A stretch of DNA of 64,000 nt from an uncultured Coriobacteriia bacterium (GTDB taxonomy: Bacteria; Actinomycetota; Coriobacteriia; Coriobacteriales; QAMH01): positions 1,448-65,447 of the forward strand of contig CATLBX010000002.1 in NCBI GenBank assembly GCA_949879855.1, read 5' to 3'. Below, piece after piece: positions 1 to 64,000 of this stretch. The position numbers and the translations under genes were made by a program. Under the pieces are notes generated by a model. It was not told where the DNA came from and ran no database searches. It saw nothing but the letters and a program-made list of their open reading frames with translations. Position 1 is the stretch's first letter. Each line of letters begins with the position of its first letter.

Positions 1-253
1 CCTTCATCTCGTCGCAGAGCACCTGCGGGTCGACGACACAGCCGTTGCCGATGAGTGGCGTCACGCTGTCGTACATGATGCCCGAAGGGATGAGGTGCAA
101 GGCGAGCTTGGTGTCGCCGTGGATGACCGTATGGCCGGCGTTGTTACCGCCCTGGAAACGGACGACGTAATCGTAGTTGGAAGAAAGCAGGTCCGTGACC
201 TTGCCCTTTCCCTCGTCGCCCCATTGGGTGCCTACTAATATGGTGCCCGACAT
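1..253 (-). CDS. purA: Adenylosuccinate synthetase, 5' part (runs off the window)
   Basis: Manual translation [23 protein letters not shown]...[12 protein letters not shown]...LHLIPSG; not in the ORF track because it is truncated. Confidence 0.95.
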
Positions 254-334
254 GTGATTCTCCTCGATAGGAAGCATGGGCGCTTTTGCGCACAGCATGT
301 CATTGTATCGAATGTGGGAGAGGGGGCACTCCCG

Positions 335-367
335 AATGAGACAAATACCCTGTGTATTTGTCTCATT
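335..367. repeat. 33-bp palindromic REP, family A
   Basis: AATGAGACAAATAC-CCTGT-GTATTTGTCTCATT; perfect 14-bp arms. Confidence 0.95.
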
Positions 368-484
368 GTTAGGAGGTGGCGTACCGCAGGTCATTACAAG
401 AGGGTGGGGGGCGATCTGCGGCACGCCCGAGGAAAAGCGTGTCACATGGCATGGCGGGCCTGGACACTGCGTAAACGCTGAGGA

Positions 485-1114
485 TTACTTGCCGCCCAGC
501 GGGATGAACATCGTGTCTTCGGAACCATCCCACTTCTCGCGGGCCCCGATAATCGCATCATGGAGGTTCTTCGCACGCGGCTCGACGAACTGCACGGCAA
601 AGCCAATGTCCTTGCGCATATCGGCGACCATGAACGACGGCTTGCCTGCGTTAGCGCGCACCATCGCCTCATCGGCCCCTGTCGCACGCGCCTTTTCGAG
701 CGCGTTCTCGAGGTCGGGATAGCCCACGGTGATAACGTCGATGCCAAGGAAGTCGCAGGCGTCCTGCGCTTCTGCCAGGCTATCCACGAAGATGTGGATG
801 TGATTGAGGCCGGGCTCGTCTTCCTTGTTGAGTTCGGTGAACATCGTAGGTACCGACCAGTCGTTTTGCGAGACAACCTCGATGGAGTGACTGCCCCACG
901 CGCCATAGCAGGCATGGAACTCAAGGCCCTTGCAGTCGACTTCCTCGCCATGATAGAGCAGCTTGCCGAAGGTGTTGGTCGTGTAGAAGAACGGGCCGGA
1001 CCCAAAGAGCCTATTGTGGGCGGTCATGAAGCCGCGCCAATCGGGGGCGGAGAAACCGAGCATATGCACCCAGTCCTTGCCTTTGAAGTAATCGGAATAG
1101 TCTTTCACGCTCAT
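485..1114 (-). CDS. VOC/glyoxalase-family (methylmalonyl-CoA epimerase-like) protein
   Basis: HMLGF...FGSGPF...IEVV...GLNHIHIFVDSL pattern; start MSVKDY follows an AAAGG RBS. Confidence 0.7.
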   Translation of the reverse strand: MSVKDYSDYFKGKDWVHMLGFSAPDWRGFMTAHNRLFGSGPFFYTTNTFGKLLYHGEEVDCKGLEFHACYGAWGSHSIEVVSQNDWSVPTMFTELNKEDEPGLNHIHIFVDSLAEAQDACDFLGIDVITVGYPDLENALEKARATGADEAMVRANAGKPSFMVADMRKDIGFAVQFVEPRAKNLHDAIIGAREKWDGSEDTMFIPLGGK

Positions 1115-1167
1115 GGTTCTGCCTTTCGTTTTAAGCGGAGCGCCTTGCGCCCCGTGAAATGCGTTCA

Positions 1168-1998
1168 CTAGTCGAGCTGCTTGGCCATGGTCATGCCGAA
1201 CTTGCCGCCGTCAAGAATGAGGTCGACGCCAGTCAGGTACTCAAGTCCCGGCTCGAGCAGGCGCACGATGAACTCGGCCATCTCGTCGGGATCGCCCAGG
1301 CGCCCGAAGGCCGTGCCGCGTTCGATACCGGCAACCATCTCATCGGATGCCTCGCGCAGCATGGGCGTGTCGAACGCACCGGGCGCGATGGAGAAGATGC
1401 GGCAGCCCTTCTCCCCAAAGCGCTTGGTGTTCGCACGCGTGTAGTACTGCGTGAAGGTCTTGGAGATGGGGTAGTACTGGTAGTCCTCGCCCATGGCCCG
1501 CATGGCTTCGGGCACCTCGCGCGCATCGATGGCAGCCTTTACCTTCTCGAAGAACTCGGGGTCGTTGGGCTCGTCCCAGATTGCTCGCTCCTCGGGTGTG
1601 GGCTGCACAAAATAACCCGTGATGGACGAATAGTTCACGAGCGCCGCGCCATCCTCGAGATACGGAAGGAACGCCTCAACGAAGTTGATTGTGCCCACCA
1701 TGTTGATCTTGACGATGAGGTCGCCACCGCCGGCATCGACGCCCGCCGCGTTCACCACGTTGCCCAGAGGAGCAATCGACACCGCATAGGCCGCGAACTC
1801 GTCGAGCGAGGCACGGTCGGCGATGTCGACCGCCTTTCCGTAGGCCTCGATACCCTCGCTTTCGAGCTCGGCAACAGCATCGGCGAGGCGCCTTTCATTG
1901 CGGCCTCCCACGAGCACGGGGCCGAACTTTCCGAGCGCTTTGGCGGTCGCAAGGCCCATGCCCGACGTTCCGCCTGTTACAACTTGCAATTTCTTCAT
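1168..1998 (-). CDS. Short-chain dehydrogenase/reductase
   Basis: VVTGGTSGMG, VNAAG, YPISK (YxxSK), SIAPGAFDTPM. Confidence 0.92.
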   Translation of the reverse strand: MKKLQVVTGGTSGMGLATAKALGKFGPVLVGGRNERRLADAVAELESEGIEAYGKAVDIADRASLDEFAAYAVSIAPLGNVVNAAGVDAGGGDLIVKINMVGTINFVEAFLPYLEDGAALVNYSSITGYFVQPTPEERAIWDEPNDPEFFEKVKAAIDAREVPEAMRAMGEDYQYYPISKTFTQYYTRANTKRFGEKGCRIFSIAPGAFDTPMLREASDEMVAGIERGTAFGRLGDPDEMAEFIVRLLEPGLEYLTGVDLILDGGKFGMTMAKQLD

Positions 1999-2063
1999 AT
2001 CGTTTCCCGTCCGCTCGGGCGGCCGCGCATAAGCACGGCCGCCTCATCGACTAAAGCTTGCCG

Positions 2064-3521
2064 CTAATCCGCGTCTGCCTCTGCCTCGGTGGGCTTCTTG
2101 AGCATGAAGGTGATGATGAACAGCACGATCCATGCGATGAGCGATACGATCATGCACAGGCGCATACCCGTTGCCGGGTCCATTGCCACGAGCAGCGTGA
2201 AGACTGCCATGCCGACGCCCGCACCAAGGTTCTGGCCAAGCTGGATGACCGAGTTGCCAAGCGTGCGCAGCTGGGCCTTGAGCATGATCTGCGGCGCGGC
2301 CGACTGCGTGACGGTCTGCTGGGAGTTGAAGAAGCCGGCCAAGAACGTGAGGATGTAGATGACCCACACGGGCACGCCGGGCACGAGGACAAGGACGAAC
2401 GCAAACATGATGAGCACACGCCATACGTTGCCGAAGGTCATGACCCACTTGGCCGTGTTCTGCTTGGCGATAATCTTGCCGAAGACGGGGCCGAGGAACA
2501 GGCCGAGGATTGCCATGAGCGACGTCGCAAGACCACCGGCAAGTGCAGGGCCGATAGCCTGCACGATGGGATCAGTCGCGAGCGTGCGCATGATGAAGCC
2601 GGGGATGAAGAACGAAATCGACATGGCTCCGAAGTTGTGCAGGAAGTTTGATCCCGCCAGGACGAGCGTGTTGCGATCCTTGATGGCGTTGAGCGGCACG
2701 ATGGCGTCATCCTTCTTCTTTGCGATGATGAAGATGAGGACGACGAGTGCGATTGCCGACACGACGAGCAGGCCCGTATTGAGCGGTGTGCCGAACCTCA
2801 CGTAATTGCTACCCATGGAAAGCGCGATGATGAGACAGCCGAGGAAGATGGTGATGACCACAGCGCCCGCAAAGTCGAATTTGCCGCCCTTGACCGCGAG
2901 AAAGGCGACCTCATCCTTCTTCACCTTGACGCCCATGAGAATGAGCACAGCACCCAGGGCCAAAAACGCGAAGAGGATGAAGCACCACACGCGCCAGCCA
3001 ATCTGGTCGATGACGAGACCGCCCAGGAAGGGACCGGCGAGCATGCCGACGGACATCATCGTGCCGACGAGGCCCAGGTACAGGCCCGCTTGCTTCTTAT
3101 CGTAGATATCGCGAATCATGGTGAAGCCGATGGCGAAGACGCCCGCGCTCACCAAGCCCCAGAAGACGTTGGCCGCAATGATGATGAACATGTTGGTCGC
3201 GATACCACGAATGAGGAGCACAAGCGCGCCAACGACGAGCGAGCCACCTGCCAGCAGGCGTTTTGCCGCTGGATTACGTGCGCCGATGAAACCGTAAATG
3301 GGCATGGCGCATACGCCGATGATGCCGCTGACGCCCTGCGCCAGTCCGTAGATGTCCATGCCTCCGATGTCGGCAGCTGCCGCGGGCAGCATGACCGAGT
3401 TGGTATTTGATACAAGCATGTTTGCGATAACGGCGAGGTACAAGCCTATGACCGTCATCATCTTCTTTGCATTGGGAGCGTCCAGAAACGGGTTCCTCGG
3501 CTCCTCCTTGACCTGATCCAT
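2064..3521 (-). CDS. MFS transporter (DHA2-like, about 14 TM)
   Basis: Many hydrophobic segments; GPFLGGLVIDQIGWRVWCF motif. Confidence 0.88.
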   Translation of the reverse strand: MDQVKEEPRNPFLDAPNAKKMMTVIGLYLAVIANMLVSNTNSVMLPAAAADIGGMDIYGLAQGVSGIIGVCAMPIYGFIGARNPAAKRLLAGGSLVVGALVLLIRGIATNMFIIIAANVFWGLVSAGVFAIGFTMIRDIYDKKQAGLYLGLVGTMMSVGMLAGPFLGGLVIDQIGWRVWCFILFAFLALGAVLILMGVKVKKDEVAFLAVKGGKFDFAGAVVITIFLGCLIIALSMGSNYVRFGTPLNTGLLVVSAIALVVLIFIIAKKKDDAIVPLNAIKDRNTLVLAGSNFLHNFGAMSISFFIPGFIMRTLATDPIVQAIGPALAGGLATSLMAILGLFLGPVFGKIIAKQNTAKWVMTFGNVWRVLIMFAFVLVLVPGVPVWVIYILTFLAGFFNSQQTVTQSAAPQIMLKAQLRTLGNSVIQLGQNLGAGVGMAVFTLLVAMDPATGMRLCMIVSLIAWIVLFIITFMLKKPTEAEADAD

Positions 3522-3560
3522 CAGGTTCTCCCTCCTTTTGTTCCCTATATTCCTGCTTCG

Positions 3561-4340
3561 CTAACAGAGCTCACCGCCATCGACCACGAGATGCTGACCG
3601 GTCATGAAGCTCGATGCGTCGGACGCGAGGTAAAGCACCGCGTTGGCGCAGTCGGACACCTTGCCAGTACGACCCAGGGGAATCTTCGCCAGGACGCCAG
3701 GCGCGATCTTCTGGAAGATGTCGTCGGAGCCTTCCGGATGGGTCATGTCGGTCTCGATGAATCCGGGATACAGCGTGTTCATGCGCACGCCCTCGGGTGC
3801 CAGCAGCTTGCCGATGCAGGGCGTAAGCGCGCGGATGGCGCCCTTGGTGGCCGTGTAGGCCACGGACCCGGCTGCCTTCCAGGCGGCAAGAGATGCCACG
3901 GGGATGATCGCGCCGACCTTGTTCTTGGCGCATTCCTGCCAGCCATACTTGATCATGAACATGACACCGTCGAGGTTGATGCCCAGGACCTTGCGCCAGT
4001 TGTCCGTATCGAATGCCGTGCTCAAGCCGCCCGAGAGGGACAGTCCCGAAATACCCGCCGAAAGCACCATGATGTCAAGACGCCCGAATCGCGCGACGCA
4101 GGCCTCGACGGCTGCCTTGCAGTCCTCCTCGCTGGAGACGTCCGTAACGCGATAGGCGGCCTCGCCGCCCGCTTCCTCGATCTCCTTCACTGCCGCAATG
4201 AGCTTGTCTTCGCGGCGCGCTGTGAGAAACACCTTGGCACCGTGCTCGGCGAGCACCTTGGCCGACTCGTTGCCGATACCATGAGAGCTGGCACCGGTAA
4301 TGAGCGCGACCCTCCCTGTAAGGTCAAATGGGTTGTCCAT
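3561..4340 (-). CDS. Short-chain dehydrogenase/reductase
   Basis: ALITGASSHGIG, YTATKGAI, RMNTLYPGFIETDM, SFMTGQHLVVDGG. Confidence 0.93.
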   Translation of the reverse strand: MDNPFDLTGRVALITGASSHGIGNESAKVLAEHGAKVFLTARREDKLIAAVKEIEEAGGEAAYRVTDVSSEEDCKAAVEACVARFGRLDIMVLSAGISGLSLSGGLSTAFDTDNWRKVLGINLDGVMFMIKYGWQECAKNKVGAIIPVASLAAWKAAGSVAYTATKGAIRALTPCIGKLLAPEGVRMNTLYPGFIETDMTHPEGSDDIFQKIAPGVLAKIPLGRTGKVSDCANAVLYLASDASSFMTGQHLVVDGGELC

Positions 4341-4382
4341 GATAACCCCTTTCTTCTTGAGCGTGTGAATTGGAATGACTCG

Positions 4383-4919
4383 CTACTTGCCTTGCATGAG
4401 CGCGGCCATGGGTAAGAGCGCCGGAGCCTCGGCAGGCGAGTTCTCGTGCACTGCCTTGATGCCCTGCCACAATTGCTCACTGGGCGTGTTGACCTCGATG
4501 TACTGGCCCAACTGCTCGCGTGCGTCCACGTAGGCGATTTGCAACCCTTGGCCCGAGGTGACGCGCATGGCAAGACTCATGCCCTGCTTCTCCATCTCCT
4601 CGACCGCTGCATCCACGTCATCGACCCAGATGCAGAAGTGATGCAGGCCAAAGCGCCCCATCTCGTGATAGGGGTCGGGACCGGCACTTTCGACCTCGAT
4701 GAGCTCGAGCTGAATATCGTTCATATGACCGAGCGCGGTGCGCATCTTGAGGTCGACATCCTCGCCACGTACCTTGCAGCTCTCGAGCGGATTGCTGCCC
4801 AGGTCCACAAAGGGACCCGCGCCGAGTGAGGAGCGCAGGAATTCCGCAGATTCCTCGATGCTTTCGACGTAGTAGCCGATCTGCTTGATTCCGTACTTGT
4901 CCAGAAGCTGTTCGTCCAT
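4383..4919 (-). CDS. VOC/glyoxalase-family protein
   Basis: QIGYYVESIEE...GAGPF...IQLELIE...GLHHFCIWVDD...YIEV. Confidence 0.85.
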   Translation of the reverse strand: MDEQLLDKYGIKQIGYYVESIEESAEFLRSSLGAGPFVDLGSNPLESCKVRGEDVDLKMRTALGHMNDIQLELIEVESAGPDPYHEMGRFGLHHFCIWVDDVDAAVEEMEKQGMSLAMRVTSGQGLQIAYVDAREQLGQYIEVNTPSEQLWQGIKAVHENSPAEAPALLPMAALMQGK

Positions 4920-5207
4920 ATTCCGAAACACCTCTTCCGTTCCCTCGCAAATATGCAGATGCGTCGATTTCCGCACGGATGGTCCAGCTCCCTTGAGCAG
5001 GAACGGACAATCGCGTGCGTCAAGAACTCCCCCATTTCGACATCTTCAAAGATGAAGGAGGCGCTCGGGGCGTTCAATTAACAATGATTCTGGATTGCGG
5101 ATGATGTTGCGGCATTCGGCATGGCTGAACCCGGAAGGGTTACAGACTGCCGTTACCTGCACCTGTATGGCACAGATGAAGCAGTCTGTTTCCAGACGCC
5201 ATGCAGG

Positions 5208-5777
5208 CTAGGATGACACGGGGAATGCTTGGAGCCAAAACTGTCGGGTCATCTCCTCATATAACCCGGCGAGCTCGTGGGGCGTATAGGGCATGCCGTC
5301 ACTCACCCATTTCTGCATGAGCATGGCCTGGGATGAGGCGAAGAAATAGGCGATGTAGTCTGTCTTTCTGCTATCGCCCGCCCACTCGTACTCGGCAAAG
5401 ATGTCGATGTTCAGATCGTAGATGGCGTGAGTCGCGATGCGAATGAACGTGTCATCCCTGCCCTTCAGGGGCTTGATGAGATTGCCGTAAAACGAGGCGG
5501 AGTCGTAGATCCTCTCGTAGACCTTCTCGTAGAAGAGCGTGTTCATGTCGAAGGCCTGTTCCCGCGTAAGCACCGCGTTGAGGTTTTCGATAGGCTCGAT
5601 GACGTCCTGCTTGAAAATCGAGGACAGCACGTCGTCCTTGTTCGCGAAGATGTTGTAGAAGGACTTGCGGGAAACGTGCGCGTTCTCGCAAATGTCCGAA
5701 ACGGTTATGCTCAGATAGGGCTTTTCCTCGACAAGTCCCTTCAGGCTGACCTCTATTGCGCTTTTTGCGTCCCCCAT
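5208..5777 (-). CDS. TetR/AcrR family regulator
   Basis: N-terminal HTH ITVSDICENAHVSRKSFYNIFANKDD; TetR_C_8-like C-terminus. Confidence 0.92.
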   Translation of the reverse strand: MGDAKSAIEVSLKGLVEEKPYLSITVSDICENAHVSRKSFYNIFANKDDVLSSIFKQDVIEPIENLNAVLTREQAFDMNTLFYEKVYERIYDSASFYGNLIKPLKGRDDTFIRIATHAIYDLNIDIFAEYEWAGDSRKTDYIAYFFASSQAMLMQKWVSDGMPYTPHELAGLYEEMTRQFWLQAFPVSS

Positions 5778-5954
5778 GACGCCTCCCCCTGGCTCGCCAC
5801 TCGCATTCCCTATGATACTAAATCGCGACGAATGTAGGCGTCATGATTGAGAACGATCGATGGGCAAATGCGGAATACGCTGCGACAACGCGACAATCCG
5901 GACACGCGCGAGGCGCATCCGGATCGTCGGTACTCTCTCTTTCGCGGCGCGCTG

Positions 5955-6467
5955 CTATCCGGCGGCTTTAAGCGACTCCTGCAGCCTGTCGCATCCGCAC
6001 GTGCATCCTTCGGGATGAAGCTCATGCTCCATGGCCGTCTCGGTTTCCACATCTACGAGCGTGATGTCGAAATTAAGGGCCTGATCCGCGAGCTCGTGAT
6101 TGCAGTCAAGCACGACCTCGTCGTCTCTTACCTCCACCACGCGAACGCGCACGACATCACCCTCAGGTGTCTGGATGCCGAGCATGGCTCCCACCGGCAG
6201 CACCTCGCCGTTAGGCAGCGACGTAGCCGGCATGGTAATAACCAGCCCCTCGTCACGCCAACCGTAGGCGCGATCGACGGGAATGTGGATACTGCGGGTC
6301 TCGCCCACGTTCATACCCATCACCGCCAACTCGAAGTCGGGAAGCATGACGCCACTGCCCACAACGAACTCGAGCGGCGATCCCTGTGCCTTCGTGCTCG
6401 CGAATTCGGTACCATCGGCAAGCTTGCCGCGGTATTCGACAACAACACGATCACCTTGGTTGACCAT
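5955..6467 (-). CDS. slyD: FKBP-type peptidyl-prolyl isomerase, SlyD-like
   Basis: VVVEYRGKLADG...PLEFVVGSG...LDCNHELADQALNFDI; short His/Cys tail HELHPEGCTCGC. Confidence 0.85.
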   Translation of the reverse strand: MVNQGDRVVVEYRGKLADGTEFASTKAQGSPLEFVVGSGVMLPDFELAVMGMNVGETRSIHIPVDRAYGWRDEGLVITMPATSLPNGEVLPVGAMLGIQTPEGDVVRVRVVEVRDDEVVLDCNHELADQALNFDITLVDVETETAMEHELHPEGCTCGCDRLQESLKAAG

Positions 6468-6705
6468 GCCGGCCTCCTTCCAAATACATGTTCACCCATT
6501 GACCATTGCGGCGCACGTAGAACGGCTTGAGAACGATGTGGCCGCCGTGCGAACCCGAAGCATGGCACGCGACGCATCCTTCGCTGACAGCGCCATCCAG
6601 AACGAAGATGTCGTTATCGATCTCGAAGTAGCAGTTGCCGTCGGAGCCAAGAAACGCGTGCGTTTCCTTGTCAATGCCGACAACTGGTATTTCGCCTCGT
6701 GCCAT
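6451..6705 (-). CDS. Small hypothetical protein (about 84 aa)
   Basis: AAAGGA RBS upstream; overlaps the slyD start; contains CVACH. Confidence 0.55.
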   Translation of the reverse strand: MARGEIPVVGIDKETHAFLGSDGNCYFEIDNDIFVLDGAVSEGCVACHASGSHGGHIVLKPFYVRRNGQWVNMYLEGGRHGQPR

Positions 6706-6773
6706 GCTCACGGCAATCCTTTCAACCAAGCATCGGGCCGCCGGCGTTTTGCCAGCGGCCCGATGCCCCAGAC

Positions 6774-7577
6774 TTACGCAAGCGGGATGTCGCCCAAGCC
6801 CTTGTCTTCCTCAAGCGTGCTCACTTCGAGAGCGGCCTTCTTTCCGCCTTTCTCGATCTCGACACGCCACTGAGCGTCCGGCAAGTCCTCGAGCCAGAAA
6901 TCGCCCCAGCTGTCGGTCGTCGCGGTGGCCGTGCCCTCGGCACAGGTCGCGGTAACCGTCGCGCCTTCGATGATTTCCTCGGCCTCCGGGTCATACACGG
7001 TGCCGGCAATGAACTTCTTGGGCAGCTTCGTGTAGTAGACGTGCGGGTCGGTCTTGTACTCGGGATGAAGCACTTCGCAACCCGTCAGGTCGAAGTCCTC
7101 GGCCTCGCCAAACTGGATGACATCGAGGTGGCAGTTATCCATGCAGCGAGGCGTGTGGATGGGCTGCTCGGGGTCATCGATCAGATGCGCGCAACCGGTG
7201 CACTTCTGCGGAATCTCCTTCTCCTCGTTCCAGTAGATGACGTGGTATGGGCACGCGTCCACAATCTGCTTCTGGCCCTTGGCCTTGACCGGATCGATGA
7301 TGACCAGACCGTCGTCGCGGCGATAGACCGCGTCGTCCTTGGCCGCCCTCATGCAGGGGGCGTTGCCGCAATGGTTGCACAGACGCGGCGTATAGCTCAC
7401 CTTGACGTGGGGCTTCTGACCGCGTTCCTTTTGCTCGACCTTCATCCAAAACTGACCGATTTCGGGCTGTGCCTCGGCATAGGGCATCCAGCAGTTGCCG
7501 CAATGCTCGTCTTTGCAACCGATCTGGCAGTTATGGCAACCGACACAACGGGCGGCGTCGATAACAAATACCTTCAT
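6774..7577 (-). CDS. 4Fe-4S beta subunit of a transhydroxylase-like Mo enzyme
   Basis: CVGCHNCQIGC, CNHCGNAPC, CPY, KCTGCAH...PRC; C-terminal carboxypeptidase-regulatory-like beta domain as in the pyrogallol transhydroxylase small subunit. Confidence 0.9.
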   Translation of the reverse strand: MKVFVIDAARCVGCHNCQIGCKDEHCGNCWMPYAEAQPEIGQFWMKVEQKERGQKPHVKVSYTPRLCNHCGNAPCMRAAKDDAVYRRDDGLVIIDPVKAKGQKQIVDACPYHVIYWNEEKEIPQKCTGCAHLIDDPEQPIHTPRCMDNCHLDVIQFGEAEDFDLTGCEVLHPEYKTDPHVYYTKLPKKFIAGTVYDPEAEEIIEGATVTATCAEGTATATTDSWGDFWLEDLPDAQWRVEIEKGGKKAALEVSTLEEDKGLGDIPLA

Positions 7578-7592
7578 AGTTTGACCTCTCTC

Positions 7593-10268
7593 CTACTTCT
7601 CGATGACCCAGGACTTGCGGTTGATGCCGATTGCCGGGTCGTAGTCGCGGGCGAATGCCTCGGGGTAATCGCGCTTCCAGCCCTCGTACTCCTCATCGGT
7701 GACCTTGGCGACCTCGGCCAGATAACCGGTGACTGCGAAGCCCTTGCAATGCTTGGAAACCTGGTTACCCGGGCAGATGAGGTTGATGGCACCGCCACGG
7801 TCCAGATGCGGGGCGATGGGATCAACGCGGCTGCCCTTGGCGATGACGACGCTGCGCTCGGCCACGCGCTCGGAGATGCGGGCACCCAAAAGCACCGTAC
7901 CGCGCTCGTTGAAGATCTTGACGATGTCGCCGTTCTTGATGCCGCGGGCCTCGGCGTCCTCGGGGGCAATCCACAGCGGCTCATAGAGGTAGCCGTCCTT
8001 GCCCTTCACCTTGCAGGTCTCGATCTCGCGGAACCACTTGATGTCGTCGCCTTGGACATGCACACGCCACTTGGCGGGATTGGCCGTGACCAACAGCGGG
8101 TACTTCTTGCAGCGCTCGCCCCAGAAGGTCTCATCGTGCGTCCAGCCTTCCTCGGCCGGGCCGCCAACGATCCACTTCGCCATCGGCTGGCGCTCCTTGT
8201 CGTCGGGGAAGTTGTCGGCCAGCGCCTGGGACCAGAACTCGATCTTGCCGGTAGGCGTGTCGAGCGGATACTGCTCGGGGTCCTCGTAGAAGTTGCGCAT
8301 GCCGGGGGCCATCTGCTCCCAGTTCTCCTCAAGCTTGGGGTAGTAGTAGCCCTTTTCCTTGTAGGTCTCCCAATCGATCTCCTCGACCAGACGCGAGCTC
8401 TGGAATGCCGTCTCGATCCACATGTCGTCGGTCATGCCCTTGTCGATGTCCTCGCGCACGCCGAAGCGCTCGCCGATGGTGCAGGCGATCTGGAAGTCGG
8501 ACAGCGACTCGCCCTGGTGCTCGATGGCAGGGGGCGTGAGACCCGCATGACGCACGGGAACCTGAGAGGAGGCGCCCATGTCGTCGTTGTCCTCGAGACA
8601 GGTGGTAACAGGAAGAACGAGGTCGGCAAACAGCGAGTCGTTCTCGAGCCACTGATGGTTGGTGATGAAGCACTCCACCTCATCCGTGCGAATGGCATCC
8701 TGGTAGTTGAAGCCGCCGTCCCAGCAGTTCATGTTGCAGGGCTTCTCCGACCACAGCAAGTGGATGCGGTTGACCTTCGGCGCCTCCGTGGGAATGGGCT
8801 TGCCGAAGCGCTCGGCCATCGCCTGCTCCATAGCAAGAGCAGCCTGGGGATTGCCGGGATAATTGAACTCCTGGAACTGCTCGCTCGTCTCAACGTAGAC
8901 GATGCAGGGGCTGCCCCACCACTTCGCCTTGCCGGTTTGCAGGGCCTCGGCAATCATCGTTCGCGGCAGCGACTGCGCACTCGGGAAGAACATGCGGCAC
9001 TGGATGGCCATGGTGAACGGAGCCGTCGTCGAGCGGGCAATCTTCTCCTTGGCCGTGACCTGCGCGCTCAGGTGATACTGCTGCACGCCCGGCTTGCCCA
9101 GGCCCTGCATGGCGAGCAGGTAGGCAGAGGTGCGGGCAGGCTCGTGGCTGTACGGCGTCTTGATAGAGCCCGAGCTGTAGTGTACGTGCGAGGTCGTCTT
9201 CTTGGCGACGTTGCGAGCGAAGGCCTTGATGGTCCAGGCGGGAACGCCGCAGCGCTCGGCTGCCCAGGCCGGCGTCTTGGGCTCGCCATCTTCCTTGCCC
9301 ATCACGTAGTCGACCATCTTGTCGAAGTGCACGGTGTGCGTCTCGACGTAGTCCTTGTCGTAGAGGTCCTCGGTCAGCCAGGTGTAGATGACGCCGAAGT
9401 GGAATGCGGCATCCGTGTTGGGCAGGATGGGAATCCACTTCATGGTGTGGCACACCGACGTGTAGTTGCAGAACGGATCGACGCAGACCATCTCCTTGCC
9501 GAGCTTCTCCCAATAGCCCATGACCTGCGAGAGGAACATGGACGCGTAGTTGGTGGTGAGCTCGTAGTCGCCCGCGTCGAAGACGAGCATCTCGGAGTGC
9601 TGGCAGATGTCGAGCAGCACGTTCCACGAGTTGTAGCCTGTCTCTTGCGGAGCCACGAGACCGAGGCCCTTGTTGGCACCAGCGCCCCAGACGTGCTTGG
9701 CGCCCCAGTACCAGCCCTCAACGGAGTCCGGCGTACGCGTTTCGCGGGTGTAGCCGCCGAGCTTGTCCATGAGGGTCGCATGCATGCCGCCGCCGGCGTG
9801 CAGGTCCTTGGACTCACGGTGGCCGTCCTCGCCGATGCAGATGACCGAATAGGGGCCATAGGTGTCGATGACGCGACGAAGCTCGGACTCGACGATGTCG
9901 AGTGCTTCGTCCCAGCTAATCTCGACGAACTTCGACTTGCCGCGATTGGCGGAATTCATCTTGGCGGGATCTCCGCCCGGCTCCCAGTCAACGCGCTTAA
10001 GCGGCTTGAGTACGCGGTTCTTCGAATAGACGCGGTTCTTGTAGGCCAGTGCCATCCAGTTGGGGCACGTTTTGATGGTGGGCTCGAACACCTTGCCATC
10101 GACCTCGATCTTCCACATCGAGGGTGCCAGCTCCTCCTTGGTGTAGGCGGTGTCGTTCCTGAACGGGCGGATACGCACGATCTTGCCGTCCATGGTATCG
10201 ACCGCCGTTATCTCACCGCCCGTGCCACCACACGCGATGCTCTGGAGCGTAGTCTTGATCTCCTTCAT
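7593..10268 (-). CDS. Molybdopterin (bis-PGD) oxidoreductase alpha subunit, pyrogallol transhydroxylase-like
   Basis: EISWDEALD, TPDSVEGWYWG (Ser ligand motif; transhydroxylase has PDSWEGWHWG), FADLVLP, molydop-binding C-terminus; no Tat signal and no N-terminal FeS. Confidence 0.9.
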   Translation of the reverse strand: MKEIKTTLQSIACGGTGGEITAVDTMDGKIVRIRPFRNDTAYTKEELAPSMWKIEVDGKVFEPTIKTCPNWMALAYKNRVYSKNRVLKPLKRVDWEPGGDPAKMNSANRGKSKFVEISWDEALDIVESELRRVIDTYGPYSVICIGEDGHRESKDLHAGGGMHATLMDKLGGYTRETRTPDSVEGWYWGAKHVWGAGANKGLGLVAPQETGYNSWNVLLDICQHSEMLVFDAGDYELTTNYASMFLSQVMGYWEKLGKEMVCVDPFCNYTSVCHTMKWIPILPNTDAAFHFGVIYTWLTEDLYDKDYVETHTVHFDKMVDYVMGKEDGEPKTPAWAAERCGVPAWTIKAFARNVAKKTTSHVHYSSGSIKTPYSHEPARTSAYLLAMQGLGKPGVQQYHLSAQVTAKEKIARSTTAPFTMAIQCRMFFPSAQSLPRTMIAEALQTGKAKWWGSPCIVYVETSEQFQEFNYPGNPQAALAMEQAMAERFGKPIPTEAPKVNRIHLLWSEKPCNMNCWDGGFNYQDAIRTDEVECFITNHQWLENDSLFADLVLPVTTCLEDNDDMGASSQVPVRHAGLTPPAIEHQGESLSDFQIACTIGERFGVREDIDKGMTDDMWIETAFQSSRLVEEIDWETYKEKGYYYPKLEENWEQMAPGMRNFYEDPEQYPLDTPTGKIEFWSQALADNFPDDKERQPMAKWIVGGPAEEGWTHDETFWGERCKKYPLLVTANPAKWRVHVQGDDIKWFREIETCKVKGKDGYLYEPLWIAPEDAEARGIKNGDIVKIFNERGTVLLGARISERVAERSVVIAKGSRVDPIAPHLDRGGAINLICPGNQVSKHCKGFAVTGYLAEVAKVTDEEYEGWKRDYPEAFARDYDPAIGINRKSWVIEK

Positions 10269-10502
10269 TGCTCTCCCTTCCCTTTCGTCTCGTGAGCGGA
10301 CACGTGCGTGGGGGAGTTCGCACATGCCTGTCCACCTTCGATTTCATCTTGCGGAAAGGAGAAAACGGCATCAATTATCAAGCGATGCCTTTCGACGCCG
10401 ATGCAAGGCGGCACCTGCGTTCTGTGCAGAAGCAGGTAACAAATTGGGTGATGTGTGAAGCGAGGCTAGTGCCTGTCGTTAGGTGGGTGGGGTTTTCGCT
10501 GT

Positions 10503-10521
10503 ATGTTATACTTTATAACAT
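10503..10521. promoter_or_regulatory. Palindromic operator overlapping a probable -10 of vapBC
   Basis: ATGTTATA-CTT-TATAACAT, 20 nt upstream of the antitoxin ATG. Confidence 0.6.
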
Positions 10522-10540
10522 AGTACGGATGGAGGTCGTC

Positions 10541-10780
10541 ATGCCCCAGCTTTCGCTCTACCTCACCGACGATGCGGCAAGCATCCTACGCGAAGACGCA
10601 AAGCGTTCCGAACAATCTGTGTCCCGCTATGTCTCCGGCTTGGTCATCGATCGACACAATCACGCCTCTGCCTGGCCGGACGGATACTGGGAGTCTGTCT
10701 ACGGCTCCCTGAAAGACCCGTCGTTCACGGTCCCGCCCGAGCTTGACCCCGCGCTCGATGGCCCGCTCCCCGAGTTCTAG
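10541..10780 (+). CDS. vapB: VapB-like antitoxin (RHH-like N-terminus)
   Basis: GGAGG RBS; MPQLSLYLTDD...SVSRYV; acidic tail; directly upstream of a PIN toxin. Confidence 0.75.
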   Translation: MPQLSLYLTDDAASILREDAKRSEQSVSRYVSGLVIDRHNHASAWPDGYWESVYGSLKDPSFTVPPELDPALDGPLPEF

Positions 10781-10788
10781 GAGCGGCC

Positions 10789-11199
10789 GTGTTCTTTCTC
10801 GATTCCGACATCTGCATCAACCTGATGCGGGGCAAGTTGTCCACGACGTATGGCCACATCAGAAACAACAGCCCGGAAATCTTCGGGATACCAGCTGCCG
10901 TCGAGGCGGAGCTGCGCTGTGGTGCCGCGAAGAGCAACAACCCCGTCGAGAACCTACTACTGCTTGAGCGCTTCCTCGTGCCCTTCACGAGCGTTCCCTT
11001 CGACAGGCAATGCGCCATAGCCTATGGTCGCATCAGGGCAGACCTCGAGCAACGTGGCATGAAAATCGGCCCGAACGACCTCTTCATCGCCGCCACGGCA
11101 CTTGCCCATGGAGCCATTCTCGTCACGGGCAATGTGCGCGAGTTCGGACGTATCGACGGACTCGTCGCCGAGTCATGGGACGAAGTCGAACTAGACTAG
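10789..11199 (+). CDS. vapC: VapC PIN-domain toxin
   Basis: FLDSDICI, EAEL, IGPNDLFIAATA, LVTGNVREF. Confidence 0.93.
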   Translation: MFFLDSDICINLMRGKLSTTYGHIRNNSPEIFGIPAAVEAELRCGAAKSNNPVENLLLLERFLVPFTSVPFDRQCAIAYGRIRADLEQRGMKIGPNDLFIAATALAHGAILVTGNVREFGRIDGLVAESWDEVELD

Positions 11200-11379
11200 G
11201 CGCCTGTGGCGGATGCCCTCCTGTCAACATTTTTGGAAAATGGGGCGGCACAGGCACTGGCAAAAAACGCGGGATTGTGGCGCGTAGGCGAAGGTGCTCT
11301 GGCAAGGAATCGCGAGTTATGGCCCACTGGATGGGACGCAAGTGTGCGAATTATGCCAATTGCGACAAAGACCGCGCAG

Positions 11380-11404
11380 TTGTGGCGCGTTGGACGCGCC
11401 ACAA
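11380..11404. repeat. 25-bp palindrome TTGTGGC-N11-GCCACAA between convergent genes
   Basis: TTGTGGCGCGT-TGG-ACGCGCCACAA; left arm repeated at 11275-11285. Confidence 0.6.
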
Positions 11405-11450
11405 ACACATGATGCTTGCCAAGGGCGGGGATGACCTCTAGTTGCTGCCT

Positions 11451-12842
11451 CTAGTACCTGTCGTCGGGGCGGGCGAGGTTGTCGAAGCGCGTGAACTCGC
11501 TTTGGAACGCGAGGCTCACGGTGCCGATGGGACCGTTGCGGTGCTTGGCGACGATGACGTCTGCCGTGTTGAGCGCGGGGCGGTCCTCCTGCTCGGCCTC
11601 CTTCTCTGACAGCGAGCGGTCGAGGAACATGACGATGTCGGCGTCCTGCTCGATGGCGCCGGATTCGCGCAAGTCTGACAGGATGGGGCGCTTGCCCTGG
11701 CGCGACTCGACAGCACGGGAAAGCTGCGAGAGTGCGATGATGGGCATGTCCATTTCCTTCGCGAGAATCTTGAGACCACGGGAAATCTCCGCGATTTCGA
11801 CCTGGCGAGACTCCGTGCGCGTGTTTTGCGGCTGCATGAGCTGCAGATAGTCGACGATGATGAGGCCCTTTTGCGGCTCGACGTTGCGGAGCTGGCGACG
11901 GGCCTTGGCGCGCACCTCGAGAATCGAGGCGCTTGGGGTGTCGTCCACCCACAGGTTGAGCTTGGACAGCGTGTCTGACGCGTTGACGAGCGTCACCCAA
12001 TCCTGGCCGCTCATCTGGCCCGTCTGCATCTTCTTGGAGTTGATGCGCGTCTCGATGGAGAGCACGCGCTGAACGAGCTGGGTGGCCGACATCTCGAGCG
12101 AGAAGAAGGCGACCGAGGTGCCGAGCTGGGCGGCGCGATTCGCGATGTTGAGCGCGAGGGCCGTCTTGCCCACGGAGGGACGGGCGGCGAGGATGACGAG
12201 GTCTCCACCGCGCAGGCCGCCGAAGAGATCATCGAGGTCCTTGAAGCCGGTGCGCACGCCGTTGTAGCGGCTCTTGGTGTTGGCGAGCTCCTGGAGCTCG
12301 TTGAAGGTCTCGACCACGAGCGAGCTCATGGACTTGAAGTTGGTGGAAACGCGCTTGTTGGTGACCTCGAAGAGGAGCTTCTCGGAGGTCTCGACGACCT
12401 CGTCGAGGTCGTCTGGCGCGTCGTAGCCCAGCGCGGTGATGCGCACGGCGGCGCCGATGAGATCGCGCAGCATGGCGGCACGCTTGACGATGTCTGCGTG
12501 GTGGGCCCAGTTTGCCAGCGCATAGGTGTTGTTGCCGAGCTCGACGATGTAGGGCTTGCCACCCACGGCGTCGAGATCTCCGCGCGTCTTGAGGCGGTCT
12601 GCCAGGGAAAGCTGGTCGATGGGAGCGTTCTTGTTGTAGAGCTCTTCCATGGCCTCGAAGATCTTGCGGTGCGCGGGACGGTAGAACTCCTTGGCCGAAA
12701 GCTTCATGAGGGCTTCCTCGACGACCTCGGTGTCCTGGCCGAGGAGCATGGCCGCGAGGACGGCCTTCTCGGCATCGACGTCCTGGGGCATGATGCGCTC
12801 GACCGAACTGTTGGCATTCGATGTGTAGGCAAGCTCTGGCAT
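11451..12842 (-). CDS. dnaB: Replicative DNA helicase
   Basis: PQDVDAEKAVL, AARPSVGKT, IIVDYLQLM, LSQLSR, DLRESGAIEQDAD, AKHRNGP; no intein. Confidence 0.97.
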   Translation of the reverse strand: MPELAYTSNANSSVERIMPQDVDAEKAVLAAMLLGQDTEVVEEALMKLSAKEFYRPAHRKIFEAMEELYNKNAPIDQLSLADRLKTRGDLDAVGGKPYIVELGNNTYALANWAHHADIVKRAAMLRDLIGAAVRITALGYDAPDDLDEVVETSEKLLFEVTNKRVSTNFKSMSSLVVETFNELQELANTKSRYNGVRTGFKDLDDLFGGLRGGDLVILAARPSVGKTALALNIANRAAQLGTSVAFFSLEMSATQLVQRVLSIETRINSKKMQTGQMSGQDWVTLVNASDTLSKLNLWVDDTPSASILEVRAKARRQLRNVEPQKGLIIVDYLQLMQPQNTRTESRQVEIAEISRGLKILAKEMDMPIIALSQLSRAVESRQGKRPILSDLRESGAIEQDADIVMFLDRSLSEKEAEQEDRPALNTADVIVAKHRNGPIGTVSLAFQSEFTRFDNLARPDDRY

Positions 12843-13029
12843 GGTGCTTTCGCGTCTCCTTGTTGGGTGGTTCCTCCTCGGGGGTGAACACCATACCCGT
12901 TTGGTGAGACACGAACACCCTCGTTTGCGCTCTTCAACACCCGATGTGGAGAGCAGGGCGCCATCACAAGGGGAAAACGCCGGGTTTTCCACTTATAAAC
13001 GGATTTTCGGACTTTCTCGAGCGGCAAAA

Positions 13030-13162
13030 TGTCATTTCGACCGGAGGCGCGAAGCGCCGGAGTGGAGAAATCTCCTCCGTTGCAATAAGCAAGGTGCCGC
13101 CCGCAACGAAAGGGCGAGATTTCTCGACTCCGCAGCCTTCGGTTGCTGCGCTCGAAATGACA
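13030..13162. repeat. Family B composite palindromic repeat (REPIN-like)
   Basis: TGTCATTTCGA...GAGAAATCT / AGATTTCTC...TCGAAATGACA nested inverted repeats. Confidence 0.85.
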
Positions 13163-13167
13163 AGAAG

Positions 13168-14742
13168 CTAGATGTGGGCGGGGGCGTCGGTGCCGCTTTC
13201 GACACGCTGCGCGTTGTGGCGATGCTGGTCGATCATGCGATTAAGCGCGTTGACGTAGGCCTTGCCCGAGCTCACGGTGATGTCGCGATCGCTGCCGCGA
13301 CCGATGAAGATCGAGCCGTCACGGTCCATGATGCGCACGGTCACTTCGCCGAGGGCATCGATGCCACGCGTCACGGCGTTGACCGAGTACTCCATGAGGT
13401 CGTTCTCGGCCTGCACGATCTTGTTAATCGCCGAGTACATGGCGTCGATGGGGCCCGACCCGATCTCGCAGACGGTGCATACCTCTCCGTCTTCGTCGGT
13501 GATGGTCACGGTCGCCGTCGAGACGAGCGGCTGGCCGCAGGAAATCTGCACGGCATCCAACCGGTAGATGGCATTCTCGTTACGGTCCTGCTCTCCCATG
13601 AGCGAGTGCAGGTCGTCGTCGTAGATTTCCTTCTTGCTGTCGGCGAGTTCGAGGAAGGCGCCGTGAATCTGCTCGAACTTGTCATCGGGAATGCCCGCGT
13701 ACCCCAGGTCTTCGAGGCGCTTGCGCAAGGCGGCGTGGCCGCTGCGTGCGGTGAGCACGATCTGGCTGCCGGAAACGCCCACGTCCTCGGGTGCGATGAT
13801 CTCGTAGGTGGTGCGGTTCTTGATGACGCCGTCCTGGTGGATGCCCGAGCTGTGCGCGAAGGCATTGGCGCCGACCACGGCCTTGTTGGGCTGCACGTTG
13901 ATGCCCGTGATGGACGAGACGAGACGGCTCGCGTGCGCGAACTCGGTCGTGTTGATGTCGGTGTGGGCGTCGAGCTCGGCCTCGTGCATCTTGATCGCCA
14001 TGACGACTTCCTCCATGGCGGTGTTGCCCGCGCGCTCGCCCAGGCCGTTGATGGTGCACTCGACCTGCGTGGCACCGTTCATCACGCCCGCGAGCGAGAG
14101 CGCCGTGGCCATGCCCAGGTCGTTGTGGCAATGCACGGAAACGCAGACGTCCTCGATGCCGTTGACGTGCTCCATGAGGTAGCGGATGCGCTGGCCGAAC
14201 TCCCAGGGCACGCTGAAGCCCGTGGTGTCGGGGATGTTCACGACCGTGGCCCCGGCCTTGATGACGGCCTCGAGCATGCGGGCGAGGTCCTCGTAGGGCG
14301 CACGACCGGCATCTTCGGCGTAAAACTCGACATCCTCGACGAAGCGCCTGGCGTGACGCACGGCGGCAACGCCCTGGTCAATGGCCTCGTCGAGCGTCAT
14401 GCCCTTGAACTTGAAGCGAAGGTGCTCGGGCGAAACGCCGATGCCCGTGTGGATGCGCGGACGGGCCGCGACCTCGAGCGCTTCGGCGCACACGTCGATG
14501 TCATGCTCGACGGCGCGCGTGAGGCCCGCGACGACGCACTGGTCGCCACAGGTGAGGGCGATATCCTGCACGGACTTGAAGTCACCGGGACTCGACACTG
14601 GAAAGCCCGCCTCGATCACATCGACGTTGAGGCGCAGGAGCTGGCGCGTGATGTCGAGCTTCTCCTGGGCGTTCATGCTCGCACCGGGCGATTGCTCGCC
14701 GTCGCGCAGCGTGGTATCGAATATGGCGATCTTTCTGCTCAT
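13168..14742 (-). CDS. leuA: 2-isopropylmalate synthase
   Basis: FDTTLRDGEQ, HCHNDLG, GLGERAGN, AFAHSSGIHQDG; C-terminal regulatory domain. Confidence 0.96.
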   Translation of the reverse strand: MSRKIAIFDTTLRDGEQSPGASMNAQEKLDITRQLLRLNVDVIEAGFPVSSPGDFKSVQDIALTCGDQCVVAGLTRAVEHDIDVCAEALEVAARPRIHTGIGVSPEHLRFKFKGMTLDEAIDQGVAAVRHARRFVEDVEFYAEDAGRAPYEDLARMLEAVIKAGATVVNIPDTTGFSVPWEFGQRIRYLMEHVNGIEDVCVSVHCHNDLGMATALSLAGVMNGATQVECTINGLGERAGNTAMEEVVMAIKMHEAELDAHTDINTTEFAHASRLVSSITGINVQPNKAVVGANAFAHSSGIHQDGVIKNRTTYEIIAPEDVGVSGSQIVLTARSGHAALRKRLEDLGYAGIPDDKFEQIHGAFLELADSKKEIYDDDLHSLMGEQDRNENAIYRLDAVQISCGQPLVSTATVTITDEDGEVCTVCEIGSGPIDAMYSAINKIVQAENDLMEYSVNAVTRGIDALGEVTVRIMDRDGSIFIGRGSDRDITVSSGKAYVNALNRMIDQHRHNAQRVESGTDAPAHI

Positions 14743-14945
14743 GGCGTCCTCCCGCGAATCTTGAAGCGAATACTACCTGAGACGTGCGCAAACGCAAGGA
14801 AAAGCTTGGGCTTCGTACCGCGAGAACGATGTCGTACCACCCGTCTGAATTCACTTACCCCTCTTTTTCGGTATATGTATGCGCGCGTGCATGCATTACC
14901 ATACGCATCTATACATAGCGAGTTTCTCATCATGGGGAGGAGAAC

Positions 14946-16484
14946 ATGCGCATAGGCATACCTCGGGAGCCAAATCCCGAACAGACGCTTGTCGCCGGAA
15001 CGCCCGACAGCGTCAAGAAACTCATCAAGCTCGGTTATGAAGTCGCTGTCGAAAGTGGAGCTGGCGCCAGAGCGAGCTATTTCGACGAGGCGTACGCAGA
15101 GGCGGGCGCGAAAATCGTGAGCCGCGAGGAGGCATGGGGCGCCGACATCGTCGTGTGCCTGGACACGCCGCCGGAGGCGGAACTCGCCCTCATCAAGCGT
15201 GGCGCGACGCTCATCGCGCGCATGAACCCGGGTGCGAACCCGGAGGTTATCGAGAAGTTCGAGGAGATGGGCATCACGGCGCTCGCCATGGACATGGTGC
15301 CGCGCCTGTCCCGTTCGCAGTCCCTCGACGTGCGCTCGTCCATGGCCAACGTGGGCGGCTACCGTGCGGTTATCGAGGCGGCCAACGTCTTCGGGCGCCT
15401 CTTCACCGGCCAGGTGACCGCCGCCGGCAAGATGCCCCCGGCCCACGTCTACGTCATCGGCGTCGGCGTCGCGGGTCTGGCGACCATCGGCACGGCCAAC
15501 TCCATGGGCGCCGAGGTCTCGGCCACCGACGTGCGCGCGGACGTGGCCGACCAGGTCGAGTCGCTCGGCGCGACCTTCGTCGAGATTCCCGTCAAGCAGG
15601 AGAGCTCGGACGGCTACGCCAAAGCGCTTGACGAGGACGAGCAGGCGCGCGTCCTCAAGGTCTACGAGGACCAGGCCGCCGTCAACGACATCGTCATCAC
15701 GACGGCGCAGGTACCGGGTCGCCCCGCACCGCTGCTGCTCACGGAGGCGGCGGTCGCCGCCATGAAGCCCGGCAGCGTCATCGTCGACATGGGCGCAAGC
15801 CCCCTGGGCGGCAACTGCGCGCTGTCCAAGCCGGGCGAGGTCGTCGTCACCGACAACGGCGTGACCATCATCGGCTACACCGACCTGCCAGGCCGCTTGC
15901 CCGGTCAGGCCTCGCAGCTCTACGGCCAGAACATCGTGAACTTCTTCAAGCTCACCACGCCGGGCAAGGACGGCGAGCTCGTGCTGGACGAGGATGACGA
16001 GGTCATCCGCGGCGTCACCGTCACGCTCGACGGTACGGGCATGTGGCCGCCGCCCGCGGTCAGCGTCTCGGCGGCCCCCAAGAAGGAGGAGGCACCCGCC
16101 GAAGCCGCTCCGGTCGAGGAGCCGAAGGAGAAGTCGGCGTTCGCGAAGTGGTGGTGGAAGGTGCTCGCCGTGCTGTTGGGCGCGGTCGTCGTCATGCTCG
16201 CCCCGCCGTCCATGACCTCGCACTTCGTCGTGCTTGAGCTGGCCATCGTCGTGGGCTTCTACGTGATCGGCGGCGTGTCGCATACGCTGCACACCCCGCT
16301 CATGTCGGTGACCAACGCGGTCTCGGGCATCATCATCGTGGGTGCAATCCTGCTCATCAGCTCGTCGAACCTCGTGGTCACCATCCTCGCGTTCATCGCC
16401 ATGGCCGTGGCCTCCATCAACATCTTCGGCGGCTTCCTCGTGACGCACCGAATGCTCAAGATGTTCGAGAGGAGCTCTGATTAA
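14946..16484 (+). CDS. pntA: NAD(P) transhydrogenase alpha subunit
   Basis: [38 protein letters not shown]. Confidence 0.97.
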
Positions 16485-16486
16485 CG

Positions 16487-17929
16487 ATGAACTCTACGAT
16501 TCTCGACGCCCTCGCGCACTTCGAATCGCTCGCGTACCTTGTCGCGGCGCTGCTCTTCATCCTCGCCCTTGCGGGGCTCTCCAAGCAGAAGACCGCCCAG
16601 CGCGGTAACTTCTTCGGCATCGCGGGCATGGTGCTCGCGCTCGTCGCTGTCATCCTCGTGACGCTCGTCTCGTCCACGCAGCCCCTCGGCCCCGTCATCG
16701 GCTTCATGGCTGCCGCCATCGTCATCGGCGCCATCATCGGCATTTGGCGCGCCAAGACCGTGCAGATGACCGCCATGCCGCAGCTCGTGGCCATGCTGCA
16801 CTCCTTCGTGGGCGCGGCTGCCGTGCTCGTGGCCTTCGGTTCGTTCTTCACGACGCCGGGCCACCTGGCCGGAGGTGCCGAAAACGCCTTCCACATGGCC
16901 GAGACCGGCCTGGCCGTCTTCATCGGCGCGGTCACCTTCACCGGCTCGATCATCGCCTACCTCAAGCTGGCGGCCCGCATTTCGGGCAAGCCGCTCACAC
17001 TTCCGGGGCGCAACATCCTCAACCTCATCATGGTCATCGCATCCATCGCGCTCATCGTGTGGTTCGCCAACACCGAGGGCGTCGATGCAGGCCTCGTGCC
17101 GCTCGTCATCCTGACGGTCGTCTCGCTCGTGCTCGGCCTGCACCTGGTCATGGCCATCGGCGGTGGCGACATGCCCGTGGTCATCTCGATGCTCAACTCG
17201 TACTCGGGCTGGGCGGCCGCCATGGTCGGCCTCACGCTCGGCAACGACCTGCTCATCATCACCGGCGCGCTCGTAGGCTCGTCGGGCGCGTACCTGTCCT
17301 ACATCATGTGCCAGGGCATGAACCGCTCGTTCGTGTCGGTTATCCTGGGCGGCTTTGGCTCCGCGCCCGCTGCCTCCTCGGGTAGCGGCGCCACGCAGGG
17401 CGGCGAGCACACCGAAACGACCCCCGAAGAGGTCGCCGAGATGCTGCGCAACGCCAAGAGCGTCGTCGTCACGCCCGGTTACGGCATGGCCGTGGCCCAG
17501 GCGCAGTTCCCCGTCGCCGACCTCACGCGCAAGCTCATCGAGCGCGGCGTGGACGTGAAGTTCGGCATCCACCCCGTTGCCGGCCGCATGCCGGGCCACA
17601 TGAACGTGCTGCTGGCCGAGGCCAAGGTGCCCTACGACGCGGTCTACGAGATGGACGAGATCAACGACGACTTCGGTGACGTGGACGTGGTGCTCGTCAT
17701 CGGCGCGAACGACACCGTGAACCCGTCGGCCGCCACCGAGCCGGGCAGCCCCATTGCCGGCATGCCGGTGCTGCACGTGTGGGAGGCCGGAAAGGTCATC
17801 GTCTCCAAGCGCAAGATGGGCTCGGCGGGCTACTCCGGCGTGGACAACCCGCTGTTCTACAACGAGAACACCGACATGCTGCTGGGAGACGCCAAGGAGA
17901 GCGTCGACGCAATCATCGCCGCGCTGTAA
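16487..17929 (+). CDS. pntB: NAD(P) transhydrogenase beta subunit
   Basis: [49 protein letters not shown]. Confidence 0.97.
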
Positions 17930-17956
17930 GCGCGAACGGCATAGAGTTTCAAGCGA

Positions 17957-17983
17957 TGCGGGCCTCGCGATGCGGGGCCCGTA
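17957..17983 (+). terminator. Hairpin downstream of pntB
   Basis: GCGGGCCTCGC-GAT-GCGGGGCCCGT followed by a T-rich tract. Confidence 0.5.
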
Positions 17984-18062
17984 TTCGTGTTTGTAGTGTA
18001 GAACACTGTAACTTAGCCTTTATTCTGGCTATAATTATAGACACTTACGAAGGGAGCACACG

Positions 18063-18275
18063 ATGGCTGCACTGACGATGGGACTTGCAGAAGCAAAGAA
18101 CAACTTTTCGAAAGTCACCTCTGAGGTGAACAAGACTGGCCGACCTGTCACCGTCCTCAAGAACAACAAGCCGTGGGTCGTCATACAGCCCGCGTCTGCG
18201 GCGGGCAGCATTGTCGATGTTGCCGTAGACTTCATGGACGAGTACTCCGAGGTCTTTGAAGAGCTCGCCAAATGA
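18063..18275 (+). CDS. Phd/YefM antitoxin
   Basis: EAKNNFSKV...PVTVLKNNKP; CTATAATTATAG palindrome upstream at 18029-18040. Confidence 0.88.
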   Translation: MAALTMGLAEAKNNFSKVTSEVNKTGRPVTVLKNNKPWVVIQPASAAGSIVDVAVDFMDEYSEVFEELAK

Positions 18276-18658
18276 CCGCAATCGAACCGATATCCGAAGA
18301 AGACGCACTTGCAGTTCACTCTGCTGCAATCCGCAAGTTCGGCGGTCTTGACGGCGTGCGCGACTGGGAGTTGCTGAGGTCGGCACTAGCCCAACCACAC
18401 CAAACATTTGATGGCGTTGACCTCTATCCGGATACCGTTGCAAAGGCTTGCAGGTATGCCTTCGGAATCATACGCGATCATCCGTTTCTTGATGGAAATA
18501 AGCGCGTGGGTACAGCGCTGCTCGGCGCATATCTACGAAAATGCGGGTTTACCTTTATGCCGCGATCAGAAGAGCTGCTCTACACCATGCTCCGCGTGGC
18601 GGAAGGAGAGCTGGGCTTCGAAGAACTCATCGAGTGGGTGCGTCTGAACGTCTCTTGA
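18272..18658 (+). CDS. doc: Doc (Fido) toxin
   Basis: FGGLDGVRD, HPFLDGNKRVG; ATGA overlap with the antitoxin. Confidence 0.92.
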   Translation: MTAIEPISEEDALAVHSAAIRKFGGLDGVRDWELLRSALAQPHQTFDGVDLYPDTVAKACRYAFGIIRDHPFLDGNKRVGTALLGAYLRKCGFTFMPRSEELLYTMLRVAEGELGFEELIEWVRLNVS

Positions 18659-18671
18659 TAAGACGGCACAC

Positions 18672-19586
18672 TTACGGCTTGCAGCTGCCGCAGGGTTTGT
18701 AGCCTGCGGCGATGAGCTCGTCGCGCGTCTGCGTGCTGGCCCGCTTGTTGTTGGCGCCAATCGTGGGCACAGAATCGCAGGTGGGGAGGTGAAAGCGCTT
18801 GCTGCGCGTGTTGAGGATGTAGCTCGCCTCGACATCCTGGACGGCGGCCGTGCTTGAACCGCTTTCGCTTCCCGACCCCGCCGCTTCGCCAGAAAGCCAG
18901 TTGGCACCCGTCGCGTAGTCTATCTCGATACCATCCTGCTCGTTGGGAATGAAGACGTTGAAGCTGATACCCCTGCCGCCATCCTCGACAGACAGCGCCT
19001 CCATCTGCACACCACGCGCCACCAGCTCGCGTTCCTCGAACACCGGCGTGACCCGGTAGAGCACGTGATTGCCAGTCGTATCGATGTAGCGGGCGACCTG
19101 GTTCTCGAACTGCGTCATCGCCAGGTTCATCTGCCGCGTGCCGGTTATGAGGTTGCGGTCGTTGAGGTCTTCGGCCGCAAGGCTGTAGGCAATAAGATGG
19201 CAGCGGTTGTAGAGCAGGCCTCCGTCGATGAAGTCGTATTCGGCTCGCTGCCAGCCCGTGGGCTTGATGGAGCTGATCTGCTCGCGCTCCTTGGTGGGCA
19301 TCGTGTCCTGGCCCAGGCACGCCGTGGCAGGCCCGCAGCGACCCAGCCAGTCGAGACTGCTGTAGTCCTCGAACGACGAGCGAACGTCCTCGTAGCCGGT
19401 GAAGTCCGGAGCTCCGAGGTCCTGCGCGTATTCGGTCGAGAAGTCGACGTTGGTGCTGTGGTCTTCGAACGAGCAGCCCCAAAGGAGCGCGGACGCAAGC
19501 ACGAGGGCAAGCGCACACGCGCAGGAAAGCGAGCGAAGAGGGGCCGTTCGCTGATTGCGGTTGGGCTGTGAGGATGCGGCGTTCAT
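18672..19586 (-). CDS. Exported DNA/RNA non-specific endonuclease (DNA-entry nuclease-like) with C-terminal metal-binding domain
   Basis: Signal/lipobox LWGC; LDWLGRCG, NRCHLIA, NLITGTRQMN, YRVTP; FHLPTC...PCGSC. Confidence 0.88.
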   Translation of the reverse strand: MNAASSQPNRNQRTAPLRSLSCACALALVLASALLWGCSFEDHSTNVDFSTEYAQDLGAPDFTGYEDVRSSFEDYSSLDWLGRCGPATACLGQDTMPTKEREQISSIKPTGWQRAEYDFIDGGLLYNRCHLIAYSLAAEDLNDRNLITGTRQMNLAMTQFENQVARYIDTTGNHVLYRVTPVFEERELVARGVQMEALSVEDGGRGISFNVFIPNEQDGIEIDYATGANWLSGEAAGSGSESGSSTAAVQDVEASYILNTRSKRFHLPTCDSVPTIGANNKRASTQTRDELIAAGYKPCGSCKP

Positions 19587-19661
19587 GGATCCACTGTATC
19601 ACGCCGGTCACTTTGTGTGACAAGGGGTCTGACCCCGTGGCACACGCGGTATGATTGCCCC

Positions 19662-20801
19662 ATGCAAAACGAGGAGAGAACATCGCGGAAAGACGCGGCC
19701 AAGGCTGCCTGGCTACGGGAGCTTAGACGGCTGTGGCTCCTGGTGCCGGGCGTCATCGCGCTCGTGCTCACGATGCTCGCACGGGCGAATCCGGATACAT
19801 GTGAACATCTCTTCAGTCGTAGCGTCTACCCGTGGGTTTCGAGCGTATGGGGCTACCTGCCATCACTTGTGGGCTTCTCGGTGGCGCAATGGGTAGTGAT
19901 CATTGCCGTCGTGTCGATTGCATGCATGCTCGTCCATTACATCATGCGCATCATCAGGCGCGACGGCGAGCGCTTGCGTTACATGTACCGCCTGGTCATG
20001 AGTGTGGTTGGCATCGTGTCGATTGCGTTCTTTCTCTACGCCATGCTTTGCGGACTCAATTATTACCGTTACACCTTTGTGCAAAACGAAGGCTTCGACG
20101 TACGCGAGTCCACCACGCAGGAGCTGGTCGGTCTGTGTAACGAGCTTGCCGTCGAGCTCAATGCCACGCGCGCCGAGATTGGCGATGACATGCAGGCGCA
20201 TATCGACGAACGTGGAGGGTTTGCAGGTTACGCCGCGCGCAGCGTCGACGAGATGAAGGCCCTCGCGGAGGAGTACCCCACGCTCCAGCGACCGGTCTAC
20301 TCACGACCCAAGCCGGTGACGCTGTTCTCGCAGCTCATGTCCTATGGTGACATCACAGGCATGTACTTCGCGTTCACGGTGGAGAGCAACATCAACACGC
20401 TGCCGCCGTTCTTCACGATTCCGGCGACCATGGGTCACGAGCTCGCCCATCAATGCGGGTACATGCGTGAGGATGAAGCGAACTTCATCGGCTACCTCGC
20501 ATGCAAGCAAAGCGGTGACCCGTTCATTCGGTACAGCGGTTACTTTCACGCATATTCCTATGCGTTCTCGGCGCTCTATCAGGTTGACAAGGAGGCTGCC
20601 CGCACGATTGATGCGCAGCTTTCGGATGCGGTGCGCGCGGATTATGCGGCGAACCGGGAGTTCTGGGCAGGCTACGAGGGGCCATTCCGCGAGGTGGCCC
20701 AGGGCATGAACGACGCGTACCTGAAGGCCAACGACCAGGCCGATGGCACGCGCAGCTACGGCCGCATGGTGGACTTGCTGCTGGCGGAGAGGCGCGGGTA
20801 A
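19662..20801 (+). CDS. DUF3810 membrane protein (putative zinc metallopeptidase)
   Basis: N-terminal TMs, GLNYYR, HELAHQCGYMREDEANF. Confidence 0.85.
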   Translation: MQNEERTSRKDAAKAAWLRELRRLWLLVPGVIALVLTMLARANPDTCEHLFSRSVYPWVSSVWGYLPSLVGFSVAQWVVIIAVVSIACMLVHYIMRIIRRDGERLRYMYRLVMSVVGIVSIAFFLYAMLCGLNYYRYTFVQNEGFDVRESTTQELVGLCNELAVELNATRAEIGDDMQAHIDERGGFAGYAARSVDEMKALAEEYPTLQRPVYSRPKPVTLFSQLMSYGDITGMYFAFTVESNINTLPPFFTIPATMGHELAHQCGYMREDEANFIGYLACKQSGDPFIRYSGYFHAYSYAFSALYQVDKEAARTIDAQLSDAVRADYAANREFWAGYEGPFREVAQGMNDAYLKANDQADGTRSYGRMVDLLLAERRG

Positions 20802-20806
20802 GCGCA

Positions 20807-20889
20807 AGATTTCTCGACTACGCTCACTTCGTTTGCTTCGCTCGAAATGACATTGGGGGTGCCGCTTCGCGCCTTCGCTCGAAATGACA
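20807..20889. repeat. Family B repeat, half element plus extra unit
   Basis: AGATTTCTCGAC...CGCTCGAAATGACA...CGCTCGAAATGACA between convergent genes. Confidence 0.85.
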
Positions 20890-20894
20890 GCTCG

Positions 20895-23228
20895 CTAGTA
20901 CCTCGCGAAGCGCTCCTGGCGCTGGGCGAGCAGCTCGTCGGGCGAGAGCTCGCTGAGCTCCTCGAGGGTTTCGTTCACGTAGGCGAAGACGACCTCTGCC
21001 GCCTGCTCGGGATTCTCGTGCGCCGCACCTTCGCCCTCGGGCAGCACCGCATCCACGATGCCCAGCTCGAAGACGTCGTTGGCGCTCATACCCATGACTT
21101 CCGCCGCTTCGGGCGCGCGCGATCCGTCCTTCCAGAGAATCGACGCGAAGCCTTCGGGGGACAGCACCGAATACACCGCGTGCTGCTGCATGGCCACGCG
21201 GTTGGCGAGCGCGAGCGCAAGTGCGCCGCCGCTGCCGCCCTCGCCGAGCAGGACGCTCACGACCGGCACATGCAGACTTGCCATGAGCTCGAGGTTCTCG
21301 GCAATGGCATTGCCCTGACCGCGCTCCTCGGCCTCCATGCCGCAAAACGCGCCTTGGGTGTCGACCAGGCATACGATGGGACGGCCAAACTTCTCGGCCT
21401 GGCGCATGAGGCGCGCCGTCTTGCGATAGCCTTCCGGCTGCGGACAGCCGAAGTTGCGCTTGATGCGCTCGGGCAGCGTCGCACCCTTCTCCTGCGCGAT
21501 GATGGTGACGGGGCGTCCGTTGATGCGGCCCAGACCGGCGACGATGGCCTTGTCATCGGCAAACTCGCGATCGCCGTGCAACTCGAGGAACGACGGCGAG
21601 AGCACCTTGATGTAGGAGCTCGCCGTGGGACGATGGGTGTTGCGGGCAATCTGCACGCTCGCCCAGGCGCTTCCGGGCGCGGGCTCGGCCACGCCATCGA
21701 CTTGCTCGGCGCCACGCTTGGCGCGGAACGGGAGCTTCTGGTTCACCTTGTCGATGCCGGCCTCGGCGCCCTTCCTGATGTTCTCGACGAAGGGCAGGCG
21801 GTCGATCTGGTCGCCAATCCACTTGCGCGCGGCATCGCCGACCTTCGCCTTGTCCTCGTCTTCGTATTGCTCGGCCTTGAACGAGCCGAACAGGGCGTTA
21901 TGATCGTTACCACGCCAGGGACGGTGAAACGCCACGCCGGCGCGTAGCACGTCTCGCAACTCCCCCCGCTCGACGATGGCGTCGATGAGGCCGTGGTCGA
22001 GGGCGAACTCCGCCGTCTGGAAGCCCTCGGGGAGGTCCTGCTTGATGGTGTCGCGGATGACGCGCTGCCCGGCAAAGCCGATGAGCGCGTTGGGCTCGGC
22101 CAAGATCATGTCGCCAAGCATGGCAAACGATGCGGTGACGCCACCGGTGGTGGGGTCGGTGAGCACGGAGATGTAGAGCAGCCCCGCGCGGTCGTGACGC
22201 TCCACGGCGCAGGAGGTCTTGGCCATCTGCATGAGCGAGGCCAAGCCCTCTTGCATGCGGGCACCGCCCGACGCGCAGAAGATGATGACCGGCAGCCCCT
22301 CCTCGGTGGCGCGGTCGAACAGGCGGCTCACCTTCTCGCCGACGAGCGTCCCCATGGAGCCCATGAGGAAGTCCGACTCCATGAAGCCGAAAGCCACGGG
22401 CAGGTCGCCGAGCATGCCGCGACCGGTGCGGACGGCCTCGTGCTTGCCGGTCCTCTCACGATACGAGGCGATCTTCTCGGCATAACCGGGAAAGCCGAGC
22501 GGATCGACGTCCTCGAGGTCGGTGTCCCACTCCTCGAAGGTCCCCTCGTCCACGATGAGCGCGATGCGCTCGTCGGATGTGAGGCGCGCGAGGGTATCGC
22601 ACGAAGGACACGCGTAATCGTTATCGACGAACTCCGCGTTGTCGAAGGTGAGCTTGCACTTGTGGCAGGTGCGCCAGCGGGTGGGCTGGGCCGCATCGGC
22701 ATCGCCCGACGGCTGGCATTCGACCCAGTTCTCGAAGGTCGTGTCGATGTCGAGCGTCTTGAACACGCGCAGGCCCGCATCGGCCGCACGCTGCAGAAAG
22801 CGGTTGTCGTCGGCAAGCGCGAGCGAGTCGGTGCCAAGCAAGATGCACTGCACCTGGGCGTCGTCGGCCGCCTTGAGAACGGCGTAGGCGTTGGTGAACA
22901 GCTTGCGCGTGGGCTTGTTGCCCAGCTCGACGGTCGTGTAGGCAAAGCGCGGGTTGCTATCGAGTCGCCAATCGCCCGTGAGCGGCATGACGCTCGCGAT
23001 GCCAGCGCCGTTGATGGCGTTGTGGGCTTGCTTGACGGGCTTGCCCTGCACCATGACCAGGGCCGACGGGCCCGTCACGGAGAGGCTGTCGTCCTCGTCC
23101 GCGGGAGCCGAGAGGTGAATCAGCCCCTTGTCGTGCATGTCCGAGGCGATCTCGAGGGCGATGCGGTCGAGTCGATAGACGACGTCGACGCCCTGGTTGT
23201 TTACGGTCTTGCTCGCTTGTTCTTCCAC
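20895..23228 (-). CDS. accDA: Fused acetyl-CoA carboxylase carboxyltransferase beta+alpha with extra N-terminal domain
   Basis: CHKC...CPSC zinc finger, MGSMG, SGGARMQEG, DPTTGGVTASFA; GCPQPEGYRK, GEGGSGGA, YSVLSPEG. Confidence 0.92.
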   Translation of the reverse strand: MEEQASKTVNNQGVDVVYRLDRIALEIASDMHDKGLIHLSAPADEDDSLSVTGPSALVMVQGKPVKQAHNAINGAGIASVMPLTGDWRLDSNPRFAYTTVELGNKPTRKLFTNAYAVLKAADDAQVQCILLGTDSLALADDNRFLQRAADAGLRVFKTLDIDTTFENWVECQPSGDADAAQPTRWRTCHKCKLTFDNAEFVDNDYACPSCDTLARLTSDERIALIVDEGTFEEWDTDLEDVDPLGFPGYAEKIASYRERTGKHEAVRTGRGMLGDLPVAFGFMESDFLMGSMGTLVGEKVSRLFDRATEEGLPVIIFCASGGARMQEGLASLMQMAKTSCAVERHDRAGLLYISVLTDPTTGGVTASFAMLGDMILAEPNALIGFAGQRVIRDTIKQDLPEGFQTAEFALDHGLIDAIVERGELRDVLRAGVAFHRPWRGNDHNALFGSFKAEQYEDEDKAKVGDAARKWIGDQIDRLPFVENIRKGAEAGIDKVNQKLPFRAKRGAEQVDGVAEPAPGSAWASVQIARNTHRPTASSYIKVLSPSFLELHGDREFADDKAIVAGLGRINGRPVTIIAQEKGATLPERIKRNFGCPQPEGYRKTARLMRQAEKFGRPIVCLVDTQGAFCGMEAEERGQGNAIAENLELMASLHVPVVSVLLGEGGSGGALALALANRVAMQQHAVYSVLSPEGFASILWKDGSRAPEAAEVMGMSANDVFELGIVDAVLPEGEGAAHENPEQAAEVVFAYVNETLEELSELSPDELLAQRQERFARY

Positions 23229-23252
23229 GTCAACACTCCGTTAGCAGCTTTG

Positions 23253-23708
23253 CTACGCAACCTGTTCGGCGGTAGCAAGCACGTACTTCTGGGTTGCGGT
23301 CGCGCATACGGTGTCACCGACCGAAGCCTTGACCTCAGCGACGCACAGGCGACGCGACGACTTCACGATGGTAGCCTCGAGCGTCACCGTATCGCCGGGA
23401 CGCACCTGGTTGCGGAACTTCGCGTTGTCGATGCCCGCGAAGAAGCCGAGCGCCCCTTCGGCATCGCGCGCGACCAGGATGGAGAACGAGGCCGCCTGAG
23501 CCAGCGCCTCCATGATGATGACGCCCGGCAGCACGGGGTAATCGGGGAAATGGCCCTCGAAGAGCGGCAGGTCGGGCGATACGTCGAGTTCCGCCTTGAC
23601 CGAGACGCCGGGCTCGCACTCGAGCACGCGGCTCACCCACACGAAGGGATCGCGATGGGGCAGCACGGACTCGATGACGTCACGTCCCGCGGGATAGCTG
23701 ATTTCCAT
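23253..23708 (-). CDS. fabZ: 3-hydroxyacyl-ACP dehydratase
   Basis: LPHRDPF, FEGHFPDYPVLPGVIIMEALAQ. Confidence 0.96.
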   Translation of the reverse strand: MEISYPAGRDVIESVLPHRDPFVWVSRVLECEPGVSVKAELDVSPDLPLFEGHFPDYPVLPGVIIMEALAQAASFSILVARDAEGALGFFAGIDNAKFRNQVRPGDTVTLEATIVKSSRRLCVAEVKASVGDTVCATATQKYVLATAEQVA

Positions 23709-23723
23709 GACTCTTCCTTTCAA

Positions 23724-23756
23724 AATGAGACAAATACCCTGTGTATTTGTCTCATT
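23724..23756. repeat. Family A REP; contains the fabF stop
   Basis: Perfect copy; TCA at 23752-23754 is the fabF TGA. Confidence 0.95.
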
Positions 23757-25038
23757 CGTAGGGGCTGAAGGCGAGGGTCGCGTTGTGACCGCCGAAGCCG
23801 AGCGAGTTGGAGAGCGCGACCTTCTGCGGCGTGTTCTCGAGAGGCTCGACGACGACGTTGACGGCGCACTCGGGGTCGGCCTCGGCAAAGCCGGCCGTGG
23901 GCGGAACGCAATCGCGGGCAACCGAGAGCGCGCAGACGATGGCCTCGACGGCACCGGCCGCACCGAGCGTGTGGCCCGTCGTGCCCTTGATGGAGGTCAC
24001 CGGAATCTTCGCGGCGAGCTCGTCGTCATCGCACAGCGCGTAGAGCGCGATCGACTCGGTCTTGTCATTGGCGGGCGTGCCCGTGCCATGGGCGTTGACG
24101 TGGCCGATGTCGGCGGGCGTGAAACCGCCCTCCTCGAGCGCCTGGCGCATGGAGCGCACGATGCCGGCGCCCTCGGGGTCGGGGGCCGTCATGTGGTAGG
24201 CGTCGCCGGTCGAGCCGTAGCCGGTTATCTCGGCGAGGGGCGTCGCGCCACGCTTGAGCGCATGTTCAAGTGATTCGATGACGAGCGCACCAGCGCCTTC
24301 ACCGGCGACGAAGCCCTTGCGGCGCACGTCGAAGGGAAGGGATGCCTGCGTGGGATCCTCGGTCTTGGAGAGCGCGCCGAGATTGGTGAAGCCGGCGATG
24401 CAGATGGGCGACACCGACTCCTCGGAACCACCGACGAGCGCGGCGTCGGCATAGCCGTGGCGAATGGCGTGAACGGCCTCGCCGATGTTATGCGCACCGG
24501 TCGCGCAGGCCGTGACCACGTTGATGCAGGCGCCATGGATACCGTAGCGGATGGCGAGGTTGCCGGCGGCGATGTTGCCGATCATGGTGGGGACGAACAG
24601 CGGGCTCACGCGCTTGGGGCCCTTGTCGGAAAGCGTCTCGAAGCCCTTCTGCAGCTCGTCGATGCCGCCGATGCCCGTGCCGAAGGCGATGGCGACGCGC
24701 GTGGAGTCGACCTCGTCCATGTTCAGGCCAGCCTGAGCCATGGCCTCGTCGGCCGCGACCATGGCGTACTGGACGAAACGCTCGAAGCGGCGGGCCTCCT
24801 TCTTGGAGAGGCCGTGCTCGGTGGCGTCGAAGTCACGCACCTCGCCGGCGTTGTGGACCTCGTATTCGGAGGTGTCGAAACGCTCGATAGGTGCGATGCA
24901 GCACTGCTTGCCCATGACCGCATCCCAGAGCGCGTCCACACCGACACCGGCCGGTGAGACGGCGCCCATGCCCGTGATGACGACGCGTTGCGTGCCATCG
25001 GGACGGCGTAGGTTCATGTTCTCGTTTGTCGTGCTCAT
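23752..25038 (-). CDS. fabF: 3-oxoacyl-ACP synthase II
   Basis: VVITGMG, TACATG, DAYHMT, NAHGTGT, KGTTGHTLGAAG, NSLGFGGHN. Confidence 0.96.
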   Translation of the reverse strand: MSTTNENMNLRRPDGTQRVVITGMGAVSPAGVGVDALWDAVMGKQCCIAPIERFDTSEYEVHNAGEVRDFDATEHGLSKKEARRFERFVQYAMVAADEAMAQAGLNMDEVDSTRVAIAFGTGIGGIDELQKGFETLSDKGPKRVSPLFVPTMIGNIAAGNLAIRYGIHGACINVVTACATGAHNIGEAVHAIRHGYADAALVGGSEESVSPICIAGFTNLGALSKTEDPTQASLPFDVRRKGFVAGEGAGALVIESLEHALKRGATPLAEITGYGSTGDAYHMTAPDPEGAGIVRSMRQALEEGGFTPADIGHVNAHGTGTPANDKTESIALYALCDDDELAAKIPVTSIKGTTGHTLGAAGAVEAIVCALSVARDCVPPTAGFAEADPECAVNVVVEPLENTPQKVALSNSLGFGGHNATLAFSPYE

Positions 25039-25796
25039 AGGGAAAGTCCTCCGTCGATGCTGATTACCTGGCCGGTGATGTAGGATGCCGCGGGGCTTGC
25101 CAGGAAGGCCACGAGGTCGGCCACGTCCGCGGCCTCGCCCAGACGGCCAAGGCCGATCTGGGACGTGATGGCTTCCTTCTGCTGGTCGTTCAGGGCATCG
25201 GTCATGTCGGTCGCGATGAAACCGGGGGCAACGGCGTTGACCCTGATGCTGCGACGCGCGAGCTCCTTGGCGAGCGACTTGGTGAGGCCGATGACGCCGG
25301 CCTTGGAGGCCGCATAGTTGGCCTGGCCCGCGTTGCCCGCGATGCCGACGATGCTGCTCATGTTAACGATCGCGCCACTGCGCTGCTTCATCATGTACTT
25401 GGCCGCGGCCTTGCAACAATTGAAGGTGCCCTTGAGGTTCACGTCGATGACGGCGTCGAAGTCGTCCTCGCCCATGCGGGCGATGAGGCCGTCGCGCGTG
25501 ATGCCGGCGTTGTTGACCAGCACGTCAATGCGGCCGAGCTCGGCCACCGTCTCGTCCACGAGCGCCTTGGCGGCATCGGCATTCGCAACGTTTGCCACGA
25601 CGACCAGCGTGCGCACGCCGTAATCGTTGGCAATCTGCTCGGCAGCCTGGGTGGTGCGCTCGAAGCTCGACTCGCTCGAGCAGTTGAGGCACACGTCGTG
25701 GCCGCCTGCGGCAAGCGCCTGCGCACAGGCAAGGCCAATGCCACGGCCTGAGCCGGTGACAAGGGCGACGGGGGCGGCCTGATCGGTGTTACTCAT
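25035..25796 (-). CDS. fabG: 3-oxoacyl-ACP reductase
   Basis: TGSGRGIG, NNAGITRD, NYAASKAG; fab operon context. Confidence 0.96.
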   Translation of the reverse strand: MSNTDQAAPVALVTGSGRGIGLACAQALAAGGHDVCLNCSSESSFERTTQAAEQIANDYGVRTLVVVANVANADAAKALVDETVAELGRIDVLVNNAGITRDGLIARMGEDDFDAVIDVNLKGTFNCCKAAAKYMMKQRSGAIVNMSSIVGIAGNAGQANYAASKAGVIGLTKSLAKELARRSIRVNAVAPGFIATDMTDALNDQQKEAITSQIGLGRLGEAADVADLVAFLASPAASYITGQVISIDGGLSL

Positions 25797-26757
25797 CGCT
25801 TTCCCTCCACGATTGTTCGAGCTCCTCGAAGCTCGGTCTATCTTGCACGCAGCTGCGCTTGGCCTCCTTGTCGATGCGACGCACGAGGCCGCTCAGCACA
25901 CCGCCGAAGCCGACCTCGATGAAGGTGTCCGCGCCGGCCTGCCCGAGCGCCTCGACGCTCTGCTGGAAGCGCACCGGATGCGTGAGATGATCGACCAGAT
26001 GCTGGTGCACGCTCGTCGCGTCGAGCGGCTTGGCGTCGGTGTTGCAGATCACGGGAATGGACGGCTCCTTGAAGTCGACCGTCGCAAGGTATTCCGCAAA
26101 GGGCTCGCACGCCGACTCCATGAGCGGGCTGTGAAACGCGCCCTGCGTGGCCAGGCGACTGAGCTTGCCACCCTGTTCCTTCCAGGCCTCCTCCGCACGC
26201 TCGATAGCCTCGACGCTACCGGCCACGACAATCTGGCCGGGGCAGTTGTAGTTGGCGGGCGCGAGCACGTCGCCTTGGGCACATTGCTCGCACAGCGCCG
26301 TGACGCTTTCCTCGTCGCCCTTGAGCAGCGCGGTCATCGCGCCGGGATGGGAGCGGGCCGCCTCGTCCATGACGCGCGAGCGCACCTCGATGAGGCGGAA
26401 GGCCTCCTCGTCGGTGAGCATGTCGGCGAGCGCGAGAGCGCTGATCTGGCCGAGCGAGAAGCCGAGCAGTGCGTCGGGCGTGATGCCGCGGGTCATGAGA
26501 GCGCGGCCGATGCCGATGGAGAGCGCGGCGATGGCGACCTGTGCGTTGCGCGTCTCGTTGAGCTGCGCCTGCGCCTCGTCGCCCTCGCTGTTGACGAGCG
26601 CGGCGATGTCGCGGCCGAACACGTCGGATGCGCATTCGAGCGAGGCCTTCACCTCGGGCACGCCAAAGAGCGAGACGCCCATGCCGGGCTTCTGCGAGCC
26701 CTGGCCCGAGGCCATGAACACGGTCTTCACGGGACCGATTCCTTCGAGTTGATCCAT
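25789..26757 (-). CDS. fabD: Malonyl-CoA:ACP transacylase
   Basis: GQGSQ, GFSLGQ, AFHSPLM. Confidence 0.94.
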   Translation of the reverse strand: MDQLEGIGPVKTVFMASGQGSQKPGMGVSLFGVPEVKASLECASDVFGRDIAALVNSEGDEAQAQLNETRNAQVAIAALSIGIGRALMTRGITPDALLGFSLGQISALALADMLTDEEAFRLIEVRSRVMDEAARSHPGAMTALLKGDEESVTALCEQCAQGDVLAPANYNCPGQIVVAGSVEAIERAEEAWKEQGGKLSRLATQGAFHSPLMESACEPFAEYLATVDFKEPSIPVICNTDAKPLDATSVHQHLVDHLTHPVRFQQSVEALGQAGADTFIEVGFGGVLSGLVRRIDKEAKRSCVQDRPSFEELEQSWRESDE

Positions 26758-26770
26758 GATGCTCGTCTTC

Positions 26771-27754
26771 CTAAACGTCAGCGTCTTCCAGGCAGCGACC
26801 CTGGCGAGCGTTGAGCTCGGCCATCGCGGCAAGGTCGAGCGCGCCAAGCGTCTCGGCCTCGGCCATGAGCTCGGCGATGAGCTCGCGTGCCGTGCCGCGC
26901 TTCTTCACGATTGCGGCAATCTGACCGGCGAGGATGGAGCCGTTCTCCATGTCGCCCTCAACTGCACGTTTGAGCGAACCTGCATACATGCCCTCGAGGT
27001 CTTCGGGGTTGCTGCACTCCATCTCGCGCTTGCGACAAGCGCGGGCGAACTTGTTCTTGAGGCCGCGCACGGGATGACCCGTACCGCGCCCGGTCACGAT
27101 GGTGTCGGAATCCTTGGCGCCGAGCACCTTCTCCTTCCACGGGTCGCAGACAGTGCACTCCTCGATGGTGAGGAAGCGCGTGCCCATCTGCACGCCCTCG
27201 GCACCGAGCGCGAACGCCGCGCAGATGCCGCGACCGTCGGCGATGCCGCCGGCGGCGATGACGGGGATGGAGACGGCCTCGCGCACGGACGGCACGAGTG
27301 CCATCGTGGTGAGCTCACCGACGTGACCGCCGGATTCGGTGCCCTCGGCGACCACGGCGTCGACGCCCAGTCGCTCCATGCGGCGGGCCTGCGCCGTCGT
27401 GGCGATGACGGGGATGACCTTGATGCCCGCCTCGCGCCACAGGGGCAGGTACTCGACGGGGCTGCCGGCGCCCGTGGTGACAACCTTGACGCCGAGCTCG
27501 ACCATGAGCTTGGCGACCTCGGGGGCGAGCGGGTCCATGAGCATGACGTTGCAGCCGAAGGGCTTGCTCGTCTGGGCCTGGGCCTGCTTGACCTGGTCGG
27601 CAATCCAATCGAGCTTGGCACCGCCGCAGGCGATGATGCCCAGGCCGCCGGCCTCGCTGACCGCAGCGGCAAGGGACGCGTCCGCGACGCGCGCCATGCC
27701 GCCTTGGATGATGGGCGCTTCGATGCCCAGCAGTTCAGTTACTCTCGTCTTCAT
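26771..27754 (-). CDS. fabK: Enoyl-ACP reductase FabK
   Basis: PIIQGGM, EGTESGGHVG, IAAGGIADG, QMGTRF. Confidence 0.93.
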   Translation of the reverse strand: MKTRVTELLGIEAPIIQGGMARVADASLAAAVSEAGGLGIIACGGAKLDWIADQVKQAQAQTSKPFGCNVMLMDPLAPEVAKLMVELGVKVVTTGAGSPVEYLPLWREAGIKVIPVIATTAQARRMERLGVDAVVAEGTESGGHVGELTTMALVPSVREAVSIPVIAAGGIADGRGICAAFALGAEGVQMGTRFLTIEECTVCDPWKEKVLGAKDSDTIVTGRGTGHPVRGLKNKFARACRKREMECSNPEDLEGMYAGSLKRAVEGDMENGSILAGQIAAIVKKRGTARELIAELMAEAETLGALDLAAMAELNARQGRCLEDADV

Positions 27755-27767
27755 GAAGCGCGTCGAC

Positions 27768-27989
27768 CTACTTCAGGGAGTCGATGTGGGCGACGATGTC
27801 GCCGATGGTCTTCAGATCGCCCGGCTCGCCAAAGTCAATCTCGCACTTGTCCTCGATGTCGCAGACGAGCTCGACCATATCGAGCGAGTCAATGCCCAGA
27901 TCCTCGATGACGGCATCTTCGGTGATAGCCTCCGGATCGAGATCCTGATTCTCGACCAGCACCTCGCGAACGATGTCGATTGTAGCCAT
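27768..27989 (-). CDS. acpP: Acyl carrier protein
   Basis: DLGIDSLDMVEL. Confidence 0.95.
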   Translation of the reverse strand: MATIDIVREVLVENQDLDPEAITEDAVIEDLGIDSLDMVELVCDIEDKCEIDFGEPGDLKTIGDIVAHIDSLK

Positions 27990-28181
27990 GACGGTTCCTT
28001 TCACACGTGTCTAACTTTCGAGCGCGATAATTGTAGACGAAGTTCACGCACGCAAGCCACAATGGAAAATCTTGCGCAAACATAGGTGGGCATGTCCCGT
28101 GAGCGGGAGACATGCATTAAGATTGTCACGCATTGTCCCGCTTGAAGCGGGACGTCGGGCTATCAGCAAGGAGATGCGGTA

Positions 28182-29255
28182 ATGGGATGCAAGATCGTCG
28201 GACATGGTAAAGCCCTACCGGAGCTCATCGTGAGCAATGACGACATGGCGAAAGTCGTCGACACCAGCGACGAGTGGATCGTCGAGCGCACGGGCATCCA
28301 CAACCGCCGCATCGCCGTGGAAGAAACGACCACGAGCCTTGGTACGGATGCGGCACGCAACGCCCTTGCCGACGCTGGCCTCGCAGCCGATGATATCGAC
28401 CTCATCGTCTGCATGACCATCTCGGCTGACGCCGTGGTGCCCTCCCAGGCCGCCCTCGTCAAGATGCAGCTGGGCGCGAACAACGCCGTCGCCTTTGACC
28501 TGAACGCCGCGTGCACGGGATGCATCTACGGCATGGACGTGGCCTCCACGATGATCGAGGCATCGGTTGCCAGCGAGGACGGAAGTGGCATCGGGCATAG
28601 GCGCAACGCGATGCGCCGTGCGCTCGTCGTGGGTGCCGAGCGCCTCTCGCGCATCGTCGACTGGACCGACCGCGCCACCTGCGTGCTCTTTGGCGATGGC
28701 GCCGGTGCCGTCGTGCTCGAGTGGGACGACAACGCGCCGGGCATCATGGCGAGCGTCCTGAAGAACACCGACGACGAGGCGCTGTGTCTGACCGTCGACG
28801 CGAACCACGACCTGCGCACCTTCCCCTTTGGCGATGGCGTGCGCATGGAGAGCCTGGGCGAGGTCATGGACATCCGCAACGACGACGGCGAGTTCTGGCC
28901 GCAGCTGCCCTGCATCCGAATGCACGGCCAGCGCGTCTTCAAGTTTGCCACGGCCGCCATCGTGGAGGCAGGCCGCGAGGTGTGCGAGCGCGCGGGCATC
29001 AAATTCGAGGACGTTGCCTGCGTCGTCCCCCACCAGGCCAACGACCGCATCATCCGCTTCGCGGCCAAGAAGCTCGGCGTGCCCTACGAGCGTTGGCAGG
29101 TCTCCATCGGCGAGACCGGCAACACGAGCGCGTCGAGCGTGCTCATGGCGCTGCATGATGCCTACGAGTCCGGGCGCATCCAGCCGGGCGACTACGTGAT
29201 GTGCGTGGGCTTTGGTGGCGGCCTCACAAGCGGCGCGCTGGTGTTCGAAGCGTAG
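28182..29255 (+). CDS. fabH: 3-oxoacyl-ACP synthase III
   Basis: WIVERTGI, AACTG, FGDGAGA, PHQAN, GNTSASS, GFGGGLT. Confidence 0.96.
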   Translation: MGCKIVGHGKALPELIVSNDDMAKVVDTSDEWIVERTGIHNRRIAVEETTTSLGTDAARNALADAGLAADDIDLIVCMTISADAVVPSQAALVKMQLGANNAVAFDLNAACTGCIYGMDVASTMIEASVASEDGSGIGHRRNAMRRALVVGAERLSRIVDWTDRATCVLFGDGAGAVVLEWDDNAPGIMASVLKNTDDEALCLTVDANHDLRTFPFGDGVRMESLGEVMDIRNDDGEFWPQLPCIRMHGQRVFKFATAAIVEAGREVCERAGIKFEDVACVVPHQANDRIIRFAAKKLGVPYERWQVSIGETGNTSASSVLMALHDAYESGRIQPGDYVMCVGFGGGLTSGALVFEA

Positions 29256-29279
29256 GGGACTGACGAGAAGTCGCAACCA

Positions 29280-29312
29280 AACAAAAATGTTCAGCGACTG
29301 AACATTTTTGTT
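29280..29312. terminator. Perfect AT-rich hairpin after fabH, at the left edge of the accessory islet
   Basis: AACAAAAATGTTCAG-CGA-CTGAACATTTTTGTT. Confidence 0.55.
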
Positions 29313-29367
29313 CAATGACTGAAATAAATTTGTTCAGTCGATAAGAGTCCTCTTCTGACCAGGGAAA

Positions 29368-29428
29368 TGCGGCGATTAGCACCTTATTCGCCGCACATTT
29401 TGCGGTGATTATCTTGCTATTCGCCGCA
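29368..29428. promoter_or_regulatory. Two tandem 28-bp palindromes upstream of the Fic gene (candidate operators)
   Basis: TGCGGCGA-N12-TCGCCGCA (29368-29395) and TGCGGTGA-N12-TCGCCGCA (29401-29428). Confidence 0.55.
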
Positions 29429-29448
29429 TCGACATCTAAAATCCTCGT

Positions 29449-30861
29449 ATGTACCTATACGAAGAACAGGACTGGACCAGCTTCACATGGGATGACGAGG
29501 TCATTATCCCGCTGCTTTCCAGCGTGCGTTTTCTGCAGGGCTCCTTTCTGGCGCGCATCGAATCCCTTGGTTTCGAAACAAGTTCGCAGATAGAAGTCGT
29601 TGCCGTCTCGAATGAGGTCGTCGCTTCCTCGCAAATCGAGGGTGTCAAATTCGATACCGAGGAAGTGCGCTCGTCGGTGGCCAGGAATTTGGGAATCGAT
29701 CGCCCTGGTGCTCCAAAACCAACAGCCGCCGTGGACGGAGCAGTCTCAATCATCATTAACGCGACGCAAGATTACGAAAAGCCCCTAACCTACGAACGCC
29801 TCTGCGCTTGGCATGAGGCGCTGTTCCCCGCTGGCTATGGCGAGCTTTACAAGATTGACGTTGGGCAATATCGCAAAGGTCCCATGAGCGTGGTGAGCGG
29901 CTCCATCGGACATGAGAAGACGCATTACGAGGCTCCCGCGGCAGGTCGTGTTCCTGCCCTTATGGAGGATTTCCTCGAGTGGTTCAATGACGGCGGCATG
30001 GAGCCCCTAATCAAGGCGGCGATTGCGCACCTCTGGTTCCTGACAATCCATCCTTTCGATGACGGAAACGGCCGCATTGCCCGCGCGATTACCGAAATGC
30101 TGCTAGCGCGTTCCGATCATAGTTCACGCAGATACTACAGTCTCGCTTCTCACATCCTTGCACACAGGAAGGACTATTACGTTGCAATTGAGACAGCCGA
30201 AAAGGGATCTAGCGACGTGACCACCTGGATAGCCTGGTTCCTCAAGGCGCTACATGGCGCACTGGAGGAGAGCGAGGCATCAGTATCCGAAGTGCTTCAA
30301 CGGGATGCATGGTGGCATAGGGCAGCAGGCATAAAGCTCAACAAACGCCAGAAAAAGATGCTCCAACTTCTGCTGGATGATTTTCAGGGCAAGCTCACAT
30401 CCGGAAAGTGGGCGAAGATCTGCAAGGTCTCGAGCGACACGGCCCTGCGTGATATCAATGATCTTGTTAAGAAGGGTCTCCTCAAACGCGACGAGAGCCG
30501 CGGCGGAAGAAGCACGTCGTATTTGCTGGTTTCGGAAAATGGGGTGGTGGCTAACACGTCGTTGACTCAACAGCGTGTTATTAAGTCAATCGCCGACATA
30601 GCCGCACGCTTTCCGGGAATCGAACGCGCGTGGTTGTTTGGCTCTTTCGCGCGAAACCAGCAAACACCGGATAGCGACATAGATATCAGGCTTGAGCTCA
30701 AGAAGAACGCGAGGTTTAACCTGCATGACCTCGCCTCCTTCTCTAAAATGATAGAGCAGGCGACTGGCAAAGAGTGCGACGTGATCACATCGCGAACGAT
30801 AAAGAGCGAGTCGCTTGCACAGGCTATCGAACGAGACGGAGTATGTGCGTATGAGCGCTAA
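29449..30861 (+). CDS. DUF4172-Fic-wHTH protein fused to a C-terminal minimal nucleotidyltransferase (MNT)
   Basis: HPFDDGNGRIAR; CKVSSDTALRDI wHTH; then AWLFGSFARNQQTPDSDIDI. Confidence 0.85.
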   Translation: MYLYEEQDWTSFTWDDEVIIPLLSSVRFLQGSFLARIESLGFETSSQIEVVAVSNEVVASSQIEGVKFDTEEVRSSVARNLGIDRPGAPKPTAAVDGAVSIIINATQDYEKPLTYERLCAWHEALFPAGYGELYKIDVGQYRKGPMSVVSGSIGHEKTHYEAPAAGRVPALMEDFLEWFNDGGMEPLIKAAIAHLWFLTIHPFDDGNGRIARAITEMLLARSDHSSRRYYSLASHILAHRKDYYVAIETAEKGSSDVTTWIAWFLKALHGALEESEASVSEVLQRDAWWHRAAGIKLNKRQKKMLQLLLDDFQGKLTSGKWAKICKVSSDTALRDINDLVKKGLLKRDESRGGRSTSYLLVSENGVVANTSLTQQRVIKSIADIAARFPGIERAWLFGSFARNQQTPDSDIDIRLELKKNARFNLHDLASFSKMIEQATGKECDVITSRTIKSESLAQAIERDGVCAYER

Positions 30862-31228
30862 GAAGAGCGAGCTCGGGCGGATCCAGGAAGTGTATGACAT
30901 CGTCATAAAGACGCGCGCGCAGATAGCGAATACGCAGTTCACCAAGGAGCGCTTCATTAACCCACCTAATGACGCAGATGATCTTATGGCGGAAGGAATA
31001 CTTAATCGTGTTCTCCGGCTTACTGAAGAGCTGGGCAGCATAGAAGACGCTACTGCACAGAAGCACTCGCTTAACGATAAAGGTGCTCGCGGCATCCGCA
31101 ATCGGCTTGCACACGCCTATGGCGAGGTTGATCGCGAGGTCGTATGGGACGTCATTGAAAATGACTTCGATGAAATCCTCGAAGGCTGCAAGGCATACTG
31201 TGAGGATATGGGAGTGGAGATCGAGTGA
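30851..31228 (+). CDS. HEPN/DUF86 (HepT-like) RNase toxin
   Basis: IRNRLAHAYGEVD (RX4HXY), VWDVI; overlaps the MNT stop. Confidence 0.88.
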   Translation: MSAKKSELGRIQEVYDIVIKTRAQIANTQFTKERFINPPNDADDLMAEGILNRVLRLTEELGSIEDATAQKHSLNDKGARGIRNRLAHAYGEVDREVVWDVIENDFDEILEGCKAYCEDMGVEIE

Positions 31229-31345
31229 GGCTCGCAGCTTTGCGGGATATCAACAACATCATTGCGAAGAGGGACGCTGAAAAGAGAAGCATGCCATATC
31301 TGCTGGTGAGAAGACCAGTCGTCCCCCTCAATCTATAATGCCCTT

Positions 31346-32251
31346 ATGCACATGAAGAGAAAACAGCACTATCTTCCTAAGTTTTATCTTAAGCACTTTG
31401 CTATGCCGAATAACCAGCTTTGGTGCTACAGACGCTCCGCAAACCGTTTTATAAGCAATATTAATGACATCTGTCGTCACGGAAGCCTTTATGAGGCAAG
31501 AAGCTCGAGTTCCCATTGTCCTGGCAAATTCGTAAACCCAAACTATATTGAAAATGCATTGAGCAAGAAGGAGGCGGGGCTTGCCTGCGATTATGAATAC
31601 TTTTTAGACTCCTGTACTTGCCAAGATTTTTCTAATCCTCGCTTCCAGAAATCACTCAGTACAATCTCTCAGCTACCTGGATTCTTTATTGAGCGCCAGC
31701 CGTATTCAATAGAAAACTATCGTGAAATGTCCAACGAGCTCGCCAGCGAATTCAATGACAGGGACGTTCTTTCGGAAAACGATTTGTCGCTTTGCAAAAA
31801 ACAAGGCTATGAAAACGAATTGCCTGCGATGATTCATCACTATATTGTGCAGGAAACAATTATAAATTCAGATAAGAGTAATCTTCCGGTCCACAGATTT
31901 TCGAAAGCCCTGCAATCGCTCAGCCTTTTTGTTGTCGAGGCTCCAGTCGCAACACAGTTTATTTCTTGTTCTTGTCCTGTATGCATCACTCTGGAAACGA
32001 ATGACTATACAAGGATACGTCAAGCGTTTTTTCCTTTATCTAATAGATACTGTGCGGTGTTCACCAAAGGAGAAAGCTCTTGGGGAGGAACAAGCATGGC
32101 AACACGCAGTGATGTGGCTACCATAAATCGACAGCTTCTTTTAGGCGCACCTTTATGGACCACAGCATTTTCGCGAAACGAATTCCCCCTAGCAAAAGCG
32201 CAGACAGCCTATGAGCTCTCTGGTTGTCCAACACCCTCACTGTGTTCCTAG
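31346..32251 (+). CDS. DUF4238 domain protein
   Basis: KQHYLPKFYLKHF N-terminal motif, FFPLSNRY; AT-rich. Confidence 0.75.
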   Translation: MHMKRKQHYLPKFYLKHFAMPNNQLWCYRRSANRFISNINDICRHGSLYEARSSSSHCPGKFVNPNYIENALSKKEAGLACDYEYFLDSCTCQDFSNPRFQKSLSTISQLPGFFIERQPYSIENYREMSNELASEFNDRDVLSENDLSLCKKQGYENELPAMIHHYIVQETIINSDKSNLPVHRFSKALQSLSLFVVEAPVATQFISCSCPVCITLETNDYTRIRQAFFPLSNRYCAVFTKGESSWGGTSMATRSDVATINRQLLLGAPLWTTAFSRNEFPLAKAQTAYELSGCPTPSLCS

Positions 32252-32429
32252 TCCCCAGTCAAACTGCGACAAACTGATATTTCTTCACAAACCATATGAT
32301 TAACGCAGCAAACCGGCATTTGAAGCTACATACGTGGGGTTTCGTCGAATGCGTTTATGCACCAGAAAAATATGATACGTTTAGGCGCAACATACATAAG
32401 TATTACTTAAAACCGCTAGGGAACTCGTC

Positions 32430-35357
32430 ATGCAGCATTCCATGAACATCGATAGGTCAACGAACGAGCTTGAATACAGCGCCGTCGATTTTGCCGAAAG
32501 CCTAAAAGCGAGCTTCATTGGCGCAGACAAGCCCGCTGATGAGCGCTATGCTCCTCGCATTCTGACCAACGACAAAAGTTCTGGAACCGACGTTCTCTCA
32601 ATCCTGAAACGCGAACTCGTCGATTGTGTCTCCTTTGATTTCTCCGTTGCCTTTGTCACAGCTGGTGGCATCCAGATATTGGTCGATATTCTCCGCATGA
32701 TGGAGACTCGCGGCATACCCGGAAGAATCCTTGTTTCGACATACTTAAATTTCAACGATCCAGCGGCCCTCTCCAAACTGCTTGAATTTGGCAACATTGA
32801 AACACGTGTCTACCAGGGCGAAATGCATGCCAAAGGTTACTTCTTCAATAAAGAGCAGCTTTCGACAATCGTGATAGGGAGTTCGAATCTCACGCAAAAG
32901 GCGCTCACCTGCAACAAAGAATGGAACGTGTTGTTCCGGTCCTTTGGTGATGGAGAAATGCTCGGTCAAGTACGCAGGGAGTTTGAGAACCTTTGGGATT
33001 CCGATGACACCGCCTTGCTGACAGATTCCTGGATCGATAAATACCGTGACTATCTGGCTGCAAGTACGCTCGACGCGAACCCAAAGCAGATACAGCAAAA
33101 GGCGTTCTCTATAGAAGAATCATCAGCGCTATCTCGGCCCCGTTCTACTAACGAAATTGTTCCCAACAAGATGCAAGCCCAGGCCCTTGAAGCTCTGGCA
33201 GCACTTCATGGCAGAAACGAACATCGTGCGCTTCTCGTTTCGGCAACGGGCACAGGCAAGACGTATCTTTCTGCGCTCGACGTAAGAGCGTGCCATCCAA
33301 AACGCGTTTTGTTCATTGCCCATCGCAAGCGCATTCTTTCAGCCTCCATGAAGAGCTTCGAACGCGTGCTCGGTTCAAGGTACACATACGGCATCTACGG
33401 GGAAAGTTCGTATTGCAAAGACACGACCTGCGTCTTCGCCATGGTCACAGCTCTTTCGAAGCACCTTGAGGAATTCGACCCGCATGAATTCGACTACGTC
33501 ATCATTGACGAAGCACACAGGACAGGTGCACAGAGCTATCAAAAGATACTCGACTATTTTGAGCCCCGGTTCTTTTTGGGAATGACTGCAACGCCCTCAC
33601 GTACAGATGGCTACGACGTGTATGGCCTATTCAATCATGTAATCGCCTATCGAATCACTCTGCAAGATGCGCTCGATAATGAAATGCTTGCTTCTTTTCA
33701 CTACTTTGGAATCGCCGACCTGGACATTGAGGATGAAGAAACAGATGATTTCTCGCTCTTCGCAAAGCTAACCTCGGAGGAACGAGTACGTCATGTGGCC
33801 GCTATGATCGAGGAGTATTCTGTGCTTAAAGAAGGTAGGCGCGGCCTCATCTTTTGCTCTCGAAACGAAGAAGCAGCCGAACTTTCCAAAAAGCTCAACG
33901 ACATGGGCTATCGAACGTGCGCTATCTCTGGAGAAACCTCTGAAGATTCGCGAAACAAGACCATTGCTCAGCTAGAATCAGGTGCACTCGAGTACATCTT
34001 GTCCGTGGACATTCTCAATGAGGGTATTGACATCCCCTCCCTCAACCAAATCATCATGCTGCGACGCACAGATTCGACAATTGTATTTACGCAGCAGCTT
34101 GGCCGCGGGCTTCGCAAGACAGCCGACAAGGAGTACACGCTCGTCCTTGATTTCATAGGAAATTACCAAAACAACTTCCTGATCCCCATGGCCCTTTCAG
34201 GCGATAGGACATACAACAAAGACACGCTTCGAAAAGTTGTCAAAGAAGGAAGCACGATTATCCCAGGCGCCTCTACAATCTCCTTTGATGAGATATCTGA
34301 AAAACGCATCTTCAGAGCTCTCGAAGAGGGCCGCTTCAGCGACACGAAGCTCATACGAGGCGAATACGAAAACCTGAAGCAGATTCTAGGACGTATCCCG
34401 ACCCTCATTGATTTTGATGAAAACGAGGCCATGGACCCTATGATCCTCATCAGGAAATTCGGATCCTACGCGGCTTTCCTGCAAAAGTATGAAGAAGACT
34501 ATGCTGGAAAATTCGACACCAGAAAGCTTAATGCGCTCAAGTTCATCTCTACGAAGATTGCCACCGGAAAACGCGCTGAGGACCTTATTGTGCTCAAGAA
34601 GCTCGTTGAAAAGAACGACACAAGCCACTGCACATATGAGCCTCGAGACAAAATGGCGGCAGAGACCATATCAGTCGCCCGCATGCTCGGAGGCCAGTAT
34701 TCGAAGACGGGGGAAGAGCTCACCGTTTTCGAGAATGGGATATTTGTTCTTGCACCATGGTTTGCAGGGGCCTTGTCAGACATTTCTTTCCGTGCAGCCG
34801 TTCTTGATGTCATTGCGTTTGGATTACGTCGAAACGCTCAGCTCTATTCGAAGCTTTATAAAGACACGGACTTCGTTTTGTACGAAAAGTACACGCGCGA
34901 GGAAATATGTCGTCTGCTGCGCTGGGAAAAGGAACCGAATTATCAGAATATCGGCGGCTACTTCTACGATGAAAGGACCAACACCTTCCCAGTGTTCATC
35001 GATTATGAAAAAGATCCGACTATCAGCATCACTACACAATATGAAGACAGATTCATATCGGAAAACAGGCTCATAGCTATCTCGAAAAGCAAGCGCACGC
35101 TGGAGTCGCCCGAGATTAAGCGCCTCATGAACAATACGACTAATAAGATGCGCTGCTTTCTGTTTATGCGCAAGAACAAGGACGATGCGGACCAGGGCAA
35201 GGAGTTCTACTTCCTTGGCGAGATGCATCCAACAGGGGAGTTTAAAGAAATCACCATGGCCGACGGGGCCACAAGGGCTGTCGAAATAGGATATGAGCTC
35301 GAAGAGCCGGTGCGCGCAGATCTATACGATTACCTGACGACGAACCTGGATGAGTAG
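32430..35357 (+). CDS. PLD nuclease-SF2 helicase-DUF3427 protein, SauUSI-like type IV restriction enzyme
   Basis: MHAKGY...GSSNLT, SATGTGKT, DEAH, NEGIDIP, QQLGRGLR, C-terminal YTREEI domain; 975 aa. Confidence 0.88.
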   Translation: MQHSMNIDRSTNELEYSAVDFAESLKASFIGADKPADERYAPRILTNDKSSGTDVLSILKRELVDCVSFDFSVAFVTAGGIQILVDILRMMETRGIPGRILVSTYLNFNDPAALSKLLEFGNIETRVYQGEMHAKGYFFNKEQLSTIVIGSSNLTQKALTCNKEWNVLFRSFGDGEMLGQVRREFENLWDSDDTALLTDSWIDKYRDYLAASTLDANPKQIQQKAFSIEESSALSRPRSTNEIVPNKMQAQALEALAALHGRNEHRALLVSATGTGKTYLSALDVRACHPKRVLFIAHRKRILSASMKSFERVLGSRYTYGIYGESSYCKDTTCVFAMVTALSKHLEEFDPHEFDYVIIDEAHRTGAQSYQKILDYFEPRFFLGMTATPSRTDGYDVYGLFNHVIAYRITLQDALDNEMLASFHYFGIADLDIEDEETDDFSLFAKLTSEERVRHVAAMIEEYSVLKEGRRGLIFCSRNEEAAELSKKLNDMGYRTCAISGETSEDSRNKTIAQLESGALEYILSVDILNEGIDIPSLNQIIMLRRTDSTIVFTQQLGRGLRKTADKEYTLVLDFIGNYQNNFLIPMALSGDRTYNKDTLRKVVKEGSTIIPGASTISFDEISEKRIFRALEEGRFSDTKLIRGEYENLKQILGRIPTLIDFDENEAMDPMILIRKFGSYAAFLQKYEEDYAGKFDTRKLNALKFISTKIATGKRAEDLIVLKKLVEKNDTSHCTYEPRDKMAAETISVARMLGGQYSKTGEELTVFENGIFVLAPWFAGALSDISFRAAVLDVIAFGLRRNAQLYSKLYKDTDFVLYEKYTREEICRLLRWEKEPNYQNIGGYFYDERTNTFPVFIDYEKDPTISITTQYEDRFISENRLIAISKSKRTLESPEIKRLMNNTTNKMRCFLFMRKNKDDADQGKEFYFLGEMHPTGEFKEITMADGATRAVEIGYELEEPVRADLYDYLTTNLDE

Positions 35358-35364
35358 ATATAAG

Positions 35365-35754
35365 CTAAATGGTTTTCTTCTTCTTTATCGTCTCAATAAC
35401 CTCTTCGTCTGCCGCCAGCCAGTCCACATCATCGAGCTCGCTAGCCTCCAGCCAGCGGGCGTCGCTATGCTCGAGCAACTTCATCTCACTTTCGAGCTTG
35501 CAGACGTAGCAGTGCATGGTCATCGCGAATTCGGGATAGTCGTAGTCGACCGTTATGAGCAGCGGCCCCACGTCGATGGTCGCGTCAAGCTCCTCGTGAA
35601 TCTCGCGCACGAGCGCCGCTTCGGGCGCCTCGCCCGGCTCGATTTTGCCACCGGGAAACTCCCAGCTGCCAGCGTAGTTGCCGTACCCTCGCTGCGTCGC
35701 GAGTATCTTGCCCTCGTGAACGATGATTGCCGCTACCACTTCAATGTGCTTCAT
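35365..35754 (-). CDS. NUDIX (MutT-like) dNTP pyrophosphohydrolase
   Basis: WEFPGGKIEPGEAPEAALVREIHEEL. Confidence 0.93.
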   Translation of the reverse strand: MKHIEVVAAIIVHEGKILATQRGYGNYAGSWEFPGGKIEPGEAPEAALVREIHEELDATIDVGPLLITVDYDYPEFAMTMHCYVCKLESEMKLLEHSDARWLEASELDDVDWLAADEEVIETIKKKKTI

Positions 35755-35764
35755 AAAACTCCCC

Positions 35765-36376
35765 TCACGTCCGCGGACGCACGCGGTAGGTCACGCCCAG
35801 CTCATCGCAGAGCTCCTGGCATGCCGCTTCCTGCTCGTGGGTGATTGTGCCACCCACCGTCGTCATCGTCACCGTGGGCACATGCGCGCTAGCACGCCGC
35901 GCGAACTCGAGCATCGCGGGATGGGCCTTGTCGCCAAACCTGCTGCGGGTCAGCGCAAGGTACTCGTCAGCATCGGGACTGTTGAGACTCACCGACACCG
36001 CATCGATAAGACCCTCGAGCTCGGGCGTAATATCGCGTCCGGCAACGAGCGAGCCCTGGCCGTTGGTGTTTATGCGCACGGGCAACGCGCTGCTATCCTT
36101 CACCCAACGCGCGACATCCTTGAGCACGTCGAAAGCCTCCGTGGGTTCGCCGTAGCCACAGACCACGAGCTCAGAATAACGACCGAGGTCGAGCTGGCGC
36201 AGCTCGGAAATAACCTCATCTGCCGTGGGTTCGTGCTCGAGCCACAGCACGTCGTGCCCGTTGACCGTATCGCCCTCATCGCGAATGCAGAACGTACACC
36301 GGCATGGACAGCGATTGGTGAGGTTGACGTATAGCGTGTCACCAATCTCGTACAGAATGTTCATTGCCTTGGTCAT
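35765..36376 (-). CDS. Radical SAM protein (TatD-associated type)
   Basis: LYVNLTNRCPCRCTFC, CGYGEPT, RINTNG. Confidence 0.88.
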   Translation of the reverse strand: MTKAMNILYEIGDTLYVNLTNRCPCRCTFCIRDEGDTVNGHDVLWLEHEPTADEVISELRQLDLGRYSELVVCGYGEPTEAFDVLKDVARWVKDSSALPVRINTNGQGSLVAGRDITPELEGLIDAVSVSLNSPDADEYLALTRSRFGDKAHPAMLEFARRASAHVPTVTMTTVGGTITHEQEAACQELCDELGVTYRVRPRT

Positions 36377-36500
36377 CGGACGGCTTGCCTCGTCTCATAC
36401 TCGTTGCGAAATGCTAAGGAAAGGATATCCCTTCGGCTTGCTGACGAAAATCATAAGATTGCGGCACCTTCGACCAAAGCTCGTGACAGAAAAGCGCGCT

Positions 36501-36587
36501 TTGTGACGCATCCCATGTGCCACAAACATGCGGTTCTTGGCGCGATAGTCAAAAAAGTACACTTGTGGCACACGGCGCGGGTCACAA
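36501..36587. repeat. Two 25-bp TTGTGRC-N11-GYCACAA palindromes
   Basis: 36501-36525 TTGTGAC-N11-GCCACAA; 36563-36587 TTGTGGC-N11-GTCACAA. Confidence 0.6.
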
Positions 36588-36693
36588 GTGCAGGTTTTCT
36601 GCTATCGCCACCTGGGCATGCGCCACAAGTCACAATTCGTGACACAAGCCTCCGACTCTCGCTTCATTCCATCCAAATTGCCGAAAACCGCGC

Positions 36694-36721
36694 AAAAAGC
36701 CGCGGGCGTGGCACCCGCGGC
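36694..36721 (-). terminator. Intrinsic terminator downstream of serA
   Basis: Minus strand GCCGCGGG-N7-CCCGCGGC-TTTTT. Confidence 0.75.
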
Positions 36722-36736
36722 CTGCTAGAGCTTGGC

Positions 36737-36890
36737 GAGATTTCTCGACTCCGCTTCGCATCGCTCGAAATGACAGTGGGAACGCCGCTGCGTCCACTTC
36801 GGTCGAAATGACACCGGACCGCCTCGCCGCTCGAAATGACATTGGACCGCCACTCCGCTCGAAATGACAGCACGCCGTCGCGTTCGAAAT
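36737..36890. repeat. Family B repeat cluster (tandem TCGAAATGACA units)
   Basis: GAGATTTCTCGAC, then four TCGAAATGACA units and one degenerate TCGAAAT. Confidence 0.85.
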
Positions 36891-36892
36891 CC

Positions 36893-38488
36893 CTACAGGT
36901 CGATATACCAGACGCGCTCGGTGTCGACCGTCGCCTCGAGCTCGCGACGCACGTTGGCGGGCACCGGCTGGTTCAGGTTGATGAGCACCTCGACCAGGGG
37001 ATGCTCGAAATCCTTTGCGATCTGCATGGACTCGACGTTGATGTCGGCATCGCCAAACACCGTGCCAATCTTGCCAATCTGGCCGGGCTTGTCGGCGTAC
37101 TCGAGCACCACGAAGTCCTTCATCGGCACGAAGTCGACGGGCAACCCCATGAAGTTGACGATGCGCGGCATGTCCGAGGTCATATCGCGCGTGACGCTGA
37201 TGGAGTACTCCTCGTCGCCGCACGATGCCACGATCTCGATATAGCTCGGATAGCTCTCGGACAGCGGGTCGGTGGCGGTCTCCACGACGATGCCACGCTG
37301 CTCGGCGATGTAGTTCGCGTTGATGATGTTGACGGAAACCTCGCTGTTGAAGGTCACGCCGCCAGCCAGAGCCGCGGTGCCCAGAATCGCCGGGTCGGTC
37401 TCCGCGATCTTGCCGCAGGCCGTCACCTTGAGTTTGTCGATGCCACCACCGACGACCTGCGCCAGAATCTCGCCGCCACGCTGGGCAACGGGGATGAAGT
37501 ACTTGAGCTGCGCCATGACGTCGGCCGGAATGCGCGCGGCATTCACTGCCGTGGCAACGGTCTTGCCCTCGAGGCCGGCAATGACGTATTCGGCGATCTG
37601 CGTCGCGGCACGCACCTGCGCCTCCTTGGTGGACGCGCCCAGGTGCGGGGTGATGACGGCGTTGTCGAACTTGTGGATGGGCGAGTCGGAGACGGGCTCG
37701 TTCTCCCACACGTCGATGCCGGCACCGGCCAGATGGCCGTTCTCGAGCGCGTCGGCAAGCGCATCGAGGTCGACGAGGCCACCACGGGCCACGTTGAGGA
37801 CGATGGCACCCTCGGGCATCTCGGCCAGCTGCTTGGCGCCTATCATGCCCGTGGTCTCGGGGGTCTTGGGCATGTGCAGGGTGATGAAGTCGGATTGCTT
37901 GCACACCTCGTCGATGTCATCGAGCAGCGTGATGCCGTAGTGAGCCGCGCGCTCGGGCGGGCAGTACGGGTCGTAGCCGATGAGCTTCATGCCAAAGGCG
38001 GCGGCGCGCTCGGCCACCAGAAGACCCACGTGACCGGTACCGAAGATGCCGAGCGTCTTGTCCTGGAGCTCCTTGCCCGTGAACTTGGGGCGATCCCACT
38101 TGCCTTCCTTCATCGAAGCGCTCGCGGCCGCGGTGTTGCGTGCGGTGGCGAGCATGAGGGCCATGGTCTGCTCGGCGGCGGAAACGACGTTGGACAGCGG
38201 GGCGTTGCACACGATGATGCCGCGCTCGGTCGCCGCCTCGCGGTCGATATTGTCGACACCCACGCCAGCGCGTCCGATGATCTTGAGTTTGCTACCGGCC
38301 TCAATGACCTCGCGAGTGACCGTCGTGGCCGAGCGAACGATGAGCGCATCGTACTCGGGAATCAGCTCGACGAGCTCCTCGGGGGTGGTGTCGGGTTTGA
38401 ACGTGACTTCGTAGCCGGCATCTTCGAGGACGGCGATGCCCGCTGCGTTGAACTTTTCCGGAATGAGGACCTTCACGGTGGACTCCAT
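36893..38488 (-). CDS. serA: D-3-phosphoglycerate dehydrogenase
   Basis: LIVRSAT, GRAGVGVDN, GTGHVG, NVARGG, TPHLGAST; ACT domain. Confidence 0.96.
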   Translation of the reverse strand: MESTVKVLIPEKFNAAGIAVLEDAGYEVTFKPDTTPEELVELIPEYDALIVRSATTVTREVIEAGSKLKIIGRAGVGVDNIDREAATERGIIVCNAPLSNVVSAAEQTMALMLATARNTAAASASMKEGKWDRPKFTGKELQDKTLGIFGTGHVGLLVAERAAAFGMKLIGYDPYCPPERAAHYGITLLDDIDEVCKQSDFITLHMPKTPETTGMIGAKQLAEMPEGAIVLNVARGGLVDLDALADALENGHLAGAGIDVWENEPVSDSPIHKFDNAVITPHLGASTKEAQVRAATQIAEYVIAGLEGKTVATAVNAARIPADVMAQLKYFIPVAQRGGEILAQVVGGGIDKLKVTACGKIAETDPAILGTAALAGGVTFNSEVSVNIINANYIAEQRGIVVETATDPLSESYPSYIEIVASCGDEEYSISVTRDMTSDMPRIVNFMGLPVDFVPMKDFVVLEYADKPGQIGKIGTVFGDADINVESMQIAKDFEHPLVEVLINLNQPVPANVRRELEATVDTERVWYIDL

Positions 38489-38605
38489 TTCTCCTGCCGA
38501 TATTGACCGAGTAATATAGCACACTAAAGTGCTGCATGCTGTATACATATGGCCACATTACAGTACCCTAAAGTGTCATAAACGCTACATTTGAAAGGAC
38601 GACCC

Positions 38606-38962
38606 ATGGCCTCATCATACGACGTCATCGTCGACACTCCCAAGTACCACCTTCAGGGGAAGGCGAAGCTCGAACTCAAGGGCGATGCTGCCTGGGCGCA
38701 GCTCGACATCACCGATTGGGGTTCGCTCGAGGGCGAAGGCACGCGTAACGGCAAGGACTTCGTCGTATCCGGTGTCGCGCATATCGAAGGCAAGGACATC
38801 GAGTTCACCGCCCATGGCGCCACGTGGGCGAACAGCATCGACGTCAAGGCACAGACGAGCATCGGCGAGGTCGTCATCTACGGTACGATGACTGGATACT
38901 CCGCAGGCGACGTTGTCGGCAACGACGCCGGTTTCGCGGGGCGTTGGGCCGACGTTCAGTAA
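38606..38962 (+). CDS. Hypothetical beta-rich protein
   Basis: GAAAGGA RBS, host codon usage, followed by hairpin GCGCAGGTT...AACCTGCGC (38963-38992). Confidence 0.7.
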   Translation: MASSYDVIVDTPKYHLQGKAKLELKGDAAWAQLDITDWGSLEGEGTRNGKDFVVSGVAHIEGKDIEFTAHGATWANSIDVKAQTSIGEVVIYGTMTGYSAGDVVGNDAGFAGRWADVQ

Positions 38963-39071
38963 GCGCAGGTTCCCATAAGCCATAACCTGCGCAAACACGG
39001 GCGTTTTGCTTGCATGGCACACGGTCACGATATATCCTCAACAGCAATTCCGCTCCAGAGAAAGGTCGATC

Positions 39072-39623
39072 ATGTCAACTGATTTCATCGCCATCGGGCA
39101 GCGCATCCAGGGCATTCGCGAGGCCTGCGACGTCACGCGCGAGGACATGGCAGCCGACCTCGACGTCGATCTGGAGACCTACACCAAGTGGGAGGAGACC
39201 GGCGCCGACGTGCCCATCTCGGCCATCTATCACATGGCCAACCGCTTCGGCATCGAGTTCACCGAGATCCTGACGGGCAAGTCGGGACACCTCGACACCT
39301 TCCATCTCATCAAGGCGGGCGAGGGCCGCGAGGTCGACCGCATCCCCGGCTACCACTTCGAGGACCTGGCCTGGCGCTTCACGCAGAAGGACTTCCAGCC
39401 GCTGCTCGTTACGCTTGACCCCCACGACGAGCCCGCAGAGCTCGTCGACCACCGCGGCCAGGAGTTCAACTACATCCTCGAGGGTTCCATCGTCTTCACC
39501 TTCGACGACCGCGAAATCATCCTCGATGCGGGTGATTCCATCTTCTTCAATCCGGAGCACATGCACGGGCAGCGCTGCAACAGCGATGTGCCCGCCAAGT
39601 TCCTCACCATCATCAGCGAATGA
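39072..39623 (+). CDS. XRE HTH + cupin regulator
   Basis: IGQRIQGIRE HTH; HRGQEFNYILEG...GDSIFFNPEHMHG. Confidence 0.92.
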   Translation: MSTDFIAIGQRIQGIREACDVTREDMAADLDVDLETYTKWEETGADVPISAIYHMANRFGIEFTEILTGKSGHLDTFHLIKAGEGREVDRIPGYHFEDLAWRFTQKDFQPLLVTLDPHDEPAELVDHRGQEFNYILEGSIVFTFDDREIILDAGDSIFFNPEHMHGQRCNSDVPAKFLTIISE

Positions 39624-39651
39624 GACAAATACACAGGGTATTTGTCTCATT
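39619..39651. repeat. Family A REP; contains the XRE-cupin stop
   Basis: AATGAGACAAATAC-ACAGG-GTATTTGTCTCATT; TGA at 39621-39623. Confidence 0.95.
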
Positions 39652-39672
39652 TAGGAAAGAACAGGATAGACC

Positions 39673-41346
39673 GTGGACTACATACTCAAGAAATATTGCC
39701 CCCGCATCGAATTCGATTCCTACGAGGACTTCTACGAGAACTTCCAGATAGAGGTTCCCGAGAACTTCAATTTCGCCTACGACGTCGTTGACGAGTGGGC
39801 GCGCGTCGAACCCGAGAAGAAGGCCCTCGTGTGGATCAACGACGCCGGCGAGGAGCGCACCTTCACGTTCACGGACATCTCGCGTCTCTCGAACCGTGCG
39901 GCCAACGCGTTTTGGCAGCTCGGCATTCGCAAGGGCGACGTCGTCATGATGATGCTGCGCCGCCGCTGGGAATACTGGGTGTGCGCGGTGGCGCTCGCCA
40001 AGATCGGCGCCTCGATCATCCCCGCGACCATCCAGCTCACCTCGAAGGACATCGCCTACCGCGCGAATTCCGCCGACGTGAAGATGGTGATTTGCGTTGA
40101 CGACGACTACGTGGTCGAGCAGGTGGAAGGCGCGCTGCCCAAGGCCACGAGCATCAAGGACAAGGTGCTCGTCGCCGGCACGCACGATGGCTGGCTGTCC
40201 TTCGACGAGCTCGTCGAGGGCGCGAGCGACGAATGGGAGCGCCCCACGGGAGACGCCGCCACGTCCATCGACGACATCATGCTCATCTACTTCACGAGCG
40301 GCACGACCGGCAACGCCAAGGCCGTCGAGCACAGCTTCAAGCATCCCCTCGGCCATATCCTCACCGCCAAGTACTGGCAGCAGGTGCGCGAGAACCGCCT
40401 GCACATGTCCGTGACCGACAGCGGCTGGGCCAAGTTTGGCTGGGGCAAGATCTACGGCCAGTGGATCGCCGGCGCGACGATCTTCTGCTACGACATGGAC
40501 AAGTTCATACCCGCCAAGCTGCTGCAGGTCATGCAGGACTATGACCTCGCGACGTTCTGCGCGCCGCCTACCATGTATCGCTTCATGCTGCAGGAAGACG
40601 TCTCGGCCTACGACCTTTCGTCCATCGAGAACTTCGCAACCGCAGGCGAGCCCCTCAACGGCGAGGTGACCATCCAGTGGGAAAAGCTCACGGGCAAGAA
40701 AATCCGCGAGGGCTTTGGCCAGACGGAGGGTCCCGTGCTGCTAGCCACCTATCCGTGGATCGAGCCGCGTCCTGGCTCGATGGGCAAGCCGAGCCCGCTG
40801 CTCAACATCAAGCTCCTCGACGATGACGGCCGCGAAGTCGACGATGGTAGCGAAGGTGCTATCTGCGTCACGGGCCTCAAGGAAGCCTATCCGCCGGGCC
40901 TGTTCGTCGGCTACTACAACGAGCCCGAACGCACGGCCGAGGCTGTGGGCGGCGAATACTACAACCTGCACGACATGGCGTGGCGCGACACCGATGGGTA
41001 CTGCTTCTTCGTGGGTCGCAACGACGACGTCATCAAGTGCTCCGGCTACCGCATCGGCCCCTTCGAGGTGGAAAGCGCGCTCGTGGCGCATCCGGCTGTC
41101 GTCGAGTGTGCCGTCACCGCCGCTCCGGACCCGGTGCGCGGCAAGGTCGTGAAGGCGTCCATCATCCTCGCGAAGGGCTACGAGCCGAGCGACGAGCTCA
41201 CCAAGGAACTGCAAGACCACGTCAAGCACACGACGGCGCCGTACAAGTACCCGCGTATCGTGGAATACGTCGATGACCTGCCCAAGACCATTGGTGGCAA
41301 GATCAAGCGCAAGATGATCCGCAACGCCGATGGGGTTACGGACTAA
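39673..41346 (+). CDS. Acyl-CoA synthetase (AMP-forming, ACSM/MACS-like)
   Basis: YFTSGTTGNAK, AGEPLN, EGFGQTE, GRNDDVIKCSGYRIGPFEVES. Confidence 0.93.
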   Translation: MDYILKKYCPRIEFDSYEDFYENFQIEVPENFNFAYDVVDEWARVEPEKKALVWINDAGEERTFTFTDISRLSNRAANAFWQLGIRKGDVVMMMLRRRWEYWVCAVALAKIGASIIPATIQLTSKDIAYRANSADVKMVICVDDDYVVEQVEGALPKATSIKDKVLVAGTHDGWLSFDELVEGASDEWERPTGDAATSIDDIMLIYFTSGTTGNAKAVEHSFKHPLGHILTAKYWQQVRENRLHMSVTDSGWAKFGWGKIYGQWIAGATIFCYDMDKFIPAKLLQVMQDYDLATFCAPPTMYRFMLQEDVSAYDLSSIENFATAGEPLNGEVTIQWEKLTGKKIREGFGQTEGPVLLATYPWIEPRPGSMGKPSPLLNIKLLDDDGREVDDGSEGAICVTGLKEAYPPGLFVGYYNEPERTAEAVGGEYYNLHDMAWRDTDGYCFFVGRNDDVIKCSGYRIGPFEVESALVAHPAVVECAVTAAPDPVRGKVVKASIILAKGYEPSDELTKELQDHVKHTTAPYKYPRIVEYVDDLPKTIGGKIKRKMIRNADGVTD

Positions 41347-41498
41347 GCCCAGATTGAGGGCTGGCTCTCGCGCCCAATTCGATATTTTCGCAACACCGCG
41401 AAAGAACTCGCGTGCAAAGACCGCACGCTCAAACACCTTTCGCTAAACCCGTGTTGTGTAAATATCGAATCTGCTCGAGATGCCCTCAATCTGGGCTT
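41345..41498. repeat. 154-bp nested inverted repeat with perfect 17-bp termini (MITE/REPIN-like)
   Basis: AAGCCCAGATTGAGGGC ... GCCCTCAATCTGGGCTT with several nested inner stems. Confidence 0.75.
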
Positions 41499-41577
41499 GT
41501 CCTCCACGGTTAAATAATGAGAAGTTTGCTCAAGACAGATTTCTCATTGCGCCGACCAAATGGTTGCTAGTCGGGCA

Positions 41578-42051
41578 CTAGTCGTTCGCCAGGGCGATCC
41601 TGCCAGTGCGCATCACTTCGCGGATGCCGTAAGGGCTCAGAAGCGTCTCGAAAGCCTCGAGCCTTCCGGCTGTCTCGGTCAGCTCGATGATGAGCGAGTC
41701 GCTTGCCCCGCCGTCGATCTTGGCCCCGAAGTTCCTCGCAAGCTCGATAATCTCGCCACGCTTCTCGGGGGGCGCATCCACCTTGAAGAGCACGAGTTCG
41801 CGCTCGATGTGGTCCATGTCGGTGAGGTCGGTCACCTTGTAGACGTTGATGAGCTTATGAAGCTGCTTGGTCACCTGCTCGACGATATGCTCGTCGGCGT
41901 CGACCACCATGGTCACGCGGCTGCGCACGTCCTCCTCGGTATTGCTGACGGCCAGCGATTCGATGTTGAAGCCACGACGCGAGACGAGGCCGGCGATGCG
42001 GGCCAGCACGCCCGGCTTGTTGTCGACCCATACCGAAAGAACACGCGACAT
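41578..42051 (-). CDS. ilvN: Acetolactate synthase small subunit
   Basis: NKPGVLARIAGLVSRRGFNIESL, EIMRTG-like EVMRTG. Confidence 0.95.
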   Translation of the reverse strand: MSRVLSVWVDNKPGVLARIAGLVSRRGFNIESLAVSNTEEDVRSRVTMVVDADEHIVEQVTKQLHKLINVYKVTDLTDMDHIERELVLFKVDAPPEKRGEIIELARNFGAKIDGGASDSLIIELTETAGRLEAFETLLSPYGIREVMRTGRIALAND

Positions 42052-42053
42052 GG

Positions 42054-43772
42054 CTACTCCTCGTCTCGCAGGTCTGACACGCCCTTGGCCGAGCCGTCGC
42101 ACGCGTCCTTGGGATACACGTCCTCGTCGCTCGTGATGGGAATCCACAGGAGCGACGGCCCTTCGTCCGCAAGCCATTGCCGCATGGTCGCCTCGAGTTC
42201 CGACGGGCTTTCGGCCTTGCGCCCGCTCCACCCGTAGGCGCGGGCCAGCGCGACGAAATCGGGATTGCCGGTGAACAGCGTCTGGCTATAGCGCTCGTCG
42301 TGGAACTGTTCTTGCATCTGGCGCACCATGCCCAGGCAGCTATTGTCGAGCAACAACACCTTGACCGGCAGGTTGTTCTCGCGAATCGTGGCCATCTCCT
42401 GGATGTTCATCTGGATGGAGCCATCGCCCGTGATGCAGATGACGCGGCTGTGGGGCAATCCGAGCTGGGCACCCATGGCCGCCGGCAGGCCGAACCCCAT
42501 GGTTCCCGCACCGCCGCTCGACGCGAAGCCGCGCGGCCTCGTGGTGTGGATGAGCTGGCTCGCCCACATCTGGTGCTGGCCCACGTCGGTCGTGAAAATG
42601 GTGTCGCGGTCCTTCGTGAGATCGTCCAGGAGCATCATCACCTGCTCGGGGCGAATCGTCTGCTCGTCGCGCATGATGCGGTGGGGCTGCTCGCGCTTCC
42701 ATTGCACGATGCTCTCGAGCCATGCGGAGGTTTGCGGTTGCGCGTCGTTCTTGCGCAGCTCCTCGATGAGGGAGCCGAGCACCGTCTTCACGTCGCCCAC
42801 GATGGGAATGTCGGCGCGGTGGTTCTTGCCTATCTCGGCGGGATCGATATCGATGTGTATCACGCGCGCATGCGGCGCGAATGCCTCCGCATCGCCCGTG
42901 GAGCGGTTCGCGAAGCGCGTACCCACGGCCAGCACGAGGTCGCTTTGGTGCATCGCCTCGTTGGCGGCCGGCAGGCCATACATGCCGAGCATCCCCAAGT
43001 TGAGCGGGCTATCCTCGGGAAAGCCGCCCTTGCCGGTAAGCGTGGTGGCGACGGGAATCTGCATGGATTCGGCAAGCTGCGCGAGTTCGGACGTGGCGCC
43101 CGAGGCGATGACGCCGCCTCCCGCGTAGATGACGGGGCGCTTCGCCTGTTCGATGGCATGGGCCGCCTGCTTTACCTGCCTGCTATTGCCCTTGTAGGTG
43201 GGCTTGTAGGATTGCAGCCTGACCTCGGCGGGATAGCTATAGGCAACGTCAAGCTCGCGGGCGAGATTGCTCGGGATGTCGATGACCACGGGGCCCGGAC
43301 GGCCCGTCGAGGCGATGTGATAGGCCTGGGCGACAGTCGCGGGAATATCCGCCGCGCTCTTGACGAGATAGCTGTGCTTGACGATGGGAAGCGTGATGCC
43401 CGTCATATCCGACTCCTGGAACGCGTCGCTGCCCAGCGCGTCGGTAGGCACCTGCCCGGTGATGACGACGAGCGGGATGGAGTCCATGTAGGCGGTGGCA
43501 ATGCCCGTGACGGTGTTGGTGGCACCGGGGCCGCTCGTGACGATGACGGTGCCCGGCTTGCCGGTAGCCCGCGCATAACCGTCGGCCGCGTGCACGGCGC
43601 CCTGCTCGTGGCGCACGAGGACGTGATCGAGCTTGCTGCTATCATAGAGCGCGTCGTAGATGTCGAGGGCGTGGCCGCCGGGATAGCCGAAGACGGTCTC
43701 GACGCCGGCATCCTCGAGTGCGCGAATGAGGCACTGGGCTCCGGTCATCTTCGTTTCGTTGCGCTTGGTCAT
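42054..43772 (-). CDS. ilvB: Acetolactate synthase large subunit
   Basis: FGYPGG, RHEQGA, TSGPGATN, DVGQHQMW, GDGSIQMN. Confidence 0.96.
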   Translation of the reverse strand: MTKRNETKMTGAQCLIRALEDAGVETVFGYPGGHALDIYDALYDSSKLDHVLVRHEQGAVHAADGYARATGKPGTVIVTSGPGATNTVTGIATAYMDSIPLVVITGQVPTDALGSDAFQESDMTGITLPIVKHSYLVKSAADIPATVAQAYHIASTGRPGPVVIDIPSNLARELDVAYSYPAEVRLQSYKPTYKGNSRQVKQAAHAIEQAKRPVIYAGGGVIASGATSELAQLAESMQIPVATTLTGKGGFPEDSPLNLGMLGMYGLPAANEAMHQSDLVLAVGTRFANRSTGDAEAFAPHARVIHIDIDPAEIGKNHRADIPIVGDVKTVLGSLIEELRKNDAQPQTSAWLESIVQWKREQPHRIMRDEQTIRPEQVMMLLDDLTKDRDTIFTTDVGQHQMWASQLIHTTRPRGFASSGGAGTMGFGLPAAMGAQLGLPHSRVICITGDGSIQMNIQEMATIRENNLPVKVLLLDNSCLGMVRQMQEQFHDERYSQTLFTGNPDFVALARAYGWSGRKAESPSELEATMRQWLADEGPSLLWIPITSDEDVYPKDACDGSAKGVSDLRDEE

Positions 43773-43840
43773 CGCGATACCGTCGTTTCCCTCGTCATTG
43801 GGCTTTGATAGCGTAATCGTTCATTATAACCAGCCCCCAA

Positions 43841-44034
43841 TGTCATTTCGACCGGAGCCACCGTCAGACTTGCTCTCCATATCATTTCGACCGGAGCCGC
43901 CGTCAGGCGGCGTAGTGGAGAAATCTCGTCCTTCCGCTGTGGTTGAGACCGAGATTTCTCGACTCCAGGGCTTCGCCCCTTCGCTCGAAATGACAGTGGG
44001 GGCGTTGCTACGTCTCCTTCGCTCGAAATGGCAC
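43841..44034. repeat. Family B composite repeat
   Basis: Two TCATTTCGACCGGAG units, GGAGAAATCT/AGATTTCTC, two GCTCGAAATG units. Confidence 0.85.
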
Positions 44035-44035
44035 T

Positions 44036-44917
44036 CTACGCGAGGAAGAGCTCGTTGACGACGAGCATCACGGCCGCCACGGCGAGCAGACCCGAGAAGA
44101 TGAAGCGCAGCGTGCGTTCGGGCACGCGCGGAACGAGCTTCGCGCCCAGCACGGCGCCGGGAATTGCGCCCACGCACAGCATGACGCCCGCCAGGTAATC
44201 GATATGGCCGAGCATGGCCTGCTGGATGACGCCCGGAATCGCCAGAATGATGATGGCGATGAGCGAGGTGCCCGAGGTGTTTTTCATGGGGATGCCGAGC
44301 CACGCCGTCATGAGCGGCACCATGATGAAGCCGCCGCCCACACCCACGTAGCCCGAGGCGAAGCCCGCTATCAGGCCGATGACGATGCCGAGGACGATGT
44401 TGCGTGCCGTGAGCGCGGGGGGCACGGGACATGACACGTGAGGGTCTGTCCCCTTATTGTCAGGCGGCGTGGATTCGAGGGTTTGTCCCCCGATTGCCAC
44501 CTGCGGCGAAGTACGAGGGTCTGTCCCCCTCTTGTTGCCGCCCATGCGAAGGGCTTTGCTGAGCATGGTGAACGCCGAATACGCGATGATGACCGCTGCC
44601 ACGAGCATGATGAGCCACGCCGGCGATATCGATCCCAGGTACACACCGGCAGACGAGGTGATAGCACCCGCCACGCCAAGGACGATGCCGAGCTTGGGAA
44701 TGCAGGTGCGCGAGCGAATGTGCGTGACGGCACCCGCGAGCGAGATGGGGATGATCGCGAAGAGCGAGGTCGCCGTGGCCATGAAGGCGTCGAGTCCGTA
44801 ACCCAGGCGCAGGACGGGAATAATGATGGTGCCGCCACCGATACCGAGCAATCCCGACAGCACGCCAATGCCGACGCCCACGACGATGAGCACAATAGAT
44901 GTGATTACGAGCTCCAT
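44036..44917 (-). CDS. Sulfite exporter TauE/SafE (TSUP) family permease
   Basis: LSGLLGIGGG and ASGYVGVGGG half-repeats, GTSL. Confidence 0.92.
   Translation of the reverse strand: MELVITSIVLIVVGVGIGVLSGLLGIGGGTIIIPVLRLGYGLDAFMATATSLFAIIPISLAGAVTHIRSRTCIPKLGIVLGVAGAITSSAGVYLGSISPAWLIMLVAAVIIAYSAFTMLSKALRMGGNKRGTDPRTSPQVAIGGQTLESTPPDNKGTDPHVSCPVPPALTARNIVLGIVIGLIAGFASGYVGVGGGFIMVPLMTAWLGIPMKNTSGTSLIAIIILAIPGVIQQAMLGHIDYLAGVMLCVGAIPGAVLGAKLVPRVPERTLRFIFSGLLAVAAVMLVVNELFLA
44441..44529. repeat. Three in-frame AGGGT(C/T)TGTCCCC units inside the TSUP loop (family C)
   Basis: Units at 44441, 44478 and 44516; encode RGTDP, GQTL, KGTDP. Confidence 0.7.
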
Positions 44918-44929
44918 GGCACCATGATA

Positions 44930-44964
44930 AATGAGACAGATTTGTCTGACCAATCTGTCTCATT
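44930..44964. repeat. 35-bp REP variant A'
   Basis: AATGAGACAGAT-TTGTCTGACCA-ATCTGTCTCATT. Confidence 0.9.
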
Positions 44965-44991
44965 ATTTGACGGTACTTGTCAAACCCTGCA

Positions 44992-46053
44992 TTAGATGAG
45001 GGCCATTTGCTCCGCACAGGTGCTATACCAATGGCCGGCGTTGGAAGGGCAGTACGTAGCAGCGGCCTCGCGCGTGAGATAGCCGCCGTACAACGACCCG
45101 CCCAGCGCGGAGACGACCCTGTTGATGCCCTCTTCCCATGAGCCGAAGCTGTAGCTGCCGTATCCCCATGCGTTGTGCGAGCGGAAGCACGCGGCGCCCT
45201 TGCTGCTCTCGACATAGGAGATGGCCGGCGCCCAGCGCGGGTCGACGCCGTTGTCCCAGGCGGCAGCCGCGTAGTACTCGCCCGTGCCGGCCATGGGCGA
45301 ACCCGAGAGGTACGCGTCGATGCGCGGTGCCCAGCTGTCGACGAAATCGGCCTTGTCGGCCGACCATCCCACATGGGAGGCGCTTGCCGACGATGCCGCG
45401 CTGCTTGCCGCACTTGCGGCCTGCTTTTCCTCGGCACTTGCCGAGGATGAGTTGATGACGTACTGGTTTGCCTGCTGCTCCGCGGCCTGGGCTGCGGCGG
45501 CCCGTGCCGCCACGCGCTCGCGGGCCTCGCGGGCCTGCTGCAGCGACGCGAGTGCGTCCTGCGCCGCCTGGTCTGCACCCGCCTTGTCGCTTTCGAGCTG
45601 CTGCCTAGCGTTCTTGAGCTCGGATTCCATCTGGATGGCGTTCTGGATTTCCGCCGTGTTGTACTCGAGGATCCAGTTGTAGGAATCGACGATGGCCAGC
45701 ATGTCGGTGACGCTCGTGGACTCGAGCAGCATCATGAGGATGCTCGACGAATCGTACTCGTACTTGTAGAGCGCCCGCACGCTCTCGTCGGAGCGCTCGC
45801 GCTGTGCGGGGAGCTTGGCTTCGAGCTCGGCAATGCGGGCATCGAGCTGCGCTATCTCGGACGCAAGCTCCTCCTGGCGCGAGATGGCGTCGTTGTAGGC
45901 ATCGGCGCTCGACTTAACCTGCGCCTCGAGCTCGTCTGCTTCTTCGTCTGCGATGGATGTCTGCACAAACCCGCTGCCGACAAGACCAAACACCAGCGCG
46001 ATTAGGGATGCAAGCGCCAGGACGATGCCTCGGTTGAGTGCGTGTTGCAGCAA
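44992..46053 (-). CDS. Secreted coiled-coil protein with C-terminal lysozyme/glucosaminidase-like domain
   Basis: Signal peptide, PcsB-like coiled coil, Ala-rich linker, AISYVESSKG...NAWGYG. Confidence 0.7.
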   Translation of the reverse strand: MLQHALNRGIVLALASLIALVFGLVGSGFVQTSIADEEADELEAQVKSSADAYNDAISRQEELASEIAQLDARIAELEAKLPAQRERSDESVRALYKYEYDSSSILMMLLESTSVTDMLAIVDSYNWILEYNTAEIQNAIQMESELKNARQQLESDKAGADQAAQDALASLQQAREARERVAARAAAAQAAEQQANQYVINSSSASAEEKQAASAASSAASSASASHVGWSADKADFVDSWAPRIDAYLSGSPMAGTGEYYAAAAWDNGVDPRWAPAISYVESSKGAACFRSHNAWGYGSYSFGSWEEGINRVVSALGGSLYGGYLTREAAATYCPSNAGHWYSTCAEQMALI

Positions 46054-46252
46054 AAGGTGACCTCATTTACGCTTCGTTTACGTGCATGTGGCATATCACT
46101 TTAGCGTAAGCCCGTGACATGCTCAAAAGCCGTCACATTCCCTACATATCCCCTTCACAACTGACGTTAAGGTGTTCGCGAGCAATCCCGTCCCATTAGA
46201 AGGCGCTTCGTCGGCAACTTCTGCCATTTCGAGCGAAATGACAGGTAAGAAC

Positions 46253-46283
46253 AAAAAGGGCGCCCGCGCGATGCGGACGCCCC
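46253..46283 (-). terminator. Intrinsic terminator of serC
   Basis: Minus strand GGGCGTCCGC-ATCGC-GCGGGCGCCC-TTTTT. Confidence 0.75.
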
Positions 46284-46288
46284 TCCGA

Positions 46289-46321
46289 AATGAGACTACT
46301 ACCCCGTGTATTTGTCTCATT
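46289..46321. repeat. Degenerate family A REP; contains the serC stop
   Basis: AATGAGACTACTAC-CCCGT-GTATTTGTCTCATT; TCA at 46317-46319. Confidence 0.9.
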
Positions 46322-47396
46322 TGTTGTTGGCTTCGAACTCACCCATGAAATCGACGAGAGCCTGGACGCCCTCGATGGGCATAGCGTTGTAGATGCTCGC
46401 ACGCATGCCACCCACGCTGCGATGGCCCTTGATATTGACCAGGCCGGCGGCGGTCGCCTCGGCGATGAACTTCTTGTCGAGCTCCTCGTCGCCCGTGACG
46501 AAGGGGACGTTCATGATGGAGCGGTCCTCGGGCACGACCGTGCCCTTGAAGAGCTCGCTCTGGTCGAGGAAGTCATAGAGCAGCTTGGCCTTGGCCTCGT
46601 TGCGCTCCTTCATGGCCTCGAGGCCACCGAGCTCCTTGATCCACTTGAACACGAGGCCGCACACGTAGATGCCATAGCACGGCGGCGTGTTGTAGAGGCT
46701 ACCGGCATCGGCCTGCGTCTTGAAGCGCAGCATCGTGGGCACGCCGGGCAGGTCGTCCGGGATGAGGTCCTCGCGCACGATGACGATCTGCACGCCGGAG
46801 GGACCCACGTTCTTCTGCACGCCCGCGTGGATGAGACCGTACTTGCTCACATCCACCGGCTCGGACAGGAACATCGAACTCTGGTCGGCCACGAGCACAT
46901 GGCCCTTGGTGTTGGGCAGCTCGTGAATGCGGTTACCCTGGATGGTCTCGTTCTCGCAGATGTAGACATAGGACGCGTCATCGCGGATGTCGAGGTCGGA
47001 GAGGTCGGGGATGCTCGAGAAGTTGTCGTCGGCACCAGTCGCCACGACCTTGGGGTCACCCAGGATCTCGGCCTCCTTGAGCGCCTTCTTCGACCAGCTG
47101 CCCGTGACGATGTAGTCGGCCTTGCCATTGGTGGCGAGGTTCATGAACACCGATGCGAACAGCAGCGAGTCACCGCCCTGCAGGAAGAGCACCTTGTAGT
47201 TGTCCGGAATGTTCATGAGCTCGCGCAGGTCGGCCTCGGCCTCGGTAATGATCTTGGTGAAAGCCGCGGAGCGATGGCTCATCTCCATGACGGACATGCC
47301 GCAGCCCTCGTAATCGAGCATCTCGTCTGCGGCCTGTTGCAGGACCTCCTCGGGGAGTACCGCCGGACCGGCGGAAAAGTTGTACACGCGTGCCAT
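46317..47396 (-). CDS. serC: Phosphoserine aminotransferase
   Basis: YNFSAGPAVLP, EMSHRS, AGVQKNVGP, LYNTPP, GHRSVGGMRASIYNA. Confidence 0.97.
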   Translation of the reverse strand: MARVYNFSAGPAVLPEEVLQQAADEMLDYEGCGMSVMEMSHRSAAFTKIITEAEADLRELMNIPDNYKVLFLQGGDSLLFASVFMNLATNGKADYIVTGSWSKKALKEAEILGDPKVVATGADDNFSSIPDLSDLDIRDDASYVYICENETIQGNRIHELPNTKGHVLVADQSSMFLSEPVDVSKYGLIHAGVQKNVGPSGVQIVIVREDLIPDDLPGVPTMLRFKTQADAGSLYNTPPCYGIYVCGLVFKWIKELGGLEAMKERNEAKAKLLYDFLDQSELFKGTVVPEDRSIMNVPFVTGDEELDKKFIAEATAAGLVNIKGHRSVGGMRASIYNAMPIEGVQALVDFMGEFEANNK

Positions 47397-47534
47397 GTGA
47401 GTCAGCTTCCTTTCAACCTGAATATGCGAGCGGACTTGCAGTTTAAGCAAGTCCGCTTTCACATCATAGCAGGTTGTGACTGGCACGAATGTAGCATTAC
47501 GCACAAATGGCCAGATGGGCACCCGCGTGAATAC

Positions 47535-47560
47535 ATGGAGCGCAATTGCTCGCGCTCCAT
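47535..47560 (-). terminator. Hairpin just after the hpf stop
   Basis: ATGGAGCGC-N8-GCGCTCCAT. Confidence 0.5.
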
Positions 47561-47572
47561 ATCGCGTTACCC

Positions 47573-48148
47573 CTAGGCGTTGACGATGGGCCTGATGATG
47601 CCGTAACCGCCGTTCTTGCGATGGTAGATGACCTGGACCTGATGGGCGTCCTGGTCGAAGTAGACGAAGAAGTCATGGCCGAGCAGGTCGGTCTGCACGA
47701 GGGCGTGCTCCTCGGTCATGGGCTCCATCTCGACTTCCTTCAGGCGTACGAGCAGATCGTCGTCTTCCTCGGGCTCGGTGGGAATGACATCGGGGATGTC
47801 GAGCTCTTCGGGCTGGAGGTGACGGATGGTGCTCCTGCCGCCGCGACGCTCGACGAGACGCGTCTTGTACTTGCGCAGCTGGCGGGCGACCTTGTCGGAG
47901 GCCAGGTCGATGGCCGCGTACATGTCCTCGGCGGATTCTGCCACGCGGATGACGGCACCCTTGGCGTTGACCGTGACCTCGCAGATGGCGTTGAGCGAGA
48001 TGGCCGGGTTCTTCTCGGTGCGCAGGACGACTTCGGCGTCCATGGCGGCGCTATCGAAGACCTCGAGCGAGCGGGCGATCTTCTCGTCGACGTAATCCTT
48101 GATGGCAGGGGTGACGTTCATCTTTCGCCCTGAAACTGTAATAGCCAT
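47573..48148 (-). CDS. hpf: Long-form ribosome hibernation promoting factor (RaiA/HPF)
   Basis: ITVSGRKMNVTPAIKDYV, DMYAAID...RQLRKYK, PMTEEHA...LGHDFF...YG. Confidence 0.96.
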   Translation of the reverse strand: MAITVSGRKMNVTPAIKDYVDEKIARSLEVFDSAAMDAEVVLRTEKNPAISLNAICEVTVNAKGAVIRVAESAEDMYAAIDLASDKVARQLRKYKTRLVERRGGRSTIRHLQPEELDIPDVIPTEPEEDDDLLVRLKEVEMEPMTEEHALVQTDLLGHDFFVYFDQDAHQVQVIYHRKNGGYGIIRPIVNA

Positions 48149-48180
48149 GATAAACCTCCTTGATCGTGGGCTGACTCGTT

Positions 48181-49182
48181 CTACTCGTCGCCGGATTGCT
48201 GGCCCGCATCCTCCTCACCTGGGTCTTCCGGCGTGTCGGGATTGGGTTCGTCCGGGTTTTCGGGAGCGGGTTGCTCGCCAACGCCAAAGGCCTTCGCCGG
48301 CAGAGTTGCCAGGTCGGTCTTGCCCGCAAGCAGCGTGTCTCCGTCGGAGCCCAGCCACTTGGTCGCGATGACGCGCATGACGCCGTTCTCGTTGATGGTC
48401 TTGATGGCGGCGTTGACGCCGCTCGAAAGCGCGGAGCTCTGCGTGAGGGTCACCGCGTAGATGGGCGTGACGCAGTCTGCGCCGAGGAAGCCCATGCGGA
48501 TGACGTTCTCGTAGTTGCGCGCGAAGTAGTCGCCGATGACCGCATCGGTCACGAGGAACTTCTGCTCGCCGTTGCTAAGCGCGTCGAACGCGGCCTGCAT
48601 GGTGGGCATGGCGACGACCTTGTCGATGCCCAGGAGCTCCTGCACCTTGCTCGCGGCGGTGGTTTCGGCCTGGACGAGGATCTTGGCGGTACCGGCGTTG
48701 GCCTGCGCCGCGACGTCCTCGATGGAGACGGGGCGATTGGTGCTCAGACAGAACAGCGAGAGGCCGTCGGTCAGGTAGGGATCGCTGTAGGTGACAAGGT
48801 CGCCCGTGCCGGACTTGGTGAGCCCGAGCGCGACGTCGACCTGCTTGTTGCTGAGCGCGAAGCGGCCACTCGAACCCACGTCGATGATCTGCATGCGCAA
48901 GCCCAGTTCCTGGGCCACGGCTGCGGCGACGTCAACGTCGATGCCCACGGTCTGGTTGCTCGAGTTGGTGCCACCGTAGGGGGAGTTGCTCGTGTTGATG
49001 CCGACGGTGAGCACGCCCTCGGTGATGGTTGCCGAAGCGTCCAGCTTGGGCGTGAGGTTGCTCTCGACCTGGGTTTTGGTCTGAAGCTGGCATGCGGACA
49101 GCCCGATCACGGCGAGCATGCAGGCGGCGAGCGCCATGGCGATTGCGGATATTCCCTTGGACTTGATTTGCTTTGCGAACAT
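48181..49182 (-). CDS. Orphan family-3 substrate-binding lipoprotein
   Basis: Lipobox LSAC; LTVGIN..SPY, GIDVDVAAAVA, YSDPYL; acidic tail; no permease adjacent. Confidence 0.85.
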   Translation of the reverse strand: MFAKQIKSKGISAIAMALAACMLAVIGLSACQLQTKTQVESNLTPKLDASATITEGVLTVGINTSNSPYGGTNSSNQTVGIDVDVAAAVAQELGLRMQIIDVGSSGRFALSNKQVDVALGLTKSGTGDLVTYSDPYLTDGLSLFCLSTNRPVSIEDVAAQANAGTAKILVQAETTAASKVQELLGIDKVVAMPTMQAAFDALSNGEQKFLVTDAVIGDYFARNYENVIRMGFLGADCVTPIYAVTLTQSSALSSGVNAAIKTINENGVMRVIATKWLGSDGDTLLAGKTDLATLPAKAFGVGEQPAPENPDEPNPDTPEDPGEEDAGQQSGDE

Positions 49183-49211
49183 CTTGCTCCGTTTGTCATG
49201 GGCCAGTGGAA

Positions 49212-49460
49212 GCGCTCCTCCCAACTGACCTGGTTTTTGACCCCACACTCGCATACAGAAACTTTTGCCTGATACTATCTCACTACTCATTTTCTCGCCC
49301 GGGCCACCGTATGTGACCTTAACGGACGGTACGTCTTACCCCTAAGATGCGCCATGCTCACGTCCGGGAAACCCGCACGCTTACGTGGATCCTTTCGACC
49401 GCATCTGCCTTGGACTAGAGCCGTTTTACCAGCTCGCAACCACAGACTTGGGAGGAGCAC
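49212..49460 (-). ncRNA. raiA-motif RNA
   Basis: Closing stem GUGCUCCUCCCAA/UUGGGAGGAGCGC; in-order blocks UGUGGUUG, GAUCCACGUAAG, GAGCAUGG, CUUAG..GUAAG, GGCGAGA, AGUAGUGAGA, GCGAGUGUGGGGUCAA.ACCAGGUCA as recalled for raiA RNAs; TACACT -10 just upstream; PBP and hpf downstream. Confidence 0.88.
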
Positions 49461-49494
49461 ATCTAGTGTATCACGCAGCAGATAAACGCGTGCG

Positions 49495-51711
49495 CTAGAT
49501 TCTCCGCAAAACAAAACAATGGTGGACCTTGGCGTGACGCTCGAAATCCAACGGTATGGTCTTGTCGGTGATGTCCACGACCTGCACGCCCGCGCGTTCG
49601 ATCGTCTCCCGGTCGAGCTTGAATCCACGCAGATTACACGAGAAGACGGCGGCACCGCCACGGGTCAGCAGTCGGCTCACGCCGATGAGCAGTTCCGCGT
49701 GGTCGCGTTGCACGTCCCATCCGCGTTGGCGCATCTTCGCGGAATTCGAGAAGGTGGGCGGGTCGACGAAGATGAGGTCCCAGCGCATCTTGGTGTGCCG
49801 CGTCTGGGTGACCCACTCGACGCAATCGGCGCGCACGAACTCCTGATGGCCGTTCATGAGGCCGTTGAGCTCCATGTTGCGCTCGCCCCATTGCAGGTAG
49901 GTGTTCGAGAGGTCGACGCTCGTCGTGAACTTCGCCCCGCGTGCGGCTGCATAGACGCTGGCCGTGCAGGTGTAGGCGAAGAGGTTGAGGAAGCTCTTGC
50001 CCGCGGCGAGCTTGCCGACCAGCTCGCGCGTGTCGCGATGGTCGAGGAACAGGCCCGTGTCGAGATAGCTCGCGAGGTCCACCTCGAACAGCAGCCCGTT
50101 CTCCTGCGTAACAAGTGCCCCTGACCGGGCGAATGAGACAGATGTGTCTGACCAAACTGTCTCATTTCTTGCGTATTGCGAACCGCCCTTGGCCCGAACG
50201 CGACGCTTCACGAAGATGTCGTCCGCGGGAACATCGAGCACGACGCTCGCGATGTTGAGGGCATCGGTCATGCGGCGCGCGGCCTTGGCCGCATCGATGT
50301 TCTTGGGGGGCACGTACTCGGCAACGTGCACGAGCCGCCTGCCCGCATCCTTGCCCGCTCCCTCGTAGAGGTCGATGGCCATGTTGTAGTCGGGAAGGTC
50401 GGCATCGTAGATGCGAAAGGCCGAGACCTTGTTCTTGGCAGCCCATTTGCGGCGATGCTTGAAGACCTTGTTGAGGCGGTCGGCGAATTGCTGGGCTCCC
50501 GCGTCGTAAACCGCGATGTCGCAATCGCGCACACTCACCTGCGTCCGTTGCCCCGCGCTCGCATGCAGGTCGAAGAGCGCGATATCGCAGGGGGCAGAGC
50601 CGTTCATGCACGCAAAGCCCTCGCTGCGCTCCATGCCCAGATAGGCATCGGCATCTTGGCTACCCACGAGCATGACGGCCGCATCGAGCTGCTTGTAGCC
50701 AAGGAGCTGGCGTGCAAGCTGCGCATAGCATGCGGGCAACGTCGCCTCGGGAACCTCGGCGGTAACGAAGAGGCAGCTCGCGAACACGCCGCGAACATCA
50801 TGATGTCGTGCGAGCGCGGTATCTAGCGCGTTCTCGTCTGCCAGGAACTCGATGAGGGATGCCACGGCGGCGGCCTTGGCCCGGGCTTGCGCGCAGGCTA
50901 TCTCTCGTTCGCGCGCGTCCGTCGCGTATATCGCGACCGCGCGCCGCCCCTCTTGCGCACGGGCGTCGGCTGCATCGAGGGCGGCTTCCCAAAGCCCCTC
51001 GTCGTGACCGAACCACCCGGCAAAGCCCCAGTTGGAGCGCGTGATACCCGGAGCTATGTCGGCTGCTATCAAGGCGGCCTCGATGGCGAGGGTGCCGGCA
51101 GCGGCCATGCTATCCACGAGCACTTCGCCACGGCGCGCGCGTTCGGGCCAGCCGATTGCAAGCAGCATGCCCGCCGCAAGCGTCTCGTGCACGAACGGGG
51201 AGGTGCCTCGCGCGGCTTCGCGATAGCCGCGGTCCTCCAGCGACGTTCCCGACAGGTCGAGGTAGATGGTCGCGCGGTTGCCACGCAGGTTCACCTGGAT
51301 GCGCAGATCGGGATGCTGGGCGTCAACGTCCGGACGTTCGCCGCGCACGTCACGCAGCCGGTCGCAGATGGCGTCCTTCACGCGCAACGCCGTATAGCGG
51401 GTGTCGCGCAACTGGTCGTTGGTGCCACGGGCACTCACGGCGATGGTCGCCCCCACGGCGACGTAATCCTCCCAGGCAAGCTCGTGCACGCCCGCGTAGA
51501 TACTATCGGAATCCGACGCCTTGACGCGTTCGACCACCAGGAGGATGCGACTCGCGACACGCGACCACAGCAGGGCGGTGTAGATCTGCTCCAGGTTCGC
51601 CGTAAACGCGACACCACCGGTCAGGGGTCGAACCTCGTCCATTCCGAGGTCACGTAGCTCCTGACCGAGAATCGGCTCGAGCCCGCTGCCGCATGTCGCG
51701 AAGAGCTCCAT
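49495..51711 (-). CDS. rlmL: Bifunctional 23S rRNA methyltransferase RlmKL-like
   Basis: THUMP, YLDLSG, YRIYDADLPDY-like FRIYDADLPDY, YLDTGLFLDHR, LNLFAYT, DPPTFS. Confidence 0.92.
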   Translation of the reverse strand: MELFATCGSGLEPILGQELRDLGMDEVRPLTGGVAFTANLEQIYTALLWSRVASRILLVVERVKASDSDSIYAGVHELAWEDYVAVGATIAVSARGTNDQLRDTRYTALRVKDAICDRLRDVRGERPDVDAQHPDLRIQVNLRGNRATIYLDLSGTSLEDRGYREAARGTSPFVHETLAAGMLLAIGWPERARRGEVLVDSMAAAGTLAIEAALIAADIAPGITRSNWGFAGWFGHDEGLWEAALDAADARAQEGRRAVAIYATDAREREIACAQARAKAAAVASLIEFLADENALDTALARHHDVRGVFASCLFVTAEVPEATLPACYAQLARQLLGYKQLDAAVMLVGSQDADAYLGMERSEGFACMNGSAPCDIALFDLHASAGQRTQVSVRDCDIAVYDAGAQQFADRLNKVFKHRRKWAAKNKVSAFRIYDADLPDYNMAIDLYEGAGKDAGRRLVHVAEYVPPKNIDAAKAARRMTDALNIASVVLDVPADDIFVKRRVRAKGGSQYARNETVWSDTSVSFARSGALVTQENGLLFEVDLASYLDTGLFLDHRDTRELVGKLAAGKSFLNLFAYTCTASVYAAARGAKFTTSVDLSNTYLQWGERNMELNGLMNGHQEFVRADCVEWVTQTRHTKMRWDLIFVDPPTFSNSAKMRQRGWDVQRDHAELLIGVSRLLTRGGAAVFSCNLRGFKLDRETIERAGVQVVDITDKTIPLDFERHAKVHHCFVLRRI
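50132..50166. repeat. 35-bp REP variant A' inside the rlmKL CDS
   Basis: AATGAGACAGAT-GTGTCTGACCA-AACTGTCTCATT, read as NETVWSDTSVSF. Confidence 0.88.
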
Positions 51712-51725
51712 GGCACCGTGCTCGT

Positions 51726-52781
51726 CTAGTTCTTCGAGAAGAAGCCGTCGATGGGCGGGGGAGCGCCGTGCGAACGGCCGGAAGACCCCGGCATGTCGTT
51801 GTCATCGAAGAGGTCCGAGCCGCCGAAGAGGTCGTCGAACCGCTCGCAGCGTTCGTTGAAGCCGTCGGCGAGCGCCCAATCCAGACCGTAGTCGGCGCAG
51901 GTCTGCTCGTCTTCGTAAAGCAGCGCGAGCGCCTGGATGCTCATTTCCTCCCCGCCGACCACCTGCAGCAGTTCGTAGAGCTGATAGGCGGTTTCGGTCA
52001 TGGGGATGGTCACCTCGAGCTCTTCGGCGACGTCCAGCGCCACGTCGAGCATGTCGAGGAAGCTCGCGATGTCGATGGCCCCCGTGTAGTCATGACCGAG
52101 CACCTGCGGGATGTAGTCGACGAGCGCGCGGGAGCCACCCGAAGTCGAGGCAAGCACGTTGAGCGCGTTCTTCTCGGGAAAGCCCGCGATGTGCGCGAGC
52201 GAAATGGCCTCGACGGCGCCCATGAGCGACCCGGCCAGCGCGATGATGCTGATCATGGCCGCGAACTGTCCGTCGCCCGCCGCCTCCTGCGGCATGATGC
52301 GGGGCGCGAGGAACGGGAACAGCGGCGAAAGGGTCTCCTGCGCCTGCGGGTCGCCACCCACGAAGGCCACGGGCTGCTCGTGCTCGCCCACGCAGACGAT
52401 GGGGGCGTCGAGCACCTCGATGTCGGAGACGGCGGCAACCGCCTGGATCTCGCGGGCGAGACGCGGGCTCGATATGCTCAGGTCGATGCAGAAGGTACCC
52501 GGATCCATGAGTTCGAGCAGGCCCTCGTCGCCCAGGTACAGGTTCTCCACGTCGGCCGTGGTGCGCAACGAGGTGATGACGACCTGACTGCCGAGCAGGG
52601 CCTCCATGCGGTCATCGACGAAGACCACGCCCGCATCGCGCAGAGCAGGAGCCTCGCGCGGGTCGTGGCTCGCGACGACGACGTCGTAACCCGCCATCTT
52701 GAGCCTGACGATTGCCTCGACGGCGGCTGGCTGCGCCGCGCCGCCAAAGAACGTGATGCGCGTGTCGAGCGGACTTAACAT
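51726..52781 (-). CDS. Divergent beta-hydroxyacid dehydrogenase (6PGD/HIBADH-like) family protein
   Basis: VVITSL, IDLSISSP, LDAPIV, VGGD; lacks GxGxxG. Confidence 0.7.
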   Translation of the reverse strand: MLSPLDTRITFFGGAAQPAAVEAIVRLKMAGYDVVVASHDPREAPALRDAGVVFVDDRMEALLGSQVVITSLRTTADVENLYLGDEGLLELMDPGTFCIDLSISSPRLAREIQAVAAVSDIEVLDAPIVCVGEHEQPVAFVGGDPQAQETLSPLFPFLAPRIMPQEAAGDGQFAAMISIIALAGSLMGAVEAISLAHIAGFPEKNALNVLASTSGGSRALVDYIPQVLGHDYTGAIDIASFLDMLDVALDVAEELEVTIPMTETAYQLYELLQVVGGEEMSIQALALLYEDEQTCADYGLDWALADGFNERCERFDDLFGGSDLFDDNDMPGSSGRSHGAPPPIDGFFSKN

Positions 52782-52784
52782 CGA

Positions 52785-53726
52785 CTACTCCCCACTGTTT
52801 ATCTTGTTTGCGATGCGATCGGCGATGGAAATCTTCTCGCGGCGGTCATCGCCCCAGAACACGACCGCGACCATACCCGGACCGACGTGTGAGCCGATGA
52901 CGGGGCCAATCTGGCTGCGGATGGCGGGGATGGCGCCATCGGGACGGTCGAGGTGCTCCTCGACCCACTTGACGTCACCGTCGGCATCGGCCGAAGCCGT
53001 GAGCACGACGCCATTTGACCCGTGCCCCTCGGCATGGTTCTCGTCATAGCACTTGACCAGGGCCTTGAGGGACTTCTTGCGGCCGCGGGCGACGCCCGTG
53101 AGCGAGAGGGCTCCGTCGAGGTCGAAGGCGAGCAGCGGCTTGATGTTGAGCTTCGCGCCGATGGTGGCAGCAGCTGCCGGAATGCGACCGCCCCTGCGCA
53201 GGTACTCGAGCTCGTCGACGGTGAACAGGCAGTTCACGAACCAGCGCGCCTCCTCGGCCCACGCCGCGAGCTGCTTGGCCGAAAGGCCGCGGTTACGCTG
53301 GTTGATGGCCTCGTAGGCGAGCAGACCCTCGGCAATCGACGCGAGCTTGGTGTCGATCACGTATATCTCGAAGTCGGGGTACTGCTCCCTGATATCTGCG
53401 ACAACCTGCTCGACGAGGCCGAAGGTGCCGGAAAGCGCGGAGCTGAAGCCGAGGTACACCGTGGGCGTGCCCTCCTTGGCGTAGGCTTCGAAGCGCTCGG
53501 TGATTTCGGAGACGGGGACCTGCGCCGTGCCCGAGACCTCGCCCTTGCGCATGCGGTCGTAGAACTCCTTGGCGGACATGCTCTTCCACATGTCGTCGAA
53601 GTGCTCGCCGTCGTTCATGTTGAACGGAAACTCCAGGAAGTCCACCTTGGCGTTCTCGAGTATCTCGAGGGGTAGGTCACAACATGAGTCGAGAACCAAG
53701 CGGCACTGAATCTTATCTTCTGGCAT
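52785..53726 (-). CDS. DegV family fatty-acid-binding protein
   Basis: LDSCCDLP, GTAQ, FSSALSGT, YLRRGGRI, GPVIGSHVGPG. Confidence 0.95.
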   Translation of the reverse strand: MPEDKIQCRLVLDSCCDLPLEILENAKVDFLEFPFNMNDGEHFDDMWKSMSAKEFYDRMRKGEVSGTAQVPVSEITERFEAYAKEGTPTVYLGFSSALSGTFGLVEQVVADIREQYPDFEIYVIDTKLASIAEGLLAYEAINQRNRGLSAKQLAAWAEEARWFVNCLFTVDELEYLRRGGRIPAAAATIGAKLNIKPLLAFDLDGALSLTGVARGRKKSLKALVKCYDENHAEGHGSNGVVLTASADADGDVKWVEEHLDRPDGAIPAIRSQIGPVIGSHVGPGMVAVVFWGDDRREKISIADRIANKINSGE

Positions 53727-53753
53727 TACCTGTCTCCTTCTTCTGACCGGGTA

Positions 53754-53786
53754 AATGAGACAAATACACAGGGTATTTGTCTCATT
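53754..53786. repeat. Family A REP between the pncB stop and DegV
   Basis: Perfect copy, 2 nt from the pncB stop. Confidence 0.95.
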
Positions 53787-53788
53787 AG

Positions 53789-55249
53789 CTAATCGTACAG
53801 CGAGCTGTTTCTGCCCGTGGCGATAACCATGTCGTTGCGCCTCTGGAAGAGGCCGCGCTCGATGCCGCAAGGGTATTCGTGCGGGTTCATGAAACGCTTG
53901 ATCGAATCGTCCAGAATCGCGAGCTGCCCGATACATCTCTCGCGCGCGCTTTGGGCCGAGAGGTCGACGTCGTTGACCCTGCCGTCGCTCACGAGCGGCT
54001 TGAGCAGTGTCTCGAAGCATCCCTCCACCTTCTTGCGGCGCGTCGCATCGAGCGGGTCGACCATGATGGCGTCCGCGGGCACGTCGTCGTTCACATCGAT
54101 GATGAGATCGCCGGCCAGTCGCCCGTCGGCATTGAAGTAGCGGCGCACGTCGAGCACGCCGGGGATGGTGCGCTTGTAGAGCTGCTCGGAAATCTTGAGG
54201 CGTGGGCTCCATTCGTCTTGCCCCGGCTCGCGAATGGCCGAGAGCTTGTAGACGCCGCCGAGGGCCGGCTGGCCATAGGCGGCTGCCAGGTGCGTGCCCA
54301 CGCCGAGGGACGTGTACTGGGCCTTCTGGTCGTTGAGCGACATGATCGTGTACTCGTCCAGGTCGTTGGAGAGCACGATGCCCACGTCGGGAAAACCGGC
54401 GCGGTCAAGCATGGAACGCGCCATCTTGGAGAGCCAGGCGAGGTCGCCCGAGTCGATGCGAACGGCCTGGAGCCTGTGGCCGTTTTGCGCGAGCTCGCGG
54501 GCGACGATAATGGCGTTGCTCACGCCCTGCCTGACGTCATAGGTGTCCACGAGCAGCGTGCAGTTGTCGGGCATCTCGGCCGCATACGCCCTGAAGGCGG
54601 TGAGCTCGTCGGGAAACGACATGACCCACGAATGCGCATGGGTGCCGCCAACGGGAATGCCGTAGCGCTTGCCCGCGAGCACGTTGGCCACCGAGGCGCA
54701 TCCGCCCACGTAGGCGGCACGCGACGCCGACATCGCGCCATCGGGGCCTTGGGCGCGGCGCAGGCCGAACTCGGAGACGGGGCGTCCCTCGGCCGCCTTG
54801 CAGATGCGCGCGGCCTTGGTCGCGATAAGCGTCTGGAAGTTGATGCCGTTGAGGATGGCCGGCTCGAGCAACTGGCATTGCAGTAGCGGGCCGGTCACGC
54901 GCACGAGCGGCTCACGCGGGAAAACGGGAGAGCCCTCCGGCACAGCGCATATGTCGACCGACAGCTCGAGCTGGCGCAGCCAGGTGAGGAAGCCGGGATC
55001 GAAAAGAGGCGTCTTTGCCGCGGTGGTCAGGGACGCGAGGTATTCGATGTCGTCATCGGTGAAGCCAAAGCCGTCGACGAGCTCGGCGATCTGGTTGGCG
55101 CCGCAGAAGACGCCGTATCCTCCCCCGAAGGGGTTGTCGCGATAGAACGAATAGAAGCACGCCTCGGTGTCGAGCTTGCCCTGCGACCAATAGCCCTGGG
55201 CCATCGTGATCTCGTAGAGATCGGTCAGCAGCGTCATATTGCGTGCCAT
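53789..55249 (-). CDS. pncB: Nicotinate phosphoribosyltransferase
   Basis: LLTDLYEITM, EFGLRRAQG, GTHAHS, LLVDTYD, RIDSGD, SNDLDE, GGVYKL. Confidence 0.96.
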   Translation of the reverse strand: MARNMTLLTDLYEITMAQGYWSQGKLDTEACFYSFYRDNPFGGGYGVFCGANQIAELVDGFGFTDDDIEYLASLTTAAKTPLFDPGFLTWLRQLELSVDICAVPEGSPVFPREPLVRVTGPLLQCQLLEPAILNGINFQTLIATKAARICKAAEGRPVSEFGLRRAQGPDGAMSASRAAYVGGCASVANVLAGKRYGIPVGGTHAHSWVMSFPDELTAFRAYAAEMPDNCTLLVDTYDVRQGVSNAIIVARELAQNGHRLQAVRIDSGDLAWLSKMARSMLDRAGFPDVGIVLSNDLDEYTIMSLNDQKAQYTSLGVGTHLAAAYGQPALGGVYKLSAIREPGQDEWSPRLKISEQLYKRTIPGVLDVRRYFNADGRLAGDLIIDVNDDVPADAIMVDPLDATRRKKVEGCFETLLKPLVSDGRVNDVDLSAQSARERCIGQLAILDDSIKRFMNPHEYPCGIERGLFQRRNDMVIATGRNSSLYD

Positions 55250-55272
55250 GTGCTTCTCCTGCCCTGCGCGGA

Positions 55273-56751
55273 TTACTCGCTCGCCTTGCCCTCGCCCGGC
55301 TTGCCCGAACCGTTGCCGTTGCCTGTGCCACCGCGACGCCTGCGACGGCGCGGCTTGCTACCTGAACCATTCGAACCGTTCGAGCCGTTGCCCTGGGACG
55401 CGTTTCCGCTCACGGTCGACGAATGCTGACCGGGACGCGGACGCGACGACCCCTGGCTCTTGCCCTGCGCGTTGTCCTTGTTCTGCGTGCCCTGTCCGCC
55501 CTGTCGCGGCTTGCCGCTCGAGCGCCTGCGGCGGTTGCGCGAACGGCTACCGTTACCGGAGGATTGGCCGTCCCTGGAATCATCCGCCTTTTTCCGCGCG
55601 GAATCATCGTGCTTGATTTCGCTGCCGTCGGTCGCGGAGACGGAACGACGGCGCTTGCGCTCGTCACGGGGCTTGGGCTCCGACGACGAGGAGGCACCGC
55701 GCTTGCGTGGCTTGCGCCCCGAATCTCCCGACGAACCGCGGGACGAGGAACCCGAGGAGCCGCGCTTGCGGCGGTGGACGCGCTCGAGGGAGCCGCCCTC
55801 GGCCGTGGCATCGGCAAGGTTGGGATCATCGGAGAACAGCTTCTCGCCCATCATGGCAAGATTGCTGTCGTTGCTCAGCTCCTCCATGATCTTGTCGAAG
55901 TTCTCCTGGGAGATATGGCAGGGGCGAATGCGCTCGCCCTCGCGGGGAACCTTGTCGCCCGTATCGAGGGACGAAACGGGAAGGATGAGGCTCGAGCCGT
56001 CCTCCATGCGCAGGCGCACGGTCTCGCGCGGCGTGTCGAACTCGACGACCTTGCCCATGCCGGCCGGCGTGTCGATGAGGGCGTTCTTCTTGGGAGCGCG
56101 TCCCTTGAAGTCCTTGTAGGCCTCGTATTCGTAGCGTAGGCAGCACATGAGCCTGCCGCACAGGCCCGAAATCTTGGTGGGGTTGAGCGGAAGGTCCTGC
56201 TCCTTGGCCATGCGTATGCTCACCGGCTGGAACTCCCCGCCCAGACGCGCGCAGCACAGCTCCTCGCCGCAATGGCCCAGACCGCCGAGCATGCGGGCCT
56301 CGTCACGCGGGCCTATCTGGCGCATGTCCACGCGCGTGTGGAACTCGGCCGCGAGGTCGCGCACGAGCCCGCGGAAGTCCACGCGTTCGTCCGAGGTGAA
56401 GTAGAACGTCGCATGGGACTCGTCGAACGAGAACTCGACCGCCGAAGGGCTCATGTCGAGGTGATTCTTCTCGACGAGGTCGTGGAAGATGGCAAGCGCC
56501 TCCTGGTCACGCGCGGCTATCTCATCGCTCTTCGCGAGGTCCTCCTCGGTCGCGATGCGCACGACCGGCTTGAGCGGTTTGGTGACCTCGGCTTCGTCGA
56601 CCTCGGTGACGTCATGGGTACACAGGCCGATTTCGGTACCCTTGCTCGTCTCGACCAGCACGTGGTCACCCGCCTTCAACTCGAGGCCGGCGGGATCGAA
56701 CCAATAGTCCTGGGACGCGTAGCGAAGTCGAACGGACGCTACTAATGGCAT
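55273..56751 (-). CDS. ricT: PSP1/RicT (YaaT) family protein with long R/S/G-rich tail
   Basis: FYFTSDERVDFR, GHCGEELCC, KISGLCGRLMCCLRYE. Confidence 0.9.
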   Translation of the reverse strand: MPLVASVRLRYASQDYWFDPAGLELKAGDHVLVETSKGTEIGLCTHDVTEVDEAEVTKPLKPVVRIATEEDLAKSDEIAARDQEALAIFHDLVEKNHLDMSPSAVEFSFDESHATFYFTSDERVDFRGLVRDLAAEFHTRVDMRQIGPRDEARMLGGLGHCGEELCCARLGGEFQPVSIRMAKEQDLPLNPTKISGLCGRLMCCLRYEYEAYKDFKGRAPKKNALIDTPAGMGKVVEFDTPRETVRLRMEDGSSLILPVSSLDTGDKVPREGERIRPCHISQENFDKIMEELSNDSNLAMMGEKLFSDDPNLADATAEGGSLERVHRRKRGSSGSSSRGSSGDSGRKPRKRGASSSSEPKPRDERKRRRSVSATDGSEIKHDDSARKKADDSRDGQSSGNGSRSRNRRRRSSGKPRQGGQGTQNKDNAQGKSQGSSRPRPGQHSSTVSGNASQGNGSNGSNGSGSKPRRRRRRGGTGNGNGSGKPGEGKASE

Positions 56752-57746
56752 AAAGCCTCCCTGATTTCCAAGAACATTGCGTCAATGGCAAGTTGTGGTG
56801 TCACATTATACGAGATGCGCGCAGAAGCCCCCTTGACGGCATCGAGCGCATCTATCAGCCCGGATACGCGCGTGGTCTGCGCCACCCGGGAAGTCTGGTC
56901 GGCACATTCGGGATACGAAAGCAGCTCCGAGCTTCCCTCGCGCGTGACAAGACAGTCGCGCAACCAGGCCCGCGAAAGCGCGCAGAACTCGAAGAGGGCC
57001 GCACGCTCGTGCGCCGTCGCCTCGCGCTTGCCCGCGAGCTCGATCTGCTTCTTGGCTCCCTGCGAGAGGTAGTCGTCGTACTTCTCGATGTAGGCCTCGG
57101 CATCGAGCCCGTCATCGTCCATGGCGGCGGCCCGTTCGCGCGCGAGCTCGACGAAGCGCTTGGAGTTGCCCAGCAGCGTGCGGTTGTCGCAGTTGCGGGA
57201 AAGGGCGTAGAGCATATCGAAGACCTGCGCGTTTCCGGCGCGCACACCCGATGCTGCGTTGAGAACGAGTACCTCGCAACGGCTGCGAAGGGTCTCGAGC
57301 ACGGCGGACTCGCTCTTGGCCACGAGTATGCAGGTGACGTTGAGCGGCGGTTCCTCGAGGGTCTTGAGAAACGCATTGGCCGGAGCACCCGACAGACGAT
57401 GGGCATCCTGGATGACGTAGACCTTGTTCGTGGCGCGAATGGGAGCGAGCTCGGCATCATGGGTGAGCTCGCGAACCTGCTCGACGAGGTAGCCGTCGGC
57501 GCCACCGGGCGTGTAGACGTGCAGGTCGGGATGGACGCGACGCAGGGCCTCGTCTTGCACCTGCGCATCGCCATGGGCGATGAGACCGGCCGCGAAGCGC
57601 AGCGCGATATCGGCGCCAAGGCCCTCATCACCGCCCGCAATGAGGTAGGCGTGCGTGGCGCTGCCCGTGTCGTGCACGTGCTGCAGGTACGACGTGACCT
57701 GGTCCTGTCCGACGATTCCCTCGAAGAGACTACTCATCGCGACCAC
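56742..57746 (-). CDS. holB: DNA polymerase III delta' subunit
   Basis: HAYL, HPDL, ANAFLKTLEEPP, TLRSRC; tmk-holB-ricT synteny. Confidence 0.9.
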   Translation of the reverse strand: MVAMSSLFEGIVGQDQVTSYLQHVHDTGSATHAYLIAGGDEGLGADIALRFAAGLIAHGDAQVQDEALRRVHPDLHVYTPGGADGYLVEQVRELTHDAELAPIRATNKVYVIQDAHRLSGAPANAFLKTLEEPPLNVTCILVAKSESAVLETLRSRCEVLVLNAASGVRAGNAQVFDMLYALSRNCDNRTLLGNSKRFVELARERAAAMDDDGLDAEAYIEKYDDYLSQGAKKQIELAGKREATAHERAALFEFCALSRAWLRDCLVTREGSSELLSYPECADQTSRVAQTTRVSGLIDALDAVKGASARISYNVTPQLAIDAMFLEIREALCH

Positions 57747-58392
57747 CCAGCAAGTCGGCGATGTCGGCGCAGATGCGCTCGTGCACCTGCGCGACGCTTC
57801 CGTTGGCGTCGATGACGTGCACGCGCTGCGGCTCGGCGGTGGCTATCTCGTCGAAGCCCGCTCGCAAACGCGCGCGAAACGCGTCACCGGCGGATTCCAT
57901 GCGATCTCCCGTGCCATCGGTCGAGCGGCCCTCGACCCGTTCCCGTGCCACGTCCGGATCGAGCGCGAGCAACAGGGTTCGCGTGGGATAACGGCCGCCG
58001 CAGGCCAGGTCGTTCGTCGCGCGGACGAGCTCGGCGCCCAGCTCGCGCCCGTAGCCCTGGTAGGCCAGGGTCGAGTCGGTGAAGCGATCGCAGACGACGA
58101 CCTCTCCGCGGGCGAGCGCCGGCTCGATGACCTCGCTCATCACCTGGGCGCGGGCCGCCTCGAAGAGCAGGAGCTCGGCGAGGGGCGCCATGGCGTCATC
58201 GTCCTTGTCCAGAAGCAGCGTGCGGATCTTCTCGCCCAGGCGCGTGCCGCCGGGCTCGTGCACACGTAACACCCCATGGCCCCGTTTTTCGAGCCAGGCG
58301 GCGAGGAGGTCGGCCTGCGTCGACTTGCCGACGCCATCGTCACCTTCGAGCGTGAGGAACAGGCCCTCGTTGCTATCTGATTTGCCATCCAT
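57730..58392 (-). CDS. tmk: Thymidylate kinase
   Basis: LEGDDGVGKSTQ, EPGGT, CDRFTDSTLAYQG. Confidence 0.96.
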   Translation of the reverse strand: MDGKSDSNEGLFLTLEGDDGVGKSTQADLLAAWLEKRGHGVLRVHEPGGTRLGEKIRTLLLDKDDDAMAPLAELLLFEAARAQVMSEVIEPALARGEVVVCDRFTDSTLAYQGYGRELGAELVRATNDLACGGRYPTRTLLLALDPDVARERVEGRSTDGTGDRMESAGDAFRARLRAGFDEIATAEPQRVHVIDANGSVAQVHERICADIADLLGGRDE

Positions 58393-58410
58393 GCGGATAT
58401 GGTGCTCCGT

Positions 58411-60948
58411 CTACTTCTTGGCCGCGGTCTTCTTCTTTGCCGTGGACTTCTTCTTGGCCCCGCCGCTCGGCTTCTTGGCCTTCTCGGCCTTTTCCTTCTC
58501 GCGCTTGGGGCAGTTCATGTTCACGCAGATGCGCCACGGTCCGCGCGTCGTCGAGACGATGACCTCGGGAGCTCCGCATTCGTCGCAGACCTCGCCGGTG
58601 GCGGTAATGTCACCGCGCTGCGGGAGCGGATAGCTCACGTCGCACTGCTCGAAATTCTCGCAGCGAATGAAGCGCTTGAGCGTGCGCGGGTTCTTCTGGG
58701 CGATGAGCTTGCCCTCGCGGCCAGCCTCCTTGCAGACCGCGCACTCCCCGACGACGATCTCCTCCATCTTGTTGGTGGGGCACTCGGGGTCGAGACAGTG
58801 GTTGTAGGCCTTCTGCCTGAAGGGCGTGACCTTGATCTGCGGGCCACCGCAGGTGGGGCATGGCTCCTCGAGGGCTTCGTAGCGGCCCTGGGGCAGCGGG
58901 TAGGTGACGTCGCAATCGGGCCAGTTGTTGCAGCCCACGAAGCTCGAACGCGTCTTGGCCGAGGTCTTCACGCACAGGTCACCGCCGCACTTGGGGCAGG
59001 CGCCCACGCGGCTGTCGGCCGTGACGGCGTCGCTGATCATGTCCGCGATGGCGTCCTTCTCGGGAATGAGGGCCTCGATGATGCCGCCCAGCAGCTCGCG
59101 CGAGTGCAGCACGACCTCGTCGCGCTGGCGCTTGCCATCGGCGACCTGCGTCATCTCGCCTTCGAGCTCGGCGGTCATGTTGGGCGTGGTGATGGGCTCG
59201 GCGAACTTCTCGAGCGCGTCGATGATGGCGATGCCGAGCTGGGTGGGCTCGATGGGATCGTTCACGATGTAATGGCGGCTATAGAGGCGCTCGATCATGT
59301 CGTGGCGCGTGGCCTTGGTGCCCAGGCCCTTGGCCTCCATCTCCTGCACGAGCTTGCCTGACGAGAAGCGCGCGGGCGGCTCGGTCTGCTTGTGGGCGCA
59401 CTCGGCGTCCCAGAAGTCGAGCGTCTGGCCCTCGGAAAGCGGCGGCATCTGCTCGTCCTTCTTGAGGCCGTAGGGATACACGCTGCGATAGCCGGGCTCC
59501 ACGAGCACGTCGCCGCGCGCGTTGAAGGGCTCGCCGGCGACATCGAGAGTGACCTTCGTCGACTCGAGGACGGCGGGCTCGGACAGCGTCGCCATGAAGC
59601 GACGGCAGATGAGGCTGTAGAGCTTCCACTCCTCGGGACGCAGCTTGTCCGGGTCGGCCGCCCCCGTGGGGTAAATGGGGGGATGGTCGGTCGTCTCCTG
59701 CTTGCCGCGCGTGGCGGTGAGCTTGTCCTTGGCCAGCAACGACTCGGCTCCCTCGCGGAAGTCGGGAACCTTGGCGAGGATGTCCAGGACCTCGCGCAGG
59801 TCGAGGTTGTCGGGGTACACCGTGTTGTCGACGCGGGGGTACGAGGTGTAGCCGTTCATGTAAAGCGACTCGGCGATGCGCATGGTGCGCGCGGGCTTGA
59901 TGCCGATGGAGCTTGCCGCTGCCATGAGCGAGGTGGTGTTGAACGGCGCGGGCGGATTGGACTTGCGGCGCTTCTTCTCGATGGCGCCGACCGTCGCCTC
60001 GCTCGTGCCGGATATGCGCGCCATGACGGCGTCGGCCTCGTCCTTGTCCTTGAAGCGCGCCGTGGCGTGCGTGGCGACGAAGGCGTCGTCACGCGCGTCC
60101 TTGGGGGCGGCGTTGCCGGTGATGACCCAGTAGTCCTCGGGCACGAAGGCATCGCGCTCCTTCTCGCGCTCGACCACGAGGGCGAGCGTGGGCGTCTGGA
60201 CGCGGCCGGCGGAACGCGTGTTGCCGATGCCGCTGTACTTCACGCAGGTGAGGTAGCGCGTGAGCACGGCGCCCCAGATGAGGTCGATGTACTGGCGCGT
60301 CTCACCCGCATGGGCGAGGTCATAGTCGAGCGTGGTGAGCTTGGCGGGGGAGAACGCGTCCTCGATCTCCTTCTTCACGAAGGCCGAGTAGCGCGAGCGC
60401 GTGATGGGGGCGGTCTCGTTCACCTCGCGCACCACCGAGATGGCGTCAAGGCCGATGAGCTCGCCTTCGCGATCGAAGTCCGTGGCGATGACGATTTCAT
60501 CGGCCTTCTTGGCGAGGTTCTTGAGCGAGCGGATGATGTCCTTCTCGGCGGGAAGCTTGATGATGGGCGCGTAGGTGAGGTAGGGCAGCGACGGGATCTT
60601 CCAGCCCTTGAGGTTGATGCCTTCGGGCATGTAGGGGCGGCGCTTGGACTTCCACGGCGGCGTGGGGAGGTCCTTGGGGACATCCGGCGCGTCGATGGTC
60701 TCGCCGCTTTCCTCGAGACCCATCCACCCGTTCTTCTTCTTGTAGACGAGCTCCTGCGGGAAGTCGAGACCGAGGATGTGGCCCTTGAGACCGATGGCGA
60801 CGCATTCGTGGCCATCGCGGTTGAAGCGGTATACGGGGGTGTTGTAGACCTTGTCCGTCTGGGGCTTGCCGCCTTGGGCGAGAAGACGGGAGATCTGCTG
60901 GGCTGCAATGTTCTTCTCGGTAATGATCAGTTCCATGTTGTCCATCAC
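58411..60948 (-). CDS. topA: DNA topoisomerase I (type IA) with C-terminal zinc ribbons
   Basis: ITEK, ATDFDREGE, SAGRVQTP, SYPRVD, DHPPIYPT, GLGTKATR; repeated CxxC; Lys-rich tail. Confidence 0.95.
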   Translation of the reverse strand: MMDNMELIITEKNIAAQQISRLLAQGGKPQTDKVYNTPVYRFNRDGHECVAIGLKGHILGLDFPQELVYKKKNGWMGLEESGETIDAPDVPKDLPTPPWKSKRRPYMPEGINLKGWKIPSLPYLTYAPIIKLPAEKDIIRSLKNLAKKADEIVIATDFDREGELIGLDAISVVREVNETAPITRSRYSAFVKKEIEDAFSPAKLTTLDYDLAHAGETRQYIDLIWGAVLTRYLTCVKYSGIGNTRSAGRVQTPTLALVVEREKERDAFVPEDYWVITGNAAPKDARDDAFVATHATARFKDKDEADAVMARISGTSEATVGAIEKKRRKSNPPAPFNTTSLMAAASSIGIKPARTMRIAESLYMNGYTSYPRVDNTVYPDNLDLREVLDILAKVPDFREGAESLLAKDKLTATRGKQETTDHPPIYPTGAADPDKLRPEEWKLYSLICRRFMATLSEPAVLESTKVTLDVAGEPFNARGDVLVEPGYRSVYPYGLKKDEQMPPLSEGQTLDFWDAECAHKQTEPPARFSSGKLVQEMEAKGLGTKATRHDMIERLYSRHYIVNDPIEPTQLGIAIIDALEKFAEPITTPNMTAELEGEMTQVADGKRQRDEVVLHSRELLGGIIEALIPEKDAIADMISDAVTADSRVGACPKCGGDLCVKTSAKTRSSFVGCNNWPDCDVTYPLPQGRYEALEEPCPTCGGPQIKVTPFRQKAYNHCLDPECPTNKMEEIVVGECAVCKEAGREGKLIAQKNPRTLKRFIRCENFEQCDVSYPLPQRGDITATGEVCDECGAPEVIVSTTRGPWRICVNMNCPKREKEKAEKAKKPSGGAKKKSTAKKKTAAKK

Positions 60949-61077
60949 TCACTCGTTTTTGCTGCGTATCTGAAGACAGCTATGGCTTACAATTACCCGC
61001 GGAGACAAGCGGGCGGGGCCGGAAGGCCTCAGTTGCACGATTTTAACCATATATATAAGGTTCTGGCTACCTCCATT

Positions 61078-61839
61078 TTGGAAACGATTAGCCCCACGCG
61101 CTGTATCGCGTGCGACGTTCCCGGCGACGTGCTTTGCCCGAGCTGCGCCTCATCCCTCCCCTTCATCGACCTGTCGCTTGCATGCCCCCGCTGCGGGGCG
61201 CCCTACGGTCGCGTGCTGTGCACCGAATGCCCCATGCCCGGCAGCGAGGAGGCATTGCTGCATCCCGAGGAGGCGGTCCCGTTTGCGCGGGCGCGGGCGG
61301 CGCTGTCGTTCGAAGGCGGTGCGAAGAAGATCATCCGCACGTACAAGGACGGCGACGAACTGCGCCTCGACGCCGTGATCGCGTCGCTGCTATGCGCCGC
61401 CATCCGGGGGAGAAATGAGACAAATACACAGGGTATTTGTCTCATTCCGCAGGTCAGTGAGCCGCTGGGAGACTGGTCACAGTGGGCAGATGCGCTGGCA
61501 TTCGTGCCGGCATCGCCCGAGGCGGTGCGACGGCGTGACTTCGACCACATGGAACGCGTGGCGATGCGCGTGGCCACGCGCACGGGGCTGCCGCTGGCGC
61601 GGTTGCTCACGAGCGAGCGCAAGACTCGCGACCAGCGGGAACTCGGCCGCGGCGAGCGCTTTGCGAATCGAAACGGGTCATTTTCGCTGGCAGCGGATGC
61701 AGCAGGCCCGATACCGCGGCGAATCATCCTCATCGACGACGTTTTCACGACGGGAGCAACGCTCTCGGCAGCATCGCGGGTACTCCTCGACGGCGGAACC
61801 GAGGAGGTGAGGGCAGTGACGTGCTGCAGGGTTTGGTGA
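61078..61839 (+). CDS. comF: ComF family protein (double zinc ribbon + PRTase); start uncertain (TTG 61078 or 61033)
   Basis: PTRCIAC...CPSC...CPRC...CTEC, IILIDDVFTTGATL. Confidence 0.88.
   Translation: METISPTRCIACDVPGDVLCPSCASSLPFIDLSLACPRCGAPYGRVLCTECPMPGSEEALLHPEEAVPFARARAALSFEGGAKKIIRTYKDGDELRLDAVIASLLCAAIRGRNETNTQGICLIPQVSEPLGDWSQWADALAFVPASPEAVRRRDFDHMERVAMRVATRTGLPLARLLTSERKTRDQRELGRGERFANRNGSFSLAADAAGPIPRRIILIDDVFTTGATLSAASRVLLDGGTEEVRAVTCCRVW
61414..61446. repeat. Family A REP in frame inside comF
   Basis: Perfect copy read as [11 protein letters not shown]. Confidence 0.95.
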
Positions 61840-61841
61840 CG

Positions 61842-61874
61842 AAGGAGACAAATACACAGGGTATTTGTCTCATT
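61842..61874. repeat. Family A REP, left flank of the RAYT gene
   Basis: AAGGAGACAAATAC-ACAGG-GTATTTGTCTCATT (one mismatch). Confidence 0.93.
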
Positions 61875-61889
61875 TTGAAAGGAGATTTC

Positions 61890-62648
61890 ATGGATCGGAA
61901 AAGGAAGGCAAGCGAAGGCAACATCTACCATGTGATTTCGCGTGGAACAGGGCGGCAGCTTATTTACGAGACCGATGATGACCGCCGCGTGTTCTTGCAT
62001 CTACTTCGTCAGACAATCGAGGAAGCTGAAATCGAGCTGTACGCATGGTGCCTCATGGGAAATCACTTTCACCTCCTCATTCATGGAGAGATGGAAAGAA
62101 TAGCTACATGCATGCGTCGTCTTTGTAGCTCTTATGCTCGGTGGTTCAATGGTCGGGCTGGCCGTGTGGGCCATTTGTTTCAAGAAAGGTTTAAGAGCGA
62201 GCCCATAGACACTGATGCTTATCTCCTTGCAGTCATTCGCTACATTCACGACAACCCCGCAAAGGCGCGCCTCGACCGGACATCGGAATACCGATGGTCA
62301 AGCTATCGTGAATACGTCGGCAAGCCGACTTTGTGCGCCACGGAGTTCGTCTTGGATATCTTCGGAGGCAAGGAAGCATTTCTGAGATTCCACGAGGAGT
62401 CAGGAAGCTCATGTGCGTGCCTTGATTTCGATGTCCCGAGAAACAAGACACGCCCAATGGATGATGACATGGCCATCGGCATAATGCATCGCGTTCTGGG
62501 GGATGTGGCACCAACGGATTTAAAGACGCTTCCCAAGAAAGCGAGAAACAAACGGCTCAGTGCGTTGAAGCAGAGTGGTCTCTCAGTACGGCAAATCGAA
62601 CGCCTCACGGGCATAGGACGCAATATAATTGCTCGTGTGCAAAAATGA
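61890..62648 (+). mobile_element. REP-associated tyrosine transposase (RAYT, Y1/HUH) with C-terminal HTH
   Basis: YHVISRG, YAWCLMGNHFHLL (HUH), GHLFQERFKS, YIHDNP (catalytic Y), YRWSSY; AAAGGAG RBS; flanked by REPs; lower GC. Confidence 0.93.
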
Positions 62649-62676
62649 GACAAATACCCTGTGTATTTGTCTCATT
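62644..62676. repeat. Family A REP, right flank of RAYT; supplies the stops of RAYT (+) and hypB (-)
   Basis: TGA 62646-62648 on +; TCA 62672-62674. Confidence 0.95.
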
Positions 62677-63322
62677 TCTCGATCTGCTCGGAGAGCCAGT
62701 TGGCCCACGCGTCGCCGCCGTCGCCCTTGGTCGCAGCGATGGGGAAGCTCGGGGCACTCGGGTTGAGGCGTGCGATGTGCTCGTCGAAGAGGTCCTTGTC
62801 GAAGGTGAAGGCCGGCATGACGTCGACCTTGTTGAGGATGATGGCATCGGCCACCTGGAACATGCCCGGGTACTTGAGCGGCTTGTCGTCTCCCTCGGGC
62901 ACCGAGAGAATCATCATCTTGATGTTCTCGCCCAGGTAGAAGTCGGCGGGACACACGAGGTTGCCCACGTTCTCGATGAAAATGAGGTCGATGTTGTCCA
63001 GGTCGAGCACGTCGAGCGCGCGGCGCAGCATGTCACTTTCGAGGTGACAGGCGCCTGCCGTGTTGATCTGGACGGCGGGAATGTCCATGGCCTTGATGGT
63101 CTGCGAATCGACGTCACTCGCGATGTCACCCTCAATGACGGCGATGTTGTACTTGTCACGCAGGGCGTTGATGGTCGCCACGATGGTCGAGGTCTTGCCC
63201 GATCCGGGACTGGCCAGCACATTGACCATGTAAACGCCCTTCTCATCGAGCAGGGCGCGGTTCGCTGCAGCGCCTTCGTCGTTCTTGTTCAGGATCTTCG
63301 TTTCCAGGTCGATATGTGCCAT
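62672..63322 (-). CDS. hypB: Hydrogenase nickel incorporation GTPase
   Basis: SPGSGKT, IEGD, CHLES, ENVGNLVCP, EGDDKPLKYP. Confidence 0.97.
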   Translation of the reverse strand: MAHIDLETKILNKNDEGAAANRALLDEKGVYMVNVLASPGSGKTSTIVATINALRDKYNIAVIEGDIASDVDSQTIKAMDIPAVQINTAGACHLESDMLRRALDVLDLDNIDLIFIENVGNLVCPADFYLGENIKMMILSVPEGDDKPLKYPGMFQVADAIILNKVDVMPAFTFDKDLFDEHIARLNPSAPSFPIAATKGDGGDAWANWLSEQIEK

Positions 63323-63342
63323 CTCGGGCCTCCTTTTGTGAA

Positions 63343-63375
63343 AATGAGACAAATACCCTGTGTATTTGTCTCATT
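63343..63375. repeat. Family A REP; contains the hypA stop
   Basis: Perfect copy; TCA 63371-63373. Confidence 0.95.
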
Positions 63376-63733
63376 CGTCGTCATCGGGCGTTTCGATTTC
63401 CATGGACGCGACCTCGAGCTCGCGTCCCGCTATGAGCATGGTCGCCGCCGAGTCGCAGGCGGGGCAGTGGTTGTGGAACCGGTCGTGCTCGAACTCCTCG
63501 TCGCAGTCGAGGCAACGCGACTTCGGCCTCACGAAGTCCATTTCGAGCACGCAGCCGTCCAGCAGCGGGTCATCCTCGGAAAGCGCCTCGAAGGCAAACT
63601 CCATGGCCTCGGGGACGACCATGGTCATCTCCCCGATGGTGAGCTTGATGCCCGTGATCTTGGTGGCGCCGTTTTCCCGCGCGACGGGCACGACGGACTC
63701 GAATATACCCTGGACCAGTGAGAGCTCGTGCAT
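63371..63733 (-). CDS. hypA: Hydrogenase nickel metallochaperone
   Basis: MHELSL, CLDC...CPAC, GREL. Confidence 0.97.
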   Translation of the reverse strand: MHELSLVQGIFESVVPVARENGATKITGIKLTIGEMTMVVPEAMEFAFEALSEDDPLLDGCVLEMDFVRPKSRCLDCDEEFEHDRFHNHCPACDSAATMLIAGRELEVASMEIETPDDDE

Positions 63734-64000
63734 TACGCGGCCATCTCCGCTTCTTCCTCGGCACGCTGGCGCTTGATCTTGCGCGCAAGCGCGATGCGCG
63801 CGGCCGCAAGCGACAGCTCGTAGAGGGCGAGCAGCGCGGCGAACATGATGCCCATCGTCACCGGTGACGCATCCGGCGTCACGACAGCGGAAACCACGAG
63901 CAGACCGACGTAGATGCCGCGCCAGCTGGCGCGCATCTTCTTGTACGGGACGATGTTGAACAGGATGAGGAAGAACACCACGAGAGGCAGCTCGAAGGCC
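63733..64000 (-). CDS. tatC: Twin-arginine translocase TatC, 3' end (runs off the window)
   Basis: AFELP..., WRGIYV...SAVVTPDASPVTM...LYELS. Confidence 0.85.
   Translation of the reverse strand, partial: AFELPLVVFFLILFNIVPYKKMRASWRGIYVGLLVVSAVVTPDASPVTMGIMFAALLALYELSLAAARIALARKIKRQRAEEEAEMAA

Follow-up and report, generated by a model that had tools for sequence, protein, structure and literature searches.

Among molybdoenzymes, the RhL/PgtL family consists of cytoplasmic, Ser-ligated proteins of two subunits, and its members RhLS and DbhLS act on meta-dihydroxybenzenes (PMC10100899). The family also includes pyrogallol-phloroglucinol transhydroxylase (TH; AthL/BthL, equivalent to PgtL) of Pelobacter acidigallici, solved as 4v4c, a cytoplasmic alpha-beta enzyme with neither a Tat signal nor an N-terminal FeS cluster, whose Mo-ligand Ser lies in a D-S-x-E-G-W motif and whose beta subunit combines three [4Fe-4S] Cys sets with a C-terminal Ig-like domain. 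Work of Messerschmidt in 2004 reportedly identified His144, Asp174 and Tyr404 as the catalytic residues of TH. The pathways of RhLS (Azoarcus/Aromatoleum anaerobium) and DbhLS (Thauera aromatica AR-1) continue via hydroxyhydroquinone dehydrogenase in nitrate reducers; the enzyme described here belongs to the same family and is likened to these two by description, but nothing of that continuation was seen at its locus.

Coriobacteriia are known for polyphenol conversions (PMC7028382, PMC11887054). The catechol dehydroxylases of Eggerthella and Gordonibacter (Dadh, Cldh, Hcdh, Eadh1-3) are, like the present enzyme, Mo-bisPGD enzymes of gut Coriobacteriia; they act on polyphenols, are substrate-induced and often adjoin MFS genes. 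The original prediction wrongly counted them in the TH clade, since they form a separate clade related to acetylene hydratase (PMC7028382). They are moreover exported, respiratory-like and controlled by LuxR-type membrane regulators, whereas the alpha subunit described here is cytoplasmic and its regulator is of the TetR type or a two-component system. In the equol pathway of Coriobacteriia, an NAD(P)H-dependent SDR and a racemase act on a polyphenol ketone that can enolise, which they reduce and epimerise (PMC8618169). Unlike the present cluster, equol clusters contain no molybdoenzyme. Dihydrodaidzein racemase is a methylmalonyl-CoA-epimerase (MMCE)-like VOC protein, and together with dihydrodaidzein reductase it forms a pair that the SDR and MMCE-like VOC proteins reported below resemble by description.

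The locus lies in a 64-kb window (the whole stretch of DNA analysed here) from the genome of a Coriobacteriia host with ~28 Mo enzymes. It comprises the ten genes originally listed, at positions 485-10268, co-oriented as described and all on the minus strand, with purA/purD and dnaB on the flanks. The alpha subunit (7593-10268; 891 aa), the catalytic subunit of a predicted cytoplasmic Mo-bisPGD enzyme of the TH/RhL family, carries the Pfam domains Molybdopterin and Molydop_binding and scores 24.5 against AhtL-like_1st, under the cut-off of 27. Its top PDB match is the TH large subunit (4v4c_A, E 1.6e-92), at 30% identity. Within its motif TPDSVEGWYWG, Ser182 aligns to the TH Mo ligand Ser175 (52/52 family members), and catalytic His150 and Asp181 are kept as well. 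All 52 family and all 50 TH-clade sequences contain His144, Asp174, Ser175 and Glu177 (TH numbering). Inspection of the N-terminus, MKEIKTTLQSIACGG..., revealed neither a twin-arginine motif nor a Cys cluster, so the predicted combination of a Ser ligand with no Tat signal and no FeS cluster in alpha is borne out. The beta subunit (6774-7577) is a three-[4Fe-4S] ferredoxin module with a C-terminal Ig-like domain (Pfam Fer4_11 and CarboxypepD_reg); its top PDB match is the TH small subunit (4v4c_B, E 2.6e-59; 42% identity), with the Cys motifs aligned and all ligands of the three clusters kept. The resemblance of both subunits to TH had been predicted. As judged from these alignments, alpha-beta has the TH architecture, with the conserved His/Asp pair, a Ser-Mo centre and a three-cluster beta subunit.

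A phylogenetic check, as originally suggested, placed alpha in the transhydroxylase/resorcinol hydroxylase (RhL/PgtL) branch and not among the S/N-oxide reductases. TH and the alpha family form a superclade (support 100 in FastTree, 99 in IQ-TREE), in which the alpha family is a clade of its own (support 100) and the TH clade is separate (support 99); IQ-TREE places the family in another radiation of 23 rows, outside the TH clade. BisC, TorA and DmsA, outgroup identity having been checked against NCBIfam, split off from the alpha family with support of 99-100. The closest sister clades contain no characterised enzymes, and most of their proteins are Tat-exported; in the literature consulted we found no characterisation of the clade of alpha itself. 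According to the trees, the alpha family is a distinct clade of RhL/PgtL molybdoenzymes.

To describe the substrate pocket, we compared 52 sampled family members with 50 TH-clade sequences. Nine pocket positions conserved in the TH clade, including Tyr404, are replaced or deleted in the alpha family, and seven pocket positions carry one identical residue across 52/52 family members. TH residues His145, Tyr152, Arg153, Trp176, Trp354 and Phe468 correspond to Arg/Lys, Ala/Ser, Gly, Val, Ser and Ile in the family, each replacement being invariant or nearly so. TH Tyr404, part of an FPGY motif in 50/50 TH-clade sequences, falls within a deletion in all 52 family members, and the position of Tyr560 is likewise a gap in all 52; the HMMER alignment of alpha to TH fails over the central 100 residues. 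The contrast between EDGHRES and SSHHMWG, as originally noted, is reproduced in the alignment of GEDGHRES to TH SSHHMWG. The alignment shows a pocket for substrate and co-substrate that is rebuilt in the alpha family, with family-invariant new residues. This systematic difference from TH makes a new substrate very likely, as had been proposed. Since the 52 members retain no substrate-contact residue of TH, family membership alone is what points to an aromatic substrate; the original naming of a polyphenol likewise had as its basis only homology to two aromatic-acting enzymes.

Downstream of alpha-beta, an 84-aa ORF (6451-6705), all-beta and containing the motif GSGSHxGHI, overlaps the start of slyD (5955-6467). 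The small ORF has no match in Pfam or NCBIfam, and a fold search of the PDB with its model (pLDDT 84) returned no match. Its homologues adjoin slyD in many loci, with His53, Gly55, Ile57, Gly68 and Trp70 invariant and the cysteines of CxxCH varying. The SlyD-type FKBP prolyl isomerase/chaperone (Pfam FKBP_C, E 1.4e-19) ends in the Cys/His tail HELHPEGCTCGC, and the NCBIfam SlyD-type models match it under their cut-offs. VOC1 (4383-4919; 178 aa from the ATG at 4919) matches Pfam Glyoxalase_4 (E 1.2e-17), and its model (pLDDT 93) is closest in fold to the MMCE structures 3gm5, 6qh4 and 6bu2. The last ORF, VOC2 (485-1114; 209 aa), has no Pfam match; profile-profile comparison with the VOC1 family (hhalign, 99.5%, E 2e-22) identifies it as a divergent VOC1 paralogue, in agreement with its original assignment. 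Both have the paired beta-alpha-beta-beta-beta VOC fold with four conserved, putative metal-ligand positions (Gln7/Glu66/His88/Glu136 in VOC1; His17/Glu79/His105/Gln175 in VOC2). SDR1 (3561-4340), a classical short-chain reductase (Pfam adh_short_C2, E 1.5e-56), contains TGxxxGIG, YxxxK and a basic ARR after strand 2; SDR2 (1168-1998) is divergent, matching Pfam adh_short in two stretches, with an insertion of ~40 aa ahead of YxxxK. NADPH-type motifs and an intact YxxxK are present in both. The MFS transporter (2064-3521; 485 aa; Pfam MFS_1) is most like the DHA2/EmrB type, although the EmrB and DHA2 NCBIfam models match far below their cut-offs.

The TetR-family regulator (5208-5777; Pfam TetR_N and TetR_C_8) may act at a 9-mer, GTTACCTGC in coding-strand reading, which lies upstream of alpha (10432-10440) within an ACCTGC-N13-GCAGGT inverted repeat. 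The 64-kb window contains just one other copy, in the opposite orientation upstream of VOC1 (5152-5160), giving one copy per sub-operon promoter region, and we regard the 9-mer and inverted repeat as a candidate TetR operator. Across 34 species-level alpha loci, alpha is accompanied by beta in 34/34, VOC1 and SlyD in 33/34 each, MFS in 21/34, SDR1 in 19/34, VOC2 in 18/34 and SDR2 in 13/34; by tblastn, half of the loci or more also encode the small beta-protein with alpha-beta. All 23 loci with an alpha identity of 70% or more encode TetR, and in the 60-70% band a GAF histidine kinase and a NarL-type regulator take its place. In the closer subclade, alpha is also accompanied by TetR, NADPH-type SDRs, MFS and a second VOC, and paralogous clusters at 48-58% identity (L007, L032, L060) likewise carry VOC and SDR genes. 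The arrangement recurs in dozens of species and is not due to chance. This co-occurrence, together with the 9-mer common to both sub-operons, supports the predicted linkage of the accessory genes to alpha; a look for RNA sequencing runs turned up none. Architecture, rebuilt pocket and gene linkage, taken alone, we hold with high confidence.

As a tentative reading of the whole, which we rate a little short of evenly balanced, the cluster would encode a TetR-controlled cytoplasmic module that transforms an imported hydroxylated aromatic via alpha-beta, the SDRs and the VOC proteins. At the Mo-Ser centre of alpha, a ring hydroxyl would be moved or exchanged; the lack of both an electron-transfer partner and a membrane anchor in the cluster favours a redox-neutral reaction. 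The product would be a meta-hydroxylated ring, the keto tautomer of which SDR1 and SDR2 could reduce. A divalent metal bound by the VOC proteins might stabilise an enolate, allowing keto-enol isomerisation or epimerisation of the product; hydrolytic opening by these proteins would be less likely. The MFS protein would transport substrate or product, TetR would sense the compound, and SlyD with the small protein may assist folding or loading of alpha, taking the role of a TorD/NarJ-type chaperone. For alpha-beta, family membership somewhat favours an aromatic or phenolic substrate, while the specific order of hydroxyl shift, reduction and isomerisation is doubtful.

The 91%-complete genome contains no DPGC (cyclase-family), TAL (BKACE) or UbiD gallate decarboxylase, with zero matches to PF01977, PF04199 and PF05853, implying that the known gallate-to-phloroglucinol-to-acetate route is absent, and neither cluster nor genome holds a ring-cleavage enzyme of known kind. 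With an MFS protein that is DHA2 efflux-like in addition, the catabolic role originally proposed is not upheld. The same absences count against a true TH acting with an SDR as phloroglucinol reductase (PGR) and feeding anaerobic gallate/pyrogallol fermentation, a reading of very low probability even though no solved structure is closer to alpha and beta than TH, and PGR, the next enzyme of that pathway, is an NADPH-dependent SDR (PMC10470551), of which type the cluster has two. The SDR1 matches in the PDB are led by generic ketoreductases, with no chain named PGR in the best 60 of 312; a genuine TH locus adjoins UbiD/LpdD/LpdB and includes cupin, FMN reductase and UbiD/LpdBCD gallate decarboxylase genes, in contrast to the VOC/SlyD/SDR/MFS/TetR context here; and alpha, 30% identical to TH, stands outside the TH clade with support of 99-100, its TH-conserved pocket residues replaced or deleted in 52/52 family members. 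We rejected alpha as a TH orthologue on its own clade, its rebuilt pocket and the absent gallate-to-acetate genes, and pyrogallol handled in TH fashion is not the substrate of alpha-beta. A non-aromatic substrate, such as that of a cytoplasmic S- or N-oxide reductase, is highly unlikely. Several homologues are labelled 'trimethylamine-N-oxide reductase' by JGI, and among NCBIfam models bisC_fam, dmsA and torA match best, but these matches are far below cut-off (287 vs 1018 bits), and a genuine TH gives the same sub-threshold matches because NCBIfam holds no TH model. The trees also part the family from BisC/TorA/DmsA with support of 99-100, and BisC, TorA and DorA are not known to use a beta-type subunit, which counts against this explanation.

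A resorcinol-hydroxylase-like redox enzyme, performing water hydroxylation or reductive dehydroxylation of a non-catechol phenol with a partner encoded elsewhere, is unlikely but has several points of contact with the data: the same family includes RhL, which is cytoplasmic and Ser-ligated (PMC10100899), reductive dehydroxylation is a speciality of Coriobacteriia (PMC7028382), the missing Tyr404 and Tyr560, which are co-substrate residues in TH, would suit an enzyme that uses no phenolic co-substrate, and electrons could pass via beta, which keeps all Cys ligands of its three clusters. TH, however, also retains its FeS clusters although its reaction involves no net redox, the 34 loci share no conserved protein that would serve as electron donor or acceptor, and the dehydroxylases known from these bacteria are exported proteins linked to the membrane, whereas alpha is cytoplasmic. 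Distinctly less probable is a detoxification or efflux island directed against a toxic quinone or phenolic, in which a TetR-repressed DHA2-type pump, VOC binding proteins of the bleomycin-resistance kind and reductases would cooperate to neutralise and export the compound, and the Mo enzyme would be one detoxifying step. TetR and MFS are a classic resistance pair, the MFS protein is closest to EmrB/DHA2 efflux models, and many sets of quinone-detoxifying genes include VOC proteins and NADPH reductases; yet the core kept with alpha is VOC1 and SlyD, not the pump (MFS 21/34), every NCBIfam efflux match is far under cut-off, and the full MMCE-like metal site and fold of VOC1 suit an enzyme over a binding protein. 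Returning to the TetR-controlled module, its family membership and altered pocket suggest that alpha probably transforms a plant phenolic other than the substrate of TH, and the aromatic compound on which the module would act is probably diet-derived.

Ten genes, all running along the minus strand, occupy the region between positions 485 and 10268 of the window, and every sequence feature described in the original prediction was borne out, including the gene order and the PDSVEGWYWG motif in the molybdoenzyme large (alpha) subunit. The alpha gene (7593–10268, 891 residues) has its true start at an ATG at position 10268, with a GGGAGAG ribosome-binding site ahead of it, and inspection of the N-terminus confirmed that the protein carries neither a Tat signal nor an N-terminal cysteine cluster. 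It is followed on the same strand by genes for the beta subunit (6774–7577), a small 84-residue protein (6451–6705, overlapping the start of slyD), SlyD (5955–6467), TetR (5208–5777), VOC1 (4383–4919), SDR1 (3561–4340), MFS (2064–3521), SDR2 (1168–1998) and VOC2 (485–1114), with gaps of 15–68 nt between genes inside both enzyme blocks. Since the flanking genes are housekeeping genes (dnaB upstream, purA and purD downstream), the cluster is a discrete accessory insert. A toxin-antitoxin-like pair with palindromes (10503–11450) lies immediately upstream of the cluster, before dnaB.

Among solved structures, alpha is closest to the large subunit of pyrogallol-phloroglucinol transhydroxylase (TH; PDB 4v4c; E = 1.6e-92; 30% identity) and beta to its small subunit (E = 2.6e-59; 42% identity), with TMAO and DMSO reductases ranking after TH. 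The beta subunit retains the cysteine motifs for three [4Fe-4S] clusters and also the Ig-like domain that TH beta typically has at its C-terminus. A TH model is absent from NCBIfam, and the sub-threshold bisC/torA matches in that library are given by alpha and genuine TH alike; labels such as 'TMAO reductase' that databases attach to members of the family (hereafter, alpha and its close homologues) are therefore over-annotations. A library-wide HMMER search returned 374 cluster representatives at E ≤ 1e-30, and FastTree and IQ-TREE, with TH as the one characterised RhL/PgtL enzyme in the trees, agree on a superclade of TH and the family (support 99–100) that stands apart from BisC/TorA/DmsA-type enzymes, the identity of this outgroup having been checked with NCBIfam. 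Alpha thus groups with TH within the DMSO reductase family, in line with the relationship first proposed. RhL and DbhL, resorcinol and 3,5-dihydroxybenzoate hydroxylases, are the only other characterised members besides TH (PMC10100899). The TH clade (support 99) forms one branch of the superclade, and the family (support 100) sits in a second radiation, all clades of which are uncharacterised and most of which bear Tat signals and Thr/Val-rich linkers.

To compare the active-site pockets, we aligned 50 TH-clade sequences with 52 family members. Full-length TH (P0278, 875 residues) and 119 relatives were recovered by means of the parts of the TH sequence shown in the PDB search output; at 50% clustering TH is represented by a frameshifted fragment, and P0278 was used for mapping Tyr404. 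Four residues in TH numbering, His144, Asp174, Ser175 (the Mo ligand) and Glu177, are common to all 50 and all 52 sequences and correspond to His150, Asp181, Ser182 and Glu184 in the window alpha. Messerschmidt et al. in 2004 reportedly assigned catalytic roles in TH to His144, Asp174 and Tyr404, and aromatic TH residues are said to bind pyrogallol and the tetrahydroxybenzene co-substrate. Nine residues conserved in the TH clade are replaced or lost across the family: His145 differs in 52 of 52 members (Arg, with Lys in two), Tyr152 becomes Ala or Ser, and Gly148, Arg153, Trp176, Trp354 and Phe468 become Lys, Gly, Val, Ser and Ile, respectively, in every member, while Tyr404 and Tyr560 are located in deletions throughout. 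In the window alpha, the residues of the new pocket include Arg151, Lys154, Val183, Ser365 and Ile456. The predicted contrast between GEDGHRES in alpha and SSHHMWG in TH is likewise visible in the PDB search alignment. Because seven of these replacements are invariant and two nearly so, the pattern argues for a conserved but different specificity rather than decay. The central ~100 residues of alpha could not be aligned to TH by HMMER, with either a single sequence or a profile.

Scanning one genome per species, we detected 67 loci; their carriers are Gordonibacter, Adlercreutzia, Ellagibacter, Raoultibacter and numerous uncultured Coriobacteriia, with the guts of humans, mice, chickens, goats, deer and rabbits as sources. 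Among the 34 loci with sufficient flanking DNA, alpha is accompanied by beta in all 34, by VOC1 and by SlyD in 33 each, by TetR in 23 (including 23/23 where alpha is at least 70% identical), by MFS in 21, SDR1 in 19, VOC2 in 18, the small protein in at least 17 and SDR2 in 13. By these counts, alpha, beta, VOC1 and SlyD form the core module, to which one subclade adds the SDR-MFS-SDR-VOC2 block; the small protein was detected in at least half of the loci. In a subclade with 60–70% identity (the L040–L058 group of loci), a GAF-domain histidine kinase and a NarL/LuxR-type response regulator take the place of TetR (for example L049:8264-8959 and L058:3940-5106). Paralogous alpha-beta pairs with 48–58% identity are also accompanied by VOC and SDR genes (loci L007, L032 and L060). 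Candidate cultured carriers are Ellagibacter isourolithinifaciens (alpha 72% identical), Adlercreutzia sp. ZJ473, Gordonibacter faecis KGMB12511 and Gordonibacter sp. 28C; the Ellagibacter MAG loci L052 and L056 contain all of the accessory genes, and a cumate expression system exists for Gordonibacter (PMC11887054). Occurrence is patchy: of 151 genomes sampled evenly across the order, 16 are positive, and they fall in 8 of 62 genera. Genomes of the window's genus carry 1–7 TH-like paralogues, and over 4,000 related proteins in the database scored E ≤ 1e-10, a count that extends beyond this clade. In another genome of this genus, an orthologous alpha (G016:C43:11-2338, 94% identical) contains one in-frame TAG, which may mark a pseudogene or an assembly error.

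The VOC1 model (pLDDT 93) is closest in fold to methylmalonyl-CoA epimerases (MMCE), with conserved Gln7, Glu66, His88 and Glu136 at the four metal-ligand positions. VOC2, for which a Pfam search gave no match, is a clear VOC1 paralogue by hhalign (99.5%), with His, Glu, His and Gln at these positions. VOC2-like proteins of two Adlercreutzia species (L013:12347-13213 and L026:10151-11002) begin with a twin-arginine/lipoprotein-type signal (RRKFLAMG...AGC), so an exported version of VOC2 exists. The Parasporobacterium TH homologue has a small VOC upstream, which proved unrelated to VOC1. Both SDRs have basic residues past strand 2 (NADPH type) and an intact YxxxK motif; the closest structures to SDR1 are generic ketoreductases, with none named phloroglucinol reductase among the best 60 of 312 PDB matches. 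The MFS protein is closest to DHA2/EmrB models, with scores far under the cut-offs. SlyD carries a Cys/His tail, and the conserved, all-beta small protein, which usually adjoins slyD, contains a GSGSHxGHI motif; its confident model found no match in a PDB fold search, and a c-type cytochrome or CxxCH protein was ruled out, as the CxxCH cysteines are not conserved.

The 64-kb window contains just two copies of the 9-mer GTTACCTGC: one lies upstream of alpha, within the inverted repeat ACCTGC-N13-GCAGGT, and the other, inverted, upstream of VOC1. This arrangement supports common control of both sub-operons, and the TetR encoded between them is a candidate regulator that probably exerts it. The regions upstream of alpha in other species do not conserve the motif, which limits the support for co-regulation to this lineage. 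A promoter and terminator scan performed no better than on shuffled sequence, and we found no public RNA runs containing the window cluster or its Gordonibacter sp. 28C orthologue.

The known anaerobic gallate/phloroglucinol route uses a cyclohydrolase, a triacetate lyase and a UbiD-type decarboxylase (PMC10470551). The window's own genome (1.87 Mb, 91% complete) encodes no cyclase-family dihydrophloroglucinol cyclohydrolase (DPGC), BKACE triacetate lyase (TAL) or UbiD decarboxylase. The genuine TH locus of a P. acidigallici-type genome (L068:9098-22628) also has different neighbours: a cupin precedes TH, genes for an FMN-reductase-like protein, TauE, a CoA transferase, a LigAB-like protein and the UbiD/LpdD/LpdB gallate decarboxylase follow it, and it lacks the VOC, SDR and SlyD genes of the window cluster. 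Together, the missing enzymes and the differing neighbours exclude the classical pathway here. Three of the ~28 molybdopterin oxidoreductase genes in the window's genome encode cytoplasmic TH-like enzymes. Behind the second alpha-beta pair (C32:2299-8175, 56–58% identical), which falls within the family in our trees, come genes for a Zn-dependent alcohol dehydrogenase, an SDR and an MFS protein, and these different neighbours indicate a paralogous module with different reductases. The third alpha (~38–43% identical) is split across two contig ends (C12:1-3449 and C127:1-5018); this alpha and its beta have two amidase-like genes and a further FeS-containing molybdoenzyme as flanking neighbours.

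The cluster is a well-defined conserved module around a new relative of a known RhL/PgtL enzyme kind. Since the TH scaffold and catalytic core are kept in a cytoplasmic enzyme, with no electron-transfer partner encoded, the most economical reading is that alpha-beta would catalyse a redox-neutral shift or exchange of a hydroxyl on an imported hydroxylated ring, which NADPH-dependent reduction would follow, with the MMCE-like VOCs contributing metal-assisted enolate chemistry. This combination of SDRs and VOCs resembles the SDR and racemase that these bacteria pair in equol formation, the racemase presumably having a VOC fold. A redox hydroxylase or dehydroxylase seems unlikely, and a role in detoxification and efflux quite improbable. 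The interpretation in the original prediction is partly supported: its new substrate or pathway gains from the consistently replaced pocket and the rejected classical route, a phenolic substrate is suggested by family membership, and a non-aromatic substrate appears very improbable. A broader proposal, which we regard as decidedly doubtful, is that gut Coriobacteriia harbour an unrecognised class of cytoplasmic Mo systems that move or remove hydroxyls on non-catechol rings (resorcinol-, pyrogallol- or phloroglucinol-type) with an obligatory MMCE-like VOC and NADPH reductases, one paralogue of which would explain an orphan polyphenol conversion. One such conversion, from dihydroresveratrol to lunularin, has no assigned enzymes (PMC13515148).

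In our literature search for a characterised Coriobacteriia TH-like enzyme, TH (AthL) appeared only as an outgroup in molybdoenzyme studies, and no paper characterising this clade was found. Studies of gut Coriobacteriia molybdoenzymes have centred on exported, respiratory-like reductases, so this cytoplasmic clade was left aside. Characterised members of the RhL/PgtL family number, to our knowledge, no more than two or three, and all come from environmental anaerobes. A large gut-associated clade is now defined, in which the active site is conserved yet different and the partner proteins are fixed, providing a natural experiment in the retuning of the TH scaffold and possibly a SlyD-based route dedicated to maturing a molybdoenzyme. 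If dietary phenolics are the substrates, the module would represent a new enzymatic route in polyphenol metabolism and supply candidates for unassigned human metabotypes.

Follow-up and report, generated by a model that had tools for sequence, protein, structure and literature searches.

Why does a short palindromic repeat, in an uncultured member of the Coriobacteriia, coincide so often with the stop codons of genes? In the 64-kb stretch of DNA analyzed here (the window), the main repeat, var1, is a 33-nt palindrome, AATGAGACAAATAC-N5-GTATTTGTCTCATT, with the consensus AATGAGACAAATACNNNNNGTATTTGTCTCATT. Nine copies are present, against none expected from shuffled sequences. The repeat consists of a perfect 14-bp stem and a 5-nt loop, with a predicted RNA hairpin of about −17 kcal/mol, and its stem is AT-rich in a genome of 61% GC. 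The foot of the stem, AATGA/TCATT, places a TGA in a single reading frame of each strand; the remaining two frames are open across the entire 33-nt element. Because the foot is symmetric, either end of the repeat, or both at once, can end a gene. A 35-nt variant, var2 (AATGAGACAG..CTGTCTCATT), is present in 2 further copies, and 9 of these 11 var1 and var2 copies are extragenic and 2 intragenic.

A first-pass annotation of this DNA had assigned the stop codons of six genes to the TGA of the repeat, and our analysis bears this out: the long open reading frames end exactly there, and every one of the six is supported by a Pfam or NCBIfam match. The TCA at the right end of copy 2 (23724–23756) is the TGA stop of fabF on the minus strand (23752–23754), and the left-end TGA of copy 3 (39619–39651) ends an XRE-cupin gene on the plus strand (39621–39623), with a TAG immediately past the repeat. 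Copy 4 (46289–46321), which is degenerate with two core mismatches, supplies the stop of serC (minus strand, 46317–46319) from its right-end TCA, as copy 9 (63343–63375) does for hypA (minus strand, 63371–63373). Copy 8 (62644–62676) ends two convergent genes from one palindrome, as previously noted, the open frames of a RAYT-like gene (plus strand, stop at its left TGA, 62646–62648) and of hypB (minus strand, 62672–62674) both terminating on its TGAs. Two other copies do lie, as annotated, 2 nt past a stop: copy 5 (53754–53786) follows the native TAG of pncB (minus strand) just upstream of the degV start, and copy 7 (61842–61874), whose left end is mutated to AAGGA, follows the native TGA of comF. 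The observation that several copies run directly into the RBS of the next gene also holds, with the starts of fabZ (ATG, 15 nt), RAYT (ATG, 15 nt), hypB (ATG, 20 nt) and an acyl-CoA synthetase gene (GTG, 21 nt) lying 15–21 nt on and the RBS between.

The other copies are placed differently. Copy 1 (335–367), upstream of purA, has its nearest stop 117 nt away and is located at the edge of a 10-kb segment that is absent from a related metagenome-assembled genome (MAG). Copy 6 (61414–61446) is in frame within comF, where it encodes 11 aa in a hypervariable linker. One 35-nt var2 copy (44930–44964) lies 27 nt past the stop of the gene at 44992–46053, and the other (50132–50166) is in frame within rlmKL (49495–51711, minus strand), encoding NETVWSDTSVSF between both methyltransferase halves. 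Both var2 copies, the in-frame comF copy and copy 1, which is outside its range, are absent from the first-pass annotation.

The clustering of this palindromic repeat at stops is far from chance. On a crude, self-made gene map of the window, seven of the nine extragenic copies fall within −9 to +2 nt of a stop, compared with 10% of permitted positions (binomial P = 3.9e-6). The reading frame is biased as well: 13–14 real genes meet the repeat in its TGA frame and at most one, an unverified read-through, does not, where one-third would be expected in that frame (P about 6e-6). Stop usage in the window is TAG 30, TAA 14 and TGA 9, with six of the nine TGAs made by the repeat; native TGA is thus rare in this genome (3 of the 47 stops that are not repeat-made). 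The pattern recurs in a second genome. In the related MAG CAOKAE01 (about 94% identical), eight genes end on a repeat TGA (TfoX_N, LigT, Y_phosphatase3, DUF488, IF-2B, aminotransferase, AIRC and hypB), the LigT and Y_phosphatase3 stops both coming from one palindrome. A core-pattern search of genome contigs matched one MAG, at 13 loci, and metagenome contigs returned only the same species again.

The window also encodes a candidate cognate enzyme. Inverted REPs, copy 7 with the loop ACAGG and copy 8 with CCTGT, flank a single RAYT-like Y1 (HUH) transposase gene (61890–62648, plus strand). Its product matches Pfam Y1_Tnp (E = 5.6e-13), and HFH and YIHDNP motifs can be read in the sequence. The sole NCBIfam match is to REP-associated tyrosine transposase (NF047646), at 63.1 bits, below the equivalog cut-off of 80. 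The protein has a C-terminal extension of about 110 aa, the last ∼30 aa of which resemble a helix-turn-helix. A comparison with PDB chains gave no sequence match, even at E = 10, and a single-sequence AlphaFold model (pLDDT 37) was too poor for fold comparison. The window thus combines a short palindrome, mostly in extragenic copies, with a Y1 gene flanked by inverted REPs, the arrangement by which REP/RAYT systems are recognized. We favor, with moderate confidence, the explanation that this is a REP/RAYT system of an uncultured, Eggerthellaceae-like member of the Coriobacteriia, and that its association with stops reflects a built-in stop codon, a preference for 3′ ends and purifying selection on frame.

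Orthologous junctions that lack the repeat indicate what it replaced. These empty sites come from relatives at 75–93% protein identity and are not recent polymorphisms. Native stops in these relatives are TAG or TAA in 11 of 11 cases, within about three codons (−3 to +3) of the repeat-made stop: GAA TAG (L039/40) and GAA TAA (L041) for the XRE-cupin gene; TAG (L034) and TAA (L030, where all that resembles a repeat is a decayed hairpin 10 nt downstream) for fabF; TAG (L014 and L015–17) and TAA (L019) for hypB; and TAG (L014/18 and L015) and TAA (L019) for hypA. In the MAG (L004), hypA has a TAA stop although its junction carries a repeat. At the stop, the repeat-free junctions have only TAG or TAA, never TGA or RAATGA; the native stops were therefore replaced by the repeat, not adopted. 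The C-termini had been described as native in length. This is exactly so for the XRE-cupin protein, where the ending I[AST]E is found in 118 of 120 homologues, and for SerC, where the NCBIfam profile is matched to its end. It is not so for FabF, which falls 1 aa short of the nearest relatives without the repeat, or for HypB, which is 2–3 aa shorter than repeat-free orthologues (..QIEK versus ..QIEAAK or ..AFRN), and the HypA tail is variable. The longer orthologous C-termini that the first-pass annotation had named as evidence against its reading were thus found in part, at fabF and hypB and not at the XRE-cupin gene or serC.

When 31 or 33 nt were deleted in silico, a stop was restored only at the XRE junction. 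At fabF, hypA and hypB, deletion resulted in stop-less read-through downstream, with fabF and hypA fused to the next gene. A clean, simple insertion was therefore rejected for these three genes, no stop being left once the repeat is removed, and since deletion yields no plausible ancestral junction, the events were either not simple insertions or are old. We also considered a mobile unit that carries an RBS, suggested by a 56-nt similarity between the fabF–fabZ and comF–RAYT junctions. It was rejected because fabZ keeps its RBS and start codon in relatives that lack the repeat.

Under the favored explanation, copies would, like REPs in other genomes, build up and be retained right where reading frames end, in many cases taking up the entire junction from the stop to the next RBS. 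If a copy reaches into the final codons of a gene, only an in-frame TGA would avoid a long C-terminal extension, and such copies would survive; the RAA-TGA of the repeat would thereby replace the last 0–3 codons and the native TAA or TAG stop. Neither stop codons nor an RAATGA target would be recognized, and selection on frame would probably be the filter. Strong selection, which the first-pass annotation had offered as its alternative, fits better than insertion at RAATGA. Its suggestion that stop codons are targeted does not follow from placement at gene ends, a known habit of such repeats. However, random insertion with frame selection alone leaves unexplained why extragenic copies lie 0–2 nt from the stop and not anywhere in longer spacers (the one downstream of serC, for example, is about 235 nt); a bias of insertion, or positive selection for being close, would also be needed. 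By analogy with E. coli REPs, the transcribed hairpin at these junctions may act as a 3′-end mRNA stabilizer, an attenuator or a modulator of translation. REPs can act as 3′UTR stabilizers or terminators, in E. coli stabilizing upstream mRNA and attenuating read-through (bioRxiv 10.64898/2026.03.23.713779), and E. coli REPs ≤15 nt from a stop are described as down-regulating translation (Liang et al. 2015, as cited in PMC12306157). A scan for intrinsic terminators found no repeat that fits the pattern.

A possible, though less probable, alternative is that hairpins or older REPs already present where genes end are converted in place to the active variant, either by RAYT recognition or by recombination between conserved feet, such that positions are inherited while sequences turn over. 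The hypB 3′ junction, ATCGA(G/C)AAATGAGACAAAT, is nucleotide-identical in the window (var1), the MAG L004 (var2 doublet) and L018 (var3), and the apical sequences there are entirely different among the three. At hypA–hypB, the var1 singlet of the window and the var2 doublet of the MAG have the same outer boundaries on a by-eye reading, MAFFT placing the gap elsewhere. We found no description in the literature of such a switch, from a doublet to a singlet of a different variant within unchanged outer boundaries. The fabF–fabZ and XRE–acs junctions of close relatives hold other or decayed variants, or one shifted by 3 nt, and the RAYT that L018 encodes at the corresponding locus shows only 56% identity. 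Published examples exist of orthologous RAYT loci with different flanking REP classes (PMC3686654), and the REP "orthogroups" of Nunvar et al. (2013) likewise have different REP classes around the same RAYT locus, as in the related genomes here. Against conversion in place, the XRE junction, with its 3-nt shift, and L014 (93% HypB identity), which has no repeat, both argue for some independent gains or losses. Moreover, few loci were compared, and the native hairpins present in the junctions of repeat-free relatives are statistically weak (z = −1.3 to −2.4).

It is rather unlikely, but conceivable, that the repeats are actively maintained at stops. RAYT, or recombination between conserved 12-nt feet, would overwrite resident hairpins or older REPs, so that the junctions of any one genome would hold its current variant at nucleotide-identical boundaries. 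The host would use the stop-embedded hairpin to tune termination, the stability of mRNA 3′ ends and coupling to the next cistron, and a terminating ribosome would have to melt this hairpin fully.

Sequence-targeted integration, in which the Y1 transposase would insert the repeat at an existing RAATGA or TGA stop without duplication and the native stop would be adopted, is very improbable and, on the junction comparisons, already largely refuted. Transposition of the IS200/IS605 type by Y1 enzymes proceeds without target-site duplication, and the flanks of the copies here indeed show no direct duplication, as had been reported. At 19 of 22 ends, the adjoining base is a purine (before AATGA) or a pyrimidine (after TCATT). 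The C-terminus of the XRE-cupin protein is exactly native, the native GAA-TAG/TAA having GAAT in common with the repeat end, and the fabF stop of L030 reads TAATGA. However, the conserved tetra- or pentanucleotide target of IS200/IS605-type insertion was not found at empty sites. None of the 11 native stops of the relatives is TGA, and no RAATGA occurs at the stop position, so the proposal of insertion at a pre-existing RAATGA or native TGA finds no support at the repeat-free junctions. The C-termini of HypB, FabF and HypA differ from those of repeat-free orthologues, some 37 RAATGA sites of the window are unoccupied, and few native stops are TGA. The upstream flanks have no common motif beyond the purine, and a search of the flanks for a target or microhomology motif found nothing consistent beyond R at −1 and Y at +1. 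As a separate observation, CG occupies −2/−1 at about half of the repeat ends.

That the pattern is an artefact of chance or ORF calling, with spurious long ORFs of a 61% GC genome happening to end at an AT-rich repeat, is hardly credible: many spurious ORFs do exist, and one case (L009, 236 aa, no Pfam match) resembles an antisense ORF, but the six window and eight MAG genes match Pfam or NCBIfam strongly through their C-termini, and these matches, with the orthologue alignments and their matching ends, already refute the artefact reading, which the enrichment (P = 3.9e-6) also contradicts.

Repeats that end genes do not establish a new mechanism. Di Nocera, De Gregorio and Rocco (2013; BMC Genomics 14:522) reported that REP termini often supply the stop codons of ORFs (the TAG of GTAG REPs), that REPs lie close to the 3′ ends of ORFs and that some are intragenic and translated. 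The repeat is therefore a candidate new REP/RAYT family in Coriobacteriia whose behavior is known, with TGA on both strands. As in the GTAG and CGTC super-families, RAYT genes are flanked by REPs, termini supply stops and some copies are translated. Unlike in those families, the stop is TGA and not TAG, the stem is AT-rich, the host belongs to the Coriobacteriia, and neither the var1 consensus nor the conserved flanks contain a GTAG or CGTC tetranucleotide. REP/BIME elements of E. coli, whose Y1 HUH partner is TnpA-REP (RAYT), likewise form hairpins at operon junctions and the 3′ ends of genes; in contrast to TnpA-REP, the RAYT described here falls below the equivalog cut-off, lacks a PDB match and carries the long C-terminal extension. 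The var2 copies of the related MAG are mostly doublets with spacers of about 20 nt (range 20–28 nt) and may in this resemble REPINs (Bertels and Rainey 2011), units of two inverted REPs and a short spacer, whereas the var1 copies of the window are perfect-palindrome singlets. Rickettsia palindromic elements (RPEs; discussed in PMC3733652) are in-frame coding inserts in conserved genes, a likeness to the comF and rlmKL linkers. Only 2 of the 11 copies here are intragenic, however, and the element is mainly a stop-supplying extragenic hairpin. Mycobacterial interspersed repetitive units (MIRUs) are operon-junction repeats that overlap the preceding gene's stop at one end and the following gene's start at the other, a likeness to the present junction repeat at stops, but they are 40–100 bp tandem direct repeats encoding small ORFs, not palindromes, and have no RAYT, whereas the repeat here is palindromic with a RAYT.

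Housekeeping genes of this lineage have had their ends rewritten by a mobile palindrome, which also makes up entire operon junctions. For annotation, this means that C-termini and stop usage are partly repeat-derived. Relatives with different variants at identical boundaries provide a natural experiment on REP turnover and on why REPs reside at gene 3′ ends. Read in the direction of the upstream gene, the loop is ACAGG in seven of the eight single-sided cases, a bias that is suggestive only (two-sided P about 0.07).

A perfect palindrome of 33 nt, AATGAGACAAATAC-(CCTGT|ACAGG)-GTATTTGTCTCATT, occurs nine times in the window, at positions 335, 23724, 39619, 46289, 53754, 61414, 61842, 62644 and 63343. 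Seven of these copies are identical over the full 33 nt, the inverted loop aside; shuffled sequence contained none. A looser search of the window, which is 61% GC, added two copies of a 35-nt variant, AATGAGACAG..CTGTCTCATT, at 44930 and 50132 (33-nt form, var1; 35-nt form, var2). As RNA, the REP is predicted to form a hairpin (14-bp stem, 5-nt loop; about −17 kcal/mol), and a scan for the intrinsic-terminator pattern gave no match at the REP. Any functional role of the hairpin would be extrapolated only from E. coli REPs. Var1 spans exactly 11 codons; two of its reading frames are open (NETNT[QG/LC]ICLI and MRQI..) and the third begins with TGA, and because the REP is a palindrome the same frame pattern is met from either end. 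At 19 of 22 ends a purine precedes or a pyrimidine follows the repeat. A subset of copies shares a one-sided flank, TCATT-nn-SC(A/C)GGTCAG (window 53787-53800, 61447-61461 and 50118-50131; loci L002, L004, L007 and L013), and GGTCAG is also found in the apical part of var2; this flank may be what is left of the partner in a doublet, or a site where a protein binds.

We confirmed the observation, made in the first-pass annotation, that the REP supplies stop codons. Its TGA is the stop of six genes, fabF, the XRE-cupin regulator, serC, the Y1 transposase (RAYT), hypB and hypA, each of which is backed by a Pfam or NCBIfam match and has a long open frame ending exactly there, and the single palindrome at 62644-62676 stops two convergent genes, that of the transposase and hypB. 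The placements noted earlier also held: the copies at 53754 and 61842 start 2 nt past native stops (the TAG of pncB and the TGA of comF), and these two genes keep their native C-termini; the next gene's start codon lies 15-21 nt downstream of four copies, with an RBS between; and no direct duplication of REP flanks was found in the window. On a crude gene map that we built from ORFs, GC3 and Pfam, with about 54 genes and about 6.5 kb of intergenic sequence, seven of the nine copies outside genes fall within −9 to +2 nt of a stop versus 10% of permitted positions (P = 3.9e-6). Stop usage in the window is TAG 30, TAA 14 and TGA 9, with only three TGA stops not made by the REP, an atypical profile for a genome of 61% GC. 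Between the fabF-fabZ (23704-23759) and comF-RAYT (61839-61894) junctions, similarity is 91% over 56 nt and extends past the REP through TTGAAAGGA and ATGGA. This probably reflects RBS convergence, because the fabZ RBS is conserved in relatives without the REP.

Two copies lie inside genes. The var1 copy at 61414-61446, overlooked in the first-pass annotation, occupies 11 in-frame codons of comF, in the linker that joins the zinc-ribbon and phosphoribosyltransferase domains and is hypervariable in relatives. The var2 copy at 50132-50166 (35 nt) is in frame within rlmKL, a bifunctional rRNA methyltransferase gene, where it encodes NETVWSDTSVSF; together with 13 nt of flank, whose last bases are GGTCAG, it forms a 48-nt unit, the length also of the comF unit.

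MAG CAOKAE01, about 94-95% identical to the window in overlaps, is the only REP-bearing genome in the reference collection, and a metagenome scan for the REP returned the same species only. Thirteen 8-kb loci of this MAG contain about 27 copies of the family, var1 and var2 together. Eight of its Pfam-supported genes end on a REP TGA (TfoX_N, LigT, Y_phosphatase3, DUF488, IF-2B, aminotransferase, AIRC and hypB), LigT and Y_phosphatase3 both on one palindrome; one mutated REP end, TAGGAGAC, gives a TAG stop. In the sequence covered, 64 kb from the source genome and about 100 kb from this one relative, 13-14 real genes enter the REP in the TGA frame versus at most one unverified read-through in another frame (one-third expected; P about 6e-6). 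Var2 in the MAG mostly forms doublets similar to REPINs, whose spacer, about 20 nt long, carries GGTACCAG (L004 4300-4385 and 5053-5142; L006 5450-5539; L005 about 3430-3502).

REP-free junctions for comparison came from relatives at 75-96% protein identity and are not recent polymorphisms. The claim that C-termini are native in length stood for the XRE-cupin protein, whose ..IISE matches exactly the ..I[AST]E ending of 118 of 120 homologues, and for serC, where the NCBIfam profile was matched up to the last position but one. REP-free XRE-cupin relatives (L039-L041) read GAA-TAG or GAA-TAA, a 15-nt RBS spacer and GTG; L036 (93% identical) has another variant, displaced by 3 nt, and its stop is TAA (T plus the REP's AA), followed by TGA. 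The claim did not stand for fabF or hypB. FabF ends ..SPYE-TGA in the window and in a 95% relative, there followed by a decayed REP; a 96%-identical relative has ..SPYTG-TAA with a decayed REP-like hairpin 10 nt downstream, and relatives at 87-88% have ..SPYAA or ..SPYVA, the sole one read as DNA (L034, ..SPYVA) having a TAG stop. HypB ends ..EQIEK-TGA in the window and ..EQIEAAK-TAG (93% identity), ..AFRN-TAG (90%) or ..EAAK-TAA (83%) in REP-free relatives. The acidic tail of hypA is variable (PDD-TAG, PDDEDSPA-TAG, PDDEEDEE-TAA; window PDDDE-TGA). These alignments indicate that the REP has replaced TAA or TAG stops within about three codons.

Three parts make up the reading with the best support: REPs gather at the 3′ ends of ORFs; TGA happens to be present on both strands of the hairpin's conserved foot; and overlaps with TGA out of frame would be removed by purifying selection, with in-frame ones retained. 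Out-of-frame overlaps would be selected against, since they lengthen the protein by 11 residues or more before running on into the next cistron. Two findings fall outside this account: extragenic copies lie 0-2 nt from a stop despite room, for example at serC, and in silico REP removal restored no plausible junction at fabF, hypA or hypB. A less probable rival is in situ turnover of REPs at existing sites. In its favor, the window (var1), the MAG (var2 doublet) and the relative L018 (var3) share one hypB 3′ junction to the nucleotide, ATCGA(G/C)AAATGAGACAAAT, with wholly different apical sequences among the three; the RAYT that comes after var3 in L018 has only 56% identity. At hypA|hypB, by our reading of the alignment, the var1 singlet and var2 doublet have common outer boundaries. 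The three-part account remains the better supported of the two. Insertion at a native RAATGA or TGA stop, one of two alternatives offered in the first-pass annotation, is contradicted because the relatives' stops are TAA or TAG (0 of 11 TGA) with no RAATGA at those REP-free junctions and the window's TGA stops are mostly REP-made (six of nine), and about 37 RAATGA sites in the window are empty.

The RAYT gene (61890-62648, plus strand; Pfam Y1_Tnp, E = 5.6e-13) lies between the inverted REPs at 61842 and 62644, the architecture of a REP/RAYT unit. Its HFH (HUH) and tyrosine (YIHDNP) motifs can be read in the sequence, and its sole NCBIfam match, "REP-associated tyrosine transposase," scores 63 bits, below the equivalog cut-off of 80. 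Judged by homologues of flanking housekeeping genes, the host is an uncultured Coriobacteriia bacterium close to Eggerthellaceae. The behavior of the REP is already known in kind: Di Nocera et al. 2013 stated that REP termini supply stop codons, that REPs lie close to ORF 3′ ends, and that some are intragenic and coding, and Nunvar et al. 2013 reported different REP classes flanking orthologous RAYT loci. What is new is the family, with an AT-rich stem within a GC-rich Coriobacteriia genome and a RAYT under the curated threshold with a C-terminal extension. Unlike GTAG and CGTC REPs, it carries neither tag; its foot is symmetric (AATGA/TCATT), and therefore a gene can be stopped by either end or both.

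In relatives (L015-L020), comF-tatA-tatC-hypA-hypB lie in this order on a single strand; within window 60982-64000, hypB and hypA are inverted with respect to comF, with the RAYT and two REPs at the breakpoint and the second breakpoint outside the window. About 10 kb (370-10451) is missing from the related MAG, where L011 skips from window 369 to 10452; this segment encodes a molybdopterin oxidoreductase, a 4Fe-4S protein, two SDRs, an MFS transporter, a TetR regulator, a glyoxalase and an FKBP, and the REP at 335 sits exactly at its left border. A second repeat family, unrelated to the REP, is MITE-like and about 135 nt long; its terminal inverted repeats are TGTCATTTCGA...TCGAAATGACA, it has internal hairpins, and it occurs in several full or partial copies (window 13030-13162 and 43833-44030; L021 1-79). 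The window also contains a raiA RNA motif at 49216-49456 on the minus strand (Rfam, 158 bits, E = 1.4e-39).

What the first reader, a model, noticed from the sequence alone, without database searches (positions are those of the whole stretch)
29449..31228. Fic-wHTH-MNT fusion coupled to a HEPN toxin: two AMP-transferase folds in one putative antitoxin
Seen: the DUF4172-Fic-wHTH part (canonical HPFDDGNGRIAR) does not stop after GGRSTSY but continues into a complete MNT domain (GSFAR...DSDID). It overlaps a HEPN gene with RNRLAHAY. Known: MntA neutralises HepT by AMPylating the Tyr of RX4HXY, and Fic domains AMPylate other targets. Inference: a tripartite toxin-antitoxin or defence module in which Fic and the HTH may regulate the MNT-HEPN pair. 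The alternative is a recent stop-codon loss joining two genes (in-frame GTG codons near 30544-30549).
Basis: partly seen in the sequence, partly recalled or inferred. Interest (0 to 1): 0.7.

Follow-up and report, generated by a model that had tools for sequence, protein, structure and literature searches.

The report
Fic enzyme fused to MntA antitoxin
A gut bacterium carries a real, long-maintained gene fusion in which a DNA-binding Fic AMP-transferase has replaced the usual DNA-binding head of the MntA antitoxin of a HepT/MntA toxin-antitoxin pair; it is a rare new variant of known systems, made by gene shuffling in a defence island.

Summary
Window 29449-30861 (+) is one 470-aa ORF: DUF4172, Fic (HPFDDGNGRIAR, inhibitory SSQIEG), wHTH, a 13-residue linker, then a complete MNT domain (GSX10DXD). 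It overlaps by 11 nt a 125-aa HepT gene with RX4HXY.

It is not an artefact and not a recent stop-codon loss. Independent rat and mouse gut metagenome contigs carry it. At least five fused alleles exist, with different linkers that all stay in frame. Synonymous sites between alleles are saturated while pN stays at 0.10-0.17.

The architecture is rare. Nothing else among the best 120 clusters of a 5.8-billion-cluster search, or the best 150 of 1.84 billion representatives, shows it.

The closest free MNT relatives (up to 87% identity) are 182-185-aa proteins with an RHH-like head. With HepT, they sit in the same fabH-adjacent defence hot spot. The fusion therefore swapped that head for a whole CbFic2/SoFic-type Fic-wHTH protein.

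Most likely working: MNT still neutralises HepT. The Fic-wHTH part supplies dimerisation and binding to a conserved double palindrome in its own promoter. Direct Fic-HepT cross-talk (writer/eraser) is possible but untested.

I rate it a new variant of a known kind, of moderate interest.

The parts
29367..29429 (+). Two 28-29-nt palindromic boxes (TGCGGyGAwTA..TAwTCGCCGCA; 29367-29395 and 29401-29429). Putative operator of the Fic-wHTH protein.
   Evidence: the repeat finder D1/I1/I6. Conserved upstream of every Fic gene of this clade, fused or not, much better than the coding sequence. SoFic and CccR bind palindromic own-promoter DNA (bioRxiv 10.64898/2026.07.09.737422; PMC10628234). Binding here is inferred.
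29414..29442 (+). Promoter-like site: -35 TTGCTA, 17-nt spacer, -10 TAAAAT ending 6 nt before the ATG. This implies a leaderless mRNA.
   Evidence: Consensus scan. The -10 region (TAGAAT or TAAAAT) is conserved in most relatives, TAGACT in L011. No transcript data were available.
29449..30861 (+). Fused gene, 470 aa: DUF4172-Fic-wHTH-linker-MNT.
29626..29643 (+). Inhibitory-helix motif SSQIEG (S60-G65; Glu64). Class II Fic signature (S/T)xxxE(G/N).
   Evidence: Read from the sequence. Aligned with TSAIEG of CbFic2 in the 8CIL alignment. Motif definition from PMC10628234. S60, S61, I63, E64 and G65 are invariant in A1.
30049..30084 (+). Fic catalytic motif HPFDDGNGRIAR (H201-R212).
   Evidence: Read from the sequence. 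Nearly all positions invariant in A1. Identical core to CbFic2 HPFDDGNGRIGR.
30334..30528 (+). Winged helix-turn-helix domain (about res 296-360), ending ...GGRSTSYLL.
   Evidence: Pfam HTH_DeoR 300-347. The AF2 model has helices 299-341 and strands 345-348 and 357-360. Superposes on the wHTH of CbFic2 8CIL. Unfused relatives stop 2-18 residues after GRSTSY.
30529..30567 (+). Junction and linker (res 361-373, VSENGVVANTSLT). Flexible and variable between fused alleles, but always in frame.
   Evidence: The only stretch of the model with pLDDT below 50 is res 364-371. There are five different linker versions, including a one-codon indel. DNA similarity to unfused Fic loci ends at 30516-30531; blastn similarity to RHH-MNT loci starts at 30593.
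30568..30858 (+). MNT (MntA-type minimal nucleotidyltransferase) domain, res 374-470. GS-X10-DXD lies at 30640-30684 (G398, S399, D410, D412).
   Evidence: Pfam Polbeta and NTP_transf_2. NCBIfam MntA_antitoxin 7.4e-11, below its cut-off. Foldseek: MNT antitoxin 8XEO TMt 0.77, rmsd 2.2, and HEPN-MNT complex 8XEH_E. 87% identical to the MNT part of free RHH-MNT protein P0121.
30851..31228 (+). hepT, a 125-aa HEPN RNase toxin gene. It overlaps the fused gene by 11 nt. RX4HXY = R83..H88, Y90 at 31097-31120.
   Evidence: Pfam HepT-like 6.7e-9. NCBIfam HepT_toxin 1.3e-7, below its cut-off. 94% aa identical to the HepT that follows free RHH-MNT in L015, with the same 11-nt overlap.
31237..31308 (+). 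Degraded remnant of a Fic wHTH 3' end (ALRDINNIIAKRDAEKRSMPYLLV) directly downstream of hepT. A scar of the recombination history.
   Evidence: Local alignment to Fic res 332-363. Homologous remnants follow hepT in L015/L016, and a long one with an internal stop follows it in L018.

Best explanation
This is a genuine gene fusion maintained by selection.

[quoted passage not shown] The hepT gene is kept in the ancestral 11-nt overlap.

Origin: the site is a variable defence hot spot next to fabH. There, an RHH-MntA/HepT cassette was recombined onto the 3' end of the resident Fic gene. The cassette lost its own promoter, its RHH-like DNA-binding head and a long helix.

Proposed working:
(1) Shown: both halves are intact and under purifying selection.
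(2) Inferred: the operon is transcribed, probably leaderless, from the Fic promoter. The Fic-wHTH part dimerises through its N-terminal helix and binds the conserved double palindrome in that promoter. It thereby takes over the dimerising and autoregulatory role of the lost RHH head.
(3) Inferred from family knowledge: the tethered MNT domains oligo-AMPylate Tyr90 of HepT and keep the RNase off.
(4) Inferred: the Fic domain keeps its own autoinhibited AMPylation/deAMPylation activity, as in SoFic-type abortive-infection proteins.
For: Architecture:
- Domains and motifs are as listed in the observation check.
- AF2 mean pLDDT is 86.7, and only linker residues 364-371 are disordered.
- The Fic-wHTH half superposes on CbFic2 8CIL (TMt 0.89). 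The MNT half superposes on MNT antitoxin 8XEO (TMt 0.77). By sequence, 8CIL matches at E 1.3e-87.

The fusion is real and old:
- It is present on 7 independent contigs and in 4 rodent gut metagenome runs.
- Fused alleles exist in other genomes (L001, L019-22, L041-45) with five linker versions, all in frame.
- Window versus L019: pS is about 0.68-0.71 (saturated), while pN is 0.14 for the Fic part and 0.12 for the tail. The Jukes-Cantor ratio is 0.06-0.09.

The head was replaced:
- The nearest free MNT proteins are 182-185 aa.
- They have a strand-helix-helix N-terminus (weak CopG/RHH Pfam hits; AF2), then a long helix and a disordered linker, then MNT.
- They are followed by a 125-aa HepT with the same overlap, in the same fabH hot spot.

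Recombination scars:
- Remnants of the Fic promoter lie upstream of the RHH-MNT genes.
- Remnants of the Fic 3' end lie downstream of hepT in the window, L015 and L018.
- Fused L019 and unfused L024 are 97-100% identical over the first 600 nt of Fic and unrelated after ...GRSTxYxLV.

Operator:
- The two palindromic boxes and the -10 region are conserved upstream of all Fic alleles.
- SoFic and CccR bind their own promoters as dimers.

HepT:
- It is intact, with RX4HXY, in the window lineage and in L042. A working antitoxin is therefore needed there.

Internal start:
- There is no conserved in-frame start codon in the linker.

Precedent:
- The PADLOC candidate family PDC-M05A matches res 298-413, i.e. 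wHTH plus the start of MNT. This hints that HTH-MNT antitoxin-like proteins exist elsewhere.
Against: - No biochemical or transcript data exist for this locus (no RNA run).
- DNA binding, dimerisation, AMPylation of HepT and HepT toxicity are all inferred from homologues.
- NCBIfam equivalog cut-offs for MntA, HepT and SoFic are not reached.
- The RHH assignment of the lost head rests on weak hits (best E 0.0089) and a medium-confidence model.
- The fused gene persists in several relatives where hepT is truncated (21 or 62 codons) or replaced by other cargo. The MNT part can therefore outlive its toxin, and the coupling may be incidental.
- MNT cores of fused alleles are not monophyletic. The window is closest to unfused L015, and L019/42/43 are closest to unfused L018. 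A single origin requires later recombination; two independent fusions are not excluded.
- The fusion is confined to one narrow clade.
Confidence: 0.6

Rival explanations
1. Writer-eraser switch. The two AMP-transferase folds act on the same substrate. MNT AMPylates HepT Tyr90 (off). The Fic domain belongs to a class shown to deAMPylate as a DNA-induced dimer, and it removes the AMP (on) or modifies MNT or HepT when a signal such as foreign DNA is sensed. The fusion would then be a built-in trigger for a type VII toxin.
For: - CbFic2, the closest solved homologue (E 1.3e-87, TMt 0.89), is both an AMPylase and a deAMPylase. The switch is made by DNA-induced dimerisation and depends on the inhibitory Glu (PMC10628234).
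- SoFic also deAMPylates (abstract).
- Glu64 and the Fic motif are conserved.
- The flexible linker would let the Fic site reach an MNT-bound HepT.
- The papers I read describe no route by which AMPylated HepT is reactivated.
Against: - No evidence of co-evolution. Fic homologues elsewhere have no MNT or HepT neighbours.
- Most alleles of the same Fic gene in the same hot spot are unfused, with unrelated cargo.
- The fused gene survives without HepT.
- HepT carries an oligo-AMP chain in the studied systems, which is not a known Fic substrate.
- The origin by cargo shuffling explains the fusion without any functional link.
Confidence: 0.12
2. Tolerated accident. The fusion is a neutral by-product of cargo exchange at the hot spot. 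Fic and MNT work independently (or the MNT part is an orphan on its way to decay), and the head swap has no regulatory meaning beyond co-expression.
For: - The hot spot shows rampant replacement of cargo. Breakpoints lie inside or just after the Fic gene.
- hepT has been truncated independently at different codons.
- The architecture is extremely rare.
Against: - The tail stays open and under purifying selection (pN/pS 0.16-0.40) in every fused allele compared, including the HepT-less L019 and L043.
- Linkers differ but never break the frame.
- Where HepT is intact, the only MNT in the 64-kb window is the fused one. It must therefore be functional if HepT is toxic.
- The cassette's own promoter and DNA-binding head are gone, so expression has to come from the Fic promoter.
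Confidence: 0.2
3. Split products. A free MNT antitoxin is made from the fused ORF by internal translation initiation (GTG 30544/30547 or TTG 30562) or by proteolysis in the linker, so the functional units are the usual separate proteins.
For: - In-frame GTG GTG and TTG codons lie in the linker, behind a G-rich stretch.
- The linker is predicted to be disordered and so could be cleaved.
Against: - These start-like codons are absent from the other fused alleles (GCG GCG, GCG TCG, GCG ACG; TTA for TTG).
- No Shine-Dalgarno-like sequence is conserved there.
- Isolated MNT domains can be unstable (PMC13000451).
Confidence: 0.05
4. Artefact or very recent stop-codon loss between two adjacent genes.
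For: The Fic family normally ends 2-18 residues after GRSTSY.
Against: - Independent contigs and runs agree.
- Fused alleles have saturated synonymous divergence and different linkers.
- No relative has adjacent separate Fic and MNT genes.
- Free MNT relatives have an extra N-terminal head that is missing here.
Confidence: 0.01

Closest known systems
Type VII toxin-antitoxin system HepT/MntA (Shewanella oneidensis SO_3166/SO_3165; PMC7641770)
   Same: - MNT domain with GSX10DXD.
- A HEPN gene with RX4HXY immediately downstream and overlapping.
- The MNT fold matches solved MNT antitoxins (8XEO, 8XEH).
   Different: - The antitoxin domain is the C-terminal fifth of a 470-aa protein whose remainder is a complete Fic-wHTH enzyme.
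- Canonical MntA is under 150 aa and has no DNA-binding domain.
- NCBIfam equivalog cut-offs are not reached.
RHH-MNT/HepT modules of the same clade (P0121, P0122, P0132; loci L015-L018)
   Same: - MNT 67-87% identical and HepT up to 94% identical.
- The same 11-nt overlap and the same fabH hot spot.
   Different: Those proteins have an RHH-like head plus a long helix (about 75 aa) and their own promoter. In the window these are replaced by the Fic-wHTH protein and the Fic promoter.
CbFic2 of Coxiella burnetii (PDB 8CIL; PMC10628234), and the related SoFic, EcSofic and CccR
   Same: - DUF4172 with inhibitory helix, Fic motif HPFDDGNGRIxR and C-terminal wHTH, over res 2-359 (E 1.3e-87; TMt 0.89).
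- PADLOC SoFic defence model 1.1e-50.
- Palindromes in its own promoter, as reported for CccR and SoFic.
   Different: - None of those proteins carries a further domain after the wHTH.
- Sequence identity to SoFic itself is low (18-20% in structural alignment). The NCBIfam SoFic score is 56.8 against a cut-off of 550.
FhepTA, fused MNT-HEPN proteins of Shewanella (PMC13000451)
   Same: A type VII component that occurs both fused and unfused in close relatives. The junction is a short linker.
   Different: There the antitoxin is fused to its own toxin. Here the antitoxin is fused to an unrelated enzyme, and the toxin remains a separate gene.
PADLOC phage-defence candidate PDC-M05A
   Same: The profile matches res 298-413 (E 1.9e-8), i.e. 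the wHTH and the first part of MNT. This suggests an HTH-MNT two-domain relative.
   Different: About 200 aa, without the Fic part. I did not inspect members of that family.

Membership tests
Type VII TA HepT/MntA | Antitoxin is an MNT-fold nucleotidyltransferase with GSX10DXD | tested here: met
   G398-S399, then ten residues, then D410-I411-D412. Pfam Polbeta 49.3 bits against a cut-off of 26.9. Fold matches 8XEO and 8XEH_E.
Type VII TA HepT/MntA | Toxin is a HEPN protein with RX4HXY | tested here: met
   R83-N-R-L-A-H88-A-Y90 at 31097-31120. Pfam HepT-like 35.9 bits against 23.5.
Type VII TA HepT/MntA | mntA directly upstream of hepT in one operon | tested here: met
   11-nt overlap (30851-30861). 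The same arrangement is seen in the unfused relatives L015 and L018.
Type VII TA HepT/MntA | Curated NCBIfam equivalog scores (MntA_antitoxin, HepT_toxin; cut-off 60 bits each) | tested here: not met
   41.9 and 31.5 bits. These are divergent members of the superfamilies rather than equivalogs of the Shewanella proteins.
Type VII TA HepT/MntA | HepT is toxic and is neutralised by MntA-dependent oligo-AMPylation of the Tyr | not testable with these tools
   Needs expression and mass spectrometry.
Class II Fic proteins with wHTH (CbFic2/SoFic/CccR type) | Fic motif HxFx(D/E)GNGRxxR | tested here: met
   HPFDDGNGRIAR, res 201-212.
Class II Fic proteins with wHTH (CbFic2/SoFic/CccR type) | Inhibitory helix (S/T)xxxE(G/N) N-terminal to the Fic core, within DUF4172 | tested here: met
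   SSQIEG, res 60-65, aligned to TSAIEG of CbFic2.
Class II Fic proteins with wHTH (CbFic2/SoFic/CccR type) | C-terminal winged HTH and overall fold | tested here: met
   HTH_DeoR 6.3e-6. Foldseek 8CIL_A: TMt 0.89, rmsd 2.6 over 365 columns.
Class II Fic proteins with wHTH (CbFic2/SoFic/CccR type) | Dimer binds its own promoter; AMPylation and deAMPylation activity | not testable with these tools
   Only indirect evidence: conserved double palindrome within 85 nt upstream of the ATG.
SoFic anti-phage defence system (PADLOC / DefenseFinder sense) | Match to the SoFic defence model; protection against phage | tested here: inconclusive
   PADLOC SoFic 1.1e-50 over res 51-358, but the NCBIfam SoFic equivalog scores 56.8 against 550. 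The defence phenotype is untested.
DNA-binding (RHH) MntA antitoxins of this clade | N-terminal RHH-like head before the MNT domain | tested here: not met
   The window protein has Fic-wHTH in place of the head. Homology to P0121 and P0122 begins in the linker.
Fused MNT-HEPN (FhepTA) | MNT and HEPN in one polypeptide | tested here: not met
   Stop codon TAA at 30859-30861. HepT is a separate overlapping ORF in another frame.

The most novel reading that the evidence does not exclude
The fusion is a self-contained writer-eraser switch for a type VII toxin. MNT writes oligo-AMP on HepT Tyr90. The tethered class II Fic domain is switched by DNA binding and dimerisation, as in CbFic2, and erases the AMP (or AMPylates MNT or HepT). 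This couples release of the HEPN RNase to a DNA-sensed signal such as phage infection. It would be the first described trigger mechanism for HepT/MntA systems.
Probability: 0.12. Interest if true: 0.85.

Novelty: new variant of a known kind. Interest (0 to 1): 0.5.

Why it matters

This locus shows three things.

- In one gut Coriobacteriia clade the MntA antitoxin normally carries a DNA-binding head. That contrasts with the textbook statement that MNT antitoxins have none.
- That head can be exchanged for a complete, catalytically intact Fic-wHTH enzyme.
- The exchange happened by recombination inside a defence hot spot, and the intermediates are still visible.

The locus is a natural experiment for asking what the N-terminal module of an enzymatic antitoxin has to provide. 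It also places an AMP writer beside a potential AMP eraser, which makes the reactivation question directly testable.

If the two halves merely coexist, it remains a clean example of how defence-island shuffling creates new multidomain proteins.

Tried and rejected
1. RNA evidence. No RNA run holding the locus could be listed. The TSS, the leaderless start and the size of the product therefore remain untested.

2. Other Fic-MNT fusions.
- The exhaustive representative search showed none among its best 150 hits.
- The longer Fic proteins found there carry other tails, such as KfrB, or have no further Pfam domain.
- The scan of GTDB species representatives found only unfused relatives.

3. A general Fic / MNT-HepT association. 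No MNT or HepT lies within 6 kb of the distant Fic homologues L026-L040.

4. Sequence search of HepT against the PDB gave nothing meaningful.

5. The RHH assignment from sequence alone was weak: the PDB profile search found nothing and the Pfam hits had E >= 0.0066. It was supported only in topology by AF2.

6. The first MAFFT alignment for folding (A2) misplaced the MNT-only sequences. It was rebuilt as A3 after local tests.

7. The internal-start idea was rejected because the codons are not conserved.

8. A simple 'single fusion, then vertical descent' was rejected. The MNT cores are mosaic, and the window's Fic 5' part is equally distant (about 72% nt) from fused and unfused alleles.

9. 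Literature searches for a described Fic-MNT or Fic-HEPN fusion found none.
Full report
1. THE OBSERVATION

Window 29449-30861 (+) is a single uninterrupted ORF of 470 codons.

Pfam places four units in it: DUF4172 (res 2-83), Fic (112-219), a DeoR-type HTH (300-347) and an MNT/Pol-beta nucleotidyltransferase domain (380-470). All score above their gathering thresholds.

- HPFDDGNGRIAR at 30049-30084;
- GS-X10-DID at 30640-30684;
- RNRLAHAY (RX4HXY) at 31097-31120 in the next gene.

I add the class II inhibitory motif SSQIEG (res 60-65, 29626-29643).

The HEPN gene is best read from ATG 30851 (125 aa, as in all relatives) to 31228. It overlaps the fused ORF by 11 nt.

2. IS THE FUSION REAL?

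A 470-aa protein differing from the window's at one residue is encoded on seven independently assembled contigs. Contigs from four rat and mouse gut metagenome runs span the junction with no indel. The only difference is C>T at 30499, which gives R351C. The fusion is not an assembly or sequencing artefact.

3. IS IT RECENT?

No. Fused alleles of 472 aa occur in other genomes at the same position after fabH (L001, L019-L022, L041-L045).

Five different linker sequences are seen, one with a one-codon indel. All are in frame.

Between the window and L019, synonymous sites are saturated (pS 0.68-0.71). Non-synonymous differences are 0.14 in the Fic-wHTH part and 0.12 in the linker+MNT tail, giving a Jukes-Cantor ratio of 0.06-0.09. 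Both halves have therefore evolved as coding sequence for a long time.

No start-like codon is conserved in the linker.

4. HOW RARE IS IT?

In the 5.8-billion-cluster search, only the window's cluster and one other (P0002) among the 120 clusters listed show the fused architecture. The other 118 Fic relatives listed (49-78% identity) are 328-407 aa. The twelve aligned end 2-18 residues after GRSTSY.

The exhaustive search of 1.84 billion representatives showed no hit covering the MNT part among its best 150. The longer Fic proteins found there have unrelated tails.

A scan of GTDB species representatives found only unfused relatives. The nearest is an uncultured Coriobacteriaceae MAG. Named homologues are Eggerthellaceae: Adlercreutzia, Xiamenia, Gordonibacter, Arabiibacter.

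5. WHERE THE MNT HALF COMES FROM

This is the key result. The closest relatives of residues 363-470 (67-87% identity) are not minimal MNTs. They are 182-185-aa proteins.

Their extra N-terminal ~75 residues read ...RKALSLRVP-helix-helix, followed by a long helix and a disordered linker. Pfam gives only weak but mutually consistent ribbon-helix-helix hits (CopG_antitoxin, RHH_1, BrnA, DUF6364). AF2 gives the strand-helix-helix topology.

These RHH-MNT genes are followed by a 125-aa HepT with the same 11-nt overlap. They lie in the same genomic hot spot, directly after fabH (L015-L018). HepT of L015 is 94% identical to the window's.

Homology between the window protein and these proteins begins in the linker. 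So the fusion did not join two neighbouring genes by losing a stop codon. It replaced the RHH-like head, and the cassette's own promoter, with a complete Fic-wHTH protein.

6. THE HOT SPOT AND THE SCARS

The interval between fabH (28182-29255) and a NUDIX/radical-SAM pair (from 35365) has lower G+C (0.43-0.55 against 0.60-0.69 in the flanks). In relatives it holds different defence cargo:
- GmrSD;
- MutH-like plus Dcm;
- a SinI restriction-modification system;
- an HATPase/Z1/DUF4420/AIPR set;
- an ATPase with RloB.

In the window the cargo is the fused gene, hepT, a DUF4238 gene and a 975-aa PLD-helicase-DUF3427 protein. That protein matches PADLOC's type IV methyl-directed restriction enzyme at 1e-199.

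In many alleles the Fic gene is the first gene after fabH, and it acts as the left homology arm. Fused L019 and unfused L024 are 97-100% identical over the first 600 nt of Fic, 84% identical over the last 120 nt, and unrelated after ...GRSTxYxLV.

Three kinds of scar record past exchanges between Fic and the cassette:
(a) Parts of the Fic promoter palindromes lie upstream of the RHH-MNT genes in L015-L018.
(b) A degraded Fic wHTH 3' end lies directly downstream of hepT in the window (31237-31308), in L015/L016 and, with an internal stop, in L018.
(c) The MNT domains are mosaic. The linker and first helix are shared among fused alleles (15 of 20 identical, against 10 of 20 to L015). The MNT core of the window is closest to unfused L015 (89% aa), and that of L019/L042/L043 is closest to unfused L018 (80-82%).

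I read this as one origin of the junction followed by gene conversion of the MNT core and hepT from co-circulating cassettes. Two independent fusions cannot be excluded. The window's Fic 5' part is equally distant (about 72% nt) from fused and unfused alleles. Its wHTH part is slightly closer to fused ones (0.79 against 0.75).

7. THE FIC HALF

Residues 2-359 match CbFic2 of Coxiella burnetii (PDB 8CIL) at E 1.3e-87. The model superposes on it with TMt 0.89.

CbFic2 has the same DUF4172 / inhibitory helix / Fic / wHTH layout. It dimerises through the first DUF4172 helix and binds DNA through the wHTH. It is an AMPylase as a monomer and a deAMPylase as a DNA-induced dimer; the deAMPylase activity depends on the inhibitory Glu (PMC10628234).

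Relatives with the same layout behave as follows:
- CccR autorepresses its promoter at palindromes.
- SoFic binds the first 100 bp upstream of its own start codon as a dimer, and AMPylates and deAMPylates EF-Tu.
- EcSofic is an abortive-infection toxin that needs dimerisation and its C-terminal domain (PMC12249575).

PADLOC's SoFic model matches the window protein at 1.1e-50. The NCBIfam SoFic equivalog cut-off is far from reached.

Upstream of the window gene lie two 28-29-nt palindromic boxes (29367-29429). They overlap a promoter-like site whose -10 ends 6 nt before the ATG, so the mRNA would be leaderless. The boxes are conserved upstream of every Fic allele, fused or not, far better than the coding sequence. 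That is what an autoregulatory operator would look like. Binding itself is inferred.

8. STRUCTURE

AF2 (mean pLDDT 86.7) predicts two well-folded units. The wHTH ends with strand 357-360, and the MNT begins with helix 374-385. They are joined by the only disordered stretch, residues 364-371.

The MNT unit matches solved MNT antitoxins: 8XEO with TMt 0.77 and rmsd 2.2, and chain E of the HEPN-MNT complex 8XEH.

9. HOW IT MOST LIKELY WORKS

Shown: an intact Fic-wHTH and an intact MNT are tethered and under purifying selection. hepT is intact and translationally coupled in the window lineage and in L042. The cassette's own promoter and DNA-binding head are absent.

Inferred from family knowledge: MNT oligo-AMPylates HepT Tyr90 (GSX10DXD acting on RX4HXY; PMC7641770). 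The Fic-wHTH part dimerises and binds the double palindrome. It thus provides the dimerisation and autoregulation that the RHH head provided, and places mntA-hepT under the Fic promoter. Fic keeps its own autoinhibited activity.

PADLOC candidate PDC-M05A matches residues 298-413, which hints that HTH-MNT proteins exist elsewhere. I put 0.6 on this model.

10. RIVALS

(a) Writer-eraser cross-talk between Fic and HepT or MNT. This is attractive because CbFic2-type enzymes deAMPylate, and because the papers read describe no reactivation route for HepT. There is, however, no co-occurrence outside this clade, and the fused gene persists without HepT. Probability 0.12.

(b) A tolerated accident with no regulatory meaning. 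Probability 0.2.

(c) Split products made by internal initiation or cleavage. Probability 0.05.

(d) Artefact or recent stop loss. Refuted.

11. A CAVEAT THAT CUTS BOTH WAYS

In several relatives hepT is truncated: 21 codons in L001 and L019-22, and 62 codons in L041, whose fused protein is identical to that of L042, which has intact hepT. In others it is replaced (L043-45). The 472-aa fused ORF is intact in all of them.

This is the usual order of toxin-antitoxin decay. It shows that the three parts are not an obligatory unit. It also shows that the fused gene is stable as the hot spot's anchor gene.

12. VERDICT

This is a new variant of known kinds: a type VII HepT/MntA pair whose antitoxin has exchanged a DNA-binding head for a CbFic2/SoFic-type Fic-wHTH enzyme.

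Interest is moderate (0.5). The architecture is rare and evolutionarily well documented, and it makes the question of how HepT is switched back on directly testable. The evidence points to origin by defence-island shuffling rather than to a designed three-part machine.

Noticed in passing
window 29256-35364; loci L009, L012, L015-L019, L023, L024, L043: The interval between fabH and a NUDIX/radical-SAM gene pair is a variable, low-GC defence hot spot. Across related genomes its cargo differs completely: GmrSD, MutH-like+Dcm, SinI RM, HATPase/Z1/DUF4420/AIPR, ATPase+RloB, an nSTAND-like ATPase, and a type IV restriction enzyme.
   Followed up: partly
window 31237-31308: A degraded copy of the last ~30 codons of a Fic wHTH (ALRDINNIIAKRDAEKRSMPYLLV) lies directly after hepT. 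Similar remnants follow hepT in L015/L016 and L018 (5874-6182, with an internal stop).
   Followed up: yes
window 29280-29340: A perfect 15-nt inverted repeat (AACAAAAATGTTCAG cga CTGAACATTTTTGTT) with further TGTTCAG copies lies just after fabH. A similar palindrome lies upstream of the RHH-MNT gene in L015/L016. In L019, L001, L023 and L012 this place holds tandem CGGATTTTCGGTAAT-type repeats instead. It could be a terminator, a recombination site or an operator; this is unresolved.
   Followed up: partly
window 31346-32251: A DUF4238 gene (301 aa; Pfam 3.5e-18) of unknown function. DUF4238 genes recur among otherwise different cargo sets of the same hot spot (L012, L013, L019). Gene callers start it at different codons, giving 282-301 aa.
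   Followed up: no
window 32430-35357: The 975-aa PLD-nuclease / SF2 helicase / DUF3427 protein matches PADLOC's type IV methyl-directed restriction enzyme model end to end (E 9.7e-199).
   Followed up: partly
window 30499: C>T polymorphism (Arg351Cys, in the wing of the wHTH just before GGRSTSY). It is present in the contigs of the two rat gut runs that cover the site and in cluster representative P0001.
   Followed up: no
L001 3481-3546; L019 after 7419; L041 6400-6580; L043 3664-3710: hepT has been truncated independently at different points (about 14, 21 and 62 codons) in relatives that keep the fused Fic-MNT gene intact. L041 and L042 encode the identical fused protein without and with intact hepT.
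   Followed up: yes
window 28182-30861 vs L019: The Fic gene is far more diverged between the two genomes (dS about 1.8) than the adjacent fabH (dS 0.46). This indicates old, exchanged alleles at the hot spot rather than vertical descent.
   Followed up: partly
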